DNA of 64,000 nucleotides, from positions 124,001 to 188,000 of the IMG/VR virus record IMGVR_UViG_3300026097_000876; one strand, given 5' to 3'. Numbering within the stretch: the first letter of the stretch is position 1; each line of letters begins with the position of its first letter. The notes below the pieces were generated by a model. It worked only from the letters and a program-made list of their open reading frames with translations, made no database searches and was not told where the DNA came from. This document shows positions 1 through 64,000 of this stretch, in pieces. Both the position numbers and the translations under genes were made by a program.

Positions 1-1284
1 GATTTTATCAAAGAGTGTGATGCTACAATCAAATTAGGAATTAAACATATAGGTTGGAATAAAGATCCTAAAAAATATTACATCGGTCCAATTGACGGAA
101 CACCGACTTCTAACGACAGAGCCGATATTATTTTTCAACATGCCTTAGGTTACAGAGACGAAAATTTATTACATATTTCAACAGAGCTTGGTTATAAAAT
201 TCATCATAATAAAAATAGTTTCGTTGAGACTGCTGGTAATCACGCATATCATTTTGATGCTCATAAAGTAGGAAAATACTTTAAAAAAGTTAGTAATACT
301 GTAAAACATATTGACAGCGAAGTAGAACATGTTATACTAGACAGTGAATCAGGTAGAGTAAAAGAATTAAAATTGTCAAATGATGAAATAGTCCAAGGCG
401 ATATGTTTATTGATGCAAGTGGCTTTCATCAAGTTTTAATGAAAGCTGTTGGAGGTAAATGGAAAAGTTATAAAGAAAATTTACCAGTTAATAGTGCATT
501 ACCGTTTTTACTTCCATATGAAGAAGATGAAGTTATTGAACCTGTTACAAATGCATGGGCACAAAAAAACGGTTGGTGTTGGCAAATTCCAACAAAAGAA
601 CGTCGAGGATGTGGATATGTATTTTGCGATGATTTTGTAACTCCTGATCAAGCACATGCTGAACTTGAGCAAACAATTGGTCGTAAAGTTGACCCAATTA
701 GATTATTAAAATTTGATAGCGGAAGACAGGAAAAATTGTGGGTTAAAAATGTATTGTCTATCGGATTGTGTGCTGCGTTTGCAGAGCCGTTAGAAGCAAC
801 AAGTATTCACACAACAATTATTCAGTTAAAACATTTTGTATTTGGTTGTTTAGGAGTTGATGTAGACGATACTTGTAATCCTGCACAAGTTGATAATTAC
901 AATCAACAAAATGGTCATTTATACGACAATATGAAAGACTTTCTTGTTGCGCACTATACGTGTGGCAGAAATGATTCTGAATTTTGGAAACATATCGACA
1001 GCGGTGCAACAATTACTCCGTTTGTACAATCAATACACGAGATCTGCAAGCACAGGATGCCTAACTCAACTTTATTCCCACGCCAAGAGGGAAGTGCCGG
1101 ATGGCCTTTATGGAGTTTTGTTCTTGCAGGTACAGGAAAACTAACAGATACAATTGCTAGACAAGAACTTAAATTTAATCATGATGAAATGTTAAGCGAT
1201 AGTGCATATCAATATCACACAAAAGAACATCACTCAATGAGTGAATCATTACCGGATAATACCAACTACATAAAAGGCATTTAA
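1..1284 (+). CDS. Flavin-dependent (tryptophan halogenase, PrnA-like) family protein, 5'-truncated by window edge
   Basis: Frame is open from base 1 (DFIKECDATIKLGIKHIGW..., with the ATxKxGI Lys motif), so the true start is upstream of the ORF-track start at 373. Also has WCWQIP (WxWxIP) and GLCAAFAEPLEATSI motifs. Confidence 0.85.
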   Translation, partial: DFIKECDATIKLGIKHIGWNKDPKKYYIGPIDGTPTSNDRADIIFQHALGYRDENLLHISTELGYKIHHNKNSFVETAGNHAYHFDAHKVGKYFKKVSNTVKHIDSEVEHVILDSESGRVKELKLSNDEIVQGDMFIDASGFHQVLMKAVGGKWKSYKENLPVNSALPFLLPYEEDEVIEPVTNAWAQKNGWCWQIPTKERRGCGYVFCDDFVTPDQAHAELEQTIGRKVDPIRLLKFDSGRQEKLWVKNVLSIGLCAAFAEPLEATSIHTTIIQLKHFVFGCLGVDVDDTCNPAQVDNYNQQNGHLYDNMKDFLVAHYTCGRNDSEFWKHIDSGATITPFVQSIHEICKHRMPNSTLFPRQEGSAGWPLWSFVLAGTGKLTDTIARQELKFNHDEMLSDSAYQYHTKEHHSMSESLPDNTNYIKGI

Positions 1285-2534
1285 TGATTAGAGTATATGG
1301 CGATATTATGCTGGACAAATGGATCATTGGCAATGCCAATCGAATTAGTCCAGAAGCACCTGTTCCTGTCTTGCACGAAACAGAGCAAAAACATTGTCCT
1401 GGTGGTGCTGGTAATATTGCAATTAATATTGCAAGCCTTAACGAAAATGTAGGAGTATACGGAACTATTGCTCCTGATTATGAAGGCAACTTACTTGCTG
1501 AATGTTTTAGAAATTATGAAAAAATTGCATTCAATGTTACTACAGACTCTAAAATTACTACTACTAAAAATAGACTTGTTGGTCAAGGTGGACAGCATAT
1601 TTTGCGCTGGGACAGAGAAGAAAAATATCAAAATTCAAATGCATTCAAAAAATTATTAGCAGATGTGCAATCACAAGATGTTGTTTGTGTAAGTGATTAT
1701 AATAAAGGAACAATTCAAAAAAATACAATTAGTGATTTGTTAGATAAAGGTTGCACTGTGTTAGTTGATCCTAAACAAGATGCTGAAACATATAGAGGTG
1801 CATTTTTAGTTAAGCCAAATATGAAGGAATATAATTCATGGTTTGGAGAGTTTAAAAAAGAAAACGCAATACTAAAACTTAAAGAGTATAATTGGACATA
1901 TCTTGTAGTTACAGACGGTGCTAATGGAATTCATGTACTAAAAGATGATTTAACTTATCGTCACTATCAAGAACCTGCACAAGAAGTAGCTGATGTTGTA
2001 GGAGCAGGTGACACCGTATTAGCAGTACTTGCATATTATATTGGTCAAGGTATTGACGTTTTCAAAGCATGCGAAATTGCTTGCTATGCTTCGGCAAGAT
2101 CAGTTGAACATCGAGGAATACACGTTATAACACACGACGATTTAAAACGTAAAGTTGTTTTTACAAACGGATGTTTTGATATATTGCATACTGGACATTT
2201 TCGACTTTTAGAGTTTGCTAAATCTAAAGGCATAAAATTAGTTGTTGGTATTAACAGTGATGCAAGTGTAAAAAGACTTAAAGGAAATAATCGTCCTGTT
2301 AATAATCAAGAAGTACGTAAAGAACAATTAGAAGCACTTCCGTGGGTAGACAATGTAGTAATTTTTGAAGAAGATACTCCAGAAAACATACTTAAAATTG
2401 TAAATCCAGACTTGATTATTAAGGGCGGAGACTATATAATAGAACAAGTTGTAGGTCATAAAAATTATCCTGTAGAAATATTTCCTACAATACAAGGAAG
2501 ATCAACAAGCAACATAATTGAGAATATAAAATGA
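1284..2534 (+). CDS. hldE: Bifunctional heptose-7-phosphate kinase / heptose-1-phosphate adenylyltransferase (HldE/RfaE)
   Basis: N-terminal PfkB-type kinase (GDIMLD..RISPEAPVPV, PGGAGN, DVVGAGDT) fused to a C-terminal nucleotidyltransferase (VFTNGCFDILHTGH, GINSDASVKRLKG, KGGDY). Confidence 0.92.
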   Translation: MIRVYGDIMLDKWIIGNANRISPEAPVPVLHETEQKHCPGGAGNIAINIASLNENVGVYGTIAPDYEGNLLAECFRNYEKIAFNVTTDSKITTTKNRLVGQGGQHILRWDREEKYQNSNAFKKLLADVQSQDVVCVSDYNKGTIQKNTISDLLDKGCTVLVDPKQDAETYRGAFLVKPNMKEYNSWFGEFKKENAILKLKEYNWTYLVVTDGANGIHVLKDDLTYRHYQEPAQEVADVVGAGDTVLAVLAYYIGQGIDVFKACEIACYASARSVEHRGIHVITHDDLKRKVVFTNGCFDILHTGHFRLLEFAKSKGIKLVVGINSDASVKRLKGNNRPVNNQEVRKEQLEALPWVDNVVIFEEDTPENILKIVNPDLIIKGGDYIIEQVVGHKNYPVEIFPTIQGRSTSNIIENIK

Positions 2535-3358
2535 AAATATTAGTAACTGGACACAACGGATTTATTGGAAGTCATATTTCTAATTATCTATTACACAATA
2601 ATCACGAAGTAGACGGATTTGATTACGTAGAAAACGTTATTCCTAATGTTGAACCATATGACTGGGTAATACATTGTGGAGCAATTTCTGATACTACAGA
2701 AAGAGATGTTGATAAAGTTTGGAAACACAATTACGAATTTACTATGCGACTATTACAAGTATGCGATCATCTCGGTACTAATATTCAATTAGCAAGTACG
2801 AGTGCTGTATACGGGTCAAACAAAAGTTTTAATGAAAATGATCCTGTATACCCACAAACTCCATATGCTTGGAGTAAATATCTTACTGATAAATTTTTAA
2901 AAGACAGTGGCATAAATGATTTTAATATGTTAGTGCAAAGTTTTAGATATTTTAACGTATACGGTCCAGGTGAAGGACATAAAAATGATCAAATGAGTTT
3001 GGTCAGTAAGTTTCAAAAACAAGCAATAGAAAATGGTGTAATTGAACTATTTGAAAATAGTGATCAATACGAAAGAGACTGTGTATGTGTGTACGATGTT
3101 GTTAGAATTCACGAGCAAATGATGAATCAAGATGTAAGTGGCATTTTTAACTTAGGAACCGGAAAAGCTCGTAATCTAGAATCTGTTGCACAAGTAATTG
3201 CTGATAAGTATGATGCTAAAATTAAATATATTGATATGCCAGAAAAATTAAAAGGTCAATATCAAGAATACACATGTGCAGATAACGCACTACTACATAA
3301 TACAATACCAATTAGACATTGGTTAACAATTGAGGAATATTTAAATGAATCCAACTAG
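2531..3358 (+). CDS. hldD: ADP-L-glycero-D-manno-heptose 6-epimerase-like extended SDR (HldD/RfaD)
   Basis: TGHNGFIGS Rossmann motif, HCGAISDTTE, ASTSAVYG, YAWSK (YxxxK), FRYFNVYGPGE. Start overlaps the hldE stop. Confidence 0.85.
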   Translation: MKILVTGHNGFIGSHISNYLLHNNHEVDGFDYVENVIPNVEPYDWVIHCGAISDTTERDVDKVWKHNYEFTMRLLQVCDHLGTNIQLASTSAVYGSNKSFNENDPVYPQTPYAWSKYLTDKFLKDSGINDFNMLVQSFRYFNVYGPGEGHKNDQMSLVSKFQKQAIENGVIELFENSDQYERDCVCVYDVVRIHEQMMNQDVSGIFNLGTGKARNLESVAQVIADKYDAKIKYIDMPEKLKGQYQEYTCADNALLHNTIPIRHWLTIEEYLNESN

Positions 3359-3740
3359 ATTAGAAGGCAAAGTTGAAAAAGGTTGGGGGTATGAACTTAT
3401 TTGGGCAACCAATGAAAAATACTGTGGTAAAATTATGGTATTTGAAAAACTTGGTTCTAAGTTTAGCATGCATTTTCATCAAGAAAAAGACGAAACATGG
3501 TTTGTTAACAATGGTAGATTTTTGTTAAAATGGATTGATACTAACACAGCCGAGTTGCATCAGCAAGAACTAACACAAGGAATGGTTTGGCGCAATCCTC
3601 CTTTACAGCCACATCAATTAATTTGCATGGAGGCAGGGAGTAGCATTACCGAAGTCAGTACACCGGATAGTGTAGAAGATAATTACCGTATCGGTAGAGG
3701 CGACAGCCAACTCTCTACAGAGGATAACGCACAGGCTTAG
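3345..3740 (+). CDS. Cupin-fold protein (sugar-phosphate isomerase-like)
   Basis: VEKGWGYELIW..N..YCGKI, SMHFHQEKDETW, PLQPHQL, EVSTPDSVEDNYR motifs; adjacent to heptose genes. Confidence 0.75.
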   Translation: MNPTRLEGKVEKGWGYELIWATNEKYCGKIMVFEKLGSKFSMHFHQEKDETWFVNNGRFLLKWIDTNTAELHQQELTQGMVWRNPPLQPHQLICMEAGSSITEVSTPDSVEDNYRIGRGDSQLSTEDNAQA

Positions 3741-6700
3741 GCCTGTGCTTCACCCCATTTAATAATAATATTAGCGTTTACCGGCTCACCTGACGTTTTA
3801 TAAACGTTTAGTGCTAGCACATCTGGGCCATTCGGGAAAGTACCTCTACCACCTAGTGTAGTGTTTGTAAGTTCTTTCAAGTTCTGTAGATCCAACGTAG
3901 ATCTTTCGCCGGGTTGTGCAATAAACGAGAATACCGTTTCTCCTGGCTGTGCATAAGGTGGTTGACTAAACTCGAAGTTAAATTCATCACCTGGCGAAAC
4001 TGTTCCGTTGAAAGAGTTATTAAAGTTAACTTTGTAATACTCGATGCCCCCTGAACTTTGATTACCGAATAGTAAAGGTCCTTCAATAACCGATACAGCC
4101 GAACCTGCTGGGAAACTAACATCGCCCTGATTGGTTGGATCACCATTTTCATCTCCGAGCTCAGTACCTGACCTTGCACCTGAGCTGTCCCATTCTGATT
4201 TTAAGAAAAATGCAAAGTTAGCATTGTTCAAATCTCCACCTTTTTGGAATGATTGAGTAGCTCCGTTGCCAGAATTACGATTAGATCTTTGTGAGAAATA
4301 AACCAAATATCTGCCATAGATTGTTTGGTCAACTACCTGCTGGATAGTAGTACCTGCGGGGAAAAATTCATTCCCGCCACCACTTGAAGATACTTCATCA
4401 CCAACTTTCAAATTAGCTGTTTCCCAACTGTTTTGGTCAAAGTATCCGTAGTTTCTGTTTGTTCTAAAGTTCCACCATGGCATTAACTGTGCTGATGTTG
4501 TAGCCTGAGACATAACTGCCGCTGTAGAATATGTTGCTGTATCACCACTGTTCCAATTAGTAGAACCGCCCGATGCTACCTGTGCAAAACTTGGCTGTCC
4601 ACCTTGTGCTAGTCCTGATAATCCTGTCCAACCAATATCACTTGGGTTGAGTGGATAGTTTTGCGGATTAAGAATGCCTTCAATAACGATACCGCCGTAA
4701 ATATTTGAATCATCTGTTGGATCCTGTCCATCTGATGTAATCTCTAGGCCCTGCATAAGTAACTGAGCTCTGTTTAACAGTTCTCTATCTCCTAGGTCTC
4801 CTACAATTGCATTGGATACACTAGGTGCTAGACGTAGCAAGAATGCTGTTTGTCTAGTTGTACTGATGTTCAAACCAGTTTCTGTGTATGAGAAAATGTA
4901 ACCGCGGTCATCATCAAATCCACCATCTGTAATAAACGCAGAACCCCAGTGACTAATTAACGGAGTAATTGTATTACTAATTAAAATAACACCTGTTCGT
5001 TGCTCATGTTGTACAGGATCGCCTGCACTATATTGTCTAGTTGATCCAGCTTGGAAGTTAGTTAGTGTAGTCCCTCTAGTACAACCGGTTAGTGTATTTG
5101 TTGTCTTATTATTTCCAGTAAACGAAATAATTTCATTATCAATATAAACTGTTCCAGAATCAGGGAAGAATTTAGATTCTACAAGAGGAATGGTTGTTTG
5201 AGTCGAATCCATTACAGATCTTAGTTTATCAACAGCTCCTTCGTTAGTAACTTCGTAACGTACTGGCAAGTTACCTGAACGCATAAACGCTTCTGTGTTT
5301 ACGTTTGAGTTACGCATTCTGTGTGCAAATACAAAGTTACCATCTGCACCACGTAGCATCCAATCAATGAAACCAGCACCGTACCATGAATATTGAATAC
5401 CAATCATTTGCATGTATCTAACGTCCATGTTGTATCCACTTGGACCAGTGCCATCGCATTTATCAAGATTCCATTCTTCTTGAAGGACTTTTTTATCAGA
5501 AACTAAATTAACTTTGGCGGATGCAATACTTGTTACACCCCTATAATCAGGAGTAACAGTTATTTGTGTTTGCGAATCTACATTAGATACTACGTGTGTC
5601 ATACCTTTGATAACAATTCTATCACCAGCAATTAGCTGGTCTCTAAATCTAGTGTTATTACCTATTACTAAGTTTGAATCTCGATCTACAGACACTGTGC
5701 CTGCAATTTGTTTTGTACTTGTACGTTGTGCTACTTGTACGTTAGTTCCGTCAAACTCCCAGTAAATTCCGTTTTGATCATCAAAAATACCTGAACGTAC
5801 AGTTGCTCCGTGCCATCCAACTACAGTCAGCTGAGCTGCAAATCCAAGCACAGCATTAGTAGATCCTAAGCGTCTTGTGCTTGAACATTTTAAAGTTCTT
5901 TCATCAACAATCTGTGTAACAGTGTATTCGCCGTTATAACCTTCTGTTTCTGCTCCAATTATTCGAATCAGTCCGCCAACTTGAGCACCGTGATCGTTAT
6001 CATCAGTAACAATAGTTATTACCGAACCAATTTCAGTTCCTGTAGATGTAATAGTTCTAACATCATAACTTGGAGCAAACAATGCACCAGTTGTATACAT
6101 AATACCTTTACCTGACTGGTAACGAATATACTTTTTACTTTGACGAATTGCTTGTGCACCGTGTTGCGGACCGCCTGTACCTAATTGTACACCGCCGTCG
6201 TATGGCCTGTGTATAAAGAAACTATCAGGTCGCATATAGACATTACCTTGAATTTTATCTTCTGTTGAATCTGATGGTAAAAATTCTACAATTGTGCCCG
6301 GTGCTCTTGCTTGATATCTAATACTTTTAGTAGTAGGTACTTGCGTTGCAATAAATGATCCAGAAGCTAACGCATGATTATTTGTTTCGGTTGATGAGTT
6401 AATATCAACAATAAACGTATCACCTGGTACAATTCCGTGCGCATACGGCCAAATTATTTCGATAGTTGCTAGTGCTTCAAAGTCGACACTAGATCCTGAA
6501 GTAATATCTGTAGTTGCAAAATCAGACAATGTAACAGCATTAACTAAATTTAATGTCCCACCACTAACTGCTGTTCCTGCAATAGTTATCGAATTTAATC
6601 CGCCGCTACCGTCAATATTAGATACAGTAATTGTTGCGTCATTTTCAGGAGATGTACCTCCCAAATCTGTTCCAGCAATTACAATTTCATTACCTGCTTG

Positions 6701-9676
6701 ATAGTCTTCGCCTGAACTGTTGATAACTACAGTATATGTACCTCGGGTTCTAGTAATATCAAATGTACCATTTGTTCCTGCATGTGCCTGATTTGTTCCT
6801 GCAACATCAGTAAAGCTAGTCGGAAGTGCAGGAGCTGAACCTGCAACGGTTACTGTACTAACATCACCGTTTACGGAACCAACAGCCGTAATAGTTACTG
6901 TAGCATCATTAGTTGGTGAAGAACCTCCTAGCTCTGTTCCAGCAATAGTAAATGTTTGCGAATTATGATAATCAGATCCAGCTGTGTCGATCGAAACACT
7001 GTAGCTCGAACCGTCGTTTGTTATATCAAATATAGCACCCGAACCATCAAACAAAGACAATGTTTTAGAAGTAAAAATACCACCATTAAATGCAACAGGT
7101 ACTGAAGAAATATCAGCACCTTCTAGTCTTACATCTGTAATTCCGCCAGTGGCATCTACAGATACCACTCTTAAATATAAGTCATTTGCAGGACTCGCCC
7201 CGCCCATGTCAGATCCGCTACAAACTAGTGTATCTGCTGTATTATATCCTGTTCCATTTTGACTAATCTGGTAACTATATTCTGTTCCAGATACATTAAT
7301 AGTAAACTCGTGTCCAGTACCAGATCCGCCAGTAAAGCTAAGTCCGGCACCGCCAAACTGATAACTGCTAGTTGCACTTGGTGGGGTACCTGCACTCCAG
7401 TCAGTGGCATCAAACGTTAGTGTGGTGATTGATCCGCCGGCTCCTATTGCTGTTACTTTTCCTACAAAGTCGTTACCACCAGATGCTTGATTACCGTCTT
7501 GTCCTGTACCGCCAAGGATTTGGCTGCCAGTAATTCTTAGTCTATCATTTACAGCAAACCCAGTTGTATCGTTAGGAGAGTTAATGTCGACAGTTGTATA
7601 ACTACCGCTTTCATATGAAATATCAAAATTAGTTGTTCCTAGGTCACCGCCTCCGTGATTATATGTAGAAGAAACGTTTTCGTAACTAACACTTCCACTT
7701 AATGCTGTTCCGCTGATTGTAGCACCTGTTACACCGCCTGTACCATTAATACTTGATACAATAATAGTAGCATCATTTGCAGAGGTTGTTCCACCTAAAT
7801 TATCACCTGTAACTAATATTACATCGCCAACTTTATATCCGGAACCTGCCTGAGAAACGCTTTCGATGGTATAATCTGATCCGCTTCTGTCAATATTAAA
7901 CTCAGCATTAATACCGGCTACTGGTGTGATAGAGCCAGATACTGCTGTGTAAGATTGTGTATTTCTTACAATGCTTGTAGTAAAACTTCCACTTAGTGAT
8001 ACAGTATTTCCTACAATAGTGTTAACAAATATTGCGTCGCCATCGCCGTTATCAGCTGCTAGTCCTGGAATAATGCCACTAGTTGAACCTACAGTAATAC
8101 TTGTATTACCCGGACTAACATCTTCTGTTAGTTCTATCGATAACGCATTACCGTCTGAAGTGCCTGATATAGCAGTAACCTGCGTACCTACTGGAAATGC
8201 AGGATCGTCAATAGGAGCACCAATTTCTGGAACATCACCAGTAAATGCTAATCTATTCTCTCCAGTTTGTGCTGACAGGCTTAATGTCATAGTACCTGCC
8301 GTACCATTACTGAATACTTCGTATCTTGGCTGGCCAACTGATGCTCCTGTATAAAATGCACCTTGTCTTAACTGTGTATATGTTGTCGAAAGAACTTGGC
8401 CATCTGTTGTTCCAACTTTTGCTTTTGCAAAAAATGTAAATGTTGTTGTTGTAGGAACCTCAACAATTACAAAAGAACCTTCTGCTCTTGCAGCGCCTAC
8501 TACAGCGTCTTCTAATGCTTTAATTGTAACCGGAGTACCTGGTTCGAAGCCGTGAGCACCTAGTGTAGTAACTGTAATCTTAGAAGCACCAATGCCGTCA
8601 GTTCCTGCCGAAGCATCAGTTACAACACTCAGTACCTGTGTATCTGTACCCGGAAGCTCGTAAATACTTGGATATCCGCGTAACATACCAATAGCCGACC
8701 ACTTAGTAGGCTGTAGACCATATTCAAAGTCAGCGTCGAGCATCGACAGTGGCGGAGCAATACGCATACGCTCAATAGCATCAGTACCAAAATCGTATGG
8801 ACGAATTGTTTGTTCAGGCGAATCAATAAAAATTTGTAACTCGTCTTCTTCAGACATAGATTCAGTATTAAAGTTTAAATCAAGAATTGTTACAGCATCT
8901 GTGTATTGCAAATATTTCGGAAAGTCTTCATCTGCATTAGTATTAGCATTTGTAGAATCGTATTTTGGAACATAACCACTTGAATCTCGAGGCGTAACAT
9001 CATTTTTTCTTCTTACAATTCCGCCTTTTTGTTCATCAGTAAAGTTAAAAATTACTGTAGAATCAGTGGTGTTTGTAATAATTAATAAGTCACTACTGTC
9101 AAAGTTTCCTGGAAATCTAACATGTCCGAGTCCCTTGCGTTGGAATGTCGGCAATGCCGATGTTCCTGTTGTCAATACGTCAACGACTATTCCTACAAGT
9201 GTTTGAATTTCAGTTCCAGCGGCTGGTTCGGCTGTTTTTGTAAGATCAACTACTTGTGCAACATTTCCTTGATAAGGAGAAGACTGAGGCGAGTTTGTAA
9301 AAATATGATTAATAATTAAATCGCGAGTAAATTCTTTTGCTTTAATTTCTGCTTGTCTATCACCATCAACCTGAGCAACTGATCCTTCCCAATAAGTATT
9401 AGCAATTCTATATGTTTCTTCGTTACCTGTGTATCTTAAATCGTGTGCATACGCATCGATATTAAATCCAGTGTCTCTTTCACATTTTTCATCGTTATAT
9501 GTATAACCTACAAATCCTGTTGCTCCAGCGTTAACTTGCGCTTGAATCCATGCAGCTACTTCTTTACTAATAAAATCTTTGTTAAGTGTTAGTAGTGCGT
9601 ATGCATTCGGGTACGTATTGTCATTAATGCCTAATCCTGGATAAAACTTGTAATTATAAATCTTTTTCTTTGCCAT
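3737..9676 (-). CDS. Giant virion structural protein (1979 aa; fibre/baseplate-associated) with five Gly/Thr-rich beta repeats
   Basis: G/T/S/D-rich composition; repeated G..F.I...G..Y...I...G..Y..G....I.G..LGG.SP.NDA.I.V module; KCERD.G..IDA...DL helical module shared with the 25636-30486 product; lies in the structural cluster. Confidence 0.75.
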   Translation of the reverse strand: MAKKKIYNYKFYPGLGINDNTYPNAYALLTLNKDFISKEVAAWIQAQVNAGATGFVGYTYNDEKCERDTGFNIDAYAHDLRYTGNEETYRIANTYWEGSVAQVDGDRQAEIKAKEFTRDLIINHIFTNSPQSSPYQGNVAQVVDLTKTAEPAAGTEIQTLVGIVVDVLTTGTSALPTFQRKGLGHVRFPGNFDSSDLLIITNTTDSTVIFNFTDEQKGGIVRRKNDVTPRDSSGYVPKYDSTNANTNADEDFPKYLQYTDAVTILDLNFNTESMSEEDELQIFIDSPEQTIRPYDFGTDAIERMRIAPPLSMLDADFEYGLQPTKWSAIGMLRGYPSIYELPGTDTQVLSVVTDASAGTDGIGASKITVTTLGAHGFEPGTPVTIKALEDAVVGAARAEGSFVIVEVPTTTTFTFFAKAKVGTTDGQVLSTTYTQLRQGAFYTGASVGQPRYEVFSNGTAGTMTLSLSAQTGENRLAFTGDVPEIGAPIDDPAFPVGTQVTAISGTSDGNALSIELTEDVSPGNTSITVGSTSGIIPGLAADNGDGDAIFVNTIVGNTVSLSGSFTTSIVRNTQSYTAVSGSITPVAGINAEFNIDRSGSDYTIESVSQAGSGYKVGDVILVTGDNLGGTTSANDATIIVSSINGTGGVTGATISGTALSGSVSYENVSSTYNHGGGDLGTTNFDISYESGSYTTVDINSPNDTTGFAVNDRLRITGSQILGGTGQDGNQASGGNDFVGKVTAIGAGGSITTLTFDATDWSAGTPPSATSSYQFGGAGLSFTGGSGTGHEFTINVSGTEYSYQISQNGTGYNTADTLVCSGSDMGGASPANDLYLRVVSVDATGGITDVRLEGADISSVPVAFNGGIFTSKTLSLFDGSGAIFDITNDGSSYSVSIDTAGSDYHNSQTFTIAGTELGGSSPTNDATVTITAVGSVNGDVSTVTVAGSAPALPTSFTDVAGTNQAHAGTNGTFDITRTRGTYTVVINSSGEDYQAGNEIVIAGTDLGGTSPENDATITVSNIDGSGGLNSITIAGTAVSGGTLNLVNAVTLSDFATTDITSGSSVDFEALATIEIIWPYAHGIVPGDTFIVDINSSTETNNHALASGSFIATQVPTTKSIRYQARAPGTIVEFLPSDSTEDKIQGNVYMRPDSFFIHRPYDGGVQLGTGGPQHGAQAIRQSKKYIRYQSGKGIMYTTGALFAPSYDVRTITSTGTEIGSVITIVTDDNDHGAQVGGLIRIIGAETEGYNGEYTVTQIVDERTLKCSSTRRLGSTNAVLGFAAQLTVVGWHGATVRSGIFDDQNGIYWEFDGTNVQVAQRTSTKQIAGTVSVDRDSNLVIGNNTRFRDQLIAGDRIVIKGMTHVVSNVDSQTQITVTPDYRGVTSIASAKVNLVSDKKVLQEEWNLDKCDGTGPSGYNMDVRYMQMIGIQYSWYGAGFIDWMLRGADGNFVFAHRMRNSNVNTEAFMRSGNLPVRYEVTNEGAVDKLRSVMDSTQTTIPLVESKFFPDSGTVYIDNEIISFTGNNKTTNTLTGCTRGTTLTNFQAGSTRQYSAGDPVQHEQRTGVILISNTITPLISHWGSAFITDGGFDDDRGYIFSYTETGLNISTTRQTAFLLRLAPSVSNAIVGDLGDRELLNRAQLLMQGLEITSDGQDPTDDSNIYGGIVIEGILNPQNYPLNPSDIGWTGLSGLAQGGQPSFAQVASGGSTNWNSGDTATYSTAAVMSQATTSAQLMPWWNFRTNRNYGYFDQNSWETANLKVGDEVSSSGGGNEFFPAGTTIQQVVDQTIYGRYLVYFSQRSNRNSGNGATQSFQKGGDLNNANFAFFLKSEWDSSGARSGTELGDENGDPTNQGDVSFPAGSAVSVIEGPLLFGNQSSGGIEYYKVNFNNSFNGTVSPGDEFNFEFSQPPYAQPGETVFSFIAQPGERSTLDLQNLKELTNTTLGGRGTFPNGPDVLALNVYKTSGEPVNANIIIKWGEAQA

Positions 9677-9682
9677 TTTTCT

Positions 9683-10234
9683 TTATGCTCCAAATGCTAC
9701 TGCAAGGGCTGTAGCCGTTGCGTCTACATAACTTTTTCGTGTTGCGTGTTCTGATCTTGTAGGCTCATTAGTTAAATTAATATTATCAATTATTTGTAAA
9801 TCGCCATTAAAATTTGCGTCATTAACATTAATATTACTTGCTGTGCTGTCTGGTGCTGTAGTCATATCAATAGTATACACTTTAATCTGTCCAGGTGTAT
9901 TGTATCCAATATCTACATTATCAAACGCTCCTGGTATTGCTCCATAACTATTAACTACAACTCTGCCATTAATAACTGCTAGTGTTGAATTTCCTAAGTA
10001 ATTAACTTTAAATACACCGCCTGTGACCGCAAGACTTTCAAAGCTGTTTGAGACCTGAGTACCGGTATCGTCCGCATCATCTTCAGGCTCGACAAAAGCA
10101 ACAAATGGTTGTCCATTTAGCAAAATACTTTGTACGTCAAGTACAGGTGCTGTAATTTTACCCGATGTATCTACTGTAAAATTAGGACTTTCAAATCCGT
10201 TTTGTGCTTGAAATTTATCATTAATTACTGTCAT
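9683..10234 (-). CDS. Hypothetical virion protein (183 aa)
   Basis: Intact ORF tightly packed between structural genes; C-terminal ATRKSYVD resembles the AAxKxYVD motif of fibre proteins. Confidence 0.6.
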   Translation of the reverse strand: MTVINDKFQAQNGFESPNFTVDTSGKITAPVLDVQSILLNGQPFVAFVEPEDDADDTGTQVSNSFESLAVTGGVFKVNYLGNSTLAVINGRVVVNSYGAIPGAFDNVDIGYNTPGQIKVYTIDMTTAPDSTASNINVNDANFNGDLQIIDNINLTNEPTRSEHATRKSYVDATATALAVAFGA

Positions 10235-10242
10235 AGTTTACC

Positions 10243-11727
10243 TTAAATTGCACTAATTTCTTTAATTGTAATTGTTCCTCTCATTGCACTGTGTACTGTA
10301 CATTGATATGCATAGTTACCACTAATGTTCGAAGGAATTTTCCAATAAAGTGTTCCGCCAGTCTGTCCTTGCGCATCTGATCCAGTTGACACTGTTCCGT
10401 CTGTAGAAACGTGAACTAGTCCAGTATTATATTGTGTGCCGCCACTTGTTTCAATTTGAAACGGATGACTTCCTAACGAAGAACTGTTTAAATCAAATGC
10501 AATAGTTGTTCCGCTCATTGCAAAAATAATAGGATCTTCTGTGTTACCGTATTGATCAAATTTATAACCGTTACTAGAATCTGCTGTAACTACTAAAGAA
10601 GTGATTGCAGGATACGCCATTCTATCAATTGTAGTTCCAACATCGATCCAATTAGTTCCATTATATGCAAGCACAGCACCTGTAACTGGAGAAGTAATAG
10701 TAACGTCTGATAATGTACTAAATGAAGGACTTACGGCATCAATAGTTACTGTGTCGCCGGATACGCTAGTTGTAACATTTGTACCGCCAGCAATAGTAAG
10801 CGTGTCTGTTGTATTATCAGCTTCTGCTAGTCCAGTATCTGCTTGAACATTTGAGAAAGCATTTTGGTTTGCTTCACCCGAGTTAGGCGAACCAACATAG
10901 TTAATTGTCATAGTATCGCCTACCATTGACGTTGCAATATTTGTGCCGCCTGCAATAGTAAGTGTGTCTGTAGCACTGTTTGCTGTTGCAGATCCTGTGT
11001 CAGCACCAACTGTTTCAAATAAGTTCTGAACACTACCAGAACTTACAGTTTCAAATGTAAATCCGCCGCTACCGTCTGTTTGTAGTACTTGTCCTGCTGA
11101 ACCGTCTGAAATATTTAAATCTGTAAGTGCTGTAGGAATAGTTGGTCGATTGTTAAGATTGTTGTAATTTGTAAAGTATGCACTATCAAATCCGTCAAGG
11201 GTATCAGCATCTGTTCCGCCGCCGCCTACAGCAGTATCAACGCCTGGTGCCCACTTGGCTCCGTCCCATTTTAATACGTTACCTGTTTGCGGTGCTTGTG
11301 ATACTGTATCAACATCTGTAAGACTATTAATATTTCCGGTGTAAGCAACAGTAGCAAGAGGAGATGTATAGTTAGTAATATCTCCTGCACTAGTATCTAA
11401 TAATAATTTATGCCATTCGCCTGCATGGGCAACATGAACTGTACCAGTTTGGTGATTGTGTAATAGTGCACCGTGATAAGTCGCCGGATTAACTTGGTTA
11501 AGTTGATTCGTAGTTGCTACATGAAAAGATACTTTGTTAATTTTATTATCGTCGTTAGGAACATCGAGCTCTAAGCTAGAGTTTACAATATCTTTTAGGT
11601 TTGTACCGTCACCTAATGCATTGTACATTTCATCAGTGTTACTATTCAGTTTAGTACCAGCGGCTCTGAGTGTATCACCCGTTCCGTCGTTTGCTGATGT
11701 ACCTATATTAATTGTTGATTTTGCCAT
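10243..11727 (-). CDS. gp9/gp10-like fibre/baseplate protein with C-terminal cupredoxin-like domain
   Basis: N-terminus INIGTSANDGTGDTLRAAGTKLNSN matches the T4 gp9/gp10-type N-terminal motif; C-terminal SHPFQI...YQCTVHSAMRGTITI. Confidence 0.7.
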   Translation of the reverse strand: MAKSTINIGTSANDGTGDTLRAAGTKLNSNTDEMYNALGDGTNLKDIVNSSLELDVPNDDNKINKVSFHVATTNQLNQVNPATYHGALLHNHQTGTVHVAHAGEWHKLLLDTSAGDITNYTSPLATVAYTGNINSLTDVDTVSQAPQTGNVLKWDGAKWAPGVDTAVGGGGTDADTLDGFDSAYFTNYNNLNNRPTIPTALTDLNISDGSAGQVLQTDGSGGFTFETVSSGSVQNLFETVGADTGSATANSATDTLTIAGGTNIATSMVGDTMTINYVGSPNSGEANQNAFSNVQADTGLAEADNTTDTLTIAGGTNVTTSVSGDTVTIDAVSPSFSTLSDVTITSPVTGAVLAYNGTNWIDVGTTIDRMAYPAITSLVVTADSSNGYKFDQYGNTEDPIIFAMSGTTIAFDLNSSSLGSHPFQIETSGGTQYNTGLVHVSTDGTVSTGSDAQGQTGGTLYWKIPSNISGNYAYQCTVHSAMRGTITIKEISAI

Positions 11728-11730
11728 TCT

Positions 11731-12246
11731 TTACACCTTGTCAAATGTTATACTTGTATTATCCATAGTATTATCGATGCTATCAAATGTATTTATACCA
11801 TCTGACTCAACTGTTGATACATCTGCGATAATAGCAGGAGGAGTAAGCTGATGAATTGTTTTTGCATACGTTGCGTGGAAAATTAATTTTGCACCTGTGT
11901 ATATGGATGATGCAGGACGGACCATCACTTTACAAATACTTTCGTCAACTGTTACTTCTAATGTAATTAATTCTTGGTTAATACTTGAACGACCAAACAC
12001 GCTTGCAACAGCTCTGTCTGGTCTTGCAACTACAGAAAGTTGCATAATTTCTTTTTCGTTGGAGTCATACTCTACAGTAATTTGATAAACTACACTACTG
12101 AAATCGCCCACATGCCAAGAGTCCATTACAGTATTGGGATGGACTCCTAGCCAGTTTCCTTTATAACTGAAACTATTTCTATCTGGAAGATGTATTGTGT
12201 TGTTTAAACCTTTTGAAAAAAGATTTGTTAGTAATTTATTCATCAT
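11731..12246 (-). CDS. Hypothetical virion-associated protein (171 aa)
   Basis: Intact ORF with RBS (GGAG), preceded by a late promoter; first gene of the structural unit ending at 3737. Confidence 0.6.
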   Translation of the reverse strand: MMNKLLTNLFSKGLNNTIHLPDRNSFSYKGNWLGVHPNTVMDSWHVGDFSSVVYQITVEYDSNEKEIMQLSVVARPDRAVASVFGRSSINQELITLEVTVDESICKVMVRPASSIYTGAKLIFHATYAKTIHQLTPPAIIADVSTVESDGINTFDSIDNTMDNTSITFDKV

Positions 12247-12261
12247 TAGTGCTCCGTATAG

Positions 12262-12268
12262 TATTTAT
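12262..12268 (-). promoter_or_regulatory. Late promoter (ATAAATA)
   Basis: ATAAATA on the minus strand 16 nt upstream of the 12246 start; matches the T4 gp55 TATAAATA type. Confidence 0.65.
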
Positions 12269-12299
12269 CGTTTTACAAATATATATAGCACTAGTTATT

Positions 12300-12896
12300 T
12301 TAAGATAGATCTACTAGACTGTGTGCAAATTGGTATAAGTTATCAAACACATCAGTTTGTTTTTTTAGATCTTTGTTTGCAAAAGTTTCTAACTTCTTGG
12401 CTGTTTCTTGACCGTATCCTGTACGTACCAAAACTGGTTTAGCTTTTGCTTTGACTGCAGCTTTTAAATCTGTGATTTTGTCTCCAACATATAAACCATT
12501 AGTCCATTTGACGCCTACTTCTGCCGCAGCTCTTTTGAACATACCAGTATTAGGTTTTGCATATATATCATCTTTTAAATTTGTAGTTGAGTAATACAGT
12601 CCGTTAATACTACGACAGCCGATATCTCCTAATAAACTTAACATATGATTATGCACAACATCAACATCGACCGAGTCCATAATGCCTTTCATTATTCCTG
12701 CTTGGTTAGTAAGAATTACGACATCGTATCCTTTGTCTCGAATTATCTTAATTGCTTCGAGACTCCCTTCGATAGGCTTAAATTGTTCTGGCTTGGTTAC
12801 ATATGTGCCTATGTCTTCATTAATAGTTCCATCTCGATCTAATCCAATTACTGGGGGTTGCATATTAATCTCCATAGTTTTAATTAAGGTCTCCAC
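12300..12896 (-). CDS. gmhB: D-glycero-D-manno-heptose 1,7-bisphosphate phosphatase (HAD family)
   Basis: GLDRDGTIN (DxD), VILTNQAGI, AKPNTGMF, YVGDKITDLKAA, VLVRTGYG. Confidence 0.88.
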   Translation of the reverse strand: METLIKTMEINMQPPVIGLDRDGTINEDIGTYVTKPEQFKPIEGSLEAIKIIRDKGYDVVILTNQAGIMKGIMDSVDVDVVHNHMLSLLGDIGCRSINGLYYSTTNLKDDIYAKPNTGMFKRAAAEVGVKWTNGLYVGDKITDLKAAVKAKAKPVLVRTGYGQETAKKLETFANKDLKKQTDVFDNLYQFAHSLVDLS

Positions 12897-13747
12897 CTAT
12901 CGTCGGACCAACCAATTTTATCAGGGTTAAACCATTGTAATTCTTCTAATACAATCGGATCTTTATCTCGATATTGATCGTGCCAGCTGTCAACAAACTG
13001 TTTAGTTTCATCATTTAATGGTTCTATGTATTGTTCTACAAAACTAGCCGCTTCGTGTGTTAACGGATGCACTTCAGCCAAAAGCATATGTGCATGTTCT
13101 TCTTTAAGTGTTGGAACACTTTTTGGCCGTGTTTTGAAAAATTCGTCAGTTACTCCAAAATTTAATGCATTGAGTATAGGAGGACAAGTTGTTTCTATGT
13201 CATCTTTATAAACTTCTAACACAGCTCTAATATCTTCTAATTCTAATTTTTCATTTTGTTGATTAAAAGTTTTAGACTGTTCTTCCCATCCTTCTACTGG
13301 ATCTCTAAAACATGTTGAATAAACTTTACATCCGATTGATTTCAGTGCCTTATGGGTAGAACTAATTATAGCACAATCGCGCATTGTACAATGCATTAAA
13401 TCTGACCACTGCCACTGACCTTCGTACAGATAGTTATTTAAAATAAATTTTTCTTCATTGTGATGAGTAAAATTATTAAAGTTTCCAGGCGTCCACCATC
13501 CTTTACCCATATGATATCTATCTTCTCGAAACATACTGCTCCATTGAAGCAAAATAATATCATCTTTGTTAAATTTATGTACAGTATTTGCTTCCCACAG
13601 GCGTGTATTGATGTACATGTTGCCTGCACCCGACTTGGCCCAATTAGATCCTTCGTATCCTTGAGATTTGTATTGGTGAATTAGAATATCTGCCCACGTA
13701 GGATAAAAATATTGAGTGAGGCTGCATCCAAATGCAAAAATCCTCAA
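12884..13747 (-). CDS. Hypothetical protein, SGNH-like N-terminus
   Basis: RIFAFGCSLT..W and AKSGAGN resemble SGNH blocks I/II; overlaps both neighbours (operon). Confidence 0.5.
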   Translation of the reverse strand: MRIFAFGCSLTQYFYPTWADILIHQYKSQGYEGSNWAKSGAGNMYINTRLWEANTVHKFNKDDIILLQWSSMFREDRYHMGKGWWTPGNFNNFTHHNEEKFILNNYLYEGQWQWSDLMHCTMRDCAIISSTHKALKSIGCKVYSTCFRDPVEGWEEQSKTFNQQNEKLELEDIRAVLEVYKDDIETTCPPILNALNFGVTDEFFKTRPKSVPTLKEEHAHMLLAEVHPLTHEAASFVEQYIEPLNDETKQFVDSWHDQYRDKDPIVLEELQWFNPDKIGWSDDRWRP

Positions 13748-15210
13748 ACCAACCTCCTTAATAAGTCTAACATCATCTTATGTGGAATGGCTCTAATACT
13801 ATCAAAATTAATTTTTTCTTGGCATTTTTGGTTTACATATTGCTGAACGTCTGATGGTAACGTATTATATTGAGATAATATATCTTTATTATTAAATAAT
13901 CCTAGTCCATGCATAACAATTGCATAATTATACTCATTAAACAATATTTTTTTAGTATGAGACGTTAGATCATCAGCAACTGGCATTCGATTTTCCCACA
14001 TTTTAAGATTTTTTTCTAGAGATTCTGGAATAGGAGTATCTGCTACAGCTCTCCAAAATGGTGTGTCTCTTCTTTTTGTTATATAATGTAGTACAATAAA
14101 GTCTCTAATATTGTTCATAATAGAATCAACTTCTACATTATATCGATCAATAGATTCTTGATTATAATTTACTAATCGCTGTGCAAGCAAAAAACTTTGA
14201 TTAATACTAGTTCCAATCGAACTTGCTTCCAACGGTTCAACAAAGCTAGCACTCAGCCCAATTGCACAAACATTATTAATCCATGGGCGATCTAAAGCAC
14301 CAGGATCGAATTTGATGTGTTTAGCAACAGTTACATCGTAACCAAGGTATTCTTCAACTTCTTTTTGCGCTTCCTCGGCTGTAATATAATCACTATCGAA
14401 AATATATCCGTTCCCTTTTCGGTCGTATACTGGAATTCTGAACATCCAACCCGAATTCATAGCTTTAGCTAGTGTCCACATAGGAGTTTCTTCCTCCTCA
14501 GGAGTAGGAAAAACAATAGCTTCCTTCATTTTGAGGTATTTACTGTAGCTATTCCATGTAGCACCCAATTTATTAATTAGTAGACGTTTAAATCCTGTGC
14601 AATCAATATAAAAATCATAATGATAGTCTTGCTTTTCACCTTTTAAAGTTTTAATTTCGCCTTTTAATACATTAACATCTACAATTTCATCATCATATAC
14701 ATTACACCCTTTAGATATTGCAAAATTTGTTAAAAAATCGTTTAACTTGTTAGTGTTAAAATGATATTGACTTACGCCTGTATCATTTGGGCGTTCTTCC
14801 ATAAATTTATTGAAAGGTGTAAGATTTTTCCAAAGATAATCTCCAGTTAAGTCTCGAGGATCAACGTTTTCACCAATTAGTTTGGCATAACACATTGGCA
14901 TTCCGAGATGTTCTCCTACAAACGGATCGTGTACATTTTGTAGATAAGGTTTTTCGCTCCAGTCTTCAAACATAATACCTGCTTTGTAGGTTGCATCACA
15001 CTCTTTTACAAGAGTTCCTGCTGGAATCCCTACATAATCCATAAATGCAGACCAGTGTTCTGTGGATCCTTCGCCTACACCGATTGTTCCTATTTTCGTA
15101 GACCTAATTACATCTACAGTAAAGTTAGGAAAACTTGTTTTTAATATTAATGCGCTTACAAAGCCTGCGGTTCCACCGCCTACCACTGCTATTTTCATAT
15201 TTTTATTCAT
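13744..15210 (-). CDS. Flavin-dependent (tryptophan halogenase, PrnA-like) family protein
   Basis: VVGGGTAG FAD motif, IGVGEGST, DATYKAGI (Lys motif), FYIDCTGF, WMFRIP, GLSASFVEPLEASSI. Confidence 0.88.
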   Translation of the reverse strand: MNKNMKIAVVGGGTAGFVSALILKTSFPNFTVDVIRSTKIGTIGVGEGSTEHWSAFMDYVGIPAGTLVKECDATYKAGIMFEDWSEKPYLQNVHDPFVGEHLGMPMCYAKLIGENVDPRDLTGDYLWKNLTPFNKFMEERPNDTGVSQYHFNTNKLNDFLTNFAISKGCNVYDDEIVDVNVLKGEIKTLKGEKQDYHYDFYIDCTGFKRLLINKLGATWNSYSKYLKMKEAIVFPTPEEEETPMWTLAKAMNSGWMFRIPVYDRKGNGYIFDSDYITAEEAQKEVEEYLGYDVTVAKHIKFDPGALDRPWINNVCAIGLSASFVEPLEASSIGTSINQSFLLAQRLVNYNQESIDRYNVEVDSIMNNIRDFIVLHYITKRRDTPFWRAVADTPIPESLEKNLKMWENRMPVADDLTSHTKKILFNEYNYAIVMHGLGLFNNKDILSQYNTLPSDVQQYVNQKCQEKINFDSIRAIPHKMMLDLLRRLV

Positions 15211-15778
15211 CTAAGGTATACCATCCAGTTACAATATACTTAACGCCTTTATAAATAGGATTACCTCGATGTGGATGTGTAAATGATGTTGGAAAAATAC
15301 AAAGTTTGCCTGGTTCAGGTTTACATTTGACTCCTTGATATAAAAATTCTGTTTCGCCGCCTTCGTCAACAGCATTTAAGTAAACTGTATAAGCAAGTAT
15401 GCGTGATGCTGAACTCAAATCAGCATTTTCACAATGCCAGGCATGATACCCTTGATGAGGTTTAGTTTTTTGTACACTCATTCCTTTAGGAGAGTGTTGC
15501 ATTACGTTTCCTAAACTTTCATATTTGCTGCGATACTTGTCTGTGTAAATTTTATTAAGAGTAGAATAGAAAAAATGACACAAGTCTTCATCAGCATGAT
15601 ATCTCGAATTGTGATTTGCCCAATCCATCATTACACGTTCGTCTTGATTTTTTGCACTGCTTTCTAAATTTGTAAGTTGGCTAGCAGACATTTCTTCAAA
15701 ACGTTTAATTACTTGCTTACACCAATCAATTGGAAAAGCATTTGAATATTCTTCGATTCCGTTAAAATTGCCTTCCAT
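15203..15778 (-). CDS. 2OG-Fe(II) oxygenase (prolyl-4-hydroxylase-like)
   Basis: GYHAWHCE (HxE), YLN..DEGGETEF, FPTSFTHPHRGNP, KYIVTGW. Confidence 0.85.
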   Translation of the reverse strand: MEGNFNGIEEYSNAFPIDWCKQVIKRFEEMSASQLTNLESSAKNQDERVMMDWANHNSRYHADEDLCHFFYSTLNKIYTDKYRSKYESLGNVMQHSPKGMSVQKTKPHQGYHAWHCENADLSSASRILAYTVYLNAVDEGGETEFLYQGVKCKPEPGKLCIFPTSFTHPHRGNPIYKGVKYIVTGWYTLDE

Positions 15779-15786
15779 AATGACTC

Positions 15787-16488
15787 CTAAATAAAAAATT
15801 GTTGATTAATACGGTAGTTGTCGTTTACAAACATATGAGGTTTAACATACGCTGTATGAAGAACTGCCTGATTATACAAAACCATTCTATTAAAAACCAT
15901 CGGCACCATGCCAATCATTTCCCAATCATATGTTGTATCTGTAATATATTCTCTAACAGGATGTTTGCCTTTTACATCTAGCGTATGTGTTATTGAAGTA
16001 TCGTCATAATACGTCTTTCCGCCAAATTTATAAAAACTAGTCCCACCGTTGCACTCGTTAGCCGTATTAAGATAAATCGTTGAAGCTAAATTTCTTCCAC
16101 TAGTATTGTCCATATGAGGACATATAGGAGGTAGATTCTCGCTCTGCATTACATTTACCATAAATGTTGCATTTGTAAAACTACGTATCATATATCCCGG
16201 ATCATATTCTTTCATAATATCTGGAAAATATGTTCTTGCTAATTGATCATAAATCCAAGACATATTAGAAAGTTCATAAAACGCATTAATTCTTAATGCT
16301 GGATTGTTTCCTCTAATGCGCTTGTTTGTTGATGCAGGAATGTTCAAAGCTAGTTCTCGAACCATGTGAGGATTTTTGTAAAAATTATCAACTGAGATAA
16401 CAGTTACATCCCCAAATTTATGAACATATGGTTGATAGTCTGGATTAATTGCAAATACTTCGTCTTCGTCAATTGTTTTTTTATGCAT
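15787..16488 (-). CDS. 2OG-Fe(II) oxygenase-like protein (DUF6445-like)
   Basis: DNFYKNP..VRELA, PHMD (HxD), IYLN...GGTSFY, FNRMVLY...LH. Confidence 0.65.
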   Translation of the reverse strand: MHKKTIDEDEVFAINPDYQPYVHKFGDVTVISVDNFYKNPHMVRELALNIPASTNKRIRGNNPALRINAFYELSNMSWIYDQLARTYFPDIMKEYDPGYMIRSFTNATFMVNVMQSENLPPICPHMDNTSGRNLASTIYLNTANECNGGTSFYKFGGKTYYDDTSITHTLDVKGKHPVREYITDTTYDWEMIGMVPMVFNRMVLYNQAVLHTAYVKPHMFVNDNYRINQQFFI

Positions 16489-17083
16489 CTGTTTTCTCTG
16501 TTAGTATAAAGTTAGCACTAATCGTTGCTCGTATGTCTTGACTTTTATTGTGTGTTACGTAATGTTCCATTACACTAGGAAAATAAATGATATCTCCTTC
16601 AACTAGCGGGGGAGTTACTCTATTATTATATTTAAAAGGCTGTGTAGTTAAACTAGGAAGGTCTGATTGATGGAAAAAATCATATGCATTTTTATAAAAA
16701 ACAAAATTTCCACTATTAGGAGGTACTTTCATCATATATGCACAGCTAATAATACTAGGACCTGCGTGATTATGAACTTCTTGGTGTTGTCCTTGAGAAT
16801 ACCTATTTAACCAACATTCGATTCGATAATCAATTGGAAGATCAATATTAAAAATTTCAAGATATTCGTTTAAACCGTTAATTGCAGACCTAATAAACTT
16901 TTGATATGGCAAGCTATCAGCATCTCGATTTCCAAAGGTAGTGTCAACGTTGCTATACCAAGTATCGACTTTATTAAAATATTCATCAGACTCTAACACT
17001 TGGTTAAAGTCTGTTTGAACATCTTGATGATTGTTTAGTTGTGTCTTATAGACAGGAATTGAGAATAAATCATAGTGTGTCAT
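16481..17083 (-). CDS. 2OG-Fe(II) oxygenase (TIGR02466-like)
   Basis: LFSIPVY, WLNRY..G.HQEVHNH (HxH), EGDIIYFPS..EHYV, RATISANF. Confidence 0.8.
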   Translation of the reverse strand: MTHYDLFSIPVYKTQLNNHQDVQTDFNQVLESDEYFNKVDTWYSNVDTTFGNRDADSLPYQKFIRSAINGLNEYLEIFNIDLPIDYRIECWLNRYSQGQHQEVHNHAGPSIISCAYMMKVPPNSGNFVFYKNAYDFFHQSDLPSLTTQPFKYNNRVTPPLVEGDIIYFPSVMEHYVTHNKSQDIRATISANFILTEKTDA

Positions 17084-17085
17084 TA

Positions 17086-18909
17086 CTAGTTTTTCATTTC
17101 AATTAGTTTACCATATTCGGGCAAGAAACAGTACTCCATTTCACTATTATACAATGTCCTAACAGCGTCGTCAAGTGTTTCCACTAAAGGTTCGCCGCCT
17201 AGATTAAACGATGTATTAAAGATAATCGGAACACCTGTTTGCTCATAGAACGTTTTAATTAAATTATAATAGTGTTTGTTTTGATTTTCAGTAACAGTTT
17301 GAATTCGACATGTGCCGTCAACATGAATAATACTAGGAATTTTTTCTTCAATACCTGGTTGACAGTTCATTGCATACATCATATGCGGAGATTCTTTTAA
17401 TCCTCGCATGTCAAACCATTCGTGTGCATGTTCTAATAAAATAGACCCAGCAAATGGACGGAAGTATTCTCTACGCTTGACTTTGTTTACATAATCTTTA
17501 CCATCTTCTGCAGTAGGGTCAAACAAAATACTTCTGTTACCTAATGCCCTAGGGCCGTTTTCACTTTGCCCTTGAAACATAGTTACAATATTTTTGTTTT
17601 TAATTAAATCAACTACAGTGTTATAATCAGCATCGACAATACTAGCACCATACTTATTTGCTGTTTCTTCGATCTGTTCAGCTGTGTAAGAATATTCAAA
17701 TCCTTCATATATAGTTTCTGCATACGATCTTACTTTTTTATCTTTAGTAGTTTGATGATAAATTAACATTGCGGCGCCGATTGCTGTTCCTGCATCGCTC
17801 GATACTGGCTCTACATATAAATTAATGCCTTCGTCGTTTAGTTTATCAAGATACCAATAGTTGGCTACACAGTTTAATGCGTATCCGCCACTAAGAACTA
17901 CATTTTTATTGCCACTCATTTCCACTGCTTTAAAAATAAGATTTAAAACTTCTTGTTGAGATTGTTCTTGAACAGCGTATGCAAGATCTCTTCTATTTTC
18001 AAGTGTTGTTAAGTCTATATTACTATTTTGCACATCTTGTGAAGTTTCAAGAAACTCATATTTGCCTTCGTTAACTAATGCAGCATTAGGATAAGTAGGA
18101 ATAATTACGTTTCTGTCACTAGTTCTCCATTTTCCGCCATTACCGTCTGTATAAATTGGAGGAATATTATTGTTTGGTTTTCCATATGGTGCTAATCCCA
18201 TTGTTTTGCCAGCTTCAATTGGTTGAAATCCGCAATACTGAGTTACAGCCTCGTATGCTTTAGTAATTCCTGCACTATCATCAAGCACCAGTTCGTGATA
18301 TCCTTCTTCACCTTCTCGATCTGAAGGTATAAATGGCACATGTGCTCCAGGAAACGGTCCATTCGCTCCTTGATGCTTATACAATGTTTTTAAGTTATCA
18401 GGATAATTACAATTAAAAATACTTTCGCATTCCCATGTCATAAATTCTTCTTGGAATTGTCCTGCATTAATATTCATAGGAATAAAAGTACCAGCGCCAT
18501 CAACTACGACAGCTGTTGCTGTTTCAAATCCTGAACGATAAAATGCACAAGCAGCATGAAGTTTATGATGAATGTGACTAAGGTCTATAACTTGTCTATG
18601 ATCAAAATTAGGACCGTATGCACTTTCTGATCGATCAATTAACCCTAATTTTCTTGCTAATCCAGTGTACATGTCTCCACCGCTGAAGTCGATTCTGCTA
18701 GAGTCTGATAGCGGTTGTGTATGTGCCACAACTAGATAATCAAGTTTATCGGTATAATCTAAAAATTTAATCATTGCGGCAAGTGGGCCGCCGTCGTATT
18801 TTTTACGAGTAAGGCGTTCTTCTTCAATTGCAAATACAATTTCACCGTCTTTCAATAAAACAGCACCGCCGTTGTGTCCTCTTGTAATTGCTCCAATCCA
18901 CTGCGTCAT
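17086..18909 (-). CDS. Carbamoyltransferase (NodU/CmcH/TobZ family)
   Basis: GHNGGAVL..DG....AIEEERLTRKK, HHKLHAACAF, VVDGAG, AGKTMGLAPYG, SGGYALNCVAN, DAGTAIGAA, GPRALGNRSIL, RE.FRPFA, HVDGTCRIQTV, NTSFNL.GEPLV. Confidence 0.93.
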   Translation of the reverse strand: MTQWIGAITRGHNGGAVLLKDGEIVFAIEEERLTRKKYDGGPLAAMIKFLDYTDKLDYLVVAHTQPLSDSSRIDFSGGDMYTGLARKLGLIDRSESAYGPNFDHRQVIDLSHIHHKLHAACAFYRSGFETATAVVVDGAGTFIPMNINAGQFQEEFMTWECESIFNCNYPDNLKTLYKHQGANGPFPGAHVPFIPSDREGEEGYHELVLDDSAGITKAYEAVTQYCGFQPIEAGKTMGLAPYGKPNNNIPPIYTDGNGGKWRTSDRNVIIPTYPNAALVNEGKYEFLETSQDVQNSNIDLTTLENRRDLAYAVQEQSQQEVLNLIFKAVEMSGNKNVVLSGGYALNCVANYWYLDKLNDEGINLYVEPVSSDAGTAIGAAMLIYHQTTKDKKVRSYAETIYEGFEYSYTAEQIEETANKYGASIVDADYNTVVDLIKNKNIVTMFQGQSENGPRALGNRSILFDPTAEDGKDYVNKVKRREYFRPFAGSILLEHAHEWFDMRGLKESPHMMYAMNCQPGIEEKIPSIIHVDGTCRIQTVTENQNKHYYNLIKTFYEQTGVPIIFNTSFNLGGEPLVETLDDAVRTLYNSEMEYCFLPEYGKLIEMKN

Positions 18910-19640
18910 ACTTTATTTTCCTTTATGTATTTTAGAATTTTACTTCTATATTTTGCATTTTCAAATGCCTTATAACATTCTGCTAATGGTGTAGGTAAAA
19001 ATCTTTTGGCTTTTAGATTTTTGTAACCTAAACATTGCATTACTGGTCCTGTTTTAGACTCAAACAACTTTGCACTATCAAATCTAATTAACTTAATTTT
19101 TTCTGTAGTATTAAATTTAAAGTAACATAATGTATCGCCCCTTTTTATGTCTATTTCAGATACGTTATCTTTAAACTTAAATGCAGGACGTACAGGTCTA
19201 ATCCAACTTGATATATTATATGTACCAGCAATGCCCATTGTCGCTGACGAAAACTGAGTTTGTTCGTAGTAAGGTGGTAATTGTGTCATACTTAATGGAG
19301 TTTCACTAAAAAATAAAAAATTAGGGTGCTCTATTTGATGTATATTTTCTTTATTTGGTTCGCCAACATAATTAATTAAAAAATTAGGATCAATATCATA
19401 ATTAGACATTACTTCTTTTTTTACATGGTCAAATTTTATATGAAAATCTATAGGACTTTTTGCACTAAATGTGTTTTTAGTTTCATCAACTATAGCGGGA
19501 CATAAACTTGCACCTAACCCAAAAAATTCTCGTGCATTAAGATCCTTATAGACTGTCTCTGGTTCAAAGTATTTCAATTCTGAAACAAACTCCTGACCCT
19601 CTGGGACGTTTATTACCGGAGACCAGTATACTTTGATCAT
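18906..19640 (-). CDS. Hypothetical protein (244 aa)
   Basis: Intact ORF with 4-nt overlaps to both neighbours; no family recognised. Confidence 0.6.
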   Translation of the reverse strand: MIKVYWSPVINVPEGQEFVSELKYFEPETVYKDLNAREFFGLGASLCPAIVDETKNTFSAKSPIDFHIKFDHVKKEVMSNYDIDPNFLINYVGEPNKENIHQIEHPNFLFFSETPLSMTQLPPYYEQTQFSSATMGIAGTYNISSWIRPVRPAFKFKDNVSEIDIKRGDTLCYFKFNTTEKIKLIRFDSAKLFESKTGPVMQCLGYKNLKAKRFLPTPLAECYKAFENAKYRSKILKYIKENKV

Positions 19641-20266
19641 TGGCTATTCTCTACTTCATATAAAAAATCACACACAAACACTCTACGTTCATCAATTGTA
19701 GGATATGTGCCATGCCAAACTCTTCCGTCCATTATAACTACTTCTCCTGCTTTTGGAGTGTGTGTTTGAAAATTTACTTGGTAATCAGGTAACGGTTGTA
19801 ATGTTATTAGATTCCCTGCCATTGGATATTCGATAGACGTTGAGACAGAATTTAAAAACAAGACTGCTGTTAACTGTCGATCATTAACTGTGTCAGTTGG
19901 ACAATTTGCTGTCATAGTATGACAGTGAAATCCAGAATACGAATTCTGTCCATATTTTACACCCCAGGCTTTTCTAAATTCTTTAATACATATTGGAAGA
20001 TTTTCTTGTACGCTGTCTGTAATAAATTTTTGTAAACTTAATGTTGCGTCAATATCTTTTGGGTAATTCATATTATCTTTATGATAAAGATATGCATTAC
20101 CTAGTTGCTTCGATGTTTCGTCGTAATTTGTAAAAATATTTTCAAACTTTTTGTAGTCAGGATAAAACAGCTCGTCAATTATCCAAGTTTCTAGTGTAGT
20201 TTTTCCTGTTTTTTGAGGCTCTATACGTTTTTCCCACAAATTGTTTAAAAAGTCTTCAGTAATCAA
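19637..20266 (-). CDS. Putative 2OG-Fe(II) oxygenase
   Basis: AWGVKY..NSYSGFHCH (HxH), TAVLFLN, GEVVIMDGRVWHGTYP, RRVFVCDF jelly-roll pattern. Confidence 0.65.
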   Translation of the reverse strand: MITEDFLNNLWEKRIEPQKTGKTTLETWIIDELFYPDYKKFENIFTNYDETSKQLGNAYLYHKDNMNYPKDIDATLSLQKFITDSVQENLPICIKEFRKAWGVKYGQNSYSGFHCHTMTANCPTDTVNDRQLTAVLFLNSVSTSIEYPMAGNLITLQPLPDYQVNFQTHTPKAGEVVIMDGRVWHGTYPTIDERRVFVCDFLYEVENSQ

Positions 20267-21315
20267 CTGCCGGTTCTTCCTAAAATTTGTGTAGGTTGAG
20301 TAGTCGAACTACTTGGAGAATGTACTACTCCGTGTGTTGGACAAACTTCTCCTTCGGTCGATGCTTTAAAATTTCCTGTATAGGATCTAGGCTTTCCTAG
20401 TCTTTTACGCACACTTTGGATAATGTCTTTAAAACTATTATCATCTAGTTCCATTACTTCGTCATTAAACCGTTCAATTTCTTCTTCCATTGTAAGTCTA
20501 ATAGGACTGAACTTACGCTTACCTTCGCCTAAGTCAATAATATCAAAATCAGAAGAACTAGGATAAGAAATATTAATAGGATATGTACTTCCGATAACAC
20601 TAGTACATGTTGTACCTAATGCTTTAGCCATGTGCTGTCCTAAACTATCGCACCCTATAAAATGGTCTGCAATTTGTATAACACTTGACCAAACTCTTAC
20701 ATCTGATATTTGCGGAACAGCAATTGGGATTGTTGTGTTTTCTTCTATTACAACTGGAAATTCGCTCATTACAATTACAGCATAATCATTACGTAAATCT
20801 TTACAAATACGTATCACATCATTAAGGTGAAAACTTCTACTAGTTCCATCAATTACAAAGTCTCCCATATTTTCAGCTGTTCGTCCAAAAGGCTGAAATA
20901 CAACTACTTTATCCTTACCTGTTACTGCTTTTACTTCTTCAACAACTTTATAACCATGAACAAGCTCGTGCTTATTCATATAAATTTTTGGATCTCCTAC
21001 TTCTCGTAATCCTTTATTGTTAATTGCAATATCAAATGCTTGTGCAAGGCTACATTTTTGATTATAATATTCCCAAACTCTATAAGGTTCTGGCGTAATA
21101 CAGTCTCTATCTTTAATATAATCTTTAAATAAATTTTTATGCCAATTATCAAAAGCCATTTCGTGTAAAAATGGATGCCCTTTATAAAAATCCATTCCAC
21201 CTTCACAAATAATAATAAAGTCTTGATCTTCTTCGTATAATTTTTCAAAAGCAGGAATAGAACAAACTACTCTACCGGCTCCACCGTTTATAAAATATGC
21301 TTTTTTTCTAGACAA
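20263..21315 (-). CDS. GT9-like (heptosyltransferase-type) glycosyltransferase
   Basis: GGAGRVVCSIPA (cf. GGxGD), VVVFQPFG, and IQIADHFIGCDSLGQHMAKALG..TSVIGST (cf. GT9 ADLFIGNDSG.MHLA.ALG). TTG start with an AGGAG RBS. Confidence 0.65.
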   Translation of the reverse strand: MSRKKAYFINGGAGRVVCSIPAFEKLYEEDQDFIIICEGGMDFYKGHPFLHEMAFDNWHKNLFKDYIKDRDCITPEPYRVWEYYNQKCSLAQAFDIAINNKGLREVGDPKIYMNKHELVHGYKVVEEVKAVTGKDKVVVFQPFGRTAENMGDFVIDGTSRSFHLNDVIRICKDLRNDYAVIVMSEFPVVIEENTTIPIAVPQISDVRVWSSVIQIADHFIGCDSLGQHMAKALGTTCTSVIGSTYPINISYPSSSDFDIIDLGEGKRKFSPIRLTMEEEIERFNDEVMELDDNSFKDIIQSVRKRLGKPRSYTGNFKASTEGEVCPTHGVVHSPSSSTTQPTQILGRTGS

Positions 21316-21338
21316 TGTAATGCTCCTAATTCTAAAAA

Positions 21339-21346
21339 TATTTATA
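21339..21346 (-). promoter_or_regulatory. Late promoter, perfect TATAAATA
   Basis: Exact T4 late consensus on the minus strand, 24 nt upstream of the GT9 start and downstream of a terminator. Confidence 0.75.
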
Positions 21347-21379
21347 GAAGCAAACTTAAAAATTAACTAATCTTGGTTC

Positions 21380-21414
21380 AAAAAAAATCCCTATACATTA
21401 CTGTACAGGGATTT
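21380..21414 (-). terminator. Rho-independent terminator
   Basis: Minus strand AAUCCCUGUACA-GUAA-UGUAUAGGGAUU followed by a U-tract, just after the chaperone gene. Confidence 0.75.
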
Positions 21415-21437
21415 AAATTTATAGTATTAAAAATATC

Positions 21438-22226
21438 TTATTTTTTACCGGCTGTTTTTTGTGCAGCAACTTTAACATCAACTGAAAAGGCACCATCTCT
21501 ATACGGATCTGATGGATCGGCTGACGAATCTGGCTCTCTCATATCTTTAGGGTAAACAGGAAACATCTGAATTGCTTGCCATGGCTCAAACCCTAAATCT
21601 TGCATTACAGATGGAAATTCTCTTAATCGTTGTCTAAACAAGATCCATTCATCTTGAAGTGATTGAGGAGCATCAGTCTGTCCAACCTTGGCATCTGTTT
21701 CTTGTAACATAGCGTCACGAACATCTCGTAACTCTTGCCATGTAAGATCCATTTTCGAGCCTGTGGCAGCCCAATCTCTTATGCCAATATTAAATTCACC
21801 TGTTTCAAAATCGTATGTAATATTATTATCATCGTAAATATCACGAGGTTCTACATCATCTGTGTACTCAACATCTGGGTGCCCGTCCGGTGCGTCCCAA
21901 AGAATTTCCCACTCGCGTTGACGTCTTTTTAATATCATATCATCGCGACCGCAATCATTTCCAATTTCACAGAGCAATGGCTGTTGTTTACAGTCTACAG
22001 TAACTCTTGTGATATCAGCACCTGATGGACGTTCAAGATCTCTCTTTTCCCATAAGCACCAACCCGATTCAGTACCGTAATCTTCACTGTCCGGATCGCT
22101 GTTAACTTCAAAGGTTAAAAACTCTGGTCCGTTATAAGTAAATGTGTCGGTTTTTCCTTCTGTAAAACTGTTTGTTCTCCATTCGTCCCACACAGGATAT
22201 GTAAACTCTATACTAATTTTTCTCAT
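21438..22226 (-). CDS. Tail fibre assembly chaperone-like protein
   Basis: C-terminal WQELRDVRDAMLQETD....DAP....EWILFRQRLREFP matches the phage tail assembly chaperone R..R..LL.ETD...D.P...W..YRQ.LRD.P pattern; directly follows the Cys-rich trio. Confidence 0.7.
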   Translation of the reverse strand: MRKISIEFTYPVWDEWRTNSFTEGKTDTFTYNGPEFLTFEVNSDPDSEDYGTESGWCLWEKRDLERPSGADITRVTVDCKQQPLLCEIGNDCGRDDMILKRRQREWEILWDAPDGHPDVEYTDDVEPRDIYDDNNITYDFETGEFNIGIRDWAATGSKMDLTWQELRDVRDAMLQETDAKVGQTDAPQSLQDEWILFRQRLREFPSVMQDLGFEPWQAIQMFPVYPKDMREPDSSADPSDPYRDGAFSVDVKVAAQKTAGKK

Positions 22227-22245
22227 TTATTCTAACTCCTAAAAG

Positions 22246-22252
22246 TATTTAT
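22246..22252 (-). promoter_or_regulatory. Late promoter (ATAAATA)
   Basis: Motif between the stop of Cys-rich paralog 1 and the RBS of the chaperone gene. Confidence 0.55.
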
Positions 22253-22258
22253 CCGTTA

Positions 22259-23095
22259 TTACATGAATGTGATTCGTACTATACCAGAACCGCCCTGGCC
22301 CGAACCACCTCCACAACATTTCGCCCAATTACCGCAATATGAACTGTAACCTGCTTGGCCTCCGCCTGCTGGCCAGTCAATGTGACACCCACATGAGCAC
22401 CAAGAAACGTTAGTTACACCTACTTGCATTTTACCAATCATTGGCGGTGAACCTGAAAATGAATACGAATAGTTACAATGACATCCGCCATGTCCTGGTT
22501 CTGTGCCCGATGTGCCCATCATACCAAAATCTGCACCAAAAATACCGCAAATATTACAATTACCACATGTATGTGTGTGTCTTGGACCCCAAGCATCACC
22601 GTTACACATCCAGCCGCCACAGCCGCCTACTGTACAAAAATTTGATAAATTATGTCCGTTTACATATGACTTACATCCCATGCCTGCACCACAAGTATGT
22701 GATTTACCACAAGGCCAACTACCACCTGCGCAAACACTATATTGACAACCTGGACTAGTTTCAACAGTTTTTGATGCATAATTTCCGCCGGATCCGCCGA
22801 TACTAAATGAACAGTTGTTACAACAAGTCATGCCAGGGCCTCCGCCTCCGCCACTCCATATTTCAAATGTTACAGTTGATACTCCGTCTGGTACACACCA
22901 ATAGCAACATTTGCCATTTGCTTGTTCACAACAACCACTTTGTCTGGCACACGAGTGGCAGGCCATGCCACGTGCGTTATAGACCCATTGTACTCCATAG
23001 TTATTACCATTTCCGTGTGCAATATCACTATCTTGAATAGTTCCGTCTACTAAACTGTCATTGTCTACTTTTTTATAACTTGCATATGTTGCCAT
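22259..23095 (-). CDS. Cys/Gly-rich putative fibre-tip protein, paralog 1
   Basis: About 29 Cys in 278 aa; glycine-rich-domain scaffold TFEIWSGGGGG...GGSGG.Y...AGG...GGSGIVRIT. Confidence 0.75.
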   Translation of the reverse strand: MATYASYKKVDNDSLVDGTIQDSDIAHGNGNNYGVQWVYNARGMACHSCARQSGCCEQANGKCCYWCVPDGVSTVTFEIWSGGGGGPGMTCCNNCSFSIGGSGGNYASKTVETSPGCQYSVCAGGSWPCGKSHTCGAGMGCKSYVNGHNLSNFCTVGGCGGWMCNGDAWGPRHTHTCGNCNICGIFGADFGMMGTSGTEPGHGGCHCNYSYSFSGSPPMIGKMQVGVTNVSWCSCGCHIDWPAGGGQAGYSSYCGNWAKCCGGGSGQGGSGIVRITFM

Positions 23096-23105
23096 TTATT
23101 TTTTC

Positions 23106-23942
23106 CTATGCGTATGTAATTCTGACCATGCCTGATCCACCCATATTGCCGCCGGCACAACATTTTGCCCAATTGCCGCAATATGAACTTTGTCCTGTTT
23201 GACCGCCACCTGCTGGCCAATTTGTATAGCAAGCACAGTTACACCATGCTTCTGCGTTTGCTCCTGCTGTATGCTTACCAACAAAAGGTGCAACTCCACT
23301 CATACCCCAGTCACCCGATTTACATTGACAACCACCGTGACCACCGGATACTCCAGTTGAGCCCATAATACCAAAATCTGCACCAAAAATGCCACAAATA
23401 TTACAGTTAGCACATGTTTGTGTGTGTCTTGGTCCCCATGCGTCGCCATTACACATCCAGCCAGGGCAACCGCCTGTTGTGCAGAAGTTACTTAAATTAT
23501 ATCCGTTTACATATGAACGGCAACCCATGCCTGCTGTACATGTGTGTGACTTTGAACAAGGCCAAGTTCCTCCAGCACATACTTGATACTGACAACCTGG
23601 ACATGTACTAATTGTTTTAACAGCATAGTTCCCGCCGCTACCACCTGCGGAGTGCATACAATAGTTACAGCAAGTAGAACCTGCTCCTGCACCGCCTCCA
23701 CTCCAAATTTCAAAAGTTACCTTTGATGCTCCATCTGGTACACACCAATAGCAACATCTACCATTTGCTTGTTCACAGCAGTCGCCGGCGTCAGCACAGT
23801 GTTGACAAGCCATGCCACGAGTATTGTATACCCATAATACATTATACTTGTTACCGGCTTGCGGTCCTAATTTCTCAGCTGTAATAGCATTATCGCTAAA
23901 GTTATCTGCTGTTAAAGTTTTATAACTTGCATATGTTGCCAT
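23106..23942 (-). CDS. Cys/Gly-rich putative fibre-tip protein, paralog 2
   Basis: Same Cys framework and length as paralog 1. Confidence 0.75.
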   Translation of the reverse strand: MATYASYKTLTADNFSDNAITAEKLGPQAGNKYNVLWVYNTRGMACQHCADAGDCCEQANGRCCYWCVPDGASKVTFEIWSGGGAGAGSTCCNYCMHSAGGSGGNYAVKTISTCPGCQYQVCAGGTWPCSKSHTCTAGMGCRSYVNGYNLSNFCTTGGCPGWMCNGDAWGPRHTQTCANCNICGIFGADFGIMGSTGVSGGHGGCQCKSGDWGMSGVAPFVGKHTAGANAEAWCNCACYTNWPAGGGQTGQSSYCGNWAKCCAGGNMGGSGMVRITYA

Positions 23943-23952
23943 TTATCTTTTC

Positions 23953-24792
23953 CTATACATAAGTAATTTTTACAATTCCGGAGCCGCCTTGTCCGGAGCC
24001 ACCTGCACAACATTTTGCCCAATTGTCGCAATAACTAGATGTTCCGGGCGTTCCTCCGCCTGCTGGCCAATTAACGTGACAACCGCAAGCACACCATGCT
24101 TCGTTGGTCATTGTTGCTAAATGCATACCAATACCTGCAGCTGCGCCCGTCCAGCTTGTTTGTCCGTGACATCTACAAGTAGTAGTACCTGCTTTAATAC
24201 CAGCACTACCAGACATTCCAAAATCTGCACCAAAGATGCCACAAATTCTACAGTTAGCACAGTTTGATACAGCGTGTCTTTGACCCCAAGCGTCTCCGTT
24301 ACACATCCATCCGCCGCAGCCTCCGTCAGTGCAAAAATTAGATAAGTTATGTCCATTTACGTATGACTTACATCCCATACCTGCTGTACATGTGTGTGAT
24401 TTACCACAAGGCCAACTACCACCTGCACATACTTGATACTGACAACCAGGAGTGGTATCAACGGTTTTAATGGCATAGTTTCCGCCAAATCCACCAACTG
24501 CAAAACTACAATTGTTACAACATGTGTGTCCGGGGCCACCACCGCCTCCACTCCATATTTCAAAAGTTACTTTATATACATTGTCAGGTACACACCAATA
24601 GCAACATCTACCATTTGCTTGTTCACAACAACCACTTTGTCTGGCGCATTGTTGACAAGCCATGCCACGTGTGTTATAGACCCATTGTACTCTACGACAA
24701 GCACCGGCACCTGCAGCTAATTTATCCGAGGTAATAGTGCCTTCTGGAATACCGTCTGATGTTATTTTTTTATAACTTGCATATGATGCCAT
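23953..24792 (-). CDS. Cys/Gly-rich putative fibre-tip protein, paralog 3
   Basis: Same Cys framework; 279 aa. Confidence 0.75.
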   Translation of the reverse strand: MASYASYKKITSDGIPEGTITSDKLAAGAGACRRVQWVYNTRGMACQQCARQSGCCEQANGRCCYWCVPDNVYKVTFEIWSGGGGGPGHTCCNNCSFAVGGFGGNYAIKTVDTTPGCQYQVCAGGSWPCGKSHTCTAGMGCKSYVNGHNLSNFCTDGGCGGWMCNGDAWGQRHAVSNCANCRICGIFGADFGMSGSAGIKAGTTTCRCHGQTSWTGAAAGIGMHLATMTNEAWCACGCHVNWPAGGGTPGTSSYCDNWAKCCAGGSGQGGSGIVKITYV

Positions 24793-24810
24793 TCTATAGT
24801 TCCTTAAATA

Positions 24811-25260
24811 TTATACAGCAAAGATACGCCAGCCGTATGTGTCACCTGAATAAACTAAATCAAATGATGCGCCTTCTGAATCAACAGTCATATCAGCAGC
24901 ATCGCCTTGAATTAGATTAGAGTTTCTACCTATTGTTAGTGCGTTAGAATCAAACGTTTTACGAATGTCATAAAACCTAACAATATCGCCCATAGACGGT
25001 GAAGCAGGAAGCGTAATTGTAAACGCACCACTGTTTGTATCAACAAACAACTGTTCTCCTGAATTAGCATTATACGCGGTTGTAACCATTTTACCGTTCA
25101 ATACTCCCACAGGTATCCAAGCAGTTCCATTATATAGTTCTAATACGTTAATTTCTGTGTTAAAACGTATAGATCCTGCTCCAGCATCTTCAGTTCGCTG
25201 TGCTGTATTACCAAAAGGAACAGTTAACCCTGGTGAACCGATTGAAATTCTTCTACCCAT
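24811..25260 (-). CDS. Small fibre-type structural protein (149 aa)
   Basis: P.GNTAQR...G.IRFNT....LELYNG..W motif shared with the C-termini of the 36165-39881 and 40018-44073 products; VDTNSGAFTITLPASPS.GD fibre motif. Confidence 0.7.
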   Translation of the reverse strand: MGRRISIGSPGLTVPFGNTAQRTEDAGAGSIRFNTEINVLELYNGTAWIPVGVLNGKMVTTAYNANSGEQLFVDTNSGAFTITLPASPSMGDIVRFYDIRKTFDSNALTIGRNSNLIQGDAADMTVDSEGASFDLVYSGDTYGWRIFAV

Positions 25261-25275
25261 AGTATTTTCCTATCC

Positions 25276-25602
25276 TTATGCCGCTGGTACGGCTGTTTCA
25301 ATTCCCATAACTACTGCTGTTACACTAGTTTGAGACGATCTAACTATGATCTTTTTTGTTGCGTCTACAACAATACCAGTTCTTTCAAGCACGCCGTTTG
25401 GGCCGATTGATGTATCATACTCTAGATAATCTGCCGCTCCCGGAGTGTCTGTTGTTGATACTGCCAGTCTTACGTTTGATGTGTTACTTCCTCTATTACA
25501 GAAAGAAACAGTAACAACGCTATAAGTGTCTGCTGGAACAGTATACGCTGTAGTGTCTGTTGCTGCACTTAGATCGTTTGATCCTAAAATTCCTGATGCC
25601 AT
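25276..25602 (-). CDS. Small virion protein, YTVP family (108 aa)
   Basis: YTVPA...V....CN motif; paralog of 35825-36154 and 44633-44977. Confidence 0.65.
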   Translation of the reverse strand: MASGILGSNDLSAATDTTAYTVPADTYSVVTVSFCNRGSNTSNVRLAVSTTDTPGAADYLEYDTSIGPNGVLERTGIVVDATKKIIVRSSQTSVTAVVMGIETAVPAA

Positions 25603-25635
25603 TTTTCTATTACTCCTATCGTTAGTATTTAGCCA

Positions 25636-28600
25636 TTAAGTCTTGCTTGTCATAAAGTATGCAAACGCGACCGGTGATCCTGATACTCCACCGTTAAAAT
25701 TCATACCAGTTGTAACAGTAATTGGCGAATTATCAGTTGTACTAATTGTATTTCCTGTAATATTTATTTTACCTGCTGTTACAGCGTTAACGTTCAGAGA
25801 ACTACTTCCTCCACCAATTTGTGAATTAATGTAAGTAATAATTGCTCTTTGCGTTGGAACAACGTTATCTGAATTTGCACTCATTGTACCATCAGTACTA
25901 AATTCATTAATAACTGCTCCGCCTTGTCCTAGACCAACTGCGCCTAGTGACAATTCTTGTAGTCCTGCAAGACTGAATGCACTTGTATTCAAACTTGCTG
26001 AACCTGTTGATTGCTCAACGTTAAACAATCTACCAACTCGGAAGTTACCGTCTTGGTCAGTTGATGTGTAGAACACTCGTCCGCCACCAAATTCTTTTAC
26101 TTCGTCATTTGGATCATTCGCATATTGCGGTGTACCCGGATAGTTTGTTTCTGTAAAGTTACCTGTACCGATATCAAGGAAATCGTGTCCCGTTAATCGT
26201 ACTTGGCTATATCTTCTTCTAATAGTAATATTAGTACCATGTTCAGGTGCTGTTTCGATACCAAGATCTGGAGATACCTGTAAATTAGCTGTATAGTTTC
26301 CTGGACTACCTAGCAATTCTCTAACAAATACAACTTTAAAGAATCTATCATCGCCGTCTAGTTGTAGATTTGCACCTTCAGTTGGAATATCGCTCATTCC
26401 GTATACGTTTAAGAAGTTTGCTGATTGATAGCTATCTGCATAGCCGTCGCCGTCTACAGTAGCACTTGCTGTTTCAAAGTCTGTTCCTCTAGCTGACCAT
26501 GTTGGCTGTGTTAGCACACCGTCACCTACTCTAACTTCGTAAGGTACAGTTAGCGTCTCACTTGGATCTGTAATTGTTAGTGTTGGAAGTGTAACATTAC
26601 TATAACCCGAACCTGGATTTACAATATAAAATTGTGTAATTCTTTCATCTGCCACTTCTGCTCTAACAAATGCGCCAGAACCACTTTCACTAACTACTTC
26701 AACTCTAGGTTCAATAGTGTATGCTGTAGTTGCGTCAAGAGTTGTTTCTACTGAATTACTATGGTGGAAATTATCCCAACCAGCTGATAGATCAGATTCT
26801 TTAGCAATGCTAGCAACTTTTGTGCCCGAGTTGTATGCTGTAATAATACCATATTGACCTGCGCCTGTACCTGCTGTAATTACAATTCTCATACCAATAT
26901 ATTTGGTATTGTTAGCAGTTTCAGTATTTGACAATGTGATAGAATCAACTCCGCCGCCCTGTGCTGTGTTCGAAGCGGTAGTATATCCTCTACCACCTTG
27001 TGTATCAGGATCGTTAAGTGTTCCATCACTATCAGTATCGTTTTCACTAAATGTTGACCCGTCATCTGGGTTGCGAAGTCTAACTTCAAAAATACCGCCG
27101 TTAACAACATTTGCAGAATCAACTACTGCACCAAATCCATTACCACTAATGGTGTAAGTTGCTGTAGAATAGTTATTACCAGCATTAGTGTATTCTAGAT
27201 GTATAATTTCACTACCGTCAGTTAATCCTCTACCAACTTGTGCTTCTAACTTTCTGTTGTTTACACCACCAGTAACAGGTATTTCAGTAACATCAATAAA
27301 CTCAGACACAGCACCGTGATCACCGTATGAACAGTTACCGTTAGTACCACGAATCTTGCCGCCGTTTTCTGCAAGATAGCCGATGTGTCCGTAGTACGAG
27401 AATATAGATACAAGTTCTGCTCTACCTAAGTTGGTTATCCATGCACCAATACCGTCACTTAAAATTTGCGTAAAGTCGTTAGCAACAATTGAATCGTTGC
27501 CGCCATTGTGTATTGCACCGTCAACTTTTAATCCTACACATGCTGTACCAAAAGTTGATACGCCTTGCACATAAGGTGATCGTGTTAAAATCCAAACACG
27601 GTCATCGTCTGGACCCCAGCCTGGATCAAGTGAACAATATGCACCCGCTGACGGACGTCTTGTTCCGTATTCGTTAGGCGAACCTAGTGTTCCTGATAAC
27701 CCGCCTAATGTTTGATTTCTAATACCAGTTGCATCTCGTAACAAATACATATTTTCTAGTGTCGATCCATTAACACTATTACCGTATATATGGCCTGCCA
27801 TTAATGTGGCATAGTTACTACCTTCACTTACTCCGTAAATTAAATCATAAATGAATGCGTCTACATAATGTTTAACATCTTTTTCACAAGCTACTGTGTC
27901 AAAGCTATAAGCAGGGAAGTTGTCTTCAATATATTTTGTAACATCTCTTGCCATATAGTCTTTGTTTAGCATCAACAATCTTGCTGCTGCAAATTTGTCT
28001 TCATCATCGACTCTTTCATTACGTCCTCTAAATCTTGGAGCTGTTGAATCACCCGAAGCGCCATTAACTTCATAATCTATTTTGTCATATAGCTCTTGGC
28101 ATAGGTCACTAAGAATTGTACCAACTGCCGTTGTACTAAGAGGATTAGAATCGTCTTGTGTTAGCGTATTACCAGTTTGTTCTGTTACGTCGTTACCTTC
28201 AACAATATCACTAATAATGCTCTTTAGATGTAGAATGCCTGCCAAACTATAAGTTGTATCACCAGAATCTGTTACAGACCCTGCTGGCTCTACTCTAGTT
28301 GAACGAAGTTCATCGCCTACAACAGCTACTCTTTCTGGTACTCTAATTGGAAGTACTTCTCTATATGTACCGGTTTTAACAAAAACAACTTTGTGATTTT
28401 TTACTTCAGTTGGCAATGTATATCCGCCACCTAATGTAATTGCATTTGTAATTACTTCCATATTAGCTGTAAGCTCAGTCAACGCATTTGATTCTTCTGG
28501 TTTTGTTGTGTCTTTAATTTGCAAGTAACGATCATTTGCTGCAACACTATCCAGTGCTTGGTAATCAGCTGGAGGAGTAGCATTATCTAAAACATCTTCA

Positions 28601-30486
28601 ATAAGATCGATTACAAAGTTTAATGCAGCAACGTTCTGTGTTTCTGAGCCTATATCAAAAAAGTCACCATCTTCTTGATCTTTAATTGCTTGTGCAACTC
28701 TACGAGTTTCAACATTACCGCCGCGTTTTAGATCTATAATTAATGCGTCTGTTGCAAATCCAGCTAATCTTTCAAATTTAGCTTCATTGAAACTAAATCC
28801 AATAAAGAACGGATCGGTTTGTGTAATAATTTGTCTCTTAGCCCATTTTGCTGTTTCAAATGCAATAAACGTTCTATTAACTTCTAATAGATATGCAGCA
28901 TTAGGATTTTTAGGACCTTTTTCTATTTCTTCACACGCATAGCGGATCGTCTTCCAAGGTCTGTCTAAATTTGAACCATTTGTTGGATACGGAGTGTCGG
29001 TGCCATTTGTAGCTACATAGTAAACATCTGGTGTAGAAGAAAAGTCCTTCCACTCAGGAATACCGGTGCTTGCAACACTTAGTACTTGGCCTTCTGCGCC
29101 AATTGGCAATCTAGCTGGTCCTGAGCCACTATAGTAAAGTATGTCGCCTTCGGTTGTTAGTGCGCTTTCTTCAGCACCACTTGCTAAGTTGTTCCAAAAC
29201 TCACCCAATGAATCATTATCTGGACGATTGGCGGTTTCTGAAGTATGTGCGTCAACACAAACATAACTAATCAATCCATAACGTACAGCATCACCTGCAT
29301 CATATAATGTAGCTGTTGTCCAAGTATCTTTCCATTCAATACCTTGGTTTAATCTTGACCAGTAATTAGCATTTGGTGGACGCTGATTTTGGTGATCAGC
29401 TGTACACAAATAAGTATATCCGCCCAATCTTACTACATCGCCAATTCTATAGTCTTGATCGGTAGAATCTTCTCCCCAGTCTCCTCTAAGATTAAAGCCT
29501 GATGTAACTAATTCCCATTTTGAACTACCTGGAGGAAGTTCAGAAAAAACGTTGTCATTAGCAACATATTGGTTACCACCGTATGTTACAAAATCACCTG
29601 GTTGATATCTTTCGTATCCTGACCAAGTATTTTCAAACTCTAGTCCTGGAACAAATTTATCCCAATTAGCAATATCAGCTTGTAGCGTACCTAGCTGAGA
29701 ATCTGGATTGGTTGCTACTGAGGTATGTGCTGCTGTTGCAATCCAAAGTGTTGCACCATAAAGAGCAACATCGTTTACTTTATAACGTGTAGAATTTGTC
29801 CATTCGCCCTTATATTCAAAACCTCTGTTTAAATAATCCCATTTTCCTTGATCGTCTTCAAGGCCAAGTGCTTCGGTTGCGGCAGATGTGTGTCCGGTAT
29901 TACAAACATACAGTGTTCCGCCGTATTTTATAATATCATTAACTTTGTATCTTGTAGAAGTAGCCCAATTTTGTTTCCAGTCCTGGCCCTCGGAGAATAG
30001 ATCCCATTTGAGAATATCAGCTTCTAACCCTAATGCATCGGTAGCTGCTGCTGTATGACCAGTATTACAAAGATAAATGTTTCCGCCGTACTTAACCAAG
30101 TCGTTTGCTTTATAAACTGTAGCTGCAGTCCAAACATCTTTCCAGTCAATCGAAGTAGCAAATTGATCCCATTTGGCTTGATCGTCTTCAAGAACTGTTT
30201 GAGCCGAATGACCAGTATTACAAATATAAATAATACCACCATATCGTACGATATCATTTTCTTTATAAAAAGTTTCTGTAGTCCAGTCTGCTTTCCATTC
30301 AGTACCGTCACTAAATTTATTCCAGTGGTCTTCGTCATTGTAGAAATTAGAACTTGATGTGTGTCCTTGAACTGCTACATAGGTTCTGCCACCGTACCTA
30401 ATAACATCATCTTTTAAATATTCGGTAGAAGCAACCCATGCATCTTTCCAAATAAATCTAATTCTACCGAGTTTAAATTCTGCCAT
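25636..30486 (-). CDS. Giant virion structural protein (1616 aa) with N-terminal Trp repeats and beta-helix
   Basis: MAEFKLGRIRFIWK start; ~50-aa W...T.Y..ND.V.YGG..Y.C...HTS repeats; YYVATNGTD; NDFTQILSDGIG; FYTSTDQDGNFRVG. Confidence 0.8.
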   Translation of the reverse strand: MAEFKLGRIRFIWKDAWVASTEYLKDDVIRYGGRTYVAVQGHTSSSNFYNDEDHWNKFSDGTEWKADWTTETFYKENDIVRYGGIIYICNTGHSAQTVLEDDQAKWDQFATSIDWKDVWTAATVYKANDLVKYGGNIYLCNTGHTAAATDALGLEADILKWDLFSEGQDWKQNWATSTRYKVNDIIKYGGTLYVCNTGHTSAATEALGLEDDQGKWDYLNRGFEYKGEWTNSTRYKVNDVALYGATLWIATAAHTSVATNPDSQLGTLQADIANWDKFVPGLEFENTWSGYERYQPGDFVTYGGNQYVANDNVFSELPPGSSKWELVTSGFNLRGDWGEDSTDQDYRIGDVVRLGGYTYLCTADHQNQRPPNANYWSRLNQGIEWKDTWTTATLYDAGDAVRYGLISYVCVDAHTSETANRPDNDSLGEFWNNLASGAEESALTTEGDILYYSGSGPARLPIGAEGQVLSVASTGIPEWKDFSSTPDVYYVATNGTDTPYPTNGSNLDRPWKTIRYACEEIEKGPKNPNAAYLLEVNRTFIAFETAKWAKRQIITQTDPFFIGFSFNEAKFERLAGFATDALIIDLKRGGNVETRRVAQAIKDQEDGDFFDIGSETQNVAALNFVIDLIEDVLDNATPPADYQALDSVAANDRYLQIKDTTKPEESNALTELTANMEVITNAITLGGGYTLPTEVKNHKVVFVKTGTYREVLPIRVPERVAVVGDELRSTRVEPAGSVTDSGDTTYSLAGILHLKSIISDIVEGNDVTEQTGNTLTQDDSNPLSTTAVGTILSDLCQELYDKIDYEVNGASGDSTAPRFRGRNERVDDEDKFAAARLLMLNKDYMARDVTKYIEDNFPAYSFDTVACEKDVKHYVDAFIYDLIYGVSEGSNYATLMAGHIYGNSVNGSTLENMYLLRDATGIRNQTLGGLSGTLGSPNEYGTRRPSAGAYCSLDPGWGPDDDRVWILTRSPYVQGVSTFGTACVGLKVDGAIHNGGNDSIVANDFTQILSDGIGAWITNLGRAELVSIFSYYGHIGYLAENGGKIRGTNGNCSYGDHGAVSEFIDVTEIPVTGGVNNRKLEAQVGRGLTDGSEIIHLEYTNAGNNYSTATYTISGNGFGAVVDSANVVNGGIFEVRLRNPDDGSTFSENDTDSDGTLNDPDTQGGRGYTTASNTAQGGGVDSITLSNTETANNTKYIGMRIVITAGTGAGQYGIITAYNSGTKVASIAKESDLSAGWDNFHHSNSVETTLDATTAYTIEPRVEVVSESGSGAFVRAEVADERITQFYIVNPGSGYSNVTLPTLTITDPSETLTVPYEVRVGDGVLTQPTWSARGTDFETASATVDGDGYADSYQSANFLNVYGMSDIPTEGANLQLDGDDRFFKVVFVRELLGSPGNYTANLQVSPDLGIETAPEHGTNITIRRRYSQVRLTGHDFLDIGTGNFTETNYPGTPQYANDPNDEVKEFGGGRVFYTSTDQDGNFRVGRLFNVEQSTGSASLNTSAFSLAGLQELSLGAVGLGQGGAVINEFSTDGTMSANSDNVVPTQRAIITYINSQIGGGSSSLNVNAVTAGKINITGNTISTTDNSPITVTTGMNFNGGVSGSPVAFAYFMTSKT

Positions 30487-30513
30487 TTTTTGCTCCGTTC
30501 TTGGTATTATACA

Positions 30514-30520
30514 TATTTAT
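30514..30520 (-). promoter_or_regulatory. Late promoter (ATAAATA)
   Basis: 28 nt upstream of the 30486 start. Confidence 0.6.
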
Positions 30521-30522
30521 CA

Positions 30523-33500
30523 TCATCCGTTAAACTCGTCGCGTTCCATTCTACCACCTAAAAACATATTAAGTGCTTGTAAGCCGCCGCCGAGTGGTCC
30601 GTTAACAATAAACAATGGGTCAACTTGTGTCATTGCTTCTGCATTGTTTGATCCAGCTGTGTTTGACATGTTGTTGTCTTCTATTACTACCTGACCTGCT
30701 GTAAGTTGGTTAGTAAATAGATTTGATCCACCACCTGTGAATCTGTTTTCAATATATAATTTTAATGCTTGCATTGTTGGGATAATATTATCGCTGTTAG
30801 CAACAAACGTATTATCAGTACTAAATTCTCTAATAACAGCCTGTGTTCCGCCGACTCTAATGCCGCCTAGTCTAAGTTCGTCTAAGCCGTCTAAGTCAAA
30901 GAAATCAGCACTTAGAGTAACACCGCCCTGTGCTTGAGATACTCTAAACAATTCGCCAACACGATAGTTACCATCTTGGTCACTTGCTGTGTAAAACACT
31001 CGTCCGCCGTTTGATTCAACAACTTCGTTTGCTTGTACAGTATCGTTAGCAGCCGTTTGACCTTCAACATATAGTGCCGGATAGTTTGTATCTCCAAAGT
31101 TACCTGTACCAATGTCAAGGAAATCGTGTCCAGTAATTCTAACTTGTGAATATCTTTCACGTATAGTAGCTGTTGTATTATGTATTGGTGCGTTTGTTCT
31201 ACCTATTACCGGCGATATTTGGAAAGTAATACTAATGTTTGGAGCTGTACCTTGCTCAGTGTTCACTTTAACTAATCTATAAATTGTGCTATCGCCTTCA
31301 AACCTAACGTTAGCGCCTGGTCCTGGAACTAGACTTAATCCATTGAGTTTCATAGTATTACCAATTTGTAATTCTTCTCCAAATCCATCTCCAGAAATTG
31401 TTACAATTGCACTTTGATACCCAGTTCCTCGATTATAATAAATCGGTTGCGGTAAAACTCCGCTGTTAATATCAACTGTAAAGTATGGTTCGCCGAACTC
31501 TTCAGGATCTTCAATTGTTACTGTGGGATCTACTACATATCCTGAACCAGGATCATAAATTTTAAATAACGATAATCTTCCGTTAGTTACTTCGACCCTA
31601 GCAAATGCCTTTGCTCCGCCAGTAATAAGACTACCAGTAGTTGATTGTTCATTTAAACACACAAAGGATGGAACACCTGCATTAACTCCACCTGCAATAC
31701 CAGTAGAGTTATTATTAGTAGGTCTAATTTTCCAATAATATCCGTTGTCCGAACTTAGCGTAGTTCCTGTCGCACTTACAGCTACAAACACACCTTGAGA
31801 ATATCCAACTCTCCAATCTTCTCTACCTGAGTCGCCAACAAGTCCTGAATCACTCCAACTAGTTCCGTTCGAACTGTATATAATTCTATCTGAATTATCC
31901 ATTGCTGCAACCCAGCAATTGTTACCAAAAATTATGTCTGAATATACTTCTGGACTTGATGGTGTAACCGCTGCTCCCGTAGACCAAGTAGAACCATTGT
32001 CTGTAGATATAACTGTGGTTCCGTCTTCGGCTAATGCAATCCATTTTCCTGCACCGTATGCAAGTCCGACCCAGTCAGTGCTGCTAGCACCTGTTGCTAC
32101 TGTTGCCCAATTACTGTTTGGTACTACTGTTGAATCTTCTGCTGTAGTTAGTGTGTTAATATATATATTTGCATCGCCGGTAGCAATAGCCATAATCTTA
32201 TCATTGTTTTCTCCACCAATTGCAACTTTTTTCCAAGTTGTTGATAATGGCAATGTTGAGTGATCAAACGATATACCGTCATTCGAAAATACAAGACGAT
32301 CAGATCCGTCAGCAACCGCTGCCATTACAGGTCCATTTTTAGCAAATGAAACATAACTTAATCCGTAATCTGTATCTCTTTCAGTCCAAACGCTAGTGTC
32401 TGACGAAACATAAAAACTAGATACACCTGTAGGAGCATAATACCATTGGCCCAAACTATCACTGTATCCGATATCGTGTGCGCCTAACTGTACTGGACGA
32501 TCTGCTTTTGCAAATGTTGGTTCTGAAATTGTAACTCTAGGCTCATAATCGTAAACGGTAGTAGGATCAAGATTAGTAGCATTTACTTTACCCGGAACAA
32601 TATTGTCCCATCCAGGTTGATCATCTGAATCTCTATAAACTGTTGCAACCTTAGTTACTTCGTTGTAGCTTTGAATATATCCATACTGGCCGGCACCTAG
32701 TCCTTCCTTAATTAGAATTCTCATTCCTAATAACTGAGCTTCCGTTCTTACTTCTGATGCAGCTAACGTAATACTACTTAAATCTCCGTCTTGAGCTGTG
32801 TTAGAGAACGATTTAAATCCTTCTCCGCCTACGTTTGTACTATCGTCTGGTAAGGCTAAATCAATTTTTGAAAGAGCATTGACTCTAATTTCTTCAAAGC
32901 GCATATCAAGATCAGTACCCGATGCTTGACTAACTGTAGAAGATGCTGTAGTATATTGTTGTCCAGTATTTTTGTATGCAAGAGCTAAAATTTGCGAACC
33001 AGTACTAAACACTTCATCTATATTTGCTTCTCCACTTTGGTTATCTACAGTTGCAGTTTGTGGCGTCTCAGTACTATCAAATCCTTCTGAAACACTACCA
33101 AATTTTCCGTATGAGTTGTTACCATTTGCTGAACGTAGAATACCACCGTTTTCAGCTAAGTATCCAATGTGGCAATAATAAGTGAATACAGAAACAAGTT
33201 CTGAACGCCCTCTATTTGTTGCCCAATATCCAATTCCGTCACTAATTACTTGTGTAAAATCGTTAGCAACAATTGATCTGTTACCACCGTTATGTAATGC
33301 ACCGTCAATTTTCATACCAACGCAATTTTCACCAATTGCTGTTACACCCTGTACATACGTTGATTTACTTGAAACCCAAACACTTTGATCATCAGGGCCT
33401 GTTCCTGGATCTAGAGACACAAACGCATTTCCTGGAATAGGTCTTGCTGTTCCGTAATCATTGTTTCCGCCTAATGTACCTGTTAGATCCTTAAATGTTA

Positions 33501-35439
33501 AATTTCTAATACCGCATCCGTTTCTAACATAAAACATATCTCGTCTATTATTATCATCTGGTATTGAAAGAGGTTCTGGATTAGGATCTGCAACAGTTCT
33601 TTCGCCTAGTACAACATCACGTTGTGCATCAGCAGGTCTAACAGTAGTTGATCTTAACTCCGATCCAACTAATGCTACTTTACTAGGAATACTAATAGGT
33701 AATAATTCTGCAAAGTCTCCAGCCATTACTTTTACTGTAGCTCCGTCACCTACTCGATTGATTTCATCTTCTAGCAAATAATTCATTGCAAATCTAATAG
33801 TTCTAAATGGTGCGTTTAGCGTACCGCCTTGTGACTTGTCGTCGATACCATTTCTAGAAACATAAAAAACATTTTCTATTAGATCTAAACTATCCCATGT
33901 TGGCATCCCATTCGTTGATCTAATTACTTGCCCTGTAGTACCAATAGCTAAACGTTGTGTATCAATAGCGGTAGAATCTTGGTCTTCGAAAGTTTTAAGA
34001 TCTCCTAACTTTGCAAGTTTATTAGTACGTGTGCCTAAGATCATAATTTTCCAATAATTTTGATCTGGTTGTTCAACGTCAAGATCTGGTCTAGATGCAG
34101 ATTCTGTTGATCTATGATAGGTCAAACATACGTATGATGTGCCTTGCCATGTAACAATATCTCCTTCAAAATATTCCTGATCGTCTTCCCACGTATTTTT
34201 AAACTGTCTACCATCGATAACTTTTTCCCAATATGAAGGATATTGATCTGGTTGGAGATTAGTATTGTCTTGAATGGCAATATATAAACTACCACTATGT
34301 CTAACAAGATCACCAGTGCGATAATCTAAAAAGCTACTTGTTCCGTCTTCGCCGTTCCAGTCGTCTCTAAACTTGTAACCTTCAAATGTTAAGTTCCAAT
34401 CTAAAGAATTTTGACTAGGAGGAAGTGCTACGTTAAAACTAAGTGATTTATAAATGTAACCGCCGTATAATACTAGATCATTTGGTTGATAATAAACATT
34501 ATCTGCCCAAGTATTTTCGTATTCTGATCCAGGCAAATATGTAGTCCATTTGCTTGTTCCGTAATCTGTATTAAATCCTTCATCACCTTCTGTTGAAGTG
34601 TGCCCAGCTAGGCACTTCATTAGGTTGCCGCCGCGTTTTACAATATCATTTTTCTTATATCTATATGCTTCTTGCCATTCGCCAGTAACAGTATCATCGT
34701 CTAAAATTCTAGTTACGTACTCGATACCGTCAATTTGTATTTCCCACTTAGATTGATCTTCTTCGAGACCTAATTCAGGGTTATCAGCCGAGGTATGACC
34801 AGTGATACACTTATAAACAATACCGCCATATTTTACAATATCATTTTCACGATAACGTGTACCAATTGACCAAGTAGCTTTCCATGTGTCACTATCTGAC
34901 AATACAGTCCAGTCGTTTTGATTAGCTTCGAGACCAAGTGCTGTTGTTGCGGCTGAAACGTGCTGTGCTGTTGCTTTGTAAACTTTACCGTTATATCTTA
35001 CAAGATCGTTAATTCTATAAAGTGTATTAATGGTCCAGTTATATTTCCAATCTGCTGACGAAACAGCAACTAGTTTCCATTTTCCGATGTCAGCAACTAG
35101 ACCGTCTGTTCCTGAAACAAAGGTTGCAGAAGAGGTATGTGATTCAGTACACTCATATACACTAGCACCATATTTTACAATATTACCAACAGCATATATT
35201 GTGCTAACTGTCCAGTCTCCTAACCAAACTTTACCTTCAGATTGCTTTTTCCATTTTGGACTTGCAGGCGTAACATCGGTGCCTGCTAAATCATTATAAA
35301 ATGTAGCACCTGTGTGAGTTCGTAGGCATACATAGGTAAAACCTTTGTATGAAACCATATCGTCAATGATATAATCGTTTCCTCCGGACCATTCGCCCTT
35401 CCAATTAAATCTGATTCTACTTAGTTTAAATTCTGCCAT
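30523..35439 (-). CDS. Giant virion structural protein (1638 aa), paralog of 25636-30486
   Basis: MAEFKLSRIRFNWK start; same repeats and motifs (FYVSRNGIDD, NDFTQVISDGIG, TGHDFLDIGTGNF, SDQDGNYRVG); has an additional beta-propeller-like insertion (YGAGKWIA, FGNNCWVA, YSQGVFVA repeats). Confidence 0.8.
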   Translation of the reverse strand: MAEFKLSRIRFNWKGEWSGGNDYIIDDMVSYKGFTYVCLRTHTGATFYNDLAGTDVTPASPKWKKQSEGKVWLGDWTVSTIYAVGNIVKYGASVYECTESHTSSATFVSGTDGLVADIGKWKLVAVSSADWKYNWTINTLYRINDLVRYNGKVYKATAQHVSAATTALGLEANQNDWTVLSDSDTWKATWSIGTRYRENDIVKYGGIVYKCITGHTSADNPELGLEEDQSKWEIQIDGIEYVTRILDDDTVTGEWQEAYRYKKNDIVKRGGNLMKCLAGHTSTEGDEGFNTDYGTSKWTTYLPGSEYENTWADNVYYQPNDLVLYGGYIYKSLSFNVALPPSQNSLDWNLTFEGYKFRDDWNGEDGTSSFLDYRTGDLVRHSGSLYIAIQDNTNLQPDQYPSYWEKVIDGRQFKNTWEDDQEYFEGDIVTWQGTSYVCLTYHRSTESASRPDLDVEQPDQNYWKIMILGTRTNKLAKLGDLKTFEDQDSTAIDTQRLAIGTTGQVIRSTNGMPTWDSLDLIENVFYVSRNGIDDKSQGGTLNAPFRTIRFAMNYLLEDEINRVGDGATVKVMAGDFAELLPISIPSKVALVGSELRSTTVRPADAQRDVVLGERTVADPNPEPLSIPDDNNRRDMFYVRNGCGIRNLTFKDLTGTLGGNNDYGTARPIPGNAFVSLDPGTGPDDQSVWVSSKSTYVQGVTAIGENCVGMKIDGALHNGGNRSIVANDFTQVISDGIGYWATNRGRSELVSVFTYYCHIGYLAENGGILRSANGNNSYGKFGSVSEGFDSTETPQTATVDNQSGEANIDEVFSTGSQILALAYKNTGQQYTTASSTVSQASGTDLDMRFEEIRVNALSKIDLALPDDSTNVGGEGFKSFSNTAQDGDLSSITLAASEVRTEAQLLGMRILIKEGLGAGQYGYIQSYNEVTKVATVYRDSDDQPGWDNIVPGKVNATNLDPTTVYDYEPRVTISEPTFAKADRPVQLGAHDIGYSDSLGQWYYAPTGVSSFYVSSDTSVWTERDTDYGLSYVSFAKNGPVMAAVADGSDRLVFSNDGISFDHSTLPLSTTWKKVAIGGENNDKIMAIATGDANIYINTLTTAEDSTVVPNSNWATVATGASSTDWVGLAYGAGKWIALAEDGTTVISTDNGSTWSTGAAVTPSSPEVYSDIIFGNNCWVAAMDNSDRIIYSSNGTSWSDSGLVGDSGREDWRVGYSQGVFVAVSATGTTLSSDNGYYWKIRPTNNNSTGIAGGVNAGVPSFVCLNEQSTTGSLITGGAKAFARVEVTNGRLSLFKIYDPGSGYVVDPTVTIEDPEEFGEPYFTVDINSGVLPQPIYYNRGTGYQSAIVTISGDGFGEELQIGNTMKLNGLSLVPGPGANVRFEGDSTIYRLVKVNTEQGTAPNISITFQISPVIGRTNAPIHNTTATIRERYSQVRITGHDFLDIGTGNFGDTNYPALYVEGQTAANDTVQANEVVESNGGRVFYTASDQDGNYRVGELFRVSQAQGGVTLSADFFDLDGLDELRLGGIRVGGTQAVIREFSTDNTFVANSDNIIPTMQALKLYIENRFTGGGSNLFTNQLTAGQVVIEDNNMSNTAGSNNAEAMTQVDPLFIVNGPLGGGLQALNMFLGGRMERDEFNG

Positions 35440-35462
35440 TTTTTCAACCTTTTACGTATTTA

Positions 35463-35825
35463 TTATACTCCTGCTGGGTAAGTATAACCTTCGTTTATTC
35501 TTGCAACTAAGTTGCCGCTATCATCAATATAATAATTAATGTTTCTATTATCCCATTTAAACTGTTCATAATTTAAATTTGGATATAATCTTTTGTGATT
35601 AACATCTCTACCTTCAAAAAAGTCTTCACCTTGTACAAAGTCTTCATAATTGTCAGTAGGATCACCTTCTAAATTTATTTGCACACTGTCATTACTTTGT
35701 AATTGATCTACTTTTGCAATGAAAAGATCTCCGTCGTCTGTTCTACGTAGCCCATAAAAGTATCTTGCATCGGTTTGGTTAACCAATTCTGCAATACTTT
35801 GCCCCATGAAATTTCCATCTGCCAT
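35463..35825 (-). CDS. Hypothetical protein (120 aa)
   Basis: Intact ORF coupled to its upstream neighbour within the structural operon. Confidence 0.6.
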   Translation of the reverse strand: MADGNFMGQSIAELVNQTDARYFYGLRRTDDGDLFIAKVDQLQSNDSVQINLEGDPTDNYEDFVQGEDFFEGRDVNHKRLYPNLNYEQFKWDNRNINYYIDDSGNLVARINEGYTYPAGV

Positions 35826-36154
35826 TATACAATCTCCACAATACTTAGAATAACATCAACTGCTGATGTGTTGTCTGATGTTACATACAAAACGTTATTT
35901 GCATCTAAAACAATTTTTTCGCCCTTGCCGATAGGTTTTAAACTAGTGTTTGGCGGAATAGGCATATCTTTAACCATTACGCCAATATTACTTCCTTCGT
36001 CGCCAATTTCAATAGTAGTGTTTACCATTCCATCTGTAAGATTAGCAATATTCATCCCTATAACAGTTGTACTAGTAGCCGGAGGAACAGTGTAGACTGC
36101 TACACGTTCTGTACCTATTTCTTTTCCAATAACATTTTTAAAATTAGTTGCCAT
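35825..36154 (-). CDS. Small virion protein, YTVP family (109 aa)
   Basis: VYTVPPATSTTVIGMNIAN...KIVL motif. Confidence 0.65.
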   Translation of the reverse strand: MATNFKNVIGKEIGTERVAVYTVPPATSTTVIGMNIANLTDGMVNTTIEIGDEGSNIGVMVKDMPIPPNTSLKPIGKGEKIVLDANNVLYVTSDNTSAVDVILSIVEIV

Positions 36155-36164
36155 GTTTCTTTTC

Positions 36165-39100
36165 CTATATTGTCAATGCAAGTTTAATAGCAATATCTTC
36201 TGCATCATTAAATGTAACAGCACCTGTTGCACCCGCTACTGACACCCAGTTGTTTGAAATATCATAAATTTCAACTCTATCTTCAACGCTGTTATATCTC
36301 ATCATTCCAGTTTCTGGAGTAGGATGTCTGTTTGCATTTGTTCCTACAGGAATAACAAATCCGCCATTACCTTCGACTTTAAAATAACCTGTTCCACTTT
36401 GTTTGAGTGTTGTAACAGCGCCGTCTACAATATTAGTTATCTGATTTCCGTTAAAACTAAAGTTTTCAACACTAACATAACCGTTGCCGTTTGCTCTTAA
36501 AATTAAATCTTCGTTTGTAGTAATTGTTTCTAAAACATTTCCACTTATTGCAATATCGTCAACTTCTAGCCTTTGAATATCAAATCTTTGCGCTGTTACG
36601 TCAGCAACAAGTGATCCACCTGCATAAAATCTTAGAGTATCATCGTCTGCGCCAGGTGTTAGTTCAGGAGTAATATATGTATCGCGATCTTCGTCAAATA
36701 CTCCACCTAACTGAATCCATTGTCCGTCATATGCTTCAAAAACATTTGCATCAGTATTATAACGAATCATACCTGTGTCTGGGGATCCAGGACGTTCTGC
36801 TGTAGAACCTTTTGGTAATATAACAGCACCGGTACTGTCGACTACTACAGTTTCACTACTAGGATCAAGAACAATATCTCCTGAATTATTAGCAATAATA
36901 TTATTACTAAAATCTAGATCATCAATTATAATGGATCCTGTTCCGTTAGCTGTAAAATTAATGTTTCCATTACTTGCATCAGTTGTAATAGTGTCGTTAT
37001 CAATTATGATATCATCTATTACAGCTCGACCAACATTAAGTTCTGACCAAGCGAGTGTAGTTGTACCAAGATCATAAGTATTATCTGCTGCAGGAATAAT
37101 ATCACTGTCAATTTGTGCATTTATTTGAATAGTATCAGTGTCTTCGTCGCCTAGTGTAATGTTTCCGCCAACAGTAACATTTCCTGCTACATCTAAGTTG
37201 CCAGTAATATTAACATCGTCTAATAAATTAATTGTTCCTGCGGAACTGTTAATATTAATATCGCCACTAGTACTACTAATAGTATTTCCACTAATTCTAA
37301 TATTGCCCGCTTCGACCTTTGTTCCGTCAATTATTGTAGTGTTTACACCGTCAGTAAATGTAATACCTTGGTTGTTATTAAACAAAAATTCAGCATTAGT
37401 AAATGTTACTTCGCCTGTTTGTTGATTAATTCTAAATAAATCTCCTACACGAAAATCACCTTTATGGTCTACTGTGCTAAAATAAATGTTTGCATCATTA
37501 AGTGCAACAACTTCATCCTCTTGATCAACTAATGTATCATCATTTGTAACATCTTTACCTGTTCCAATATATGCAAGATTCATTCCAATTGCATATACTA
37601 CACATCCCGGTCCGTCACCGTATATTCCGTAATTTCCATATACGCTTGCACTTGCAATGCTTCTAATTTCGCCGCCGAAATCACTCTGATCAATAAGAGT
37701 TAATGCTGTTGCTGTGCCGCCGCCGCTAAATTCAATGTCTTGAATAAACGTGTCGTCGTCGATAATAATTTGTGATCCATCATCTCCGTCAAAGGATAAT
37801 TTTAAAACTGTATATTGATCAACTGCGGTGGCGGCAGATGGAGCTGTAAATGCTGTTGAAACTCCTATACCTTTTCTAACACGAAAATCATCAATTCTTC
37901 CAGCCCACGGATCGGTTGTAGTATATGTTCCGCCTATTGATAAAGGTTTTGTTGTTCCTAAGTCTGTGCTGTCTGTAGCTGTTGCTTCGAGTGACCCGTC
38001 AACAAATAGTCTAATATCAGTACCAACTCTAGATACCATAATATGATAAAAAGTTGTATTAACAAGTGTTATTGCTGGTGCAAGAATAATAGTATTACCA
38101 ATTGCTACTTTAGGTGCCGTGTCTACTGTGTATAATCTTAATGCATTATCTGTATCAGATCCTGCTCTAAAATCAAACATTGTTTCAGTACCTAAGTCGT
38201 CACTGATATAAATCCATCCTTCAACACTAAAGTCTCCAGTGCCAAAACCAAAATCTGTTGAAGTAGTTGTTGTAAACTTGTCGCCAATACCATCAAATAA
38301 TGCAATTCCTGTTCCGTACTTAACAGGAGAACTTGTAACAGTTTGTGCATTGCCCACCGCTGTAATTGTTTTTCTTGCTCTACTCAAAGGCTTAATAAAT
38401 CCAGTAGCTTTACCGTCGATAATAACAGTGTCAGTATCAACGCTTTCAATGGTTGATTGAGCAAGTTGTGTTCCATCTGCGTCGCTAAGTGTAATAGTTT
38501 CTCCTGCTACTGGAGCACTTCCGCTTAACCCGCTGTATTTAATTTTTGTTTTACCATCGCTTTTTAAGCCTGTAGATCCATCGACAATATCGATACCTTT
38601 ATCTGCAAAATATGTAAAACAGTTTAACCATTCTACTCTACCGCCGTTAGTAACACGCAGTCCACTAGCATTTGGTGTAATAAATGTTACACTATGGAAA
38701 AGCATTGATGCTTCTCTAGAACTTTCGTCTGCAATTGCACCGTCTACTAATGCACCGCGGCCAGCATCGCCAGCATCGAATCCTCTAGGATCTTGGGTAG
38801 TTAGTGTTGTTCCTTTTGTTATAACGCTAACGTCTCTAATATAAGGACTTCTTTGATATATTCTTACGTTGTTTACAAAACGGAATGCATATCCCGTGTC
38901 TGCTCCGCTATTATAATAAAAATCTTTAACAGTTATGTTCTCAACGGCTGTATCGCCGTTTAATAAAAACGCATCGTTACTTTGTGTTCCGCTAGTAGGA
39001 GAAACTGATACTGATCGTATACCGTGTCCTTTAACTGTAACTCCTAATGGCACTGTTAACGGAAACGCTTCTTGATATTCGCCCGGGTAAACATAGACAG

Positions 39101-39881
39101 TGTCGCCGTTACCTGCTAGTTCTAAAGCTCGTGCAATTGTTCTTACTGGATCTTGAGGATGGTCTCCTGACTGACCATCGTCGCCGTTGGTTGCGACATA
39201 ATATAAATTACCCGGAGTACTAATTAGATCAATACTACCAAAATCAAGATCGTTAGTTGTTAATGTGTTTGTTGTAACGTTGGCAAAATTACCAGTTGCC
39301 CAGCGTTTGCTTTCAGTTCCGATGTTATACGTATTATCTATATCGGGCATAATATCACTAGCAATGTCTGCATTAATAAAGATATTATCAGTATCATCGT
39401 CACCGATTGTAATATTTCCATCGGCGCTAATATTGCCGGTTGCATGTAAGTTTCCATTAACTGTTGTGTTACCAACAATATTAACTTCACCAGTACCATT
39501 GGCTCTAATAAACAAATCGCTATTTGTATTAGTATTTTCTAAGAAGTTGTTATTAATTTCTAAATCGCCAATTAATACTCTATTACCAACAATAGTATTA
39601 TCAGCTGTTGCTATTGAAAATTCTTGAGCGGTTGTTTCGATTGAATTACTATCTCCGTCAATTGTAACATTTCCAATTGTAAAGACGTTGTTTGTAATTT
39701 CTAAGTCTGTTACACGGGCGATTCCGTTAACATCAAGTGCATACTGAGGATTGGTTGTTTTTACTCCGATCCGACGGTTATTAACATCTAGATATAAAAG
39801 GTCTGTCTCAAAGGCTAAATCCGTCCCGTTTCTCAGGAGGTTTTCCTTTAAGAGAGGACCCGATATGCGACCAATTGCCAT
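36165..39881 (-). CDS. Large fibre-like protein (1238 aa) with beta-helix and LamG/ConA-like domain
   Basis: MAIGRISGPLLK.NL.R, RIGVKTTNPQYALDVNG, YYVATNGDD, LFDG.GD....FGFGTGDFSVEGWIY (LamG), two GSTAERP...G.IRYN motifs. Confidence 0.8.
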   Translation of the reverse strand: MAIGRISGPLLKENLLRNGTDLAFETDLLYLDVNNRRIGVKTTNPQYALDVNGIARVTDLEITNNVFTIGNVTIDGDSNSIETTAQEFSIATADNTIVGNRVLIGDLEINNNFLENTNTNSDLFIRANGTGEVNIVGNTTVNGNLHATGNISADGNITIGDDDTDNIFINADIASDIMPDIDNTYNIGTESKRWATGNFANVTTNTLTTNDLDFGSIDLISTPGNLYYVATNGDDGQSGDHPQDPVRTIARALELAGNGDTVYVYPGEYQEAFPLTVPLGVTVKGHGIRSVSVSPTSGTQSNDAFLLNGDTAVENITVKDFYYNSGADTGYAFRFVNNVRIYQRSPYIRDVSVITKGTTLTTQDPRGFDAGDAGRGALVDGAIADESSREASMLFHSVTFITPNASGLRVTNGGRVEWLNCFTYFADKGIDIVDGSTGLKSDGKTKIKYSGLSGSAPVAGETITLSDADGTQLAQSTIESVDTDTVIIDGKATGFIKPLSRARKTITAVGNAQTVTSSPVKYGTGIALFDGIGDKFTTTTSTDFGFGTGDFSVEGWIYISDDLGTETMFDFRAGSDTDNALRLYTVDTAPKVAIGNTIILAPAITLVNTTFYHIMVSRVGTDIRLFVDGSLEATATDSTDLGTTKPLSIGGTYTTTDPWAGRIDDFRVRKGIGVSTAFTAPSAATAVDQYTVLKLSFDGDDGSQIIIDDDTFIQDIEFSGGGTATALTLIDQSDFGGEIRSIASASVYGNYGIYGDGPGCVVYAIGMNLAYIGTGKDVTNDDTLVDQEDEVVALNDANIYFSTVDHKGDFRVGDLFRINQQTGEVTFTNAEFLFNNNQGITFTDGVNTTIIDGTKVEAGNIRISGNTISSTSGDININSSAGTINLLDDVNITGNLDVAGNVTVGGNITLGDEDTDTIQINAQIDSDIIPAADNTYDLGTTTLAWSELNVGRAVIDDIIIDNDTITTDASNGNINFTANGTGSIIIDDLDFSNNIIANNSGDIVLDPSSETVVVDSTGAVILPKGSTAERPGSPDTGMIRYNTDANVFEAYDGQWIQLGGVFDEDRDTYITPELTPGADDDTLRFYAGGSLVADVTAQRFDIQRLEVDDIAISGNVLETITTNEDLILRANGNGYVSVENFSFNGNQITNIVDGAVTTLKQSGTGYFKVEGNGGFVIPVGTNANRHPTPETGMMRYNSVEDRVEIYDISNNWVSVAGATGAVTFNDAEDIAIKLALTI

Positions 39882-39895
39882 CTTCTCTCCTCAAT

Positions 39896-39989
39896 ACGGG
39901 GATCCCGTCCCTCTAGCCTAAGTTTTCAGCTTTCGCTCTTTGCTGGCTAACCACAGTTTGGACCTGCGAACTTTATTGGTCTTGTCCGC
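39896..39989 (-). promoter_or_regulatory. Candidate structured 5' leader RNA
   Basis: GC-rich ~95 nt between the late promoter and the RBS. Stems: GCGGAC/GUUCGC, UAGCC/GGCUA enclosing AGC-GAAA-GCU, and ACGGG-AUC-CCCGU. Confidence 0.5.
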
Positions 39990-39997
39990 ATTAATAT

Positions 39998-40004
39998 TAT
40001 TTAT
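39998..40004 (-). promoter_or_regulatory. Late promoter (ATAAATA)
   Basis: Motif just after the stop of 40018-44073. Confidence 0.6.
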
Positions 40005-40017
40005 CCGTATTAAGAAA

Positions 40018-43000
40018 TTAGTCGAGGATAAGGTTGAATATGTAAGCTAATTCTTCAACATCAGATGCTTCAATACTTTCAACTTCGCCCGCCGCGTTAA
40101 TCCAACTAGTTCCGTTCCAAGCTTCAACATACTCTAGTTGAGTATTGTAACGAGTGTGTCCAATTTCTGGTGTTGATGGACGCTCTGCTGTATTACCTTG
40201 CGGAATTACCATGCCGCTTGGATTATCGATCTTTAAATACGCTTGTCTGTTGCTGTTAGTAAGCGAGAATGAAAATACTTGTGATACTGAATTTAATAAA
40301 TCACTGTCTTGAAAATGAAGATCTTCAATTTTTGTATAACCAGTTCCGTTCGATCTTAAGATACTATTGCCGTCAGTGTCGTCTGCACTTACTACGTTTC
40401 CGTCGATACTAAATTGATGATTACTACTAAATCCTCCAGATTCTAAAAGGATTCCGTTTAGTGTATGATTATTTACTCCGCCAGTTACAAAATTAAATTG
40501 ATTATTGCTAAGGTCTAAATATGTATCTCTATCAGTATCGTAAATCCCAGATAAAGAAACAGATCCGCCAGTTTCTACTCCTTCAAATGTATCAAACTCT
40601 GTGTTATATCTTATACCTGCACTAACTGATGGTCTTTGTACAGCATTTCCTTTAGGCAAGGTTAGCATGCCTGTTGCTGAAAAATCTAAATTTTCAGTAG
40701 GAGCAAATACAACGTCTCTAGGTGTACCACCTAAGTTATTTGTTACTTGTGTCCAATAATCTATAGAAGGACTATTAATAATTGGAAAATTATAAGTTGC
40801 ATTTGTAATAATTGAATATCCTGCAGCATCTTGAGATTGAAGTAATCCAGTATTATATAAATCCCAAACAGACGTAATAGACCCAGCCCGCCATTCATTA
40901 GTACCAGCTTGACTTGAAATTAAGTAATAAAGATATTCATATACAAGATTTTCGTAGCTTAAACCGAGCGGGTCTGTGTACCAAGCAAACGGTGGATAAT
41001 TATACCCTGGTTGTCCACCTGCTTGGAATCCACCTCGAGCAGCATCCATTGCTTCAGTTATAGTAGATCGTCGAGTAGTACTTAATGGAGTATATAATGA
41101 ACACCATTTTGGAATTAATAAATCTTTAAGTATTTTTTCTTGTACTAGATTACGTTGACTACTTCCTCCGTCTTCTTGAAAATTATTCATTTCATTTTCT
41201 AACACACCAAATGATCTGTTTGGCTTAAATGATCCTAAAGTTGATGTAAGATTATTTTCGTCTGTACTGTCAGCGTACACTATAATTCCTGTTAGCCCAT
41301 CTGAAAACTCTGCATATAACGTAGCATTGTCAGCAACACCGTCGTAATTGTTATCCAAGTAGCTACCTAATAAATTTGCAGCATGTTTAACAGCATCTTC
41401 ACTTGCTAGTTCTGTTCCAAGTACAGGAATTCCAAGAACAGTAGTCCATTTAGGCAACACTGATCTCAACTCAGTATAAGAATTAAAAATACTAGGATAT
41501 CCAGGATCTGTAGAATTGTATACTATAAATTCACCTTCAGGATCAAATTTACCTATAATTTTATTTTCTTTTATTTGTAAATTTTCAAAATTAGTAGTAC
41601 CAGTGCCGTTGTTTAAAATATATAAATCTGCATTGGTTTCGTTAGTTCCAATAGATTCTGAACTAATAGTTACTGTGTCTATAGCAGAAGTTATAGAATA
41701 TAAATTAGCCCATGTTTTTGTTTTTGATCCTAGTGTCAGTCCGTCTGAATCACCAGGCATAAAATCTTGACTAATAAATGTATTAAGATCAACAATGTCT
41801 GTAGGAGAATCACCAATTGCATTAATTGCACCGCCAACTGTGATATTTCCAGTTAATGATAAATTAGGAGCTACTACATCGCTTTGAAAGTTGATTGATC
41901 CTGCAGCATCAAAATCTATATTAGATGTAGTTGTTTCGATATTGTTTCCAGCAATTACAATATTACTTAATGTTATCTGTCCTGGCTCTAATGTAACAAC
42001 ATCATTACCTTGTCTAATTTGTACCCGTGTGTTGTCGGCAAAAATGCTTTCAACATCAAAACTTGTTCTTTCATTTTCGAGATCTACTAAAAAGTTATCC
42101 CCAACTCTAAAATTACCTCGTTGATCTTGAGAAGTATAATATACTGTTGCATTGTTTGTTTCAACTACTTCGTTGTCTTGATTTGTTAATGTATTATCGT
42201 TAGTAACATCTTTTCCTGCACCGATATATGCAAAATTATGGTTGATTAAATAAGCAATACAGTTTGCTCCGTCGGCTTCAATACCTTTATTGCCATAAAC
42301 TGCTGCACTTGCTATACATCTTAATTCACAACCGTATTCAGTAGTACTGTCTGGTAGTAGTCGGCCGGTACCTTGTTGTAAATTTATTCCTCTATCTGCA
42401 AAATAACTAAAACTGTTAAGCCATTCTACTCTAACTCCACTACGTGCTGTAAGTGCATCAACACCAGGAGTAATAAATGTTACACTATGAAATAGCATAC
42501 TAGCAGACCTACTGTTTTGTGCAACTACGCTACCGTCAACTAAGGCACCTTTTCCTGCATCGCCGCTTGCAAAACCTCTAGGATCACTCGCACTAATTGT
42601 TGAACCTTTTGTAATTACGCTGACATTTCTAATATACGGAGATCTGCCTGGTTCTTGTTCAAATATAGTTGTTGAAAAATCTTCTGCAAATCTAAATGCA
42701 TATCCTGTATCATTGCTGCTATTATAATAAAACTCTTTAACAGTTAAATTTTCTATAGTAACATCGCTGTTTACTAAAAAACAATCATTACTTTGTGTTG
42801 CTGAAGTAGGTAAAATTTCAACTCCTCTAATACTATCTCCTTGGATAGTAACACCTTTCGGAACTGTTAGAGGAAAGTCTTCTTGATATGTGCCTGGATA
42901 GATATAAATTAAATCGCCGGACGTTGCAACACTAAGTGCTTTCTCAATAGTTGCATAAGGACCTCCTGGATTATTACCTTCGTTTGTGTCTGATCCATTG

Positions 43001-44073
43001 CCGTTTGATACAAAAATTATTCCAACGTCCTTAGTAAGCTCAATTCCTCTAAAGACAATCCCGCTAGCAGCAACTGAATCTGCTTTTAATTCATCAACAG
43101 CAATCCTAAAACCTTTAGCTGGTCCAGTACTGTCGTTATCTTTACCAATATGAAAAACATTATCTTGATCTGGTGTTAGATCGTTGTTAAATTCTGCGAA
43201 GAAACTTGCGGTGTCAGTACTGTCGTCACCGACGGTAATTGTTTCTCCTCCGTAAGTAATATTTCCTGTAGCATGTAAATTGCCATTAACGGTTAATGTA
43301 TCGCCTGTTTGCAATTGTAATCTACGAGGTGCACTTCTTGGATAATATTTTTCAATGTACGCTTTAAATGCTTCTGGATTAGAATGTTCGCTAATAAGAT
43401 TAGATGCAGGAAATGCTGTTCCACCAATAAATTGTGTATTCAGCTGTAATAGCTGTAATGCGTCATCTGCTTGTATATCGCCGTCACCGTCCCAGTCAAG
43501 TGCAGCTAATTCTTCAGCATTCCAAAGTCCTGATTGCGATAAAGACAGTGTATAGTCATACAGTCTATCCATATCATTTGGCGGTGAATCAGCACTAATT
43601 TTAGGACCTGGATCCCAATAATTACCGTAGTTGCCATTTGAATTCCATGCTTCCGTTTGCCCGTCAAATACTTCAGATTTAATTCCAACGTCGCCGTTTG
43701 TGACAATAGCTTTTAGTCCGTCGTCCCTGATAGCAAAATTATAGCTACCAATACCGTTTGTAACAATGTAGCCTTCCGGATGTGTTGATTGTAAAGTTAC
43801 ATCGCCAGTTCCTGTACTAATACCAGTTGTAGCAAGTGTAAAGTCGCCTACTTTTAAACTATTATTAAAAATTACATCAGGTTCTGATGTACCTGATGAA
43901 GCACGAAGTGTGCCATCTACAGTTAAGTTTCTTGGTGTAGTGGTGGTATTGACTCCAAGGGTATTATCTCGTTTAACAACAAGTAGATCATTGTCAAACT
44001 TAAGATCAGCTAACTCTCTTAATAAATTATCTTGTAATAACTGACCGCCGATTCTGGCGACTTGTGTTGGCAT
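40018..44073 (-). CDS. Large fibre-like protein (1351 aa), paralog of 36165-39881 with different inserted domains
   Basis: ARIGGQLLQDNLLR, FVSNGNGSD, PYIRNVSVITKGS...DPRGFASGDAG, SQDQRGNFRVG; DWDGDGDIQADDALQLLQ insert. Confidence 0.8.
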   Translation of the reverse strand: MPTQVARIGGQLLQDNLLRELADLKFDNDLLVVKRDNTLGVNTTTTPRNLTVDGTLRASSGTSEPDVIFNNSLKVGDFTLATTGISTGTGDVTLQSTHPEGYIVTNGIGSYNFAIRDDGLKAIVTNGDVGIKSEVFDGQTEAWNSNGNYGNYWDPGPKISADSPPNDMDRLYDYTLSLSQSGLWNAEELAALDWDGDGDIQADDALQLLQLNTQFIGGTAFPASNLISEHSNPEAFKAYIEKYYPRSAPRRLQLQTGDTLTVNGNLHATGNITYGGETITVGDDSTDTASFFAEFNNDLTPDQDNVFHIGKDNDSTGPAKGFRIAVDELKADSVAASGIVFRGIELTKDVGIIFVSNGNGSDTNEGNNPGGPYATIEKALSVATSGDLIYIYPGTYQEDFPLTVPKGVTIQGDSIRGVEILPTSATQSNDCFLVNSDVTIENLTVKEFYYNSSNDTGYAFRFAEDFSTTIFEQEPGRSPYIRNVSVITKGSTISASDPRGFASGDAGKGALVDGSVVAQNSRSASMLFHSVTFITPGVDALTARSGVRVEWLNSFSYFADRGINLQQGTGRLLPDSTTEYGCELRCIASAAVYGNKGIEADGANCIAYLINHNFAYIGAGKDVTNDNTLTNQDNEVVETNNATVYYTSQDQRGNFRVGDNFLVDLENERTSFDVESIFADNTRVQIRQGNDVVTLEPGQITLSNIVIAGNNIETTTSNIDFDAAGSINFQSDVVAPNLSLTGNITVGGAINAIGDSPTDIVDLNTFISQDFMPGDSDGLTLGSKTKTWANLYSITSAIDTVTISSESIGTNETNADLYILNNGTGTTNFENLQIKENKIIGKFDPEGEFIVYNSTDPGYPSIFNSYTELRSVLPKWTTVLGIPVLGTELASEDAVKHAANLLGSYLDNNYDGVADNATLYAEFSDGLTGIIVYADSTDENNLTSTLGSFKPNRSFGVLENEMNNFQEDGGSSQRNLVQEKILKDLLIPKWCSLYTPLSTTRRSTITEAMDAARGGFQAGGQPGYNYPPFAWYTDPLGLSYENLVYEYLYYLISSQAGTNEWRAGSITSVWDLYNTGLLQSQDAAGYSIITNATYNFPIINSPSIDYWTQVTNNLGGTPRDVVFAPTENLDFSATGMLTLPKGNAVQRPSVSAGIRYNTEFDTFEGVETGGSVSLSGIYDTDRDTYLDLSNNQFNFVTGGVNNHTLNGILLESGGFSSNHQFSIDGNVVSADDTDGNSILRSNGTGYTKIEDLHFQDSDLLNSVSQVFSFSLTNSNRQAYLKIDNPSGMVIPQGNTAERPSTPEIGHTRYNTQLEYVEAWNGTSWINAAGEVESIEASDVEELAYIFNLILD

Positions 44074-44100
44074 AGAGTTCCCCTCAAACTTACTACAGTA

Positions 44101-44107
44101 TTTATTT
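44101..44107 (-). promoter_or_regulatory. Late promoter (ATAAATA)
   Basis: Overlaps the stop of 44106-44633, 28 nt upstream of the 44073 start. Confidence 0.55.
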
Positions 44108-44633
44108 ACTTGTCGAAGTTATGCAGAACTTGAACAGGTTTTCCGGTTGGTACAGGAGTACCAAAAACAAGATAATAACCGTCAGCATAAGGGGAGTTTG
44201 GTCCGCCTAAATTTCCACTAGTACTTTGCTGAATTGTGTAGTTTGTAGTTGCTAACTGAAAAACGTTTTCAATAGTAACTAATATATTGTTTTCTGATAT
44301 CGGTACTGGATAAAAAGAATCTCCTGAATCTAAAGGTCCAAAAGTAGTTTCTACACCGTCGCCATTGCCTAAATTTTGCTGAACAATAGTTGTTGGTTCT
44401 CTAAATCTAACAGGTTTCCATTCGCTATCTTGATAAACTTCAAAGTTAGTTACGTCAGTATTGTAACGTAACATACCTTCTTGAGGAGTAAACGGTCTAT
44501 TTGCTTGAGATCCTTTAGGTATAATCATAGCTGAACTAGTATTCATGTCAATTAATCCAAGACTATCTACATTTACACCTTTAGTATCTGCATTTATACC
44601 TCTGGATGTTGTTTGTGCCTTTAAAAATCTCAT
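44106..44633 (-). CDS. Virion structural protein (175 aa)
   Basis: IPKGSQANRP....GMLRYNT....FEVY motif; GNGDG..TTF..L; ILVTIENVFQ. Confidence 0.65.
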   Translation of the reverse strand: MRFLKAQTTSRGINADTKGVNVDSLGLIDMNTSSAMIIPKGSQANRPFTPQEGMLRYNTDVTNFEVYQDSEWKPVRFREPTTIVQQNLGNGDGVETTFGPLDSGDSFYPVPISENNILVTIENVFQLATTNYTIQQSTSGNLGGPNSPYADGYYLVFGTPVPTGKPVQVLHNFDK

Positions 44634-44977
44634 TATACTTCCAAATAACTAATTGTGCAAACTAAATTTACTGGTGATTGGCTAGAAGCAACAATTGCAT
44701 CTCCTGCTTCTAATACAATTTTTTCTGTATCAAATGTAAATGTGTCTGCTCCTGCAACTTTTAAATTATTTACAACTTGGTTAGCGTTGGGATCATCAGT
44801 ACCTTTTGTTTGACCGCTCGGAACAAAGTGTAAATCAAATGTAGTATCATTTGATCCGCCAGTATCTTCTGATGCTGTATTACACACTAGTAATGTTGTA
44901 ATAGCATATCTTTTTCCAGCAGGAACAGTTAAAAGTGTAGTATCTGCTAGATTAATTTTTCCGTTTGTGATTGCCAT
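44633..44977 (-). CDS. Small virion protein, YTVP family (114 aa)
   Basis: LLTVPAGKRYAITTLLVCN...EKIVLEAGD. Confidence 0.65.
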   Translation of the reverse strand: MAITNGKINLADTTLLTVPAGKRYAITTLLVCNTASEDTGGSNDTTFDLHFVPSGQTKGTDDPNANQVVNNLKVAGADTFTFDTEKIVLEAGDAIVASSQSPVNLVCTISYLEV

Positions 44978-44986
44978 ATTGTTTCC

Positions 44987-45940
44987 TTAAAATAACATAC
45001 TAAAAAGCAATGATCTGTTAGTACTTATCAATTCGTCTTCGTAGTCATACTTGTTTTTGTACCAAACGCCAGTATTTCCTATATCAGGATCTTTTGCATA
45101 GATAGCAATATCTGTAGCACTTGACGCAAGCACGGTACTGTCATCAATAACTGGCATTCTTAATGCACTATCAATTTTAACAAAAGAAGATCCTTGACTG
45201 CTAAGTTCTAAGTCGCTGCCGCTAGTTGTTGTCGAAATTGTGTTATCTTGAAAAATAATACTTTCAATTTCTGTGCTGTTATTTCTAAACAATGCAACTT
45301 CGTTGCTATCAATTACAACTCTAAATGCACTTACTCCCCCGTCTAAACTTCCGTCAAATAAGTTAAGTGCAGAATCACCTCTTTCAATTGATTGAATTGT
45401 AATAGTTTGAATACCTGTTGTAATAGCATCGTCTACATATCGCTTGTTAGGAATATCATCGTCATCAGTGACTTGTTGTTCGTAATCGTTTGTTCCGCTA
45501 ACACTGATAACACCAGTACTACTGTTAATTAAATATAAGTCTCCGCCACCGGTTGTAATTGAGTTTGTTTTAATTCCCAGTGTTGCATTTGCACCGTCCC
45601 TAAAGACAAAAGTGCCTGGTTTATTAGTTTGTGTTATCGGATCGTTATGTGTTATAGTTTCGTCAAAAACAATAAATGCGTCTTGTTCGGTCCCCCGATC
45701 AACTTGTAGTCCAGCAGTGTTTAATGTAACTCCTGCGCCTGTTTCTCCAAAGTTAACTGTGATAATATTATCTTCAATATTAAGAGTTTCGGAGTTAACA
45801 GTAGTTGTAGTACCTTGAACTTCGATATTTCCAGTAAACACAACTTTACCTACTTGGGCACCAGTATCAAGAGTGACTGTGTTACCCGAAGGTACTTTTA
45901 CAGTATAATTTCCACTGTTTACATTTAAAATCTTTGACAT
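44987..45940 (-). CDS. Virion structural protein (317 aa)
   Basis: GNIEVQGTTTTVNSETLNIEDNII..N..E.G.G..AG..VDRG fibre-type motif; IPNKRYVDD. Confidence 0.65.
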   Translation of the reverse strand: MSKILNVNSGNYTVKVPSGNTVTLDTGAQVGKVVFTGNIEVQGTTTTVNSETLNIEDNIITVNFGETGAGVTLNTAGLQVDRGTEQDAFIVFDETITHNDPITQTNKPGTFVFRDGANATLGIKTNSITTGGGDLYLINSSTGVISVSGTNDYEQQVTDDDDIPNKRYVDDAITTGIQTITIQSIERGDSALNLFDGSLDGGVSAFRVVIDSNEVALFRNNSTEIESIIFQDNTISTTTSGSDLELSSQGSSFVKIDSALRMPVIDDSTVLASSATDIAIYAKDPDIGNTGVWYKNKYDYEDELISTNRSLLFSMLF

Positions 45941-45950
45941 AATGTTTCCT

Positions 45951-45973
45951 AAAAACGGGGGATTTCTCCCCCT
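45951..45973 (-). terminator. Rho-independent terminator
   Basis: GGGGGA-GAAA-UCCCCC followed by GUUUUU on the minus strand. Confidence 0.65.
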
Positions 45974-45977
45974 TATA

Positions 45978-46385
45978 TTAGATTGCTGTTAATACAATGT
46001 AATCGTTTGTACTATCGTTTTCTAATACCCAAGTATATCTGTTGCCTGAAAAGTCAGTTGCAACACGCTTTGTGATTTTTGCAATGTTAATTTCAGTGCC
46101 AGATGGTGTAGTTCCTGCTGGATAACCAAACAGTCTCATTTCTCCAGCGGCATTAGGTGTTGAATTCTGAAGTACACATGTAGTTGTACTTGTTGAATCT
46201 TTTAGGTTAGTTGTGTCTAAGTTAGCTTCCTGTGCTACAACAAAAGTTTTTGCTCCGCGTTGCTTTACAATGCCGCCATCTGTTCTTAATTGTGTGTCGT
46301 AAAATTCTACTCTTACACCAGTGTTGCTTGTTGCTTCACCAATTACGTTAACACCATTTATATCTTTTGCTAATGGTCTACCCAT
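45978..46385 (-). CDS. Hypothetical protein (135 aa) downstream of the capsid gene
   Basis: Intact ORF with a strong AAGGAG RBS, its own late promoter and a terminator. Confidence 0.7.
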   Translation of the reverse strand: MGRPLAKDINGVNVIGEATSNTGVRVEFYDTQLRTDGGIVKQRGAKTFVVAQEANLDTTNLKDSTSTTTCVLQNSTPNAAGEMRLFGYPAGTTPSGTEINIAKITKRVATDFSGNRYTWVLENDSTNDYIVLTAI

Positions 46386-46408
46386 GATTATTTCTCCTTT
46401 GTTTAATC

Positions 46409-46480
46409 ATTGCCGTTCTAGGGTCTACGCGGTGGATTTCCGCATAAGTCCTACTCTAAGGTAGGCTCCTATATGACAAT
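46409..46480 (-). promoter_or_regulatory. Candidate structured 5' leader RNA
   Basis: AUUGUC/GGCAAU closing stem, with CCUAC/GUAGG and UAUGCGG/CCGCGUA hairpins. Confidence 0.45.
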
Positions 46481-46482
46481 AG

Positions 46483-46489
46483 TATTTAT
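46483..46489 (-). promoter_or_regulatory. Late promoter (ATAAATA)
   Basis: Directly after the capsid terminator. Confidence 0.6.
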
Positions 46490-46503
46490 CATTATTACCA
46501 ATC

Positions 46504-46532
46504 AAAAAAATAGGCCCCGAAGGGCCTATTTT
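46504..46532 (-). terminator. Rho-independent terminator of the major capsid gene
   Basis: AUAGGCCC-UUCG-GGGCCUAU followed by UUUUUU. Confidence 0.9.
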
Positions 46533-46553
46533 ACATTTAACATCAAACAGTTA

Positions 46554-47717
46554 TTAGCTGAATGATACGTTTCCGTTAGTAATACCAACAAGACCTAAGT
46601 AGTCTGCTGCATTACCTAGTGAAGATGCTACGTTAGATAGCTCAACATAACCATAACGTGTCATAAATGATACGACTGGCTCAAATGTTGATGGATCTAG
46701 TACAACACCACTGCTCATCAATGGAATATAAGGAGCATAGAACGCAGGTGCGTCTGATTCGCTTGAACCCTTATAACCAACTAGAACGCCTGTGCTGTCA
46801 GCTGCATATGCATCAACGTATACTTTCATTGCATTGTTCAAAGTACCAACCATCTTAGTGTTAGTTGGAGCTTCAAAAGTGCCTTCAGTTGTACGTGCAA
46901 ATGCTGAAGTTGTCGCAGACTGTAGGATTGTTAACGCAAATGGTGAAACCACCGCGTAGTTACCTGCACCACGACGTGTTCTAGCTGCAATGTTGTTTGC
47001 AACTTTGTTGATTTGAACAGCTAACGCCGCATGCTCGTCACCAACAAATGTAGCTGTACCAGAAACTGCTGCTTGATCATATGTTTCTTGATTTCCACCA
47101 GCTAGGCTGCGTAGAGATGATAGAATCTCTTGATCAATTTCAGCGGTAATTTCTTGTGCTAATGCTGCCATGATCTCAGCTTCGATGTCAATGCCCTGTT
47201 GAGCTTGTGCATCTTGAGCCGCTTCAAAAGTCCAGCGAGCTGATAGCTTTCTGGTTTTTGCTTCGACTGTTTGCTTTAAGATCTGGATGCTTAGACGCTT
47301 ACCAGCTGTACCTTCAAGTGATGCTGTTGCATCAGCTTTGTCAGTAGAGCCACCGCCTGAATAACCAGCACCAATTTTAAATGGCGATAGTGCTTCTTCA
47401 CCTGCAGTTACATCATCAAATGAATCTGCATAGCGTACTCTTAATGTGTGGATTTGACCCACTGGACCTGTCATTGGCTGAACACCAACCAACTCGTTTG
47501 CAATAACGGTCGGCATAACACGTCTAATTACCGGAAGGATAACACGATTTAATGTAGCAACATTACCTGCACTAGATGCACCTGCTGTTGCAGTCTCTGC
47601 TAAATACTTCTTTGTATTTTCTAGAGTAACACCCATTACTGATTTCTTATTGCCTTCAAGGCCTTCAAGAAGTGCAGTTTTTGTATCCTGCCAGCGACTC
47701 TCTAATAGTTCTGACAT
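46554..47717 (-). CDS. gp23: Major capsid protein (gp23-like)
   Basis: LPVIRRVMP..IANELVGVQPMTGPVGQIHTLR, VEAKTRKLSARWTFEAAQD, AEITAEID, FYAPYIPL, DPSTFEPVVSFMTRYG. Confidence 0.95.
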   Translation of the reverse strand: MSELLESRWQDTKTALLEGLEGNKKSVMGVTLENTKKYLAETATAGASSAGNVATLNRVILPVIRRVMPTVIANELVGVQPMTGPVGQIHTLRVRYADSFDDVTAGEEALSPFKIGAGYSGGGSTDKADATASLEGTAGKRLSIQILKQTVEAKTRKLSARWTFEAAQDAQAQQGIDIEAEIMAALAQEITAEIDQEILSSLRSLAGGNQETYDQAAVSGTATFVGDEHAALAVQINKVANNIAARTRRGAGNYAVVSPFALTILQSATTSAFARTTEGTFEAPTNTKMVGTLNNAMKVYVDAYAADSTGVLVGYKGSSESDAPAFYAPYIPLMSSGVVLDPSTFEPVVSFMTRYGYVELSNVASSLGNAADYLGLVGITNGNVSFS

Positions 47718-47727
47718 TGTTTTCTCC

Positions 47728-48828
47728 TTATTTCAATCCTGCAAGTCTTCTTAAATCTACTACGTTGTCCGATGTAGATTTGCTTGCATCTATGTCAATG
47801 TTTTCTTTGTTGCCTGTAATTGTTGTGCCTTCGGTCAGTGTTGCCTTGGTTTCCTTCACTGGTGTGTTTCCTGCTACTACGCTAGGAATATACTTTTCAA
47901 ACTGTGTTTGTAATTTGTTAGTCTGAACAGATTCCAGTAAGTCTGTCATAATGTCTCTTTGGTTCTTGTTTAGAGGACCAAGTAGTTCATTCATTACTTT
48001 ACTTCTCGTAGCAGAATCTTGAACACGTTTGATTTCAGCATCTTTGCTTTCTACCAATGTTGACTTTTCATCTGCTAGTGTTTTAGCTTCAGCTAATTGC
48101 TTATCTTTTAGCTCAACTACTTTTAGTAATTTTGCAGTTTCAGATTTTTCATTAAGATAGCTGTTTTGATATTCGTTTGCAAATGCTTCAAACATTTTGC
48201 GTCCAAAATCATTACGTCTTGCTGACTCAATATCTTCTTTTAGTTGAGTAATTTCTTTATTAAGACCTTTCTCAACAGTTTCTGAAACTAGTTGTGTTGC
48301 GCCGGAGATAAACTTTTGTCTAACTGTAGCTAGATGTGTTTTAGCTTCGCGTACTAGGCGTACTTTTGTTTCAGCTAAATCTTTCTTATCTTCATAAAAC
48401 TCTGCAATCTCTTTAGACAAAGAGTCAACAACAAATTCTTCTAACTTTCCAAATTTGTCAGCCATAAGTTTCTGATCTTCGTGTAGTTCGCCAATTTCTT
48501 TCGATAACTGATCTACAACAAAGTTTTTCATTAGGTCTGCATTTTCATGCATTGCAATTGTATACTTTGCTCTAGCTTCAGCTAATTGTTGACGATCTTC
48601 TGAAAACTCAGTAATTTCTTCCGCGAGTCTTTCTTCAAGCATTTTATCAATGGCTTCTACCATTGTAGCTTTATCATGCTCATACTTTTGAGCAAATTCT
48701 TCGCGAAGTTGTGCTGTGGCTTGCATTTTGTTCTCATGAACTCTTGCATTCCATGCTTCTTCGATCTCTGTCTTGATGTCTTCTGAAATTGCGTTATTTT
48801 CAAAGAGTGCTTTCAGTGCATCTAACAT
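47728..48828 (-). CDS. gp22: Prohead scaffolding protein (gp22-like)
   Basis: Coiled-coil, E/K-rich; position between protease and capsid genes. Confidence 0.8.
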   Translation of the reverse strand: MLDALKALFENNAISEDIKTEIEEAWNARVHENKMQATAQLREEFAQKYEHDKATMVEAIDKMLEERLAEEITEFSEDRQQLAEARAKYTIAMHENADLMKNFVVDQLSKEIGELHEDQKLMADKFGKLEEFVVDSLSKEIAEFYEDKKDLAETKVRLVREAKTHLATVRQKFISGATQLVSETVEKGLNKEITQLKEDIESARRNDFGRKMFEAFANEYQNSYLNEKSETAKLLKVVELKDKQLAEAKTLADEKSTLVESKDAEIKRVQDSATRSKVMNELLGPLNKNQRDIMTDLLESVQTNKLQTQFEKYIPSVVAGNTPVKETKATLTEGTTITGNKENIDIDASKSTSDNVVDLRRLAGLK

Positions 48829-48841
48829 TTCTTTCTCCTAA

Positions 48842-49477
48842 TTATCGGAGACCGTTGATAATGTTAACCAACGATTCCTTCAAGTATTTCTGAGCCTTTT
48901 CATCGCCATTTAATTCGCGAGCCAATTCATATGCCTTATACCCACCACGAGTATTCATTAAGTGCTCATAGATAGGCGTTGGATACGCCCCCGGAGCACT
49001 TGGTTGGGCAACGGCATCAACAGTAATAATTTCAAACTCGCTGACTTCGCCGCTTCCGTCTTCTTTAACATTTCCTGAACCCCTAGATGAGACTCCTAGT
49101 TTAACACCATTTTGTATCATAGTGCTAACTAGGTTTCCCATTGGAGTTGGAATTATTTTTAGTTTTCCATAACCATTTGGTCCGTCCATCCACATACTTG
49201 TAATCATGTGAGAAACGCGATCAAGGTTAATATTAAGTCCGTCTGGATGATCAACTTCACCTAACACACTATATCCGCCTTGAATTTGATCGTTGAGCGT
49301 GTTGACAGCCCTACTGATCTCACCTACGGGATATACACGTTGGTTAGCGTTTCTTACACCACCTTGAATGCAGATACCTTTTAGATACAGGTCCTTACCA
49401 CCTGCATCATTTTCAGTAGTCTCTACGACCATTTCGGCTTGGTCAAATGATAGTGTTTCGGTTAAGTTTAGCATCAA
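48842..49477 (-). CDS. gp21: Prohead protease (gp21-like)
   Basis: LKGICIQG..RNANQRVYP, GEVDHP, LDRVSH, GKLKIIPTPMG, GVSSRGSG, DAVAQPSAPGAYP. Confidence 0.92.
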   Translation of the reverse strand: MMLNLTETLSFDQAEMVVETTENDAGGKDLYLKGICIQGGVRNANQRVYPVGEISRAVNTLNDQIQGGYSVLGEVDHPDGLNINLDRVSHMITSMWMDGPNGYGKLKIIPTPMGNLVSTMIQNGVKLGVSSRGSGNVKEDGSGEVSEFEIITVDAVAQPSAPGAYPTPIYEHLMNTRGGYKAYELARELNGDEKAQKYLKESLVNIINGLR

Positions 49478-49483
49478 ACTTCC

Positions 49484-50383
49484 TTAAGAACCAATTACTG
49501 AACCAGTATCAGCTCCACTTTCGCCTGGGCCCTTTTTCTCAGCGCCGTGGCCTTTAGCGTTTGACTTAAATGTGCTACCTGCTTTACCGCCTGGTACATT
49601 CTCTTGGTTTAGATTCATGTCCTTTGCAGCTGCAGCTTTACCGCCTTTTTCTTCGCCACCTTGATTTAGGTTGCTAGCAGTTCCGCCCATGTTGTTAGCA
49701 CTTGATACAGGAGATGTTGATTTTTCCGAAGTGTTTTTCGGCTCTTTAACTGTTTCAACATATTCTCTCATTTGCTCTGCTTGTGATTTTTTACCTTCAT
49801 AAGCAAAAGTGTCGTTTTCTACGCTAAGTTCGGAATCGTCAAATGACTCTTCCTTTGCATCTTCATCACCTTCTGGCTCCATGTCTGACATATCGCCATC
49901 GTCGTCGTTGGCATCCATGTTATCCATGTCGCCGTCGTCGCCGTCCATCATTCTTTCGAATTCTTTTTTAAGGTCATCAAGTGCATCTTCTAGGTCAACA
50001 ACGCGATCTTCAATTTCTTCTTCACCGTCATTGTCCATATCTGTCATGTCATCATCTTCTGGATCTTTGATGTCGTTTTCTAGGTCATCGGTTTGATCCA
50101 TAGGTTCTTCAGATGTAAACATATCAAAATCTTCTTCAACTTCTTCTTCAGTTGACTCGTCAAATTCTTCGTCAGTTGTTTCGTCTAAATCTTCGTCAGT
50201 TGTTTCGTCTAAATCTTCTTCAGCTGATTCGTCAACTTCTAACTCTTCTATATCCGACTCGAGCATGTTCTCGTAAATCGAACGTGACTTTTCAATTACA
50301 AATTCATGAAATAACTGATCTGCTCCTTCGCGATCGTTATTGACTAATTTTTCGAGCATTTGCTCTAATTTATTATCTGCCAT
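49484..50383 (-). CDS. Highly acidic prohead core-like protein (299 aa)
   Basis: D/E-rich centre and basic G/K-rich tail; location in the head module. Confidence 0.6.
   Translation of the reverse strand: MADNKLEQMLEKLVNNDREGADQLFHEFVIEKSRSIYENMLESDIEELEVDESAEEDLDETTDEDLDETTDEEFDESTEEEVEEDFDMFTSEEPMDQTDDLENDIKDPEDDDMTDMDNDGEEEIEDRVVDLEDALDDLKKEFERMMDGDDGDMDNMDANDDDGDMSDMEPEGDEDAKEESFDDSELSVENDTFAYEGKKSQAEQMREYVETVKEPKNTSEKSTSPVSSANNMGGTASNLNQGGEEKGGKAAAAKDMNLNQENVPGGKAGSTFKSNAKGHGAEKKGPGESGADTGSVIGS
50166..50218. repeat. 24-bp tandem duplication (encodes EDLDETTD x2)
   Basis: TCTTCGTCAGTTGTTTCGTCTAAA twice plus a partial third copy. Confidence 0.85.
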
Positions 50384-50424
50384 TGTTTTCTCCTATAAAT
50401 GTTATTCGTAAGGCTGTCTAATAT

Positions 50425-50431
50425 TATTTAC
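50425..50431 (-). promoter_or_regulatory. Late promoter variant (GTAAATA)
   Basis: TAAATA core about 40 nt upstream of the 50383 start. Confidence 0.5.
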
Positions 50432-50492
50432 AGTTTGATTAAAAAATAGGTGCTAAACGGTGTCAAAACGACTCGTTTTAAAATTAAACTGT

Positions 50493-51092
50493 TTAAAAAT
50501 CATAATATCTTTTAAATTCGCTTAAAGTTATATGTGACAAATTAGTGCATTTCTTTAAATGTTTAGGAATAAAATCATCATTATCTTCTACAACTCTAAT
50601 ATATTTTATATTTTTATGAGTGTCACATGTTGAAGTAGTTTGTCTTTCCCAGTTACCAAAATAGGTTGCTGGCTCGCCTTTTTTCTTGTAATTGTGTGTC
50701 CCTGCATACAAGTTATTTACTTTTGATTTATTCCCGTGTTCGTCTGCTAACCCATGAAAATCAAAACCAAGAATGTAAATTGTATCATGCTTATGAGTGC
50801 TTGCTAGCCATAATGCTGTTGGTCCACTACTCCAGCCTTTGCTAGGTTGAAAAAAGTTAAAACCTTGCATTCCATTATATTGTTTGTTAGGATTAGTCCA
50901 GACTTCGTGTTCCATCTGCCATTTAGATTGATTGATTTCTAGAATCATTTTTACATCTACGGCTACTAGATAATCAGGATCAAAATGTCTGTAAAGTGCA
51001 TTACATCCATATATTTTTCCGTAATTTTTTAAATGATATAAATCAATACTTTTACGACTTTCGCCGTTTCCGAGTACGAACGCTACTGTCAT
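50493..51092 (-). CDS. DUF115/Maf/GT42-like protein
   Basis: AFVLGNGES, YGCNALY....PDYLVAVD, GWSSG.TA, IYILGFDF. Confidence 0.55.
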   Translation of the reverse strand: MTVAFVLGNGESRKSIDLYHLKNYGKIYGCNALYRHFDPDYLVAVDVKMILEINQSKWQMEHEVWTNPNKQYNGMQGFNFFQPSKGWSSGPTALWLASTHKHDTIYILGFDFHGLADEHGNKSKVNNLYAGTHNYKKKGEPATYFGNWERQTTSTCDTHKNIKYIRVVEDNDDFIPKHLKKCTNLSHITLSEFKRYYDF

Positions 51093-51101
51093 TTACAATC
51101 T

Positions 51102-51347
51102 CTATGCTTCGATTTGTGCTTGTGCTTGTATTCCGTACATTTGACGAACAAAGACTAGTTCTTTTTCTTTTTCTTCGTTGTGTAGTTCTGATGCTTTACG
51201 TGCTTTATTAATTTGACTTAGTGTGAGTCTAGTTTTTCTAGTGTCGTCACGTTGTACAATGCTTTCGTCATCTGTAGCATCGTAAGACTTGTCCTCTATA
51301 GGATCAAGTGTTTCTTTATCAAAATAAAATAATTCTCGTAGTATCAT
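51102..51347 (-). CDS. Hypothetical protein (81 aa)
   Basis: Intact ORF with an upstream TAAATA motif. Confidence 0.65.
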   Translation of the reverse strand: MILRELFYFDKETLDPIEDKSYDATDDESIVQRDDTRKTRLTLSQINKARKASELHNEEKEKELVFVRQMYGIQAQAQIEA

Positions 51348-51352
51348 ATTAT

Positions 51353-51359
51353 TATTTAT
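51353..51359 (-). promoter_or_regulatory. Late promoter (ATAAATA)
   Basis: Immediately after the portal stop. Confidence 0.5.
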
Positions 51360-51361
51360 GC

Positions 51362-53080
51362 CTATTCAGGTGCTTCGTCGGGTACTTCAGTTACTGCATC
51401 ATCTCCGCCAGCGTCGCCCGGTTCTACTGTAGGTGCTTCGTCATCCGGAGCAACATCAACACCGCTATCTAAATCAGCACTGATACCTGCTCCGCTAATA
51501 CCGGCTCCTCGCATTTCTGCGCTTGCATCAGTAGGAGAAGTAACTAAGTTTTCATCGTTTTCTTCTCTCCACATTCTTTCGTTTTCTGCAAGTTCTGCTT
51601 CTGACAATCCTAAGAATCGTTTCATTGCATATCTATTAGACATAAACGGAATTGCTTGTATCTGTGTGAAAGTACCTATTCTTTGATTATCTAGCTCGCT
51701 TTGTCTATAACTGGCAAAATTCTGCGGTGGCTGAAAAAGTAAATCAAACATTGCTACATCAATGTTTACTCCTTTTTCTATTAGATATTTTTTAAATTCT
51801 TGATTAAAAATTTCTGCAACTAAATTTTGAAGCCTTTCGCAATACTTGTTAAAACGTAATTCTTGAATATATGCTGTTCCAACACGACCGTCATTAAATT
51901 GACCTGCTCCTTCGTCTTGTGCAGCACTAGGTAAGTAAGAACTAGGAATACGTAGTCCGCGAATAAGTTTATTAGTAAAATATTTTAAATCGTCAATTTC
52001 GCCTAAGTTTGTGCCGCCTGGTAAAGTTTCAACTTTAGAACCTCTGCCTTCTGCTGTTTGGGGGAAGAAGTAGTCTTCGTTGATTGACAGAGGATTATAT
52101 GAACTGTCTATGACGTTAGTGCCTCCTCCTGTCTTGGATGGGATCCGTCTTTGATGAATTTCCGTTTTTACACGCTCCACAAACTGCATAGCAAGGTGTG
52201 AAGGCATGTTGCCCACATCAACGTAGAATACTCTTCTTTCTGGAGCTCTTTGTGTTCTATATATAATAATAGCATCTTCGAGTAATTCTTTTTGCTTGTA
52301 TACTTTAAAAATACTTTCTAATAAACTGTTACCGAAAGGTGCATTGTTATCTAGACCTTCACTTAAACTTAAATGCACAATATGTTCTGCATTAACAGCA
52401 AGTTCTTTAGTCTTATCGTGTCCGCCAAATCTTGATCCAGATTGTTGAGATGCATTTCCAACCATGCCTCGAACACCGCCTGTTAAGTATCCGTCGCCGC
52501 CTCCAGTTACATTACCATTAGTTGTATAAGGAGTAGTAGCAACCTTGTCTACAAAATTAAAGTTGATATCTTTAACAACATATTGTTCAGGCCTTTTGCC
52601 TTCGCTTTCATTTACAATAATACTTGAAACTTTTGCAGGGTCAATATGATACCATACCTTAGTTTCTGGATCGCGAATAAAAAATGCATCTCCATATTTG
52701 AATACATTTCGAACAATTCTAAACATTCTTGTACCAAAATCATTCATTTTGTGCCATTGCTGTAGGTACTGTTCTAAGATCTTAACTTCTGTATTAGTGG
52801 CACTTTGTTTAAAGTCTAAGCTAAAACTAGTTTTATTTACTGGATTTTGCTGTGTACAAAACTCAGCAAGTATATCTAAGGCAGCATTTACCTCAGAGTC
52901 CATATCCATAACATTATACTGACCGTAACGTTCAACTCTGTTTGGCGCACCTACATAGACATCAGGCAAGAAACTACTGTAGTTTGAACGTGCTGGTCCA
53001 GGTTGAGATCCAGTACTAGACAAAGGACTTTTTATTCCTGCATCTACGTCAACTGGTGTAAAATATCTTTTCCAACTCAT
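51362..53080 (-). CDS. gp20: Portal protein (gp20-like)
   Basis: EDAIIIYRTQRAPERRVFYVDVGNMP, EDYFFPQ..EGRGSKVETLPGG.NLGEIDD..YF..KL..GL.IP.S. Confidence 0.95.
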   Translation of the reverse strand: MSWKRYFTPVDVDAGIKSPLSSTGSQPGPARSNYSSFLPDVYVGAPNRVERYGQYNVMDMDSEVNAALDILAEFCTQQNPVNKTSFSLDFKQSATNTEVKILEQYLQQWHKMNDFGTRMFRIVRNVFKYGDAFFIRDPETKVWYHIDPAKVSSIIVNESEGKRPEQYVVKDINFNFVDKVATTPYTTNGNVTGGGDGYLTGGVRGMVGNASQQSGSRFGGHDKTKELAVNAEHIVHLSLSEGLDNNAPFGNSLLESIFKVYKQKELLEDAIIIYRTQRAPERRVFYVDVGNMPSHLAMQFVERVKTEIHQRRIPSKTGGGTNVIDSSYNPLSINEDYFFPQTAEGRGSKVETLPGGTNLGEIDDLKYFTNKLIRGLRIPSSYLPSAAQDEGAGQFNDGRVGTAYIQELRFNKYCERLQNLVAEIFNQEFKKYLIEKGVNIDVAMFDLLFQPPQNFASYRQSELDNQRIGTFTQIQAIPFMSNRYAMKRFLGLSEAELAENERMWREENDENLVTSPTDASAEMRGAGISGAGISADLDSGVDVAPDDEAPTVEPGDAGGDDAVTEVPDEAPE

Positions 53081-53088
53081 TTATTTTC

Positions 53089-55287
53089 CTAGCTCATTAA
53101 ATTGCCGTCTAAATTTTTAATATATCTATTAGCCGTTCTTTGCAAGTCTCTAACTTCTTGCATCGTAGTATTTAACTGTTGTAGTAAGTATTCAGGAGAA
53201 GTAACGGAATCATTTTTTGCCAGTGATGATGTTGTCGTTACACTAGTATCCATTGGTGTTGTAGGTGATTCAGCTTCAGGAGCAGCAGCAACAGCATCCT
53301 GTGCCCGAGGTGCTGAATTAGATGAAGTGCTATCCATAGACCAATCAAGACCTTTTCCTCCCATCCATTTTGGCAGATAATCTGAAAAATCTGGCATTTG
53401 TATATTGAAATCAAATAGCCCGTTCCAAATACTGCCAAACCAAGATTTAATTGAATCCCAAGCATCGCTTGCTAATTGTGCAGCACCGGGACCATACTCC
53501 TCCAAAGCATCCATGAAGTAAGATTTTATGTTTTCCCAACCAAATGTAGCAACAATTCCTGCAACGATTGTTCCGCCAATTAACCCTATAGGTCCTAAAA
53601 CTATTGCCGCTAGTCCAGCAGTGATTCCAGCAAGTACATCTGCGCTAGATAATCCGTTCCACCACTCTGTGACCCAAAGCATGGCTTTTTCCTTAAATTT
53701 AGCCCAAAGTTCAGCTCTTCCTTCTGCTGTGAATAATTTATCAAACCATTCTGTTATTTGAGGCTTGTACTCTCGCCACATTTCTACTAGGCCATTAAAA
53801 ACTTCTTTAGCCATATCGAGGCCATCAGTCTTTAACCATTCCCATGTGTCTGTTAGTGTAGGAAGAATATTAGATTTAAAATAATCTGAAACTTTTGTAT
53901 ACATTTCTCTAGACGATTCTAAATCTGGAATTAAAGTAGTAAATCCGTTTTTAAGATCCTGGAATATTTGACTGTCAAGCAACTCAGTTTGAAACATACC
54001 TCTAAGATCATTAATTGTTTCTGCTAGTGTTGTCATTGCTGCTGTGGCAGGATCTCGAGCTGCTTGTTCTTCTGCAATTGCTCCTGCGGTAGTTTCTCGT
54101 AACTTTCCTAATTCTCCAGTTAACGATACATATTCTCCTACGCTAGTACCAGCTGCAACACTTGCTTGAACACCTGCTTGTCCAAGAGAGTTTGCAAAAT
54201 CCATACCACTATCACGAACACCTACCATGAAATTATTCATTTCTTCAGCACTCATGTTTCTAATGTTTTGTGCTTGTTCTCTAAACACCTGATTATTAGA
54301 CATCAGTTGTTGGGTTAGAGGATCGTTAGCAACTCCGTCTGCCATATCTAGCAATGCTTCTTCTAATTTAGGAGATACAGCAGCTGCTTGAGATAATCTT
54401 AGACCAAATTCTTCGCCTTGCTCAGCAAGAACCATTTGTCTACGAATGTCTAAGTTCTTTTGTTTTATTTCTTCTTCTAATTGTTTTCTTGACTTTCCTG
54501 TTAACTTTGATATGCTATCAAGCTCTTTTGAGTATGCTTGAGCACCTGTTACAAGATCTTGATCGCTCATATAACGACGGCGTCCGCTGACTACCATCAT
54601 TTCATTATAACTAACTAAATTTTCGTTGAGCTCTTGTGTAGTAAAGCCCATGGCCATTAAATCTTTACCAGCTGTACTCTGTCTAAATTCTTTAGATAGC
54701 GAAGCAAAACGTTTAGCACCGTCGCCGACACTGTTACCAAAAAGACGAATACTATCACTTTGCTGTGATAATAATTCAACAAAATCTTGTTGCGGAATTG
54801 CAGCATTTCCTGCAATCCTTGTAAGTTCAAACATGTTATTAGAAAAACTAGCACCTGTTTGACTTAACTGTCTAAATTGGTCAACTTGTGTATCTAATAA
54901 TCCTGACAGTGTTGTTAATCCCGGTATAGGAAGATATTTTGCAAAGTCAGTTAATGTATTTCCGCCAGCAAGTAGTTCTACACCAAGTCCTGTTACAGCA
55001 CCAACAGTTGCGCCAATTGCAGAGGATAATGTGTTTAACAGTCCACTAGTTACATTTACAAGAGCATTACCAAACCCTTTGACTTCTTTAGTTGTATTTT
55101 TAGAAACTTTTCCAAGTAACCCAACATTTTTTACTGGGCCGCTATTATTATCTCCGCTAGGAGGTGTTGGTCCACTGCCTGTTGTACCTGTCAGAACTTT
55201 GACTAATTCTTTGAGAGTAGCTTCACTTGCTGCATTTTCTGCAAAAACTTCTCCTACTCCAGGGATATCAATTTTGACATTAGCCAT
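53089..55287 (-). CDS. Tape measure-like protein (732 aa)
   Basis: Helical A/G/Q-rich protein with Trp-spaced repeats and a hydrophobic segment near the C-terminus; divergent from the gp26-like gene. Confidence 0.65.
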   Translation of the reverse strand: MANVKIDIPGVGEVFAENAASEATLKELVKVLTGTTGSGPTPPSGDNNSGPVKNVGLLGKVSKNTTKEVKGFGNALVNVTSGLLNTLSSAIGATVGAVTGLGVELLAGGNTLTDFAKYLPIPGLTTLSGLLDTQVDQFRQLSQTGASFSNNMFELTRIAGNAAIPQQDFVELLSQQSDSIRLFGNSVGDGAKRFASLSKEFRQSTAGKDLMAMGFTTQELNENLVSYNEMMVVSGRRRYMSDQDLVTGAQAYSKELDSISKLTGKSRKQLEEEIKQKNLDIRRQMVLAEQGEEFGLRLSQAAAVSPKLEEALLDMADGVANDPLTQQLMSNNQVFREQAQNIRNMSAEEMNNFMVGVRDSGMDFANSLGQAGVQASVAAGTSVGEYVSLTGELGKLRETTAGAIAEEQAARDPATAAMTTLAETINDLRGMFQTELLDSQIFQDLKNGFTTLIPDLESSREMYTKVSDYFKSNILPTLTDTWEWLKTDGLDMAKEVFNGLVEMWREYKPQITEWFDKLFTAEGRAELWAKFKEKAMLWVTEWWNGLSSADVLAGITAGLAAIVLGPIGLIGGTIVAGIVATFGWENIKSYFMDALEEYGPGAAQLASDAWDSIKSWFGSIWNGLFDFNIQMPDFSDYLPKWMGGKGLDWSMDSTSSNSAPRAQDAVAAAPEAESPTTPMDTSVTTTSSLAKNDSVTSPEYLLQQLNTTMQEVRDLQRTANRYIKNLDGNLMS

Positions 55288-55314
55288 TAATTAAACACTC
55301 ACTTAATATGAAGC

Positions 55315-55322
55315 TATAAATA
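55315..55322 (+). promoter_or_regulatory. Late promoter, perfect TATAAATA
   Basis: 40 nt upstream of the 55362 start. Confidence 0.7.
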
Positions 55323-55340
55323 TGCTATAGCTATTAATAC

Positions 55341-55347
55341 TATTTAG
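55341..55347 (-). promoter_or_regulatory. Late promoter variant (CTAAATA) for the tape measure/portal unit
   Basis: TAAATA core on the minus strand in the 74-nt divergent gap. Confidence 0.5.
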
Positions 55348-55361
55348 CAGGAGATATAAAC

Positions 55362-56267
55362 ATGGTAGATAATAACATCCCGCCGTCAATGGGACAAACT
55401 GGAGTTCCGCTAGGACAAGTACAAGCAAATCCATTAGCAAAGCATTTAAGACAACCTAAAATTTATATTAAATTTCCTAGCGAAGGAAAATATTGGGCTA
55501 ATGGATCTTTAGAAACTACAGAAACTGGCGAGTATCCTGTATATGCTATGACAGCTAAAGATGAAATTACATTTAAAACTCCTGATGCACTGCTTAACGG
55601 GCAAGCTACTGTTGATGTGATACAAAGTTGTATTCCAAATATTAAAGACGGATGGTCAATTCCATCTATTGACATGGATGCTATTTTAATTGCAATTAGA
55701 ATGGCTAGCTTTGGTGACACTATTGATATGACTGTCAACGTGCCAAATACATCTATTCAAAAAGAATTTAAATTTAATCTCCAGCAACTATACGATCAGT
55801 ATATTAGCACTGTATTCGATGACGTTTTTAAAATTGACGGGTTTACCGTACAAATACAGCCAGTTACCTACCGTACTATGACACAGCAAAGTATTAAAGC
55901 ATTTGAAGAACAACGAGTTTTTTCAATTATTAATGACGATAATATTGACGATGCAACTAAGGTTGCTAAATTTCAAGAAAGTTTCAGGAAACTAACTGAA
56001 ATTAATATTAATACTATCATTGAAAGTGTAGTAGCTATTCAACCCGATGGTGAAGATCCTGTAACTAATAAAAAACATCTAACAGAATTTTTACAAGGGG
56101 CAGAAGCAAGGGTATACAATCAAATCAAAGATCATATCGAAGCACAAAAAGACAAATTTACACAAAAACCTGTGCAAGTTGCTTCTGAAGATGAAGAAGT
56201 TGAAGCAGGTGCTCCAAAAGTATACGATGTGCCTATTCAGTTTGATCAAAGCAATTTTTTCGGCTAA
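55362..56267 (+). CDS. gp26-like baseplate hub / tail assembly chaperone
   Basis: NPL..HLRQPKIYI.FPS.G, MTAKDEI.FK.PDALLNG, IQSCIP.I..GW.IPSID.DAILIAIR.ASFG. Confidence 0.8.
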   Translation: MVDNNIPPSMGQTGVPLGQVQANPLAKHLRQPKIYIKFPSEGKYWANGSLETTETGEYPVYAMTAKDEITFKTPDALLNGQATVDVIQSCIPNIKDGWSIPSIDMDAILIAIRMASFGDTIDMTVNVPNTSIQKEFKFNLQQLYDQYISTVFDDVFKIDGFTVQIQPVTYRTMTQQSIKAFEEQRVFSIINDDNIDDATKVAKFQESFRKLTEININTIIESVVAIQPDGEDPVTNKKHLTEFLQGAEARVYNQIKDHIEAQKDKFTQKPVQVASEDEEVEAGAPKVYDVPIQFDQSNFFG

Positions 56268-56317
56268 GGATCTTAACGTGGAACCTCGACAAAATCCTAG
56301 ACGAGGTTAAGGTCCTT
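56255..56317 (+). other. Programmed -1 ribosomal frameshift signal
   Basis: Slippery heptamer U UUU UUC (56255-61) in frame, 6-nt spacer, then stem GGAUCUU/AAGGUCC plus inner AACCUCG/CGAGGUU. Confidence 0.7.
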
Positions 56318-56491
56318 GAAGGAGAGGTTAAACAAATCAAATCTGAATTGATGAGAATTTGTTGGTGGATGAGAGGATCTATTACACTCAGCGAAGTCTA
56401 CTATCTAACTATAGAAGACAGACAACTAATTAACGATTTAATTAAAGAAAATTTAGATACAGCTAAGAAAAGCGGACAACCTTTTTGGTAA
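56261..56491 (+). CDS. -1 frame extension (76 aa, gp51-like/gpT-like) of the gp26-like gene; not in ORF track
   Basis: Open -1 frame RLRILTWNLDKILDEVKVLEGEVKQIKSELMRICWWMRGSITLSEVYYLTIEDRQLINDLIKENLDTAKKSGQPFW*. It is bounded upstream by TGA at 56243 and fills an otherwise empty 230-nt gap. Confidence 0.7.
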   Translation, partial: RLRILTWNLDKILDEVKVLEGEVKQIKSELMRICWWMRGSITLSEVYYLTIEDRQLINDLIKENLDTAKKSGQPFW

Positions 56492-56495
56492 ACTC

Positions 56496-57227
56496 TTACT
56501 TAGAAACTTTAAGTCCAGCACGTTGTATAACGTCTTTAGCTTTGTTTATTTCTCGCTCACTCGGCATCTTAACATTTCCCTTAGGTGCAGGCGTTGCAGC
56601 ATCTTTATCAGATGTTGGTGCGTCACCATAAGAACTTTTTCCTATGCGTGATCCTAGTTGCTTTTGGAATCCTTGCTGAACAAAACGTTTTATTACTTTT
56701 TTAACTTGATCATTATCTAATTTTAAATCTACTTCATTTATCATTGCTTCATTATACATGCTTTGTAGATCTAATTCGCCTTGACCTGATTTAGGAGTTA
56801 GCTTAGTTGGCTCTGGCTTTAATTTATCTTTAACAGTCTTTGCTGCACTTGCTACTTTTTTAGCACCTGTTTTAGCAGCATCCCCGGCTTTTTTTGCTGC
56901 TCCAGCTACCTTCTTAGCACCTTTAGCAATCTGTCTACCCATACTAGGATCTTGATTAATGTAAGAAAGTACAGCCTTAGGACTAGAAACAAATCCCTTA
57001 CCAGCTAAAAAATTAGCAAGTCCTTTAGCTGTCATACCTTGATTTTTTGGATCTTGCTTTGCTACTGCATAAAAGTCTTTGAATAAACTTTTTACTTCTT
57101 GATCAATTTCGACATCCAACTGAGCTGCTTTACCCATTGCCGTATTTTTTCCAAGTGTTCTTTTTAGAAATCTAACAGGACCTTCATCAACTTGTTTTGA
57201 TTCAGTTAAAATATCATAAACTTTCAT
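56496..57227 (-). CDS. Lys/Ala-rich late protein, possible internal head protein
   Basis: MKVYDILTESKQVDE N-terminus; basic; own TATAAATA promoter. Confidence 0.6.
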   Translation of the reverse strand: MKVYDILTESKQVDEGPVRFLKRTLGKNTAMGKAAQLDVEIDQEVKSLFKDFYAVAKQDPKNQGMTAKGLANFLAGKGFVSSPKAVLSYINQDPSMGRQIAKGAKKVAGAAKKAGDAAKTGAKKVASAAKTVKDKLKPEPTKLTPKSGQGELDLQSMYNEAMINEVDLKLDNDQVKKVIKRFVQQGFQKQLGSRIGKSSYGDAPTSDKDAATPAPKGNVKMPSEREINKAKDVIQRAGLKVSK

Positions 57228-57252
57228 TATTCTTATAACTCCTAATATAGTG

Positions 57253-57260
57253 TATTTATA
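57253..57260 (-). promoter_or_regulatory. Late promoter, perfect TATAAATA
   Basis: 26 nt upstream of the 57227 start. Confidence 0.7.
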
Positions 57261-57269
57261 TGTTTGTTA

Positions 57270-57800
57270 TGAATATCTACTTCGTAGATATTAGTTTTCG
57301 CTATCGCTCAAACTATTTACTTCGTAATTAGATTATAAGAAGCATTATGACGAATGTCATAATGTTTAAGTTTCATGTAGATCGTTTCAGTCAGACGGAA
57401 CCTGTTACGGTCCCATCTAATCTCAAAATTGTGCTTCATGTGAGTCATGCTTGCAGCCGAGACATTGGAAGTAGGTGTTTGTTATACTGCTACACAATGG
57501 GCTCTGACCTTTCCCAACCTACGTCGACATCGTGTACTATATAGAGTGCATAAAACGCCTTTATGCTTTCTTTATAGTACATTACCTCTCGCTTCGTTCC
57601 TATTGCTAAAGAGTTTTTATGTGTAATGTGCAGTTTTTCGACAGCCAACAGTCTATCTATACCAACTAGTGAGCCCAATTTGTTTGATGGCTTCCTACCT
57701 CTGGGTAGTCAATCAGTATGTTACGTGTGCTTCTATACGAGAGCTTTTTCCACAGCGGTATTGCATTCTGGCCCGCCAACCTTATGTGTTGGGTTATTTT
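57270..57800 (-). ncRNA. Candidate large structured non-coding RNA/DNA element
   Basis: Only long gap in an otherwise densely coding window; at least 8 inverted repeats (see findings). Strand inferred from flanking genes. Confidence 0.45.
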
Positions 57801-57803
57801 GCC

Positions 57804-58067
57804 TTACAGTTTGCCTTTAAGGAATCTTCCTTTGGTCCTGCCTGCTTTTTTATCTGTGTTGCTGCCTTGAGTAGGTGTTATACCAGTTCGCTTAGTTGTC
57901 CAAGAATCAATTTGTTTTTCAGTAAGGCTTAAATTTGTATCTTTGCCTTTGTAGTTTTTAGTTTTTTCTCTAAGAACATCGCCATTAATTTTCCATTGTT
58001 CACGCTGTGCTTGTCTACTGCGTTCAAGCTTTTCAAGTCTTTCCTGATATTTCTTTTTGCTTGACAT
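57804..58067 (-). CDS. Small basic hypothetical protein (87 aa)
   Basis: K/R-rich ORF overlapping the end of the GIY-YIG gene; weak RBS. Confidence 0.45.
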   Translation of the reverse strand: MSSKKKYQERLEKLERSRQAQREQWKINGDVLREKTKNYKGKDTNLSLTEKQIDSWTTKRTGITPTQGSNTDKKAGRTKGRFLKGKL

Positions 58068-58488
58068 GATGTTCCAATAATGCTTGTCTTAGTTTTTCTG
58101 AACCGCCTACTCTAACATTAATAATGCCGTTGTAGTACTCGTCTGTTTCAAGAACACGACGATCAAATTGTTCCTTAGCCTCTATGTAGCTCATTTCTGC
58201 TCTGCTTTTACACAGATATAATATTTCTCTTGTGAAGTTTTCCGGGCCTAGTGCAGTGACGTCAGCGTTGAGTCTATCAGATGATCCCCAATAGTCTTTC
58301 CAGTCTGACTCTTTGAATCCACGTCTTTTATTTTTTTTGCCTTTAAGTGGTGGTTTAGTGGTTTTGAACTTGGCTAGTTTTTTGCCTATGTATTTTTGTC
58401 CGGTTTTTATGTTAGTGATAAGATAAACAAATCCTTCGTATTCGTCTGGAATTGATTCGACCTCTTTACCTTTGTAAGTCCACTGCAT
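58033..58488 (-). CDS. GIY-YIG family endonuclease (standalone catalytic domain)
   Basis: GFVYLITN...GQKYIGKK, WKDYWGSS, F.REILYLC.SR.EMSYIEAKEQF, YYNGII. No long C-terminal DNA-binding arm. Confidence 0.8.
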   Translation of the reverse strand: MQWTYKGKEVESIPDEYEGFVYLITNIKTGQKYIGKKLAKFKTTKPPLKGKKNKRRGFKESDWKDYWGSSDRLNADVTALGPENFTREILYLCKSRAEMSYIEAKEQFDRRVLETDEYYNGIINVRVGGSEKLRQALLEHHVKQKEISGKT

Positions 58489-58514
58489 GAACTTACTTAC
58501 CGGTGCCTAATTTA

Positions 58515-58718
58515 TTATTTGCCTTTTCTGGTTACACGTTCTGTATTGTGTTTGACATGTATTTCGTCCATGCGCTGTTTTGCCAGAATTCGTATTTCTC
58601 GCAACCACCTACGGCTTTCTTTATGTGTTCTCACACTATTTCTTGCTTCAAACTTCTCGTTTGCTTTAAAGTAAGCCATATATGCTTTAGTTAATTTGTC
58701 ATGAGTATCGTCATTCAT
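58515..58718 (-). CDS. Hypothetical protein (67 aa)
   Basis: Start overlaps the gp46 stop; helical and basic. Confidence 0.6.
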   Translation of the reverse strand: MNDDTHDKLTKAYMAYFKANEKFEARNSVRTHKESRRWLREIRILAKQRMDEIHVKHNTERVTRKGK

Positions 58719-60486
58719 TATATATTTCTACATCGTTTTCGTAACTAGTAAAGCCGTTTTCTTTAATAACTTTCATAACGTGATTAACTCTACCTATTAA
58801 CTCGTCCTTGTGACTAATTAAAAATACATTTTTTTCACGCTCACGGCCCATCTTTTTAATTACACTAAGTGCATTCTCAACACCGTTAGTGTCAAGTCCG
58901 TTGTCTACTAATTCATCAATAAACAATAGGTTAATATTTTGATATAAACTTTCCCAAACGTCACGGAATGCAAAGCTCATACCTAAGATAAGTCTGTTGC
59001 GTTCACCTCTTGACAAGTTATCAAAGTCTAGATCTTGACCTAGTTGTGTAATTTCAACATTTAGATCATTTTGGAATACAACTTGATGCGGAAGTCCTAG
59101 TTTGTCAAGATAATATGTAAGCCTGTTGTTTAGGTATGCAAGATTTTGATCAATAATCTTCTTACGAATAAAACTGTCTTTGTTTGTTAGTAGTTTTAGC
59201 AAGAATTCTTGATGTTCTTTTACTTCTGTTAAGTCATTTACAGCAGACCAGTCTATTTCTTGTATTGCTTCTCGATTCAACTCATCAATTTGAGATTGAT
59301 ACGGATCATCTTCTTGTTGTTTACTTAATAATGCTGCCTGCAAATTATCTACATTGTTTCTATGTTCATATGCTTCTTTTAGTGTTTCATAGAATGTGTT
59401 AGGCTTTGAAATATTATCACCTAAGTCAGTTAATCCTTTTAGAACTTCTGAAAGTTTTGTGTTTACTTCTGATTGATATGCAATGGCATCTTCTAATTCT
59501 TTTGCTTTTTCTGCTAAAATTTCTTGCTTTTTGTCTTCATGTAAATTTTGACCACAAGTATAACATGTTGCATCCTCAAGATTTAATACGTCTTTTTCAA
59601 TCTTTTTAACACGCTTATCAGCTTGTAGTAGAGCACTTTCTAGTGTGCTTTTTTCTTTGTTTAAGACCGATATTGCATTGTTTAGTTCACTCCAATTTTG
59701 TAATTTTTCGTGTGACTCTAATTCTACATCAACATCTAAGTGTTCTAGTTCTTCAATTGCATTTTCTAAATTTTTAATATCTTGCGACTTTTTAGCAACC
59801 CAAGTTCGTTTCGTACGATCTAAATTATCAATTGTCGACTGAATTTTTTCATTTGCTGCCTGAATTGCTGTAATTTTAGCTGTTTCTTCTTGAATTGCAT
59901 CTTTAGATGAACGAATCTGTTCTTTGAGAACTTCTGCTTTCTCACTAAGAATGGTAATACCCAATAACTGTTCAATAATAGCACGTTGATCATTTTGACG
60001 CATACTTAAAAACGGTTCTGTATAGGTATTAAGTGCAACAATGTGTTTAAACATATCATGCGTCATGCCTAACAATTCATTGATTTCTTCTTGAGTTTTA
60101 CGACTGTCGCCCTGACTCTCATCGATCATTTCTTGTTCTTGATCGTTAATAAAAAATTTCAATACATTAGGAGAACGACCTCGTTCAATCCTATAGTCTA
60201 ATCCATCTTTTTCAAAATGTAATGTAACTAACATTCCTTTTGAATTAGTTTTGTTAATAAGATTGTTACGTTTAATATTAGTTAATGCTTGCCCGTACAT
60301 AGCGTAACTGAGTGCATTAATAATTGTAGTCTTACCAGTACCGTTGCGTGACCCGCTGTCATCGCCGCCTTGGTCTAAGTTTTCACCTAACACAAGAGTA
60401 AGTTGTTCTTTATTGAAATCTACAGCCTGAGTCTGATTGCCCACGCTCATAAAATTCTTGACTGTTAAATCCTTAATACGTATCAT
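58711..60486 (-). CDS. gp46: Recombination ATPase, Rad50/SbcC-like (gp46)
   Basis: Walker A SRNGTGKTT, zinc hook CYTC, signature LSRGE, Walker B LFIDE, ISHK. Confidence 0.93.
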   Translation of the reverse strand: MIRIKDLTVKNFMSVGNQTQAVDFNKEQLTLVLGENLDQGGDDSGSRNGTGKTTIINALSYAMYGQALTNIKRNNLINKTNSKGMLVTLHFEKDGLDYRIERGRSPNVLKFFINDQEQEMIDESQGDSRKTQEEINELLGMTHDMFKHIVALNTYTEPFLSMRQNDQRAIIEQLLGITILSEKAEVLKEQIRSSKDAIQEETAKITAIQAANEKIQSTIDNLDRTKRTWVAKKSQDIKNLENAIEELEHLDVDVELESHEKLQNWSELNNAISVLNKEKSTLESALLQADKRVKKIEKDVLNLEDATCYTCGQNLHEDKKQEILAEKAKELEDAIAYQSEVNTKLSEVLKGLTDLGDNISKPNTFYETLKEAYEHRNNVDNLQAALLSKQQEDDPYQSQIDELNREAIQEIDWSAVNDLTEVKEHQEFLLKLLTNKDSFIRKKIIDQNLAYLNNRLTYYLDKLGLPHQVVFQNDLNVEITQLGQDLDFDNLSRGERNRLILGMSFAFRDVWESLYQNINLLFIDELVDNGLDTNGVENALSVIKKMGREREKNVFLISHKDELIGRVNHVMKVIKENGFTSYENDVEIYNE

Positions 60487-61493
60487 AGTTCGTTATAAAT
60501 GTCCAATAGCATTTTTTTGTTAAAATTATCCGAGTCAATTGCTGAAATTTCCTTAGACACAATTTGATCTACACTTTCAAATTGTTGAATATCAATGTCA
60601 GTAGAAATTTCTTCAATTTGTTTTTGAGGAATAAGTGTAATTTCTCTACAATTATGTTGATTAATAAACGTTTCTTTAATAAATTGTGCTTCTTCGTAAC
60701 TAATTGGTAAATCTAAAGTAACTCGAAGATACATTTTTGACTTAATAATTGTATCTGCTTGATCAATTAACTCACTTAGCTTAACAGTTCGATACTTAGG
60801 GCAATCTGGCCAATTAATAAATTGGGGTTCCTTGTTGTTTTCACGATCAAGAATCATCATCCCACGCTCGTCATCCCACGCATCAGCATAGTTGTGCGGA
60901 AACGCATTGCCAATATAGTGAATCGCACCTTGTACTTGACGTTTGTGGAAGTGTCCTGAGAACACATACTCTTGATGCTTAAAATGCTCTGGCTTTAGAT
61001 CACCGTGATCGGGCATCTTAACCAATGCGTTCATATAAAAGCTAGGAAGTTCAAAGTGGCCAAACATATATTTGGCTTTGATCTTTTCAATTTTTTTCCA
61101 TTCGTCGCCTACTAGCCAAGGAACCAAACAAACATCTTCTACTTCTGTAATCTCGTTTACAACAGTTACACCTGGAATGTGTTTCCCAAACTCAACTGAA
61201 TGGATATCTCGTTTGTCTTTGTAGTACAAATCGTGGTTGCCAGGAAAGTAAAAAAATTGTTCAAATGATTGTCCTAACTTTTCTAAACTACGTAGAGTTG
61301 CATCCATAGTTGTAATGTTTAGACTGTTACGATTATGATGCCAGTCCCCGCAGAAAATGCCAGTTTCACACCCGGCAGCTTGTGCTTGCTCTATGTACCA
61401 ATCTACAAATTCTTCACAATCTTGATTGTGGATTTTTGAATTACTTTTTAATCCAAAATGTATGTCTGTAAAGACAGCAGCTTTTTTAAACAA
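60483..61493 (-). CDS. gp47: Recombination nuclease, Mre11/SbcD-like (gp47)
   Basis: TDIHFG, GDWHH, PGNHDLY, GHFE, SGHFH metallophosphoesterase motifs. Confidence 0.93.
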   Translation of the reverse strand: MFKKAAVFTDIHFGLKSNSKIHNQDCEEFVDWYIEQAQAAGCETGIFCGDWHHNRNSLNITTMDATLRSLEKLGQSFEQFFYFPGNHDLYYKDKRDIHSVEFGKHIPGVTVVNEITEVEDVCLVPWLVGDEWKKIEKIKAKYMFGHFELPSFYMNALVKMPDHGDLKPEHFKHQEYVFSGHFHKRQVQGAIHYIGNAFPHNYADAWDDERGMMILDRENNKEPQFINWPDCPKYRTVKLSELIDQADTIIKSKMYLRVTLDLPISYEEAQFIKETFINQHNCREITLIPQKQIEEISTDIDIQQFESVDQIVSKEISAIDSDNFNKKMLLDIYNEL

Positions 61494-61516
61494 GTATTAA
61501 TCCTCTTTTCTCATTT

Positions 61517-61545
61517 AGTATAACTAGTTTTTGTGTGTAAGTCAA
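61517..61545 (-). promoter_or_regulatory. Sigma70-type promoter for gp47/gp46
   Basis: TTGACT-17 nt-TATACT. Confidence 0.75.
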
Positions 61546-62381
61546 GAATTTTTTTTGGTCTGTTGATCGTTACGCTCAACTTCTCTTTCCCACTGACCCT
61601 GTTGTTGTCTAGTAAAGCTAGGTGTTAAGTCGTTCATTTCAAGAATATCGTCTCGAATGTTTTGATTACGTTTTTCAATGTTAATGACACGTACAAAACT
61701 ATTTGTAACTGCGGCTGTATAGTATGCAAACGGATTTTGTGACTTAGATTCGTCAAACTGTAAGCCAATTTGTGCTAATTGTAGTATAGCTTGTCCACGC
61801 ATTTCATCATTGTAAGTGTAACCACGTACATTGCCTCTAGTAGCATATCGATCGCATAACTTCATCCACATTGTAGCAAGTTTGTCGGTTGACTTTCCGT
61901 GATTCAAACTAAAGTAACCGTTCGACATACCACCCTTCCAGTGACTTTTTCCTACACACTCTAGCTCGTCACTTTCAGTGTTAAATTTATAGTGTTGAAA
62001 CGGAGGAAAATTTAATTTTACTCTCGTATCAGCAACAGTCTTAGGATTTTTCTTGCGTCCTGGCTCTTCTGGAATGTGATCAAACGTCATAATTCGAAAG
62101 ATAAGTTCGTCTTTCGAAATCTTTTTGTAATCAACTTCGTACTCGGCAAGTTTTACTTTCAGACCTTCGGCTTTTGCAGCTTCAAACCGTTGTTGTTGTA
62201 GCCTTTTAGCTTTGTTACGTTTTGCTTCTGCAATAGTTCTAACGTTAATTTTTTCAACATCTGGTAAAATAATATCGTACTGATGATACTCTTTATCGAT
62301 ATAACTACAAAACGTATTTTTTGATCTGTGTATTTCTTTTAATATATCTTTATTATTAAGATAGTTAACTCTTTTAGTCAT
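61542..62381 (-). CDS. gp55: Late transcription sigma factor (gp55-like)
   Basis: VNYLNNKDIL, RGNVRGYTYNDEM...A, FDESKSQNPFAYYT....NSF.R.I..EKR. Confidence 0.85.
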   Translation of the reverse strand: MTKRVNYLNNKDILKEIHRSKNTFCSYIDKEYHQYDIILPDVEKINVRTIAEAKRNKAKRLQQQRFEAAKAEGLKVKLAEYEVDYKKISKDELIFRIMTFDHIPEEPGRKKNPKTVADTRVKLNFPPFQHYKFNTESDELECVGKSHWKGGMSNGYFSLNHGKSTDKLATMWMKLCDRYATRGNVRGYTYNDEMRGQAILQLAQIGLQFDESKSQNPFAYYTAAVTNSFVRVINIEKRNQNIRDDILEMNDLTPSFTRQQQGQWEREVERNDQQTKKNS

Positions 62382-62403
62382 GATTTCTCCAGGTTATATC
62401 CAT

Positions 62404-62432
62404 ATTATAAACTATGCACATAACTTTGTCAA
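62404..62432 (-). promoter_or_regulatory. Perfect sigma70 promoter for gp55
   Basis: TTGACA-17 nt-TATAAT. Confidence 0.85.
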
Positions 62433-62439
62433 CTAAATA
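62433..62439 (+). promoter_or_regulatory. Late promoter variant (CTAAATA)
   Basis: 23 nt upstream of the 62462 start. Confidence 0.55.
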
Positions 62440-62461
62440 ATGTATAGGAGACAACATAGCT

Positions 62462-63349
62462 ATGGCAAAAAATTGGAACAATGGTCGCATTGTAGCAGAC
62501 AAAGTTGTACGAGCAACAGGTGCAGCTGGACAAAGTATAGCCGCAGGCGGCATTCCTGATATAGCGTCCAACATTCCAAAAAATGTAAAAGACATTGGAC
62601 AGAAAGTGTTCAGTGGAATAGAAGGAGCATCTGGAAATTTTATGAGCGCACTTCGCGGAAAAAATTTACCAGGGCAAATAACTTCCGGTCCAACAGCAAC
62701 AGCTTCTTTTTCTTCAGCAAATGTAGAAGAAAAAGACTGGCGTGTTTCGTTAAGTTTGCCAGCGGGTGTTGTTGCATATAATGAATCTGAACTTTTAGAA
62801 CCTCTTAAGAGTACAGGCAATCGAATGGTTTTCCCCTTCACTCCAACAATCATTATTCAGCATAGTGCAAATTATAATTCTTCTGCACCGATACATAATA
62901 ATTATCCTTTTTTCTCTTATCAAAACTCACAAGTGAACGAATTAGTTATTACAGGACAATTTTTTGTACAAAACTCGTTAGAAGCAAAATATTGGACATC
63001 GTGCTTACATTATTTAAGATCAGTAACTAAAATGGATTTTGGCGAAGGCAGTAATCCAGGTGCTCCGCCGCCTATTGTAAAACTAAATGGTTACGGAGAC
63101 TATGTGTTTAATAATGTTCCTGTAATAATTACAACATTTACTGTAGATATGCCTAACGAAGTAGATTATATTGCAACCGGAATAAATTCAGAAACTGGTA
63201 ATCCTGCAGACAGTAGAAACATAAGCTGGGCTCCTGCAGAATCGCAATTTAGTGTTAGCGTCCAGCCAATTTATAGCAGAAGTAAACAAACAGTATTCAA
63301 CTACGATAACTTTATTAAAGGCAATGATATCGGCCAAGGATATATTTAA
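62462..63349 (+). CDS. Baseplate tail-tube cap/initiator-like protein (gp48/gp54-like)
   Basis: DWRVSL, FPFTPTI, HNNYPFFSYQNS, PPPIVKLNGYG.YVFNNVPV.IT.FT..MP..VDY. Confidence 0.65.
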   Translation: MAKNWNNGRIVADKVVRATGAAGQSIAAGGIPDIASNIPKNVKDIGQKVFSGIEGASGNFMSALRGKNLPGQITSGPTATASFSSANVEEKDWRVSLSLPAGVVAYNESELLEPLKSTGNRMVFPFTPTIIIQHSANYNSSAPIHNNYPFFSYQNSQVNELVITGQFFVQNSLEAKYWTSCLHYLRSVTKMDFGEGSNPGAPPPIVKLNGYGDYVFNNVPVIITTFTVDMPNEVDYIATGINSETGNPADSRNISWAPAESQFSVSVQPIYSRSKQTVFNYDNFIKGNDIGQGYI

Positions 63350-63639
63350 TGGCAAACGGACCCTACGATAAAACTAAACTTGATAGTAATGGATCACTAG
63401 GATATTTTAGAATACGTCCAGTACCAGCATACACTGATGACCCATTATATACTGTAGAACCTCAATACACCCATAGACCAGATCTTTTAGCATATGACCT
63501 ATATGGCGATCAAAGTCTTTGGTGGGTATTTGCACAAAGAAATTTAAATGTAATTGAAGATCCAATATATGATTTAGTTCCAGGAAAACAAATTTATCTT
63601 CCCAATGCCGAACGAATCAAACAAGATTTAGGAGAATAA
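63349..63639 (+). CDS. LysM-like baseplate wedge protein (gp53-like)
   Basis: RPDLLAYDLYGD..LWWVFA..N.....D...G..IY.P. Confidence 0.75.
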   Translation: MANGPYDKTKLDSNGSLGYFRIRPVPAYTDDPLYTVEPQYTHRPDLLAYDLYGDQSLWWVFAQRNLNVIEDPIYDLVPGKQIYLPNAERIKQDLGE

Positions 63640-63641
63640 CT

Positions 63642-64000
63642 GTGCCATATGTTTTTCCGTTAGGCACTGCATTAAAAAAAGATCCAGTAACTGGCAAGTT
63701 GTTAGGAGGAAAATATATACCTCCTAGTGACGAGGATGAAACATCTGAAGTTGAAGGCGATCCTGAAGCTGCAAAAGCTGTATTAAATGGATTAGGACTG
63801 CCTTGGATGTCTACAATGATAGATCAAGCCCAAGCCGGACAAAATCCTTTAAGTTCTAATGTATCTATTCTTGCAGAAAACTCTGTTGTAGATACATTGT
63901 CTACAGCAACTATCGGATCTGCTTCGAACATTATTACCTCTGACGACGCAGGACTTATAACAGAAAGAGAAACAACGGCACTACCACTAACTAACGAATT
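63642..64000 (+). CDS. N-terminal part of a probable baseplate gene, truncated by window edge
   Basis: GTG start after a GGAG RBS; frame open to the end (VPYVFPLGTALKKDPVTG...). Confidence 0.5.
   Translation, partial: MPYVFPLGTALKKDPVTGKLLGGKYIPPSDEDETSEVEGDPEAAKAVLNGLGLPWMSTMIDQAQAGQNPLSSNVSILAENSVVDTLSTATIGSASNIITSDDAGLITERETTALPLTNE

What the first reader, a model, noticed from the sequence alone, without database searches (positions are those of the whole stretch)
1284..21315. Near-complete ADP-heptose pathway split over two convergent operons, with a GT9-like transferase
hldE and hldD (+ strand) and gmhB plus a GT9-like transferase (- strand, late operon) are separated by a block of structural genes. 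Together they could make ADP-L-glycero-manno-heptose and transfer it. GmhA is not in the window. The GT and gmhB are under a perfect TATAAATA late promoter, which suggests heptosylation of virion proteins, or late remodelling of host LPS, rather than DNA modification.
Basis: partly seen in the sequence, partly recalled or inferred. Interest (0 to 1): 0.6.

Follow-up and report, generated by a model that had tools for sequence, protein, structure and literature searches.

The report
Late phage heptose-glycosylation gene module
A giant T4-related phage carries, inside its tail-gene region and under a late promoter, enzymes to make an activated seven-carbon sugar plus a previously unnamed transferase and a carbamoyl-adding enzyme. 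The set most likely decorates the phage's own tail proteins rather than host LPS, but this is not proven.

Summary
The window holds intact HldE-like (1284..2534), HldD-like (2531..3358) and GmhB-like (12300..12875) genes, and a 350-aa protein (20263..21315) whose predicted fold matches only GT9 heptosyltransferases best. A conserved TATAAATA lies 24 nt upstream of it.

No SIS-type GmhA exists in the 262 kb held, nor in 25 related records, one of them complete.

- The virus is a jumbo T4-related phage of the PA5oct/Phosso kind, not shown to be a cyanophage.
- The module is shared with cyanomyoviruses such as P-SSM2 and S-SSM7, where it is known as "LPS genes". In some relatives all parts form one co-directional cluster, so the split here is one arrangement of a linked module.
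- The transferase is almost always followed by a NodU-type carbamoyltransferase.
- The cyanophage gene annotated "phosphoheptose isomerase" is really a small HAD phosphatase that replaces GmhB.
- A PMI-like cupin is the only conserved candidate for the missing isomerase.
- The transferase has Arg where WaaC and TibC have the catalytic Asp (weak alignment).

Best reading: a late module that puts (carbamoyl-)heptose on virion tail proteins. Host-envelope remodelling remains a live rival. This is a new variant of a known kind, of moderate interest.

The parts
1..1284 (+). Flavin-dependent 'tryptophan halogenase'-like gene, cut at its 5' end by the window. It belongs to the + strand string that starts upstream with a gp15-like tail-sheath stabiliser, a NUDIX gene and another halogenase-like gene.
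   Evidence: PF04820 E 5.5e-73. Upstream genes identified in L006.
1284..2534 (+). HldE-like fused heptose-7-phosphate kinase / heptose-1-phosphate adenylyltransferase, 416 aa.
   Evidence: PfkB plus CTP_transf_like domains. NF008454 354 bits (cut-off 521), TIGR02198 and TIGR02199. Motifs RISPEAP, GAGD 240-243 and HTGH 302-305. dN/dS 0.24 against a relative.
2531..3358 (+). HldD-like ADP-glyceromanno-heptose 6-epimerase, a 275-aa SDR.
   Evidence: TIGR02197 220 bits (cut-off 274.6). 33% identity to E. coli RfaD, E 5e-44, with YxxxK and FRYFNVYGPxEGHK conserved. Orthologue of cyanophage T4-GC 308.
3345..3740 (+). Small metal-binding cupin (131 aa), PMI-like. It is the candidate replacement for the missing sedoheptulose-7-phosphate isomerase, or else a nucleotide-sugar epimerase.
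   Evidence: Cupin_2 / Lyx_isomer / WbuC hits. The orthologue in L064 hits the GMP_PMI cupin domain. 38% identical to P-SSM2 T4-GC 307. Always found with HldE/HldD. The fold search does not discriminate between functions. JGI names for the family: mannose-6-phosphate isomerase-like cupin.
3737..9676 (-). 1979-aa virion structural protein, last gene of the minus-strand string. Its stop overlaps the cupin's stop.
   Evidence: phrog_5838 E 6e-254.
9683..10234 (-). 183-aa protein of unknown function within the structural block.
   Evidence: No family hit.
10243..11727 (-). gp9/gp10-like baseplate wedge / tail-fibre connector, 494 aa.
   Evidence: PF07880. phrog_677 E 1.5e-84.
11731..12246 (-). 171-aa protein of unknown function. 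A TATAAATA at 11790-11797 lies inside it, 63 nt before the gp9/10-like start.
12262..12269 (-). GATAAATA late-promoter-like motif just downstream of gmhB. It marks the end of the GT-to-gmhB unit.
12300..12875 (-). GmhB-like HAD-IIIA heptose-1,7-bisphosphate 7-phosphatase. Likely start ATG 12875 or 12863.
   Evidence: NF006506 133 bits (cut-off 178), TIGR00213, TIGR01662. Motifs DRDGT, TNQ, GDKITD. Present in 51 of 80 GT loci. dN/dS 0.03-0.06.
12884..13747 (-). 287-aa protein with faint methyltransferase similarity.
   Evidence: PF01189 E 0.004, below cut-off.
13744..15210 (-). Flavin-dependent halogenase-like protein, 488 aa.
   Evidence: PF04820 E 6.5e-95.
15203..15778 (-). 2OG-Fe(II) oxygenase (prolyl-hydroxylase-type family), 191 aa.
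   Evidence: PF13640 E 8e-13.
15787..16488 (-). DUF6445 protein, 233 aa.
   Evidence: PF20043 E 7e-17.
16481..17083 (-). 2OG-Fe(II) oxygenase-like protein, 200 aa.
   Evidence: PF13759 E 1.8e-15. TIGR02466.
17086..18909 (-). NodU/CmcH-type O-carbamoyltransferase, 607 aa. It is the near-constant downstream partner of the transferase.
   Evidence: PF16861 plus PF02543. NodU E 4e-38. Found in 76 of 80 loci. 67% identical to S-SSM7 gp121.
18906..19640 (-). 244-aa protein of unknown function.
   Evidence: phrog_17480 only.
19637..20266 (-). 2OG-Fe(II) oxygenase-like protein (209 aa, weak hit), lying between the transferase and the carbamoyltransferase.
   Evidence: PF13640 E 1.7e-4, below cut-off. 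Present in 41 of 80 loci.
20263..21315 (-). GT9-fold glycosyltransferase-like protein, 350 aa (phrog_8954; cyanophage T4-GC 302, annotated 'hypothetical').
   Evidence: Fold search returns GT9 structures at the top. The C-terminal motif D223-S224-x3-H228 aligns with WaaC D261-T262-x3-H266. G14-R15 lies where WaaC has G12-D13 (weak). 3885 homologues, none with a Pfam domain. Sibling Atlas clusters are auto-named heptosyltransferase. dN/dS 0.05-0.08.
21339..21346 (-). TATAAATA, a T4-type late-promoter motif 24 nt upstream of the transferase start.
21385..21414 (-). Terminator-like hairpin (13-bp stem plus T run) closing the upstream tail-fibre genes.
21438..22226 (-). 262-aa protein with a tail-fibre-assembly-chaperone-like C-terminus. 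It is the near-constant upstream neighbour of the transferase.
   Evidence: PF16778 (weak), phrog_9740, phrog_8746. Found in 73 of 80 loci.
61542..62381 (-). gp55-like late sigma factor, the factor expected to read TATAAATA promoters.
   Evidence: phrog_12791 E 1.7e-81, phrog_234.

Best explanation
The region is one functional module, physically split in this phage. The module makes a nucleotide-activated heptose and transfers it late in infection.

Inferred pathway:
1. Heptose-7-phosphate comes either from the host's GmhA or from the phage's PMI-like cupin acting on sedoheptulose-7-phosphate.
2. The HldE kinase domain phosphorylates it at C1.
3. The GmhB-like HAD removes the 7-phosphate.
4. 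The HldE nucleotidyltransferase domain adenylylates it.
5. [quoted passage not shown]
6. The GT9-fold protein, first gene of a ten-gene late unit, transfers the heptose to an acceptor.
7. The carbamoyltransferase that almost always follows the transferase then O-carbamoylates the sugar. The model is 7-O-carbamoyl-heptose in Pseudomonas LPS core. The 2OG oxygenases may prepare or further modify the acceptor.

The most likely acceptors are the phage's own tail or tail-fibre proteins made at the same time.

Shown here: gene identities, intact catalytic motifs, the GT9 fold, conserved linkage, the late-promoter motif, and purifying selection.
Inferred: the nucleotide and sugar identity, the donor used by the transferase, the carbamoylation target, and above all the acceptor.
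For: Enzyme identities and motifs:
-.

GT9 fold and donor-site motif:
-.

Linkage:
- In 80 IMG/VR loci the transferase is followed by the carbamoyltransferase in 76, and preceded by the tail-fibre-assembly-like p262 in 73.
- In L057, L064-67, L070, L081 and L085, GT, carbT, HldE, HldD, cupin and GmhB lie co-directionally within about 9 kb. In L058 they lie within about 7 kb, but the four heptose genes are on the opposite strand.
- An rfaE-domain-II-like gene is found in 18 of 23 transferase-bearing records, and in all 11 of those that are 52 kb or longer.
- The same cassette occurs in P-SSM2, S-SSM7 and S-CAM1 next to tail-fibre genes.

The function is maintained:
- GmhB-type and EcbF-type HAD phosphatases are mutually exclusive in these clusters (10 against 5, never both).
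- dN/dS is 0.03-0.35.

Late timing:
- TATAAATA is placed and conserved.
- A gp55-like sigma factor is in the window.
- The + strand genes follow a gp15-like structural gene.

Virion acceptor:
- In the N4-like Vibrio phage SBP1 the homologue sits between a tail-fibre and a tail protein, with no sugar-nucleotide genes nearby.
- TibC, a protein O-heptosyltransferase that uses ADP-heptose, is among the top structural matches (PMC4358343).
- Cyanobacterial LPS lacks Kdo and heptose, so the canonical GT9 acceptor is absent in the hosts of the cyanophage carriers (PMC4390846).

Carbamoyl-heptose precedent:
- WapO/PA5005 (PMC8005017).
Against: - No experiment or transcript data bear on this virus. Only one DNA run holds the stretch, and no RNA run does.
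- All three pathway enzymes score below NCBIfam equivalog cut-offs, so the exact sugar or nucleotide could differ.
- The transferase fails the Pfam GT9 threshold.
- At the weakly aligned position of the catalytic Asp of WaaC and TibC it has an invariant Arg. Its chemistry or acceptor may therefore be unusual, or it may not be a heptosyltransferase at all.
- No GmhA was found.
- The cupin's role is a guess, because its fold matches many cupin functions.
- Gene neighbourhood alone cannot tell a protein acceptor from a lipid or polysaccharide acceptor.
- In divergent relatives a sigma-70-like promoter overlaps the late motif, so expression may not be purely late everywhere.
Confidence: 0.5

Rival explanations
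1. Host envelope remodelling. The module makes ADP-heptose and the transferase adds (carbamoyl-)heptose to host LPS core, O-antigen or capsule. This could block superinfection, or keep progeny from sticking to debris. It is the classical 'phage LPS genes' reading.
For: - GT9 enzymes are mostly LPS-core heptosyltransferases.
- The genome has a second island of LPS-type genes: GT8 x2, GT25 x2, a sulfotransferase, a TylF-like methyltransferase and a second GT9-like gene.
- The capsid and portal proteins place this virus among jumbo phages of Proteobacteria, whose LPS has heptose and which would supply GmhA.
- Carbamoyl-heptose is an LPS-core feature in Pseudomonas (PMC8005017).
- Sullivan et al. 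proposed this role for P-SSM2 (PMC1079782).
Against: - The late promoter and the position inside the tail module leave little time for a surface change to matter in a lytic cycle.
- The same cassette sits in cyanophages whose hosts' LPS lacks Kdo and heptose (PMC4390846).
- The N4-like phage homologue lies between tail genes.
- The catalytic Asp used on Kdo/heptose acceptors is apparently replaced.
Confidence: 0.22
2. A different sugar or donor. The diverged kinase/nucleotidyltransferase, phosphatase, epimerase and cupin make another nucleotide sugar, such as a modified or 6-deoxy heptose or a non-ADP nucleotide. Alternatively, the GT9-fold protein uses an unrelated donor, so that 'ADP-L,D-heptose to heptosylation' is wrong in detail.
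For: - All scores are below equivalog cut-offs.
- The cupin resembles CapF/WbuC-type nucleotide-sugar enzymes as much as it resembles isomerases.
- Several oxygenases, halogenase-like proteins and a methyltransferase-like gene share the unit.
- HldE alleles are swapped between close relatives: 39% identity where HldD is 72%.
Against: - The best hits for every enzyme are the heptose-specific models, with E from 1e-39 to 1e-106.
- HldE- and HldD-specific motifs are kept.
- The residues WaaC uses at its donor site (D261, T262, H266) align with invariant residues of the transferase.
Confidence: 0.15
3. A soluble product. The ADP-heptose, or a carbamoylated or halogenated heptose derivative, is itself the end product. 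It could be a signal, an antibiotic-like metabolite or an anti-defence molecule, with the 'transferase' acting on a small molecule.
For: - The unit looks like a natural-product cluster: carbamoyltransferase, three halogenase-like genes, several 2OG oxygenases and a methyltransferase-like gene.
- A NUDIX gene lies upstream of hldE.
Against: - The transferase is tightly and widely coupled to tail-fibre and assembly genes.
- No transporter, carrier or scaffold-synthesis genes were seen in the unit.
- The timing is late.
Confidence: 0.08
4. DNA modification, or non-functional 'stuffer' DNA.
For: - Phage nucleotide-sugar pathways can serve DNA glycosylation (established knowledge for T-even phages).
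- Sullivan et al. raised the stuffer-DNA idea (PMC3037559).
Against: - No ThyA/hydroxymethylase-family gene in the 262 kb held.
- The promoter is late.
- Against stuffer DNA: dN/dS is far below 1, motifs are intact, there are thousands of homologues, and a phosphatase is always retained.
Confidence: 0.03

Closest known systems
[quoted passage not shown]
   Same: Fused HldE in the same domain order, a GmhB-type HAD-IIIA phosphatase and an HldD-type SDR. The catalytic motifs are kept, and HldD is 33% identical to E. coli RfaD.
   Different: - There is no SIS-type GmhA anywhere in the family.
- All scores are below equivalog cut-offs.
- GmhB lacks the Cys/His zinc loop that I recall from E. coli GmhB (memory, not tested).
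- HldD is about 35 residues shorter.
- The genes are phage-borne, late-expressed and embedded in tail genes.
Cyanomyovirus 'LPS gene' cassette, T4-GC 302-308 of P-SSM2, S-SSM7, S-CAM1 (PMC1079782, PMC3037559)
   Same: Orthologues of T4-GC 302 (transferase, 45-58% identity), 303 (carbamoyltransferase, 46-67%), 304+305 (nucleotidyltransferase and kinase), 307 (cupin, 38%) and 308 (epimerase, 37-40%). The position next to tail-fibre genes is the same.
   Different: - Here kinase and nucleotidyltransferase are fused in the bacterial order; in cyanophages they are split in the reverse order.
- Here the phosphatase is GmhB-type. Cyanophages carry a small EcbF/BcbF-type HAD (T4-GC 306) that records wrongly call 'phosphoheptose isomerase'.
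- Here the module is split by a structural block.
- The carrier is a jumbo PA5oct/Phosso-like phage.
GT9 LPS heptosyltransferases WaaC / WaaF (PDB 2GT1, 2H1H, 1PSW)
   Same: GT-B fold with these as top structural matches. The C-terminal D-[ST]-x3-H-x-A-x-A-x-G motif is in register with WaaC D261/T262/H266.
   Different: - Below the Pfam PF01075 threshold (12.2 bits against 22).
- An invariant G-R lies where WaaC has G12-D13, the catalytic base. The alignment is weak but consistent across the family, including the Vibrio-phage homologues.
- There is a conserved C-terminal tail with a CPTHGVVH motif.
- The context is tail genes, not a core-LPS operon.
Bacterial autotransporter heptosyltransferases TibC / AAH (PMC4358343)
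   Same: They use ADP-heptose to O-glycosylate proteins. TibC is among the top structural matches. This is the precedent for protein heptosylation by a GT9-like fold.
   Different: - TibC has a catalytic Asp110 and forms an iron-containing dodecamer, features not seen or not tested here.
- Its substrates are autotransporter adhesins encoded next to it. Here the neighbours are phage tail proteins.
Pseudomonas core-LPS carbamoyltransferase WapO (PA5005) with WaaC/WaaF (PMC8005017)
   Same: Heptosyltransferases and a carbamoyltransferase encoded together. The product there is 7-O-carbamoyl-L,D-heptose.
   Different: Relatedness of the phage carbamoyltransferase to WapO was not tested. Its best NCBIfam hit is NodU, far below cut-off. 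The acceptor context also differs.

Membership tests
ADP-heptose pathway: HldE | PfkB kinase domain followed by a cytidylyltransferase-like domain, with GAGD and HxGH catalytic motifs | tested here: met
ADP-heptose pathway: HldE | Score above the NCBIfam equivalog cut-off (NF008454, 521 bits) | tested here: not met
   354 bits
ADP-heptose pathway: GmhB | HAD-IIIA phosphatase with motifs I-IV, and GmhB models as best hits | tested here: met
   TIGR01662 above cut-off. DRDGT, TNQ and GDKITD present. The equivalog NF006506 scores 133 bits, below its cut-off of 178.
ADP-heptose pathway: HldD | Extended SDR with YxxxK and the EGHK second-base motif; equivalog TIGR02197 cut-off 274.6 bits | tested here: inconclusive
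   The motifs are present and the protein is 33% identical to RfaD. The score of 220 bits is below the cut-off.
ADP-heptose pathway: GmhA | SIS-domain sedoheptulose-7-phosphate isomerase | tested here: not met
   No PF13580, PF01380 or TIGR00441 match in the 262 kb held. No PF13580 match in 25 related records, one of them 100% complete.
ADP-heptose pathway | [quoted passage not shown] | not testable with these tools
   Needs enzymology or LC-MS
CAZy GT9 / Pfam PF01075 | Pfam gathering threshold (22 bits) | tested here: not met
   12.2 bits, E 0.012. No hit. In one sibling Atlas cluster, 22% of members do carry PF01075.
CAZy GT9 / Pfam PF01075 | GT-B fold closest to solved GT9 enzymes | tested here: met
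   3tov, TibC, WaaF and WaaC fill ranks 1-28, with E 9e-9 to 7e-6 and TM 0.43-0.59
CAZy GT9 / Pfam PF01075 | C-terminal donor-site motif (WaaC D261, T262, H266) | tested here: met
   Ungapped alignment of D223, S224 and H228. These residues are invariant in 25 homologues.
CAZy GT9 / Pfam PF01075 | N-terminal catalytic Asp (WaaC D13, TibC D110) | tested here: inconclusive
   hhalign places G14-R15 on G12-D13, but the probability is below 1%. The same GGxGR is found in Vibrio-phage homologues. No residue-level structural superposition was available.
CAZy GT9 / Pfam PF01075 | Uses ADP-heptose as donor | not testable with these tools
   Inferred only from linkage
BAHT protein heptosyltransferases (TibC/AAH) | Dodecameric, iron-binding, encoded beside an autotransporter substrate | not tested
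   Only fold similarity was seen. The neighbours are phage tail genes, not autotransporters.
T4-type late promoter | TATAAATA shortly upstream of the gene, a gp55-type sigma factor in the genome, and positional enrichment | tested here: met
T4-type late promoter | Mapped late transcript start | not testable with these tools
   No RNA run holds the sequence
Cyanomyovirus T4-GC 302-308 cassette | Orthologues of T4-GC 302, 303, 304, 305, 307 and 308 | tested here: met
   tblastn E 1e-15 to 0
Cyanomyovirus T4-GC 302-308 cassette | T4-GC 306 (small HAD, annotated 'phosphoheptose isomerase') | tested here: not met
   No match in the genome. A GmhB-type HAD takes its place.

The most novel reading that the evidence does not exclude
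Phages of at least three lineages (jumbo PA5oct-like, cyanomyoviruses, N4-like) share an undescribed GT9-fold family that has Arg in place of the catalytic Asp and O-heptosylates tail or tail-fibre proteins. In the large phages this enzyme is fed by a self-contained five-step ADP-heptose pathway. In that pathway a PMI-like cupin, not a SIS enzyme, isomerises sedoheptulose-7-phosphate, and the transferred heptose is then O-carbamoylated. This would be the first virion heptosylation system and a new type of phosphoheptose isomerase.
Probability: 0.2. Interest if true: 0.8.

Novelty: new variant of a known kind. Interest (0 to 1): 0.55.

Why it matters
The 'LPS gene clusters' of large marine phages have been unexplained since 2005; one paper even asked whether they are stuffer DNA.

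The analysis here gives them a concrete, testable shape:
- a maintained nucleotide-heptose pathway;
- a dedicated GT9-fold transferase family with thousands of metagenomic members, all annotated hypothetical;
- an obligatory carbamoyltransferase partner;
- late expression among tail genes.

If the acceptor is the virion, this would extend phage virion glycosylation to heptose. That bears on host recognition, resistance to proteases and environmental stability of abundant ocean phages.

If the cupin is the isomerase, it would be a non-homologous replacement for GmhA.

The work also corrects a propagated annotation: the 'phosphoheptose isomerase' of P-SSM2, S-SSM7 and others is a HAD phosphatase.

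Tried and rejected
- Megablast of the 21 kb against phage records found only a 94-bp match, so no close sequenced relative is in that collection.
- A profile search of the transferase family against PDB sequences gave only a weak, probably spurious sirtuin-5 match (E 0.023). No GT9 appeared. The fold search was needed.
- hhalign of the family against WaaC was not significant. I use its N-terminal register only as a weak lead.
- Profile and fold searches of the cupin hit many cupin functions about equally: KdgF, quercetinase, lyxose isomerase, CapF, cPGI and oxalate decarboxylase. They cannot decide isomerase against epimerase.
- I first assumed a cyanophage. There is no psbA/psbD in the 262 kb, and the capsid and portal are closest to jumbo phages of Proteobacteria, so I dropped that assumption. 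The host remains unknown.
- No tRNA genes in the window.
- The sequencing-run search found one DNA run (possibly the source, labelled soil metagenome) and no RNA run. Read laying was therefore not used, and there is no expression evidence.
- One call failed on a frame error and was corrected.
- The sigma-70 and terminator scans were at chance level overall. Only the hairpin at 21385-21414 is convincing.

Full report
**1. What is there**

On the + strand:
- a halogenase-like gene, cut by the window edge;
- a fused HldE-like gene (1284..2534; PfkB plus cytidylyltransferase-like; HldE model E 9e-106);
- an HldD-like epimerase (2531..3358; TIGR02197 E 4e-65);
- a 131-aa cupin (3345..3740).

Converging on them, on the - strand:
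- a 1979-aa virion protein, a 183-aa protein, a gp9/gp10-like baseplate protein and a 171-aa protein;
- then, reading upstream, ten genes:
  - a GmhB-like HAD (12300..12875);
  - a methyltransferase-like gene;
  - a halogenase-like gene;
  - a 2OG oxygenase;
  - a DUF6445 protein;
  - a second 2OG oxygenase;
  - a NodU-type carbamoyltransferase (17086..18909);
  - a 244-aa unknown;
  - a weak 2OG-like gene;
  - the 350-aa protein (20263..21315).

Catalytic motifs are intact:
- HldE: RISPEAP, GAGD, HTGH.
- GmhB: DRDGT, TNQ, GDKITD.
- HldD: GxxGxxG, YxxxK, EGHK. It is 33% identical to E. coli RfaD.

All three score below NCBI's equivalog cut-offs, so they are diverged members, not textbook copies.

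**2. The transferase**

Pfam gives nothing, and NCBIfam only a 36-residue match to heptosyltransferases III/RfaQ.

An AlphaFold model built on 25 homologues (pLDDT 77, pTM 0.80) has a two-Rossmann GT-B fold. Its best PDB matches are exclusively GT9: Veillonella GT9 3tov (E 9e-9), TibC, WaaF and WaaC.

The segment IGCDSLGQHMAKALG aligns without gaps to WaaC 258-272. This puts invariant D223, S224 and H228 on D261, T262 and H266.

At the N-terminus the invariant NGGAGR aligns, weakly, so that R15 sits where WaaC has the catalytic D13. The same GGxGR is kept in distant Vibrio-phage homologues.

ESM-Atlas sibling clusters are viral and auto-named heptosyltransferase. One has PF01075 in 22% of its members.

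So 'GT9-like' is right at the fold and donor-site level. The protein belongs to a separate family (phrog_8954; 3885 metagenomic homologues, none with a Pfam domain). That family probably has altered acceptor chemistry.

**3. The promoter**

TATAAATA lies at 21339-21346 on the - strand. It is 24 nt before the TTG start, preceded by a 13-bp hairpin plus T-run and followed by AGGAG.

The motif is not over-represented in the window, but it is sharply placed. Nine of 15 NATAAATA sites lie 15-75 nt upstream of same-strand starts, a zone that covers 2.3% of positions (P about 8e-12). These sites include those before the large fibre genes.

A gp55-like late sigma factor is in the window.

The motif survives in 47 of 58 distinct upstream regions of relatives, amid diverged flanks.

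Between 21346 and gmhB there is no further NATAAATA on that strand and no convincing terminator. The next late motif (12262-12269) follows gmhB directly. GT to gmhB is therefore plausibly one ten-gene late unit.

The + strand genes follow a gp15-like tail-sheath stabiliser and a NUDIX gene. Their promoter was not identified.

**4. Who carries it**

I first assumed a cyanophage, because the cassette's best matches are in S-SSM7, S-CAM1, P-SSM2 and similar phages. That assumption did not hold.
- The 262-kb record (CheckV 73% complete) has no psbA/psbD.
- Its portal is 45-49% identical, and its major capsid protein 66-71% identical, to jumbo phages of Proteobacteria: Phosso, Atu_ph07, PA5oct, Vibrio 2.275.O and XaC1.

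The host is unknown. The cassette has evidently moved between phage families.

**5. Comparative evidence for one module**

P-SSM2 and S-SSM7 carry, next to tail-fibre genes, T4-GC 302 (this transferase, annotated hypothetical), 303 (carbamoyltransferase), 304/305 (nucleotidyltransferase and kinase), 306, 307 (cupin) and 308 (epimerase). The literature calls these 'LPS genes' of unknown function (PMC1079782, PMC3037559, PMC7378029).

In 80 IMG/VR loci:
- the transferase is followed by the carbamoyltransferase in 76;
- it is preceded by a tail-fibre-assembly-like protein in 73;
- in the more diverged loci GT, carbT, HldE, HldD, cupin and GmhB sit within about 9 kb. They are co-directional in L057, L064-67, L070, L081 and L085. 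In L058 the heptose genes are on the opposite strand.

The split in this window is thus one arrangement of a linked module.

An rfaE-domain-II-like gene occurs in 18 of 23 transferase-bearing records, and in all 11 that are 52 kb or longer.

dN/dS is 0.03-0.35 for all tested genes, with dS saturated. That argues against stuffer DNA.

**6. The missing isomerase and a corrected annotation**

No SIS/GmhA match exists in the genome held. None exists in 25 related records, including one complete 246.5-kb genome.

The cyanophage gene annotated 'phosphoheptose isomerase' (T4-GC 306) is in fact a small HAD phosphatase. It hits TIGR01689 (EcbF/BcbF) and PDB 9iqw at E 1e-10, and has a DxDGT motif.
- It is absent here.
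- GmhB-type HADs are absent from cultured cyanophages.
- The two phosphatase types are mutually exclusive across loci: 10 against 5, never both.

This looks like non-orthologous displacement, and it implies that the phosphatase step is needed.

The only other constant member is the cupin, and it is PMI-like:
- its L064 orthologue matches the GMP_PMI cupin domain;
- JGI names for the family read 'mannose-6-phosphate isomerase-like';
- it has an HxH...E...H metal site.

Converting sedoheptulose-7-phosphate to D-glycero-D-manno-heptose-7-phosphate is the seven-carbon analogue of the PMI reaction. The cupin is therefore a reasonable candidate, at roughly one in three. Sequence and fold cannot separate this role from a nucleotide-sugar epimerase role.

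Elsewhere in the genome a conserved fusion joins an rfaE-domain-II-like nucleotidyltransferase to a PMI cupin. It shows that such pairs work together. That cupin is not a close relative of this one.

**7. The acceptor**

For virion proteins:
- the late unit lies inside the tail module;
- the transferase is constantly adjacent to a tail-fibre-assembly-like gene;
- the N4-like Vibrio phage SBP1 homologue lies between a tail-fibre and a tail protein, with no sugar genes;
- TibC provides a precedent for protein heptosylation (PMC4358343);
- cyanobacterial LPS lacks Kdo and heptose (PMC4390846).

For host envelope:
- GT9 enzymes have an LPS pedigree;
- the genome has a second, LPS-type glycan island;
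- the host is likely a proteobacterium.

Against DNA:
- the timing is late;
- no hydroxymethylase-family gene was found.

I put the virion reading ahead, but nothing here shows the acceptor.

The invariable carbamoyltransferase suggests that the final product is an O-carbamoyl-heptose, as on HepII of Pseudomonas core LPS (PMC8005017).

**8. Verdict**

This is a new variant of a known kind: the phage 'LPS/heptose' cassette, now with its transferase, phosphatase and candidate isomerase assigned, and carried by a different phage lineage.

Noticed in passing
window 22259..24792 (-): Three tandem paralogues of 278-279 aa, very rich in Gly (18-20%) and Cys, with repeated CC, CxC and Trp motifs (for example CCYWCVPDG, NWAKCC). 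Local GC is higher (0.44). They lie just upstream of the transferase unit and are conserved there in 68 of 80 relatives (phrog_4205, unknown function). Three flavin 'halogenase'-like genes sit nearby and show faint N-terminal similarity to protein-Trp-modifying flavoenzymes (LodB, QhpG). That raises the idea of protein cross-linking, which was not tested.
   Followed up: partly
G000:C1 about 89,000-100,000 (L005:7000-17700), outside the window: A second glycan island on the minus strand: GT8 x2, GT25 x2, a 253-aa GT9-like protein, a sulfotransferase, a TylF-like O-methyltransferase and DUF6165.
   Followed up: partly
L005:10481-11251 (-), that is G000:C1 92481-93251: A 256-aa fusion of an rfaE-domain-II-like nucleotidyltransferase with a mannose-6-phosphate-isomerase-type cupin. 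Open frames of the same size (259-267 aa) recur in five related records.
   Followed up: partly
P-SSM2 PSSM2_311 (L003:13312-13656) and S-SSM7 SSSM7_130 (L004:19055-19390): The public annotation 'phosphoheptose isomerase' is wrong. These 111-114-aa proteins are small HAD phosphatases of the EcbF/BcbF capsule-biosynthesis type (PDB 9iqw E 1e-10; TIGR01689).
   Followed up: yes
L006:9763-10311 (+), that is G000:C1 121763-122311, just upstream of the window: A NUDIX hydrolase gene sits between a gp15-like tail-sheath stabiliser and the two halogenase-like genes that precede hldE. It could act on ADP-sugars.
   Followed up: no
L057-L072, L077, L081, L085: 30-70 nt upstream of the transferase start: In the diverged relatives a sigma-70-like promoter (CTTGCA/CTTGTA, 17 nt, TGTTATAAT) directly follows the NATAAATA motif. 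The module may also be read by host RNA polymerase there.
   Followed up: no
L091 (G023:C1:36001-46000) compared with window 1284..3740: In a close relative HldD (72%) and the cupin (82%) are conserved, but HldE is only 39% identical. The HldE gene has been swapped for another allele within the same cassette.
   Followed up: no
window 3737..3740: The stop codons of the convergent cupin gene (+) and the 1979-aa structural gene (-) overlap by 4 nt. No terminator lies between the two transcription units.
   Followed up: no
whole record G000: The virus is a jumbo T4-related phage: major capsid protein 66-71% identical to Phosso, PA5oct and Vibrio 2.275.O; at least 262 kb held, CheckV 73% complete. 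It has no psbA/psbD, yet it shares this cassette with cyanomyoviruses at 45-67% identity. The only sequencing run holding the stretch is labelled a soil metagenome.
   Followed up: partly
window 20263..20400 (C-terminal about 40 residues of the transferase): A low-confidence tail carries a motif conserved across close relatives (VCPTHGVVH ... QILGRTG, with invariant C325). It is absent from the cyanophage and Vibrio-phage versions. It may be a docking peptide.
   Followed up: no

What the first reader, a model, noticed from the sequence alone, without database searches (positions are those of the whole stretch)
12300..24792. Candidate virion-decoration system: Cys-rich paralog trio + chaperone + 10-gene late tailoring operon
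Three Cys-rich genes and a fibre chaperone are followed by a terminator, a perfect TATAAATA promoter, and ten co-oriented genes, mostly overlapping. These are GT9-like transferase, 2OG oxygenase, unknown, carbamoyltransferase, three more 2OG-type oxygenases, halogenase, SGNH-like protein and GmhB. The set resembles a natural-product tailoring cluster, but no small precursor or synthase is visible. It is embedded among structural genes under late control. Inference: it post-translationally modifies (glycosylates, carbamoylates, hydroxylates, halogenates) fibre-tip proteins or their glycans, changing receptor binding or particle stability.
Basis: partly seen in the sequence, partly recalled or inferred. 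Interest (0 to 1): 0.8.

Follow-up and report, generated by a model that had tools for sequence, protein, structure and literature searches.

The report
Cyanophage tail-fibre tips with sugar-tailoring operon
A marine T4-like cyanophage carries three glycine- and cysteine-rich tail-fibre tip genes and their chaperone, always followed by a late-promoter operon for heptose transfer, carbamoylation, oxidation and halogenation. The linkage suggests, but does not prove, that the phage decorates its own receptor-binding fibres with a modified sugar.

Summary
All 14 genes lie on the minus strand at the stated coordinates, with the terminator, a TATAAATA box and seven overlapping junctions out of nine.

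The trio are predicted fibre proteins. Their best fold match is the cyanophage Pam3 fibre gp24, which has a TNF-like and a glycine-rich domain. The next gene is a Tfa-type chaperone.

The first operon gene has a GT9 heptosyltransferase fold. It is followed by a TobZ/NodU-type O-carbamoyltransferase, four 2OG-type oxygenases, DUF6065, a flavin halogenase, a possible SGNH-like protein and GmhB.

The order fibre, chaperone, GT9-like gene, carbamoyltransferase was kept in every informative locus of three samples of phage contigs. Cultured cyanophages with the GT9-like gene are exactly those with the fibre gene. Oxygenases and halogenases are variable add-ons.

The cluster type is already known as cyanophage 'LPS genes' and as dioxygenase/halogenase neighbourhoods, with no tested function.

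Best reading (about 0.4): late, cytoplasmic attachment of a carbamoylated heptose to the fibre tips. This rests on linkage only. No expression or mass-spectrometry data were available, and a WaaC catalytic Asp aligns with an invariant Arg.

The parts
25636..35439 (-). Two giant tail-fibre proteins (1638 aa at 30523-35439 and 1616 aa at 25636-30486). Each has five N-terminal CBM_5_12-type repeats. They lie directly upstream of the module.
   Evidence: A fibre gene is found upstream in 47/48 related loci that have at least 6 kb of upstream DNA.
24811..25602 (-). Two small fibre-related proteins: 108 aa at 25276-25602 and 149 aa at 24811-25260.
   Evidence: PHROG tail and tail-fibre hits. They hold the same place in related loci.
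22259..24792 (-). Three tandem paralogues (279, 278 and 278 aa) rich in Gly and Cys. They are predicted TNF-like plus glycine-rich-domain fibre proteins, and so likely receptor-binding tips.
   Evidence: Composition and identity. Family phrog_4205, no Pfam hit. AF2 model with pLDDT 73.5. Foldseek best hits are the Pam3 fibre 7ypx_A/7yfw_a (E 9e-8, TM 0.51-0.56), then the Bxb1 tail tip, then ALK/LTK glycine-rich domains.
21438..22226 (-). Tfa-type tail-fibre assembly chaperone (262 aa).
   Evidence: Pfam Phage_tail_APC E 1.1e-3 on residues 164-208, below the curated cut-off. PHROG tail fibre assembly protein 1.9e-6. Same position as the Pam3 chaperone gp25 after fibre gp24 (PMC9608196).
21316..21437 (-). 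Intergenic control region: intrinsic-terminator hairpin 21414-21385, T4-type late promoter box TATAAATA 21346-21339, AGGAG ribosome-binding site, TTG start at 21315.
   Evidence: An NATAAATA motif occurs before the GT9-like gene in 64/80 related loci.
20263..21315 (-). GT9-fold (GT-B) glycosyltransferase-like protein (350 aa; cyanophage gene cluster T4-GC 302; phrog_8954). It is the predicted heptosyl transferase.
   Evidence: AF2 model with pLDDT 78. The 18 best Foldseek PDB hits are all GT9 heptosyltransferases, as are 30 of the best 31 (3tov, WaaF, WaaC, TibC; E 3e-9 to 3e-4). The DSxGQH motif is kept and the N-terminal GGAGR motif is invariant.
19637..20266 (-). 2OG-Fe(II) oxygenase-like protein (209 aa) with an H-C-H sequence where HxD/E is expected.
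18906..19640 (-). DUF6065-like protein (244 aa). Its relatives may have a dUTPase-like fold.
   Evidence: phrog_17480. ESM Atlas: DUF6065 clusters score 0.97. The structure search there, run on the model of the nearest hit, gave only weak dUTPase matches (TM 0.40-0.60). Present in only 12/54 related loci.
17086..18909 (-). O-carbamoyltransferase of the NodU/TobZ/GdmN/NovN family (607 aa).
   Evidence: Pfam Carbam_trans_C 3.6e-58 and Carbam_trans_N 3.1e-28. PDB relatives 7xb6, GdmN, NovN and TobZ. Follows the GT9-like gene in 137/137 loci.
15203..17083 (-). Three 2OG-type oxygenases: 2OG-FeII_Oxy_5/TIGR02466 (16481-17083), DUF6445 with HMD...H (15787-16488), and P4H-like 2OG-FeII_Oxy_3 with HCE...H (15203-15778).
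13744..15210 (-). Flavin-dependent Trp-type halogenase (488 aa). It keeps GxGxxG, the catalytic-type Lys in CDATYK, EPLE, and a WMFRIP motif.
   Evidence: Pfam 6.5e-95. Motifs. PDB relatives include the cyanophage halogenase VirX1 (6qgm), 3e-45.
12884..13747 (-). 287-aa protein, possibly SGNH/GDSL-like (N-terminal FGCSLT). Function unproven.
   Evidence: No Pfam, PHROG or PDB hit. ESM Atlas neighbours carry DUF6071 or Lipase_GDSL. Motif seen.
12300..12896 (-). GmhB-like HAD-IIIA phosphatase (198 aa, DRDGT motif). It is the last gene of the operon.
   Evidence: [quoted passage not shown] Motif.
1..3740 (+).
   Evidence: The contig further left holds gp15, a NUDIX gene and halogenase 3.

Best explanation
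What it is. This is a conserved late 'fibre tip plus sugar-tailoring' module of T4-like marine cyanophages.

Fibre part. The three Gly/Cys-rich genes encode short trimeric fibre or adhesin proteins of the Pam3-gp24 type, with a TNF-like and a glycine-rich domain. They are folded with the help of the Tfa-like chaperone encoded next to them.

Proposed mechanism.
- The phage makes ADP-heptose itself, using HldE, GmhB and an HldD-like epimerase plus a cupin. Cyanobacterial LPS is reported to lack this sugar.
- The GT9-fold transferase attaches the heptose to an acceptor in the cytoplasm late in infection.
- The TobZ/NodU-type enzyme O-carbamoylates it, as is proposed for WapO and the second inner-core heptose (HepII) of Pseudomonas LPS.
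- Lineage-specific oxygenases, halogenases and the SGNH-like protein add further changes, either to the glycan or to neighbouring side chains.
- The most likely acceptor is the fibre-tip protein encoded directly upstream. In that case the product is a decorated receptor-binding tip.

Shown: gene content, folds, motifs, the late-promoter motif and the conserved linkage.

Inferred: enzyme activities, the donor sugar, the acceptor and the biological effect.
For: Folds and families.
- Fibre fold of the trio, with the matching gp24/gp25 fibre-chaperone arrangement in Pam3 (PMC9608196).
- GT9 fold of the first operon gene: 30 of the 31 best PDB hits are heptosyltransferases, among them the protein O-heptosyltransferase TibC. 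The donor-site DSxGQH motif is kept.
- The best NCBIfam hits are HldE (8.7e-106), ADP-heptose 6-epimerase (4e-65) and GmhB (7e-39).
- The carbamoyltransferase is related to sugar and hydroxyl O-carbamoyltransferases.

Linkage.
- Carbamoyltransferase after the GT9-like gene: 79/79 and 58/58 loci.
- Gly-rich fibre gene before it: 61/61 and 56/56 loci.
- GT9-like gene after the fibre gene: 50/50 loci.
- Cultured cyanophages with the GT9-like gene are exactly those with the fibre gene.
- Distant GT9-like homologues in N4-like Vibrio phages and an Aeromonas phage also sit among tail genes, next to Cys-rich tail proteins.

Timing and place.
- A late-promoter motif is conserved and the phage has a gp55 late sigma factor.
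- The genes share strand and region with baseplate and fibre genes.
- No enzyme has a membrane segment.

Background.
- Cyanobacterial LPS is reported to lack heptose and Kdo, so the classical GT9 acceptor should be missing in the host (PMC4390846).
- Carbamoylated heptose made with a GT9 enzyme plus a NodU-type enzyme has a precedent in Pseudomonas core LPS (PMC8005017).
Against: - There is no direct evidence for any modification of virion proteins.
- Published virion proteomes cover only phages that lack this module (S-SM1, S-PM2, Syn9).
- No RNA run holding this sequence was listed, so late timing rests on a sequence motif.
- The GT9-like protein has no significant sequence match to GT9. In a weak hhalign alignment, WaaC Asp13 lines up with an invariant Arg15 of the phage family. 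That Asp13 is a catalytic residue is my recollection, not a tool result. The protein might therefore use another mechanism or have no activity.
- No GmhA isomerase was found in the window or in the 8 kb to its left, so the heptose pathway depends on a host or unknown enzyme.
- Heptose genes also occur in S-SM2 (PMC3037559), which has neither the GT9-like gene nor the fibre gene in the tblastn searches.
- The sampled loci are related phages, so the counts are not independent events.
Confidence: 0.4

Rival explanations
1. Host surface remodelling. The enzymes build a carbamoylated heptose glycan on a host envelope molecule, such as a lipid-linked glycan or an outer-membrane component. This could block superinfection or stop progeny from sticking to lysed cells. 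It is the 'LPS gene' reading of the cyanophage literature.
For: - The published interpretation of the same gene clusters in P-SSM2 and S-SSM7 is LPS or surface modification (PMC1079782, PMC3037559, PMC12801897).
- The best structural relatives include the LPS heptosyltransferases WaaC and WaaF.
- Carbamoyl-heptose is known from LPS cores (PMC8005017).
Against: - Cyanobacterial LPS is reported to lack heptose and Kdo, the classical acceptor context (PMC4390846).
- No flippase, ligase or membrane protein is encoded in the module.
- The strict adjacency to the Gly-rich fibre and chaperone genes and the late promoter are not explained by this reading.
Confidence: 0.22
2. Linked but separate functions. 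The GT9-like protein is a non-catalytic or differently acting fibre assembly factor. The other enzymes are ordinary auxiliary metabolic genes collected in a hyperplastic region next to the fibre genes. They would act on soluble host metabolites, for example by consuming 2-oxoglutarate or making sugar nucleotides.
For: - An invariant Arg sits where WaaC has Asp13, and there is no significant sequence match to GT9.
- Enzyme content downstream of the carbamoyltransferase varies strongly between lineages.
- The enzyme genes have a lower G+C (0.34-0.35) than the flanking structural genes (0.38-0.41).
- A role in 2OG and nitrogen-stress physiology was proposed in PMC3037559.
Against: - The carbamoyltransferase is never separated from the GT9-like gene (137/137 loci).
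- The heptose genes form a coherent pathway.
- The donor-site motif of the GT9-like protein is invariant.
Confidence: 0.2
3. Small-molecule natural product. The oxygenases, halogenases, carbamoyltransferase and sugar genes make a halogenated, glycosylated secondary metabolite during infection, as Iyer and co-workers proposed for the cyanophage dioxygenase/halogenase neighbourhoods.
For: - PMC2938197 describes tandem dioxygenases, Trp halogenases and a dUTPase-fold protein in Syn9 and proposes metabolite synthesis.
- The DUF6065-like protein here may belong to that family.
- The cyanophage halogenase VirX1 halogenates small aromatic compounds in vitro (PMC8407142; relation).
Against: - No scaffold synthase (NRPS, PKS or RiPP precursor) and no exporter is present.
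- The halogenases and most oxygenases are missing from many lineages that keep the fibre, GT9-like, carbamoyltransferase and heptose core.
- This reading does not explain the fibre linkage or the late promoter.
Confidence: 0.1
4. DNA hypermodification. The GT-B enzyme and the sugar pathway glycosylate phage DNA, as the T-even phage glucosyltransferases do, to evade restriction.
For: - T4 DNA glucosyltransferases also have a GT-B fold (my own knowledge).
- PMC12801897 speculates that cyanophage glycosyltransferases may protect DNA.
Against: - The late-promoter motif and the position inside the fibre and baseplate module do not fit a replication-coupled function.
- The specific fold matches are heptosyltransferases, not DNA glucosyltransferases.
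- No base-hydroxymethylating enzyme was seen in the window.
Confidence: 0.03

Closest known systems
Cyanophage 'LPS gene' cluster T4-GC 299-308 of P-SSM2, S-SSM7, S-CAM1 and S-CAM3 (Sullivan 2005 and 2010)
   Same: - Same gene families in the same order: fibre, Gly-rich protein(s), about 240-aa protein, about 370-aa protein (T4-GC 302), carbamoyltransferase, heptose genes.
- Identity to the window proteins is 43-68%.
   Different: - No nucleotide-level match to any deposited phage.
- This lineage splits the enzymes into two blocks 8.5 kb apart.
- It has three halogenases and four 2OG-type genes, and a fused HldE.
- It uses a 198-aa GmhB instead of the roughly 110-aa HAD protein of the reference phages.
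Pam3 tail fibre gp24 with chaperone gp25 (PDB 7ypx, 7yfw; PMC9608196)
   Same: - Best structural match of the trio.
- Similar size (about 280 aa), a TNF-like plus glycine-rich domain, and a Tfa-like chaperone gene directly downstream.
   Different: - Sequence identity is only 17% in the Foldseek alignment.
- The marine family has about 10% Cys, with 29 invariant positions in the trio.
- It comes in 1-3 tandem copies.
- It is attached to a T4-like particle that also has giant fibres.
TibC/TibA and AAH/AIDA-I protein O-heptosylation (PDB 4rap, 4rb4)
   Same: - A GT9-fold enzyme uses ADP-heptose on a protein adhesin encoded next to it, in the cytoplasm.
- TibC chains account for 23 of the 31 best fold hits.
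   Different: - No sequence similarity was detectable.
- The TibC iron-finger and dodecamer features were not tested.
- The substrate here would be a phage fibre, not an autotransporter.
Pseudomonas LPS inner core: WaaC/WaaF plus the carbamoyltransferase WapO (PA5005), giving 7-O-carbamoyl-heptose (PMC8005017)
   Same: The same combination of chemistry: ADP-heptose, GT9 transferases and a NodU-type carbamoyltransferase.
   Different: - The acceptor there is Kdo-lipid A, which cyanobacteria are reported to lack (PMC4390846).
- Here the genes are phage-borne, behind a late promoter and next to fibre genes.
Virion glycosylation by virus-encoded enzymes: mycobacteriophages (Freeman 2023, cited in PMC12801897), and chloroviruses and mimivirus (my own knowledge)
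   Same: Glycosyltransferase genes sit next to the structural genes they modify. Giant viruses also encode their own sugar-nucleotide pathways.
   Different: Heptose, carbamoylation and halogenases have not been reported in those systems, to my knowledge. Here nothing has been shown chemically.
Cyanophage dioxygenase/halogenase neighbourhoods (Syn9; Iyer et al. 2010, PMC2938197) and the halogenase VirX1 (PMC8407142)
   Same: Tandem distant 2OG oxygenases, Trp-type halogenases and a possible dUTPase-fold protein (DUF6065-like).
   Different: In this window they are embedded in the fibre, GT9-like, carbamoyltransferase and heptose module. In many relatives that module exists without them.

Membership tests
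CAZy GT9 heptosyltransferases (WaaC, WaaF, TibC) | GT-B fold with two Rossmann-like domains | tested here: met
   AF2 model with pLDDT 78 and pTM 0.79. 30 of the 31 best Foldseek PDB hits are GT9 enzymes, with E 3e-9 to 3e-4 and TM about 0.4-0.54.
CAZy GT9 heptosyltransferases (WaaC, WaaF, TibC) | Significant sequence match to the Glyco_transf_9 profile | tested here: not met
   Pfam PF01075 E 0.15 on residues 211-252 only. NCBIfam heptosyltransferase III E 1.8e-3 on 36 residues. No GT9 chain was found by profile search of the PDB.
CAZy GT9 heptosyltransferases (WaaC, WaaF, TibC) | Donor-site D(S/T)GxxH motif in the C-terminal domain | tested here: met
   The invariant D223-S-x-G-Q-H228 motif aligns with the WaaF NDSGLMH motif. 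The alignment is weak.
CAZy GT9 heptosyltransferases (WaaC, WaaF, TibC) | N-terminal catalytic Asp (WaaC Asp13; the role of this residue is recalled from the literature, not tested) | tested here: not met
   hhalign places the invariant Arg15 (GGAGR) opposite WaaC Asp13 (SMGD). The alignment probability is low, so this is only indicative.
CAZy GT9 heptosyltransferases (WaaC, WaaF, TibC) | Uses ADP-heptose as donor | not testable with these tools
   The only support is the co-encoded HldE, HldD and GmhB.
Glycine-rich-domain tail fibres and adhesins (Pam3 gp24, S16 gp38 type) | TNF-like or beta-sandwich domain plus a glycine-rich motif lattice | tested here: met
   Foldseek hits 7ypx_A and 7yfw_a at E 9e-8 and 1e-5, then the Bxb1 tail tip, then ALK/LTK glycine-rich domains. 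GGGG-type motifs are conserved across the family. Model confidence is moderate (pLDDT 73.5).
Glycine-rich-domain tail fibres and adhesins (Pam3 gp24, S16 gp38 type) | Dedicated Tfa-type chaperone encoded directly downstream | tested here: met
   The 262-aa gene has tail-fibre-assembly hits in PHROGs and a weak one in Pfam. It is present in 71/73 related loci.
Glycine-rich-domain tail fibres and adhesins (Pam3 gp24, S16 gp38 type) | Present in the virion and binds the host receptor | not testable with these tools
   No proteome exists for a phage with this gene. The published proteomes are for S-SM1, S-PM2 and Syn9.
NodU/TobZ O-carbamoyltransferases | Kae1-like N-terminal domain plus YrdC-like C-terminal domain | tested here: met
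   Carbam_trans_N 3.1e-28 and Carbam_trans_C 3.6e-58. PDB relatives 7xb6, GdmN, NovN and TobZ at 1.7e-54 to 3e-41.
Flavin-dependent (Trp-type) halogenases | GxGxxG, a WxWxIP-type motif, the catalytic Lys and the conserved Glu | tested here: met
   Halogenase 1 has GGGTAG, WMFRIP (the second Trp is Phe), CDATYK and FVEPLE. Halogenase 2 has GWCWQIP, CDATIK and FAEPLE. Pfam scores are 6.5e-95 and 4.5e-55.
ADP-L-glycero-D-manno-heptose pathway (GmhA, HldE, GmhB, HldD) | All four enzyme activities encoded | tested here: not met
   HldE (8.7e-106), an HldD-like epimerase (4e-65) and a GmhB-like phosphatase (7e-39) are present, all below the curated equivalog cut-offs. No GmhA was found in the window or in L089. 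The 'phosphoheptose isomerase' of the reference phages is a roughly 110-aa DxDxT HAD-like protein.
T4-type late transcription unit | TATAAATA box at about -10 and a phage gp55 sigma factor | tested here: met
   The box lies 24 nt before the start codon. gp55 is at 61542-62381. The motif is conserved in 64/80 loci. Actual timing was not measured.

The most novel reading that the evidence does not exclude
Cyanophages chemically tailor their receptor-binding fibre tips. A phage-made heptose is attached to the Gly/Cys-rich tip proteins and carbamoylated. In some lineages the tip or its glycan is also hydroxylated and halogenated by the co-encoded 2OG oxygenases and flavin halogenases. This would be the first enzymatically halogenated or carbamoyl-heptosylated virion protein, and the variable enzyme set would act as a combinatorial layer of host-range variation on top of sequence variation.
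Probability: 0.12. Interest if true: 0.9.

Novelty: new variant of a known kind. Interest (0 to 1): 0.6.

Why it matters
The GT9-like family alone has 3,885 homologues in public metagenomes. The module sits in cultured model cyanophages that infect Prochlorococcus and Synechococcus.

Since 2005 these genes have been filed as 'LPS genes', 'stuffer DNA' or metabolite genes, without a test. The strict linkage to a Pam3-type fibre tip and its chaperone, behind a late promoter, turns this into a concrete hypothesis that can be tested cheaply.

If fibres are glycosylated and carbamoylated, host recognition by abundant ocean viruses would depend on post-translational chemistry that sequence-based host-range predictions miss. 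The long-unknown natural substrates of viral halogenases such as VirX1 would also gain a candidate.

If the hypothesis fails, the result still narrows the function of a very common set of marine phage genes.

Tried and rejected
- Nucleotide search of the 12.5-kb region against deposited phages: no match.
- Single-sequence and profile searches of the PDB for the trio, the GT9-like protein, the 244-aa protein and the 287-aa protein: nothing significant. The GT9-like protein gave only weak sirtuin-type Rossmann hits.
- Defence-system profiles (PADLOC): only a generic 2OG domain. I therefore dropped a defence or anti-defence reading.
- Collagen-like G-X-Y repeats as a target for the P4H-like oxygenases: none in the large structural proteins.
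- Heterotrimer idea (three paralogues for one trimeric fibre): weakened. Copy number is 2 or 1 in other lineages, and paralogues group by lineage rather than by position at depth.
- Expression evidence: no RNA run was listed for the operon, and only the source DNA run holds the sequence.
- Supplement of PMC7238727: it holds ortholog lists only, with no expression class for these genes.
- Search for GmhA with the reference phages' 'phosphoheptose isomerase': no hit, and that protein looks like a small HAD phosphatase instead.
- Literature search for phage-encoded heptosylation of fibres: nothing found in the held library.

Full report
**Source and context**

The window is bases 124,001-188,000 of IMG/VR contig IMGVR_UViG_3300026097_000876, which is 261,806 bp long. 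It is a T4-like cyanomyovirus.
- It encodes the gp55 late sigma factor, gp46/47, portal, prohead protease, major head protein, baseplate wedge proteins and a gp10-like connector.
- It has no nucleotide-level match to deposited phages.
- By protein similarity its nearest cultured relatives are Synechococcus phages S-SSM7 and Sf-FS3, with 67-68% identity in the carbamoyltransferase.

**The observation**

The three paralogues (279, 278 and 278 aa) have 29-30 Cys and 50-57 Gly each. They are 67-71% identical, and 29 Cys are invariant.

Between the chaperone gene and the first enzyme gene lie four elements:
- a hairpin with a 13-bp stem and a T run (21414-21385);
- TATAAATA (21346-21339);
- AGGAG;
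- a TTG start at 21315.

The ten enzyme genes follow with seven overlapping junctions out of nine.

TATAAATA is not over-represented in the window: 6 copies against 8.95 expected. However, four of the six copies lie 24-62 nt upstream of gene starts in the correct orientation. The genes they precede include the gp10-like and baseplate-hub genes.

**The fibre part**

The trio has no Pfam, NCBIfam or PDB sequence match. It belongs to phrog_4205.

An exhaustive HMMER search found 179 representative relatives. They share a pattern of the type CCxWTVPxGV..FE.WGGGG...GG.GG.Y...PGGGG...G.V.ITY.

An AlphaFold model built on that alignment (pLDDT 73.5) gave these matches:
- best, the tail fibre of cyanophage Pam3 (7ypx_A, E 9e-8; 7yfw_a);
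- then chains of the mycobacteriophage Bxb1 tail tip;
- then, weakly, the ALK/LTK glycine-rich domains.

Pam3 gp24 is a 280-residue trimeric fibre with a TNF-like and a glycine-rich receptor-binding domain. It needs the Tfa-like chaperone gp25, which is encoded next to it (PMC9608196).

The 262-aa gene after the trio has tail-fibre-assembly hits (Pfam E 1e-3, below the cut-off; PHROG 1.9e-6). The trio plus chaperone is therefore a triplicated gp24/gp25-type module. It sits behind two giant fibres (1638 and 1616 aa) and two small fibre-related proteins.

**The enzyme part**

1. The first gene (350 aa) has no significant sequence match, but its family is large: 3,885 homologues, none with a Pfam domain.
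   - Its model (pLDDT 78) matches GT9 heptosyltransferases almost exclusively. 30 of the 31 best PDB hits are the Veillonella GT9 protein, WaaF, WaaC or the protein heptosyltransferase TibC.
   - The invariant DSxGQH motif aligns with the WaaF donor-site motif.
   - The invariant GGAGR motif places an Arg opposite WaaC Asp13. That alignment is weak, and the catalytic role of Asp13 is my recollection.
2. Next comes a weak 2OG oxygenase with H-C-H where HxD/E is expected.
3. Then a DUF6065-like protein. It may belong to the dUTPase-fold family that Iyer et al. noted in the Syn9 cluster.
4. Then a NodU/TobZ/GdmN-type O-carbamoyltransferase.
5. Then three more 2OG-type proteins.
6. Then a flavin halogenase with intact motifs, related to the cyanophage enzyme VirX1.
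7. Then a 287-aa protein with only a lead towards SGNH/GDSL.
8. Last, a GmhB-like phosphatase.

None of these proteins has a membrane segment.

Window 1-3740 (plus strand) holds a second halogenase, a fused HldE (8.7e-106), an HldD-like epimerase (4e-65) and a WbuC-like cupin. The contig to the left adds gp15, a NUDIX protein and a third halogenase.

The phage therefore encodes three of the four steps to ADP-L-glycero-D-manno-heptose. No GmhA was found. The 'phosphoheptose isomerase' annotated in S-SSM7, P-SSM2 and the S-CAM phages is in fact a roughly 110-aa protein with a DxDxT HAD motif.

**Conservation of the linkage**

Reference phages. S-SSM7, Sf-FS3, S-CAM1, S-CAM3 and P-SSM2 belong to at least four genera. 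All show the same order: fibre, Gly-rich gene(s), about 240-aa gene, GT9-like gene, carbamoyltransferase, heptose genes.

Deposited cyanophages. The records with the GT9-like gene and those with the Gly-rich gene are the same phages. Carbamoyltransferases and halogenases are more widely spread.

IMG/VR samples:

| Sample | Result |
|---|---|
| 80 contigs nearest the window's GT9-like gene, plus the 5 reference loci | carbamoyltransferase downstream in 79/79; chaperone in 71/73; Gly-rich gene upstream in 61/61 |
| Contigs found starting from the Gly-rich family | GT9-like gene downstream in 50/50; carbamoyltransferase in 46/47 |
| 80 contigs nearest the P-SSM2 GT9-like gene | Gly-rich gene upstream in 56/56; carbamoyltransferase downstream in 58/58; heptose genes usually adjacent; few halogenases |

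An NATAAATA motif precedes the GT9-like gene in 64 of 80 loci.

Distant GT9-like homologues (24-26% identity) in N4-like Vibrio phages and Aeromonas phage HJ05 also lie among tail genes, next to unusually Cys-rich tail proteins.

These loci are related phages, so the counts show a deeply conserved neighbourhood, not independent events.

**Interpretation**

The constant core is the fibre tip, the chaperone, the GT9-fold protein and the O-carbamoyltransferase. An ADP-heptose pathway is usually close by. The oxygenases, halogenases, DUF6065 and the SGNH-like gene are lineage-specific additions.

The chemistry has a precedent. The inner core of Pseudomonas LPS carries a carbamoylated heptose that is made with GT9 enzymes and the putative carbamoyltransferase WapO (PMC8005017).

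Cyanobacterial LPS is reported to lack heptose and Kdo (PMC4390846). That would explain why the phage carries its own sugar pathway, and it argues against the classical LPS acceptor.

GT9-fold enzymes can also heptosylate proteins encoded next to them, as TibC does for TibA. Mycobacteriophage glycosyltransferases likewise sit next to the virion genes they modify (Freeman 2023, cited in PMC12801897).

Together with the late promoter and the cytoplasmic nature of all the enzymes, the best-supported mechanism is late cytoplasmic attachment of a carbamoylated heptose to the fibre-tip proteins, with optional further tailoring. I put this at about 0.4.

The rivals are:
- host surface remodelling, the published 'LPS gene' reading (0.22);
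- a non-catalytic or unrelated role for the GT9-like protein, with the other genes acting as ordinary auxiliary metabolic genes (0.2);
- a small-molecule product (0.1);
- DNA modification (0.03).

**What is missing**

No transcript data and no virion mass spectrometry exist for a phage with this module. The acceptor, the donor and every enzyme activity are inferred.

**Novelty**

The gene cluster type is already in the literature as T4-GC 299-308 'LPS genes' (PMC1079782, PMC3037559) and as dioxygenase/halogenase neighbourhoods (PMC2938197).

Three things are new here:
- the identification of the Gly/Cys-rich genes as Pam3-type fibre tips;
- the GT9 fold of T4-GC 302;
- the quantified, two-way linkage between them.

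No paper in the held library reports phage-encoded heptosylation of fibres.

I rate this a new variant of a known kind (virus-encoded virion glycosylation), not yet demonstrated. Interest is 0.6.

Noticed in passing
window 1-1284 (+), window 13744-15210 (-), and L089 6199-7710 (+): The phage carries three separate flavin-dependent Trp-type halogenase genes. Two are tandem copies after gp15 and a NUDIX gene. The third is in the late operon. All have strong Pfam scores, and the two I inspected keep the key motifs.
   Followed up: partly
L001 21468-21803, L004 18767-19111, L005 18607-18930, L002 18660-18986: The gene annotated 'phosphoheptose isomerase' (T4-GC 306) in S-SSM7, P-SSM2, S-CAM1 and Sf-FS3 is only 107-114 aa. 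It starts with a DxDxT motif typical of HAD phosphatases, not of the SIS-domain enzyme GmhA. It probably replaces GmhB, so no phage of this group seems to encode GmhA.
   Followed up: partly
window 19637-20266 (-): This 2OG-type protein has H-C-H where its paralogue at 15203-15778 has H-C-E. It may have a three-His metal site, or it may be inactive.
   Followed up: no
window 22259-24792 and related loci: The tandem Gly/Cys-rich fibre genes keep a lineage-typical copy number: 3 in the window-like and S-SSM7-like lineages, mostly 2 in the P-SSM2-like lineage, and 1 in others. Paralogues cluster by lineage rather than by position. This suggests repeated duplication or gene conversion.
   Followed up: partly
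L086 6998-10519 (Vibrio phage SBP1) and L087 5258-7921 (Aeromonas phage HJ05): Distant homologues of the GT9-like protein occur in N4-like phages, directly beside large tail proteins with 4.2-4.4% Cys. Their neighbouring proteins have at most about 2%. The link between this protein family and Cys-rich tail proteins may extend beyond cyanophages.
   Followed up: partly
window 12001-22000 and 1-4000 compared with 4001-12000 and 24001-34000: The enzyme genes have G+C of 0.34-0.35. The flanking structural genes have 0.38-0.41, and the trio region has 0.44, which fits its many Gly codons. The enzyme blocks are compositionally distinct from the structural genes.
   Followed up: no
window 25636-35439 (-): Both giant fibre proteins begin with five CBM_5_12-type carbohydrate-binding repeats (E 2.8e-38 and 3.6e-46).
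   Followed up: no
window 20263-21700: The only public run listed as holding this DNA is labelled 'soil metagenome', yet every relative found is a marine or aquatic cyanophage. The sample label may be misleading.
   Followed up: no
window 20263-21315 (-), residues 7-91: The N-terminal GGAGRxxxSIPAF motif of the GT9-like protein gives weak profile hits to the NAD-binding region of sirtuin-5 (E 0.018). This is probably a shared Rossmann feature, because the fold search found no sirtuin among the 50 listed hits.
   Followed up: partly

What the first reader, a model, noticed from the sequence alone, without database searches (positions are those of the whole stretch)
22259..24792. Three tandem ~10% Cys proteins with a fixed Cys framework and one hypervariable segment
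The genes repeat at 847/850-nt period, and nearly all Cys positions are shared (CC..C, C..C..C, WC.C.C, KCC). The stretch between GADFG and WC.C.C differs almost completely among paralogs. So many Cys suggests multi-metal clusters or a disulfide cage, unusual for a protein assembled in the cytoplasm. It may be a heterotrimeric or interchangeable receptor-binding tip.
Basis: partly seen in the sequence, partly recalled or inferred. Interest (0 to 1): 0.65.

Follow-up and report, generated by a model that had tools for sequence, protein, structure and literature searches.

The report
Three cysteine-laced tail-fibre tip proteins
Three neighbouring phage genes encode sister copies of a known type of tail-fibre tip protein (a TNF-like sandwich plus a glycine-rich lattice), unusual in carrying 28 conserved cysteines and in always occurring as a set of exactly three, which points to a three-part host-recognition device.

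Summary
Three tandem minus-strand genes (279/278/278 aa, start-to-start 850/847 nt) encode 68-71% identical proteins with 29-30 Cys (10.4-10.8%) and 18-20% Gly. Twenty-nine Cys columns are shared. The GADFG-to-WCxCxC stretch keeps 7 of 41 columns, against 112 of 152 in the core. A second variable stretch (residues 11-40) was missed.

They are not orphans. An AlphaFold model matches the solved tail fibre gp24 of cyanophage Pam3 (Z 18.1), a Bxb1 tail-tip protein and ALK/LTK TG domains. A profile comparison ties the family to Pfam Gly_rich_2. The next gene is a tail-fibre-assembly chaperone, and giant fibre genes lie upstream. So these are receptor-binding fibre-tip subunits, in a cysteine-rich variant common in marine phages.

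Exactly three copies occur in 57 of 57 complete related contigs and in five further lineages (S-SSM7/Sf-FS3, S-CAM1 and three metagenomic ones). Each copy is a stable ortholog group. The variable segment is mainly paralog-specific (dN/dS 0.58 between paralogs, 0.24-0.29 within orthologs), so it is not an arms-race hotspot.

Two points stay open: heterotrimer versus three homotrimers (complex prediction gave only weak support), and disulfide versus metal. This is a new variant of a known kind, of moderate interest.

The parts
23953..24792 (-). Paralog 1 (first in the operon): 279 aa, 30 Cys. TNF-like plus glycine-rich (TG) fibre-tip subunit. Carries a paralog-specific Cys32 in the N-terminal segment.
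   Evidence: ORF and composition. Monophyletic positional ortholog group with starred support. Cys32 is present in 97% of position-1 orthologs.
23106..23942 (-). Paralog 2: 278 aa, 30 Cys. TG fibre-tip subunit with a paralog-specific Cys114.
22259..23095 (-). Paralog 3: 278 aa, 29 Cys. TG fibre-tip subunit, and the one that was modelled.
   Evidence: AlphaFold2 model: pLDDT 77.4, pTM 0.75. Match to the Pam3 fibre 7ypx_A: Z 18.1, rmsd 2.8 A, 195 residues, model residues 31-278. PHROG phrog_4205: E 4.6e-34.
24097..24216 (-). Variable segment of paralog 1, between GADFG and WCxCxC.
   Evidence: Coordinates checked by translation. Divergence figures.
23247..23369 (-). Variable segment of paralog 2.
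22403..22522 (-). Variable segment of paralog 3. The model places three short beta strands here (198-203, 209-213, 225-229), with a conserved Gly/Cys scaffold.
24673..24762 (-). N-terminal variable segment (residues 11-40) of paralog 1. Its counterparts are 23823-23912 (paralog 2) and 22976-23065 (paralog 3). It is the presumed attachment or oligomerisation segment and lies before the TG domain.
   Evidence: 8 of 30 columns are identical and pairwise identity is 37-43%. dN/dS is 0.37 between paralogs and 0.12-0.16 within orthologs. The model has low confidence for residues 1-30.
21438..22226 (-). Gene immediately downstream: a 262-aa tail-fibre-assembly (Tfa-type) chaperone with an N-terminal beta-rich domain and a C-terminal helical domain.
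   Evidence: Pfam PF16778 Phage_tail_APC: E 0.0011 on the window protein, and precomputed on most of its 82 homologs. PHROGs 9740, 8746 and 4912, 'tail fiber assembly'. Model pLDDT 88.3: beta strands in residues 3-149, helices in 163-221. This domain order matches that described for Pam3 gp25 (PMC9608196).
23096..23108 (-). Junction between paralogs 2 and 3: the stop codon overlaps an AGGA Shine-Dalgarno-like motif 9-10 nt before the next ATG. The junction between paralogs 1 and 2, at 23943-23955, has the same layout.
   Evidence: Sequence read directly. The first 24 coding nt are nearly identical in all three genes.
24811..25602 (-). Two small fibre-like genes directly upstream (149 aa at 24811-25260 and 108 aa at 25276-25602). 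Both are conserved in the same position in S-CAM1, S-SSM7 and Sf-FS3.
   Evidence: PHROG tail and tail-fibre families. Synteny.
25636..30486 (-). Giant fibre protein (1616 aa) with CBM_5_12 repeats. A second one (1638 aa) lies at 30523-35439.
   Evidence: Pfam PF02839: E 2.8e-38 and 3.6e-46. Giant fibre genes also precede the trio in S-SSM7, Sf-FS3, S-CAM1, L077 and the JGI contig.

Best explanation
The three genes encode paralogous subunits of a short tail fibre or fibre-tip adhesin of the Pam3-gp24 type. Each has a short N-terminal attachment segment followed by a TNF-like beta-sandwich, from which glycine-rich loops extend and pack into a polyglycine-II-type lattice. That much is shown. The rest is inferred. 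The genes are co-translated from one operon. The subunits are folded and brought together by the Tfa-type chaperone encoded immediately downstream, as Pam3 gp25 does for gp24. They are then mounted on the virion near or on the giant fibres encoded upstream, where they bind host surface receptors. The 28 conserved cysteines, many of which bracket the short glycine-rich motifs (for example C122/C129/C135/C141 and C154/C159/C164), most likely cross-link the lattice. I favour disulfides that form or persist in oxic seawater. Exactly three paralogs are kept in every lineage examined, and each has its own fixed N-terminal and variable segments. The most likely assembly is therefore one copy of each in a three-headed, pseudo-threefold fibre tip (about 0.45). 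Three separate homotrimers is the close alternative (about 0.35).
For: Fold: the model of paralog 3 has pLDDT 77.4 and pTM 0.75. It matches Pam3 fibre gp24 at VIA Z 18.1, rmsd 2.8 A over 195 residues, with Foldseek E 9e-7. It also matches Bxb1 tail-tip chain 9d93_Qa (Z 12.1) and ALK/LTK TG domains (Z 7.3-9.7). BFVD gives 195 viral matches at E<=0.001, many named glycine-rich domain, tail fibre or minor tail protein. Family: hhalign of the window family against 14 distant relatives gives probability 100%, E 6e-42, and 11 of those 14 hit PF21722. Context: the chaperone lies downstream and giant CBM_5_12 fibre genes lie upstream. The same gene order is found in S-SSM7, Sf-FS3, S-CAM1, L077 and L080. 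Pam3 gp24 is a virion fibre seen by cryo-EM and mass spectrometry, and it needs the gp25 chaperone at 3:3 stoichiometry (PMC9942802, PMC9608196). Copy number: 57 of 57 related viral contigs with enough flank carry exactly three copies. So do S-SSM7, Sf-FS3, S-CAM1, L070/L072, L080 and each of the two modules in L077. Positional orthologs form starred clades. Synonymous divergence between paralogs is saturated (dS 1.4-1.8) while core dN/dS is 0.13, so the three are old and each is under selection. Complex prediction of the three chains: ipSAE 0.49 against a best control of 0.03, runs agreeing in at least 74% of contacts, partner pLDDT 61, verdict 'weak support'.
Against: No Pfam or NCBIfam model hits the window proteins directly. 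The N-terminal segment is only about 30 residues and is poorly modelled. Pam3 gp24 trimerises mainly through a helical domain of about 75 residues, so the mode of oligomerisation and attachment may differ. Virion presence is untested, because no isolate carrying the trio has virion proteomics in the papers read. The complex score falls in the band where passes are 'more often wrong than right unless likely beforehand', and it cannot distinguish a hetero- from a homo-oligomer. In L080 at least two of the three paralogs have their own Tfa-like gene, which fits three separate fibre-chaperone pairs as well as a hetero-assembly. Cys counts per protein are not consistently even (28-32). No thiol oxidase or thioredoxin was found in the 262 kb held, so the disulfide reading has no direct support.
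Confidence: 0.75

Rival explanations
1. Three independent homotrimeric short fibres (or monomeric gp38-like caps). Each has its own receptor specificity, set by its variable segment, and its own docking site, set by its N-terminal segment. Together they give the phage a fixed set of three adhesins that do not co-assemble.
For: Pam3 gp24 is a homotrimer. In L080 the three Gly_rich_2 genes are each followed by a small ORF, and two of these are Tfa-like, which suggests separate fibre-chaperone pairs. The paralogs differ most in the two segments expected to set docking and binding. The window also encodes several giant fibre proteins that could each carry a different tip.
Against: Independent adhesins usually vary in number between phage lineages. 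Here the number is three in six lineages and in 57 of 57 contigs. The first 10 residues are nearly identical in all three, so they do not obviously address different docking sites. In S-CAM1 the middle paralog lacks the N-terminal extension that the other two have, which would be odd for a self-sufficient fibre.
Confidence: 0.35
2. The cysteines are metal ligands (for example about seven Zn-Cys4 sites or metallothionein-like clusters) and not disulfides, so these are metal-stabilised or metal-binding fibre proteins.
For: The conserved core of 28 Cys divides by four. CxxC, CC, CxC and CxxCxxC motifs are frequent. The proteins fold in a reducing cytoplasm, and no phage thiol oxidase or thioredoxin was found in the 262 kb held. 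Cys counts per protein are often odd.
Against: No metal-binding family hits the proteins at E<=1. Only two His are invariant. The Cys are spread through the whole TG domain at the ends of glycine-rich motifs and do not form compact knuckles. The protein is expected to work outside the cell in oxic water. Pam3 virions carry structural disulfides.
Confidence: 0.2
3. The variable segment is a target of programmed or arms-race hypervariation, either driven by a diversity-generating retroelement or evolving under positive selection like the T2 gp38 hypervariable segments.
For: It is the least conserved part. Within ortholog groups its dN/dS is 2-3 times that of the core (0.24-0.29 against 0.10-0.13). 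The homolog of the upstream 149-aa protein in Sf-FS3 is annotated as carrying an Mtd N-terminal domain.
Against: dN/dS stays well below 1. Nonsynonymous divergence among orthologs is only 1.2-1.7 times that of the core (pN 0.13-0.19 against 0.11). The segment is a stable signature of each paralog across 36 dereplicated contigs. No reverse transcriptase was found in the record. The fold is not the C-type-lectin fold of Mtd.
Confidence: 0.05
4. The proteins are not virion components. They might be assembly-only scaffolds, decoys, or proteins released at lysis.
For: No proteomic evidence exists for any member. Only a DNA run holds the locus.
Against: The fold matches a fibre seen in a virion. The genes sit inside the fibre module between the giant fibres and a fibre chaperone. 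All three genes show strong purifying selection.
Confidence: 0.07

Closest known systems
Tail fibre gp24 of freshwater cyanophage Pam3 (PDB 7YPX, 7YFW), with its chaperone gp25
   Same: Same TNF-like beta-sandwich plus glycine-rich domain (Z 18.1, rmsd 2.8 A, 195 residues, about 20% identity). Similar size. A Tfa-type chaperone gene lies immediately downstream, with a non-conserved beta N-domain and a conserved helical C-domain. In both, variability is concentrated away from the glycine scaffold.
   Different: Pam3 has one gene, which forms a homotrimer; here there are three fixed paralogs. Pam3 gp24 has an N-terminal helical trimerisation and docking domain of about 75 residues, against about 30 poorly modelled residues here. 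In gp24 the papers read name only Cys28, whereas here 28 Cys are conserved. Whole-protein glycine content here is 18-20%, against 39% in the Pam3 glycine-rich domain alone. No sequence-level hit to gp24 was found.
Pfam PF21722 (Gly_rich_2), 'glycine-rich domain-containing proteins' of phages and giant viruses
   Same: Relatives of the window proteins hit the model over its full length (P0155 42.2 bits, P0122 27.6 bits, cut-off 24.3). The profile-profile link to those relatives has probability 100%. Shared motifs include VTFEIWGGGGGG, GGxGGxYA and a C-terminal GGxGxVxITY.
   Different: The window proteins themselves score below the reporting threshold. This branch has replaced much of the glycine with a fixed cysteine framework (6-12% Cys in nearly all of the 370 representatives found).
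Receptor-binding adhesin gp38 of Salmonella phage S16 and coliphage T2
   Same: Works alike. It is a small protein at a fibre tip, built from conserved glycine-rich motifs in a polyglycine-II lattice with variable segments between them, and it has a short N-terminal attachment part (as described in PMC9942802 and PMC9608196).
   Different: gp38 has a beta-helix middle domain where these proteins have a TNF-like sandwich, and a three-layer lattice of 10 motifs. It is a monomer capping trimeric gp37. It did not appear among the structural matches here.
TG (TNF-like/glycine-rich) ligand-binding domain of the animal receptor kinases ALK and LTK
   Same: Same two-part fold (Z 7.3-9.7 over about 140-148 residues).
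   Different: It is an animal cell-surface receptor domain that binds a cytokine. Identity is only 16-18%, and there is no functional link.
Glycine-rich tail-tip protein of mycobacteriophage Bxb1 (PDB 9D93, chains Qa/Qb)
   Same: Same fold (Z 12.1, 186 residues, 21% identity). It is located at a phage tail tip.
   Different: It belongs to a siphovirus of an actinobacterial host and is not cysteine-rich so far as the match shows. I did not read its description.

Membership tests
Pfam PF21722 Gly_rich_2 | A hit to the family HMM above the gathering cut-off (24.3 bits) | tested here: not met
   There is no hit at E<=1 for any of the three window proteins, and none in the six-frame search of the window's own genome.
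Pfam PF21722 Gly_rich_2 | Homology to bona fide members, by transitive or profile-profile comparison | tested here: met
   The profile of the window family finds P0155 at E 2.4e-18 and P0122 at 8e-82. These two hit PF21722 at 42.2 and 27.6 bits. Eleven of 14 distant relatives hit it. hhalign of A2 against A4 gives probability 100%, E 6.2e-42, over 208 columns.
Pam3 gp24-type TG tail fibre | A TNF-like beta-sandwich with a glycine-rich lattice domain | tested here: met
   Z 18.1, rmsd 2.8 A, 195 aligned residues, covering model residues 31-278. Foldseek E 9.1e-7, probability 1.00. The glycine-rich motifs are visible in the sequence.
Pam3 gp24-type TG tail fibre | A long N-terminal alpha-helical bundle that trimerises the fibre and docks it to the baseplate | tested here: not met
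   Only about 30 residues precede the TG domain. The model shows two 3-residue helical turns and pLDDT of 44-62 there. The structural alignment starts at chain residue 76 of gp24.
Pam3 gp24-type TG tail fibre | A dedicated Tfa-type chaperone encoded next to the fibre gene | tested here: met
   The 262-aa downstream protein hits PF16778 at E 0.0011, and most of its homologs carry that domain. It also hits PHROG tail-fibre-assembly families. No solved structure matched its model.
Pam3 gp24-type TG tail fibre | Trimeric assembly | tested here: inconclusive
   Three-chain prediction: ipSAE 0.49, best control 0.03, partner pLDDT 61, verdict 'weak support'. The test cannot separate hetero- from homo-oligomers.
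Pam3 gp24-type TG tail fibre | Presence in the virion | not testable with these tools
   Sullivan et al. 2010 report virion proteomics for S-SM1, with earlier data for S-PM2 and Syn9, but none for S-SSM7. No RNA or protein data were found for the locus.
S16/T2 gp38 adhesin | A beta-helix middle domain and a three-layer polyglycine-II sandwich capping gp37 | tested here: not met
   gp38 (6F45) does not appear among the structural matches. The middle domain here is a TNF-like sandwich. The resemblance is functional and architectural only.
Diversity-generating-retroelement variable proteins (Mtd-like) | A reverse transcriptase with a template repeat, and a C-type-lectin-fold variable region | tested here: not met
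   No RVT_1 hit was found in the 262-kb record, which is 73% complete. The fold is different.
Cysteine-rich metal-binding proteins (zinc ribbons, metallothioneins) | A recognisable metal-binding domain or cluster geometry | tested here: inconclusive
   No Pfam or NCBIfam hit at E<=1. Cys-Cys distances in the model could not be read, because coordinates are not exposed.

The most novel reading that the evidence does not exclude
The three paralogs form an obligate 1:1:1 heterotrimeric fibre tip: one fibre with three different receptor-binding heads. Its polyglycine-II lattice is laced by about 14 disulfides, made without any recognisable phage-encoded thiol oxidase. This three-gene design has been kept, or re-homogenised, separately in T4-like cyanophages and in unrelated jumbo marine myoviruses.
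Probability: 0.3. Interest if true: 0.7.

Novelty: new variant of a known kind. Interest (0 to 1): 0.5.

Why it matters
Phage tail fibres are almost always homotrimers. A fibre tip built from three fixed paralogs would be a different way to combine several receptor specificities in one organelle, and it would matter for predicting the host range of abundant marine phages. The module is shared between T4-like cyanophages (S-SSM7, S-CAM1, Sf-FS3, all cultured) and a PA5oct/Phosso-like jumbo phage lineage known only from metagenomes. The question can therefore be tested directly in existing isolates. A polyglycine-II lattice in which glycine is partly replaced by a conserved framework of 28 cysteines is also of interest to structural biologists and protein designers. 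If the three turn out to be ordinary separate homotrimers with structural disulfides, the finding is still a useful annotation of a large family (PHROG 4205, 'unknown function') but not a surprise.

Tried and rejected
1. Direct family scans of the three proteins found nothing in Pfam at E<=1 or in NCBIfam. PHROGs gave only an 'unknown function' family.
2. Sequence searches of solved structures with the 3-sequence and the 78-sequence profile gave nothing meaningful.
3. Megablast of the locus against isolate phages gave no match.
4. I tried to infer disulfide pairs from co-occurrence of Cys columns and from the parity of Cys counts in 69 diverse relatives. The correlations follow clades, and parity was 38 even against 31 odd, so this was uninformative. 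Model coordinates are not exposed, so Cys-Cys distances could not be measured.
5. I searched the window's own genome for Erv1/ALR thiol oxidase and for thioredoxin. Neither was found. The oxidase control also found nothing in any control genome, and the record is only 73% complete, so this is weak negative evidence.
6. A DGR explanation was rejected: no reverse transcriptase was found and dN/dS is below 1.
7. The hypothesis that one ancient triplication is shared by all lineages with simple positional orthology was rejected. Holding all position-1 genes in one clade costs 180 log-likelihood units (AU p 2.5e-24). The same tests for positions 2 and 3 did not finish.
8. Fold searches with the chaperone model gave only generic helical matches (best Z 6.7), and Pam3 gp25 and Mu Tfa were not recovered. 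Its identification rests on sequence families.
9. The complex prediction gave 'weak support' only. I do not count it as evidence for a heterotrimer in particular.
10. The search of sequencing runs found one DNA run and no RNA run, so read laying was not used and expression remains untested.
11. Literature searches for PF21722 found no paper, and the one paper found for polyglycine-II phage adhesins (a polyproline-II predictor) was not read. No description of this trio turned up.

Full report
**1. What is there**

On the minus strand lie three back-to-back ORFs: 23953-24792 (279 aa), 23106-23942 (278 aa) and 22259-23095 (278 aa). Start-to-start distances are 850 and 847 nt.

Each gene is preceded by a stop codon overlapping an AGGA motif 9-10 nt before the ATG. 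The first 24 coding nucleotides are almost identical in all three.

The proteins are 68-71% identical. They carry 30, 30 and 29 Cys (10.4-10.8%) and 18-20% Gly. The other 38 ORFs of 150 aa or more in the window have a median of 0.66% Cys and a maximum of 2.7%. Twenty-nine Cys columns are identical in all three.

The stretch between GADFG and WCxCxC keeps only 7 of 41 columns, against 112 of 152 in the core before it. Pairwise identity there is 30-37.5%, against 79-85% in the core. No window that poor arose in 100,000 column shuffles.

Two amendments apply:
- A Gly/Cys scaffold survives inside the variable segment.
- Residues 11-40 form a second, equally divergent segment (8 of 30 columns identical).

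**2. What the proteins are**

Direct scans gave nothing in Pfam or NCBIfam. PHROGs gave only phrog_4205, 'unknown function'.

The word-index protein search found 224 relatives at E<=0.001, and the 120 listed share 58-87% identity with the query. Some of them carry a precomputed PF21722 (Gly_rich_2) hit.

An AlphaFold2 model of the third paralog, built on a 78-sequence alignment, has pLDDT 77.4 and pTM 0.75. Its structural matches are:
- the solved tail fibre gp24 of cyanophage Pam3: Foldseek E 9e-7; VIA-align Z 18.1, rmsd 2.8 A, 195 residues, model residues 31-278 against chain residues 76-275;
- a tail-tip chain of mycobacteriophage Bxb1: Z 12.1;
- the TNF-like/glycine-rich (TG) domains of ALK and LTK: Z 7.3-9.7;
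- nothing unrelated scores above Z 4.

In the library of predicted viral structures there are 195 matches at E<=0.001. Many are named glycine-rich domain-containing protein, tail fibre or minor tail protein.

The exhaustive profile search found 370 representatives at E<=0.001, nearly all with 6-12% Cys. Eleven of 14 of the most glycine-rich ones hit PF21722 (best E 3.7e-15). Their profile aligns to the window family with probability 100%, E 6e-42.

The window proteins are therefore a divergent, cysteine-rich branch of the Gly_rich_2/TG fibre superfamily, even though the Pfam model itself does not reach them.

**3. What the solved relative does**

The Pam3 papers give the following (PMC9942802; PMC9608196):
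- gp24 is the phage's only tail fibre and is a homotrimer.
- It has an N-terminal helical bundle for docking, a TNF-like domain, and a distal glycine-rich domain of 12 glycine-rich motifs in a four-layer lattice.
- The less conserved distal tip is proposed to bind the receptor.
- The architecture is likened to the S16 gp38 adhesin.
- Pam3 virions also carry structural disulfides.

**4. Context in the window**

The gene immediately downstream (21438-22226, 262 aa) belongs to the tail-fibre-assembly chaperone family:
- PF16778 hits at E 0.0011 here and is precomputed on most of its 82 homologs.
- It also hits PHROG 'tail fiber assembly' families.
- Its model (pLDDT 88.3) has a beta-rich N-terminal part (residues 3-149) and a helical C-terminal part (163-221), the same domain order as gp25.
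- No solved structure matched it.

Upstream lie two small fibre-like genes (149 and 108 aa) and two giant proteins (1616 and 1638 aa) with CBM_5_12 repeats. Downstream of the chaperone come a GT9-like protein, 2OG-Fe(II) oxygenases, a carbamoyltransferase and a tryptophan halogenase.

**5. The trio elsewhere**

The window is part of a 262-kb IMG/VR virus record, and the record holds only these three copies.

Among 71 related viral contigs, all 57 with enough flank have exactly three tandem copies of 278-281 aa (two middle ORFs were called longer, at 301 and 304 aa).

Three tandem Cys-rich, Gly-rich genes followed by the chaperone homolog also occur in these isolates:
- cyanophages S-SSM7 and Sf-FS3; S-SSM6a shows three matching places in the tblastn search but was not examined further;
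- cyanophage S-CAM1, with proteins of 311, 278 and 299 aa carrying 36, 31 and 25 Cys.

They also occur in two distant metagenomic lineages:
- L080 and a JGI contig: three Gly_rich_2 genes, each followed by a small ORF, two of which are Tfa-like.
- L077: a module of three Gly_rich_2 genes plus Tfa-like genes, present twice.

**6. Evolution**

In the window's lineage (36 dereplicated contigs), genes at positions 1, 2 and 3 each form a clade with starred support.

Across lineages the three genes cluster by lineage, not by position. Forcing all position-1 genes together costs 180 log-likelihood units (AU p 2.5e-24). So the set of three was either created more than once or re-homogenised after the lineages split, and in every case it ended at three.

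Nei-Gojobori dN/dS by segment (paralog comparisons are within one genome):

| Segment | Between paralogs | Within ortholog groups |
|---|---|---|
| Core | 0.13 | 0.10-0.13 |
| N-terminal variable segment | 0.37 | 0.12-0.16 |
| GADFG-WCxCxC segment | 0.58 | 0.24-0.29 |

Synonymous divergence between paralogs in one genome is saturated (dS 1.4-1.8).

The 'hypervariable' segment is thus mainly a fixed signature of each paralog. It keeps evolving 2-3 times faster than the core, but it shows no overall positive selection and no diversity-generating machinery (no reverse transcriptase).

**7. The cysteines**

Across the 108 orthologs, 27 Cys columns are invariant and one more is 94-100% conserved, giving a core of 28. 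The extra cysteines are paralog-specific:
- Cys32 in 97% of position-1 genes; it lies in the N-terminal segment.
- Cys114 in 83% of position-2 genes.
- Cys67 in positions 1 and 3.

Many core Cys bracket the short glycine-rich motifs, at 117/122/129/135/141, 154/159/164, 177/180/183, 233/235/237 and 260/261. That arrangement would let them tie neighbouring lattice strands together.

Twenty-eight fits 14 disulfides and seven Cys4 metal sites equally well. I could not decide between them:
- Model coordinates are not exposed.
- Co-occurrence and parity analyses were uninformative.
- No thiol oxidase or thioredoxin was found in the 73%-complete record.

I favour disulfides (about 0.55-0.6) for three reasons. 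The protein works outside the cell in oxic water. Pam3 virions use disulfides. From my own knowledge, not tested here, the snow-flea antifreeze protein is a polyglycine-II bundle stapled by disulfides.

**8. How it most likely works**

Shown:
- the TG fold;
- the fibre-module context;
- the chaperone neighbour;
- three old, individually conserved paralogs.

Inferred:
- The three are made in equal amounts from one operon.
- They are folded and brought together by the chaperone.
- They form the receptor-binding tip of a fibre.
- The cysteine framework stiffens a lattice that has lost part of its glycine.

Because the number three is fixed in six lineages, I give a 1:1:1 heterotrimer about 0.45 and three separate homotrimers about 0.35.

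The three-chain complex prediction passed only weakly: ipSAE 0.49, best control 0.03, runs agreeing in at least 74% of contacts, partner pLDDT 61. At scores of 0.60 or under the mark was reached by 5 of 78 solved complexes and by all 4 mismatches that passed. The test cannot separate hetero- from homo-assembly and may simply reflect the solved Pam3 trimer.

**9. Novelty**

The fold, the family and the fibre-plus-chaperone module are known. I found no description of the following in the papers searched:
- the cysteine-laced version of the domain;
- its strict occurrence as three paralogs;
- its spread across unrelated marine myoviruses.

I rate it a new variant of a known kind, of moderate interest. 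Interest would rise if the heterotrimer is confirmed.

**10. Limits and compliance**

Virion association and expression could not be tested. Only one DNA run holds the locus, and read laying was not used.

No alternative genetic code was used.

Noticed in passing
window 46554-47717 (major capsid protein), 51362-53080 (portal); whole 262-kb record: The phage is not a T4-like cyanophage. Its capsid protein is 66-71% identical to those of jumbo myoviruses of Proteobacteria (Sinorhizobium Phosso, Vibrio 2.275.O, Xanthomonas XaC1, Pseudomonas PA5oct). The portal is under 50% identical to the same group. No psbA was found in the record. The host is unknown.
   Followed up: partly
window about 13700-35400, compared with L001 (S-SSM7), L002 (Sf-FS3) and L081 (S-CAM1): A whole fibre module is syntenic between this jumbo phage and T4-like Synechococcus phages. 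It comprises giant CBM_5_12 fibres, two small fibre-like genes, the Cys-rich trio, a Tfa-like chaperone, a GT9-like 350-aa protein, 2OG-Fe(II) oxygenases, a carbamoyltransferase and a tryptophan halogenase. This implies exchange of the module between unrelated phage lineages. The constant company of modifying enzymes might mean that the fibres are modified after translation.
   Followed up: partly
L077:1335-8710 and L080:1-3476: In a distant lineage the module of three Gly_rich_2 genes plus Tfa-like genes is duplicated in tandem (L077). In another, each of the three Gly_rich_2 genes is followed by its own small ORF, and two of these three are recognisably Tfa-like (L080).
   Followed up: partly
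window 23066-23095, 23913-23942, 24763-24792 (codons 1-10 of the three genes): The first 10 codons are nearly identical at the nucleotide level in all three genes. Among orthologs their synonymous divergence is only 0.10-0.27 for paralogs 2 and 3, against more than 1 elsewhere. This suggests a constraint on the RNA (translation initiation or coupling) or local gene conversion.
   Followed up: no
window 24697-24699 (Cys32 of paralog 1); 23601-23603 (Cys114 of paralog 2): These are paralog-specific extra cysteines. Cys32, in the N-terminal attachment segment, is present in 97% of position-1 orthologs and in none of the others. Cys114 is present in 83% of position-2 orthologs. Cys32 recalls Cys28 of Pam3 gp24, which links the fibre covalently to the baseplate.
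   Followed up: no
L081:6055-6891 (S-CAM1 middle paralog): In S-CAM1 the middle one of the three Cys-rich proteins starts almost directly with the TG domain and lacks the N-terminal extension that the other two have. This would be odd for a self-sufficient fibre.
   Followed up: no
window 22403-22522, 23247-23369, 24097-24216: Within ortholog groups the variable segment has lower synonymous divergence (dS 0.60-0.78) than the core (0.97-1.26), despite higher non-synonymous divergence. The cause is unexplained. Possible causes are codon constraints of Gly-rich sequence or more recent exchange of this segment between phages.
   Followed up: no
L006 (IMGVR_UViG_3300007609_000015), and run X1: A second IMG/VR contig (67 kb) matches paralog 3 at 100% identity and carries the same trio. 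The only public run found to hold the locus (93% of sampled words) is labelled a soil metagenome, which is unexpected for a module otherwise seen in marine phages.
   Followed up: no
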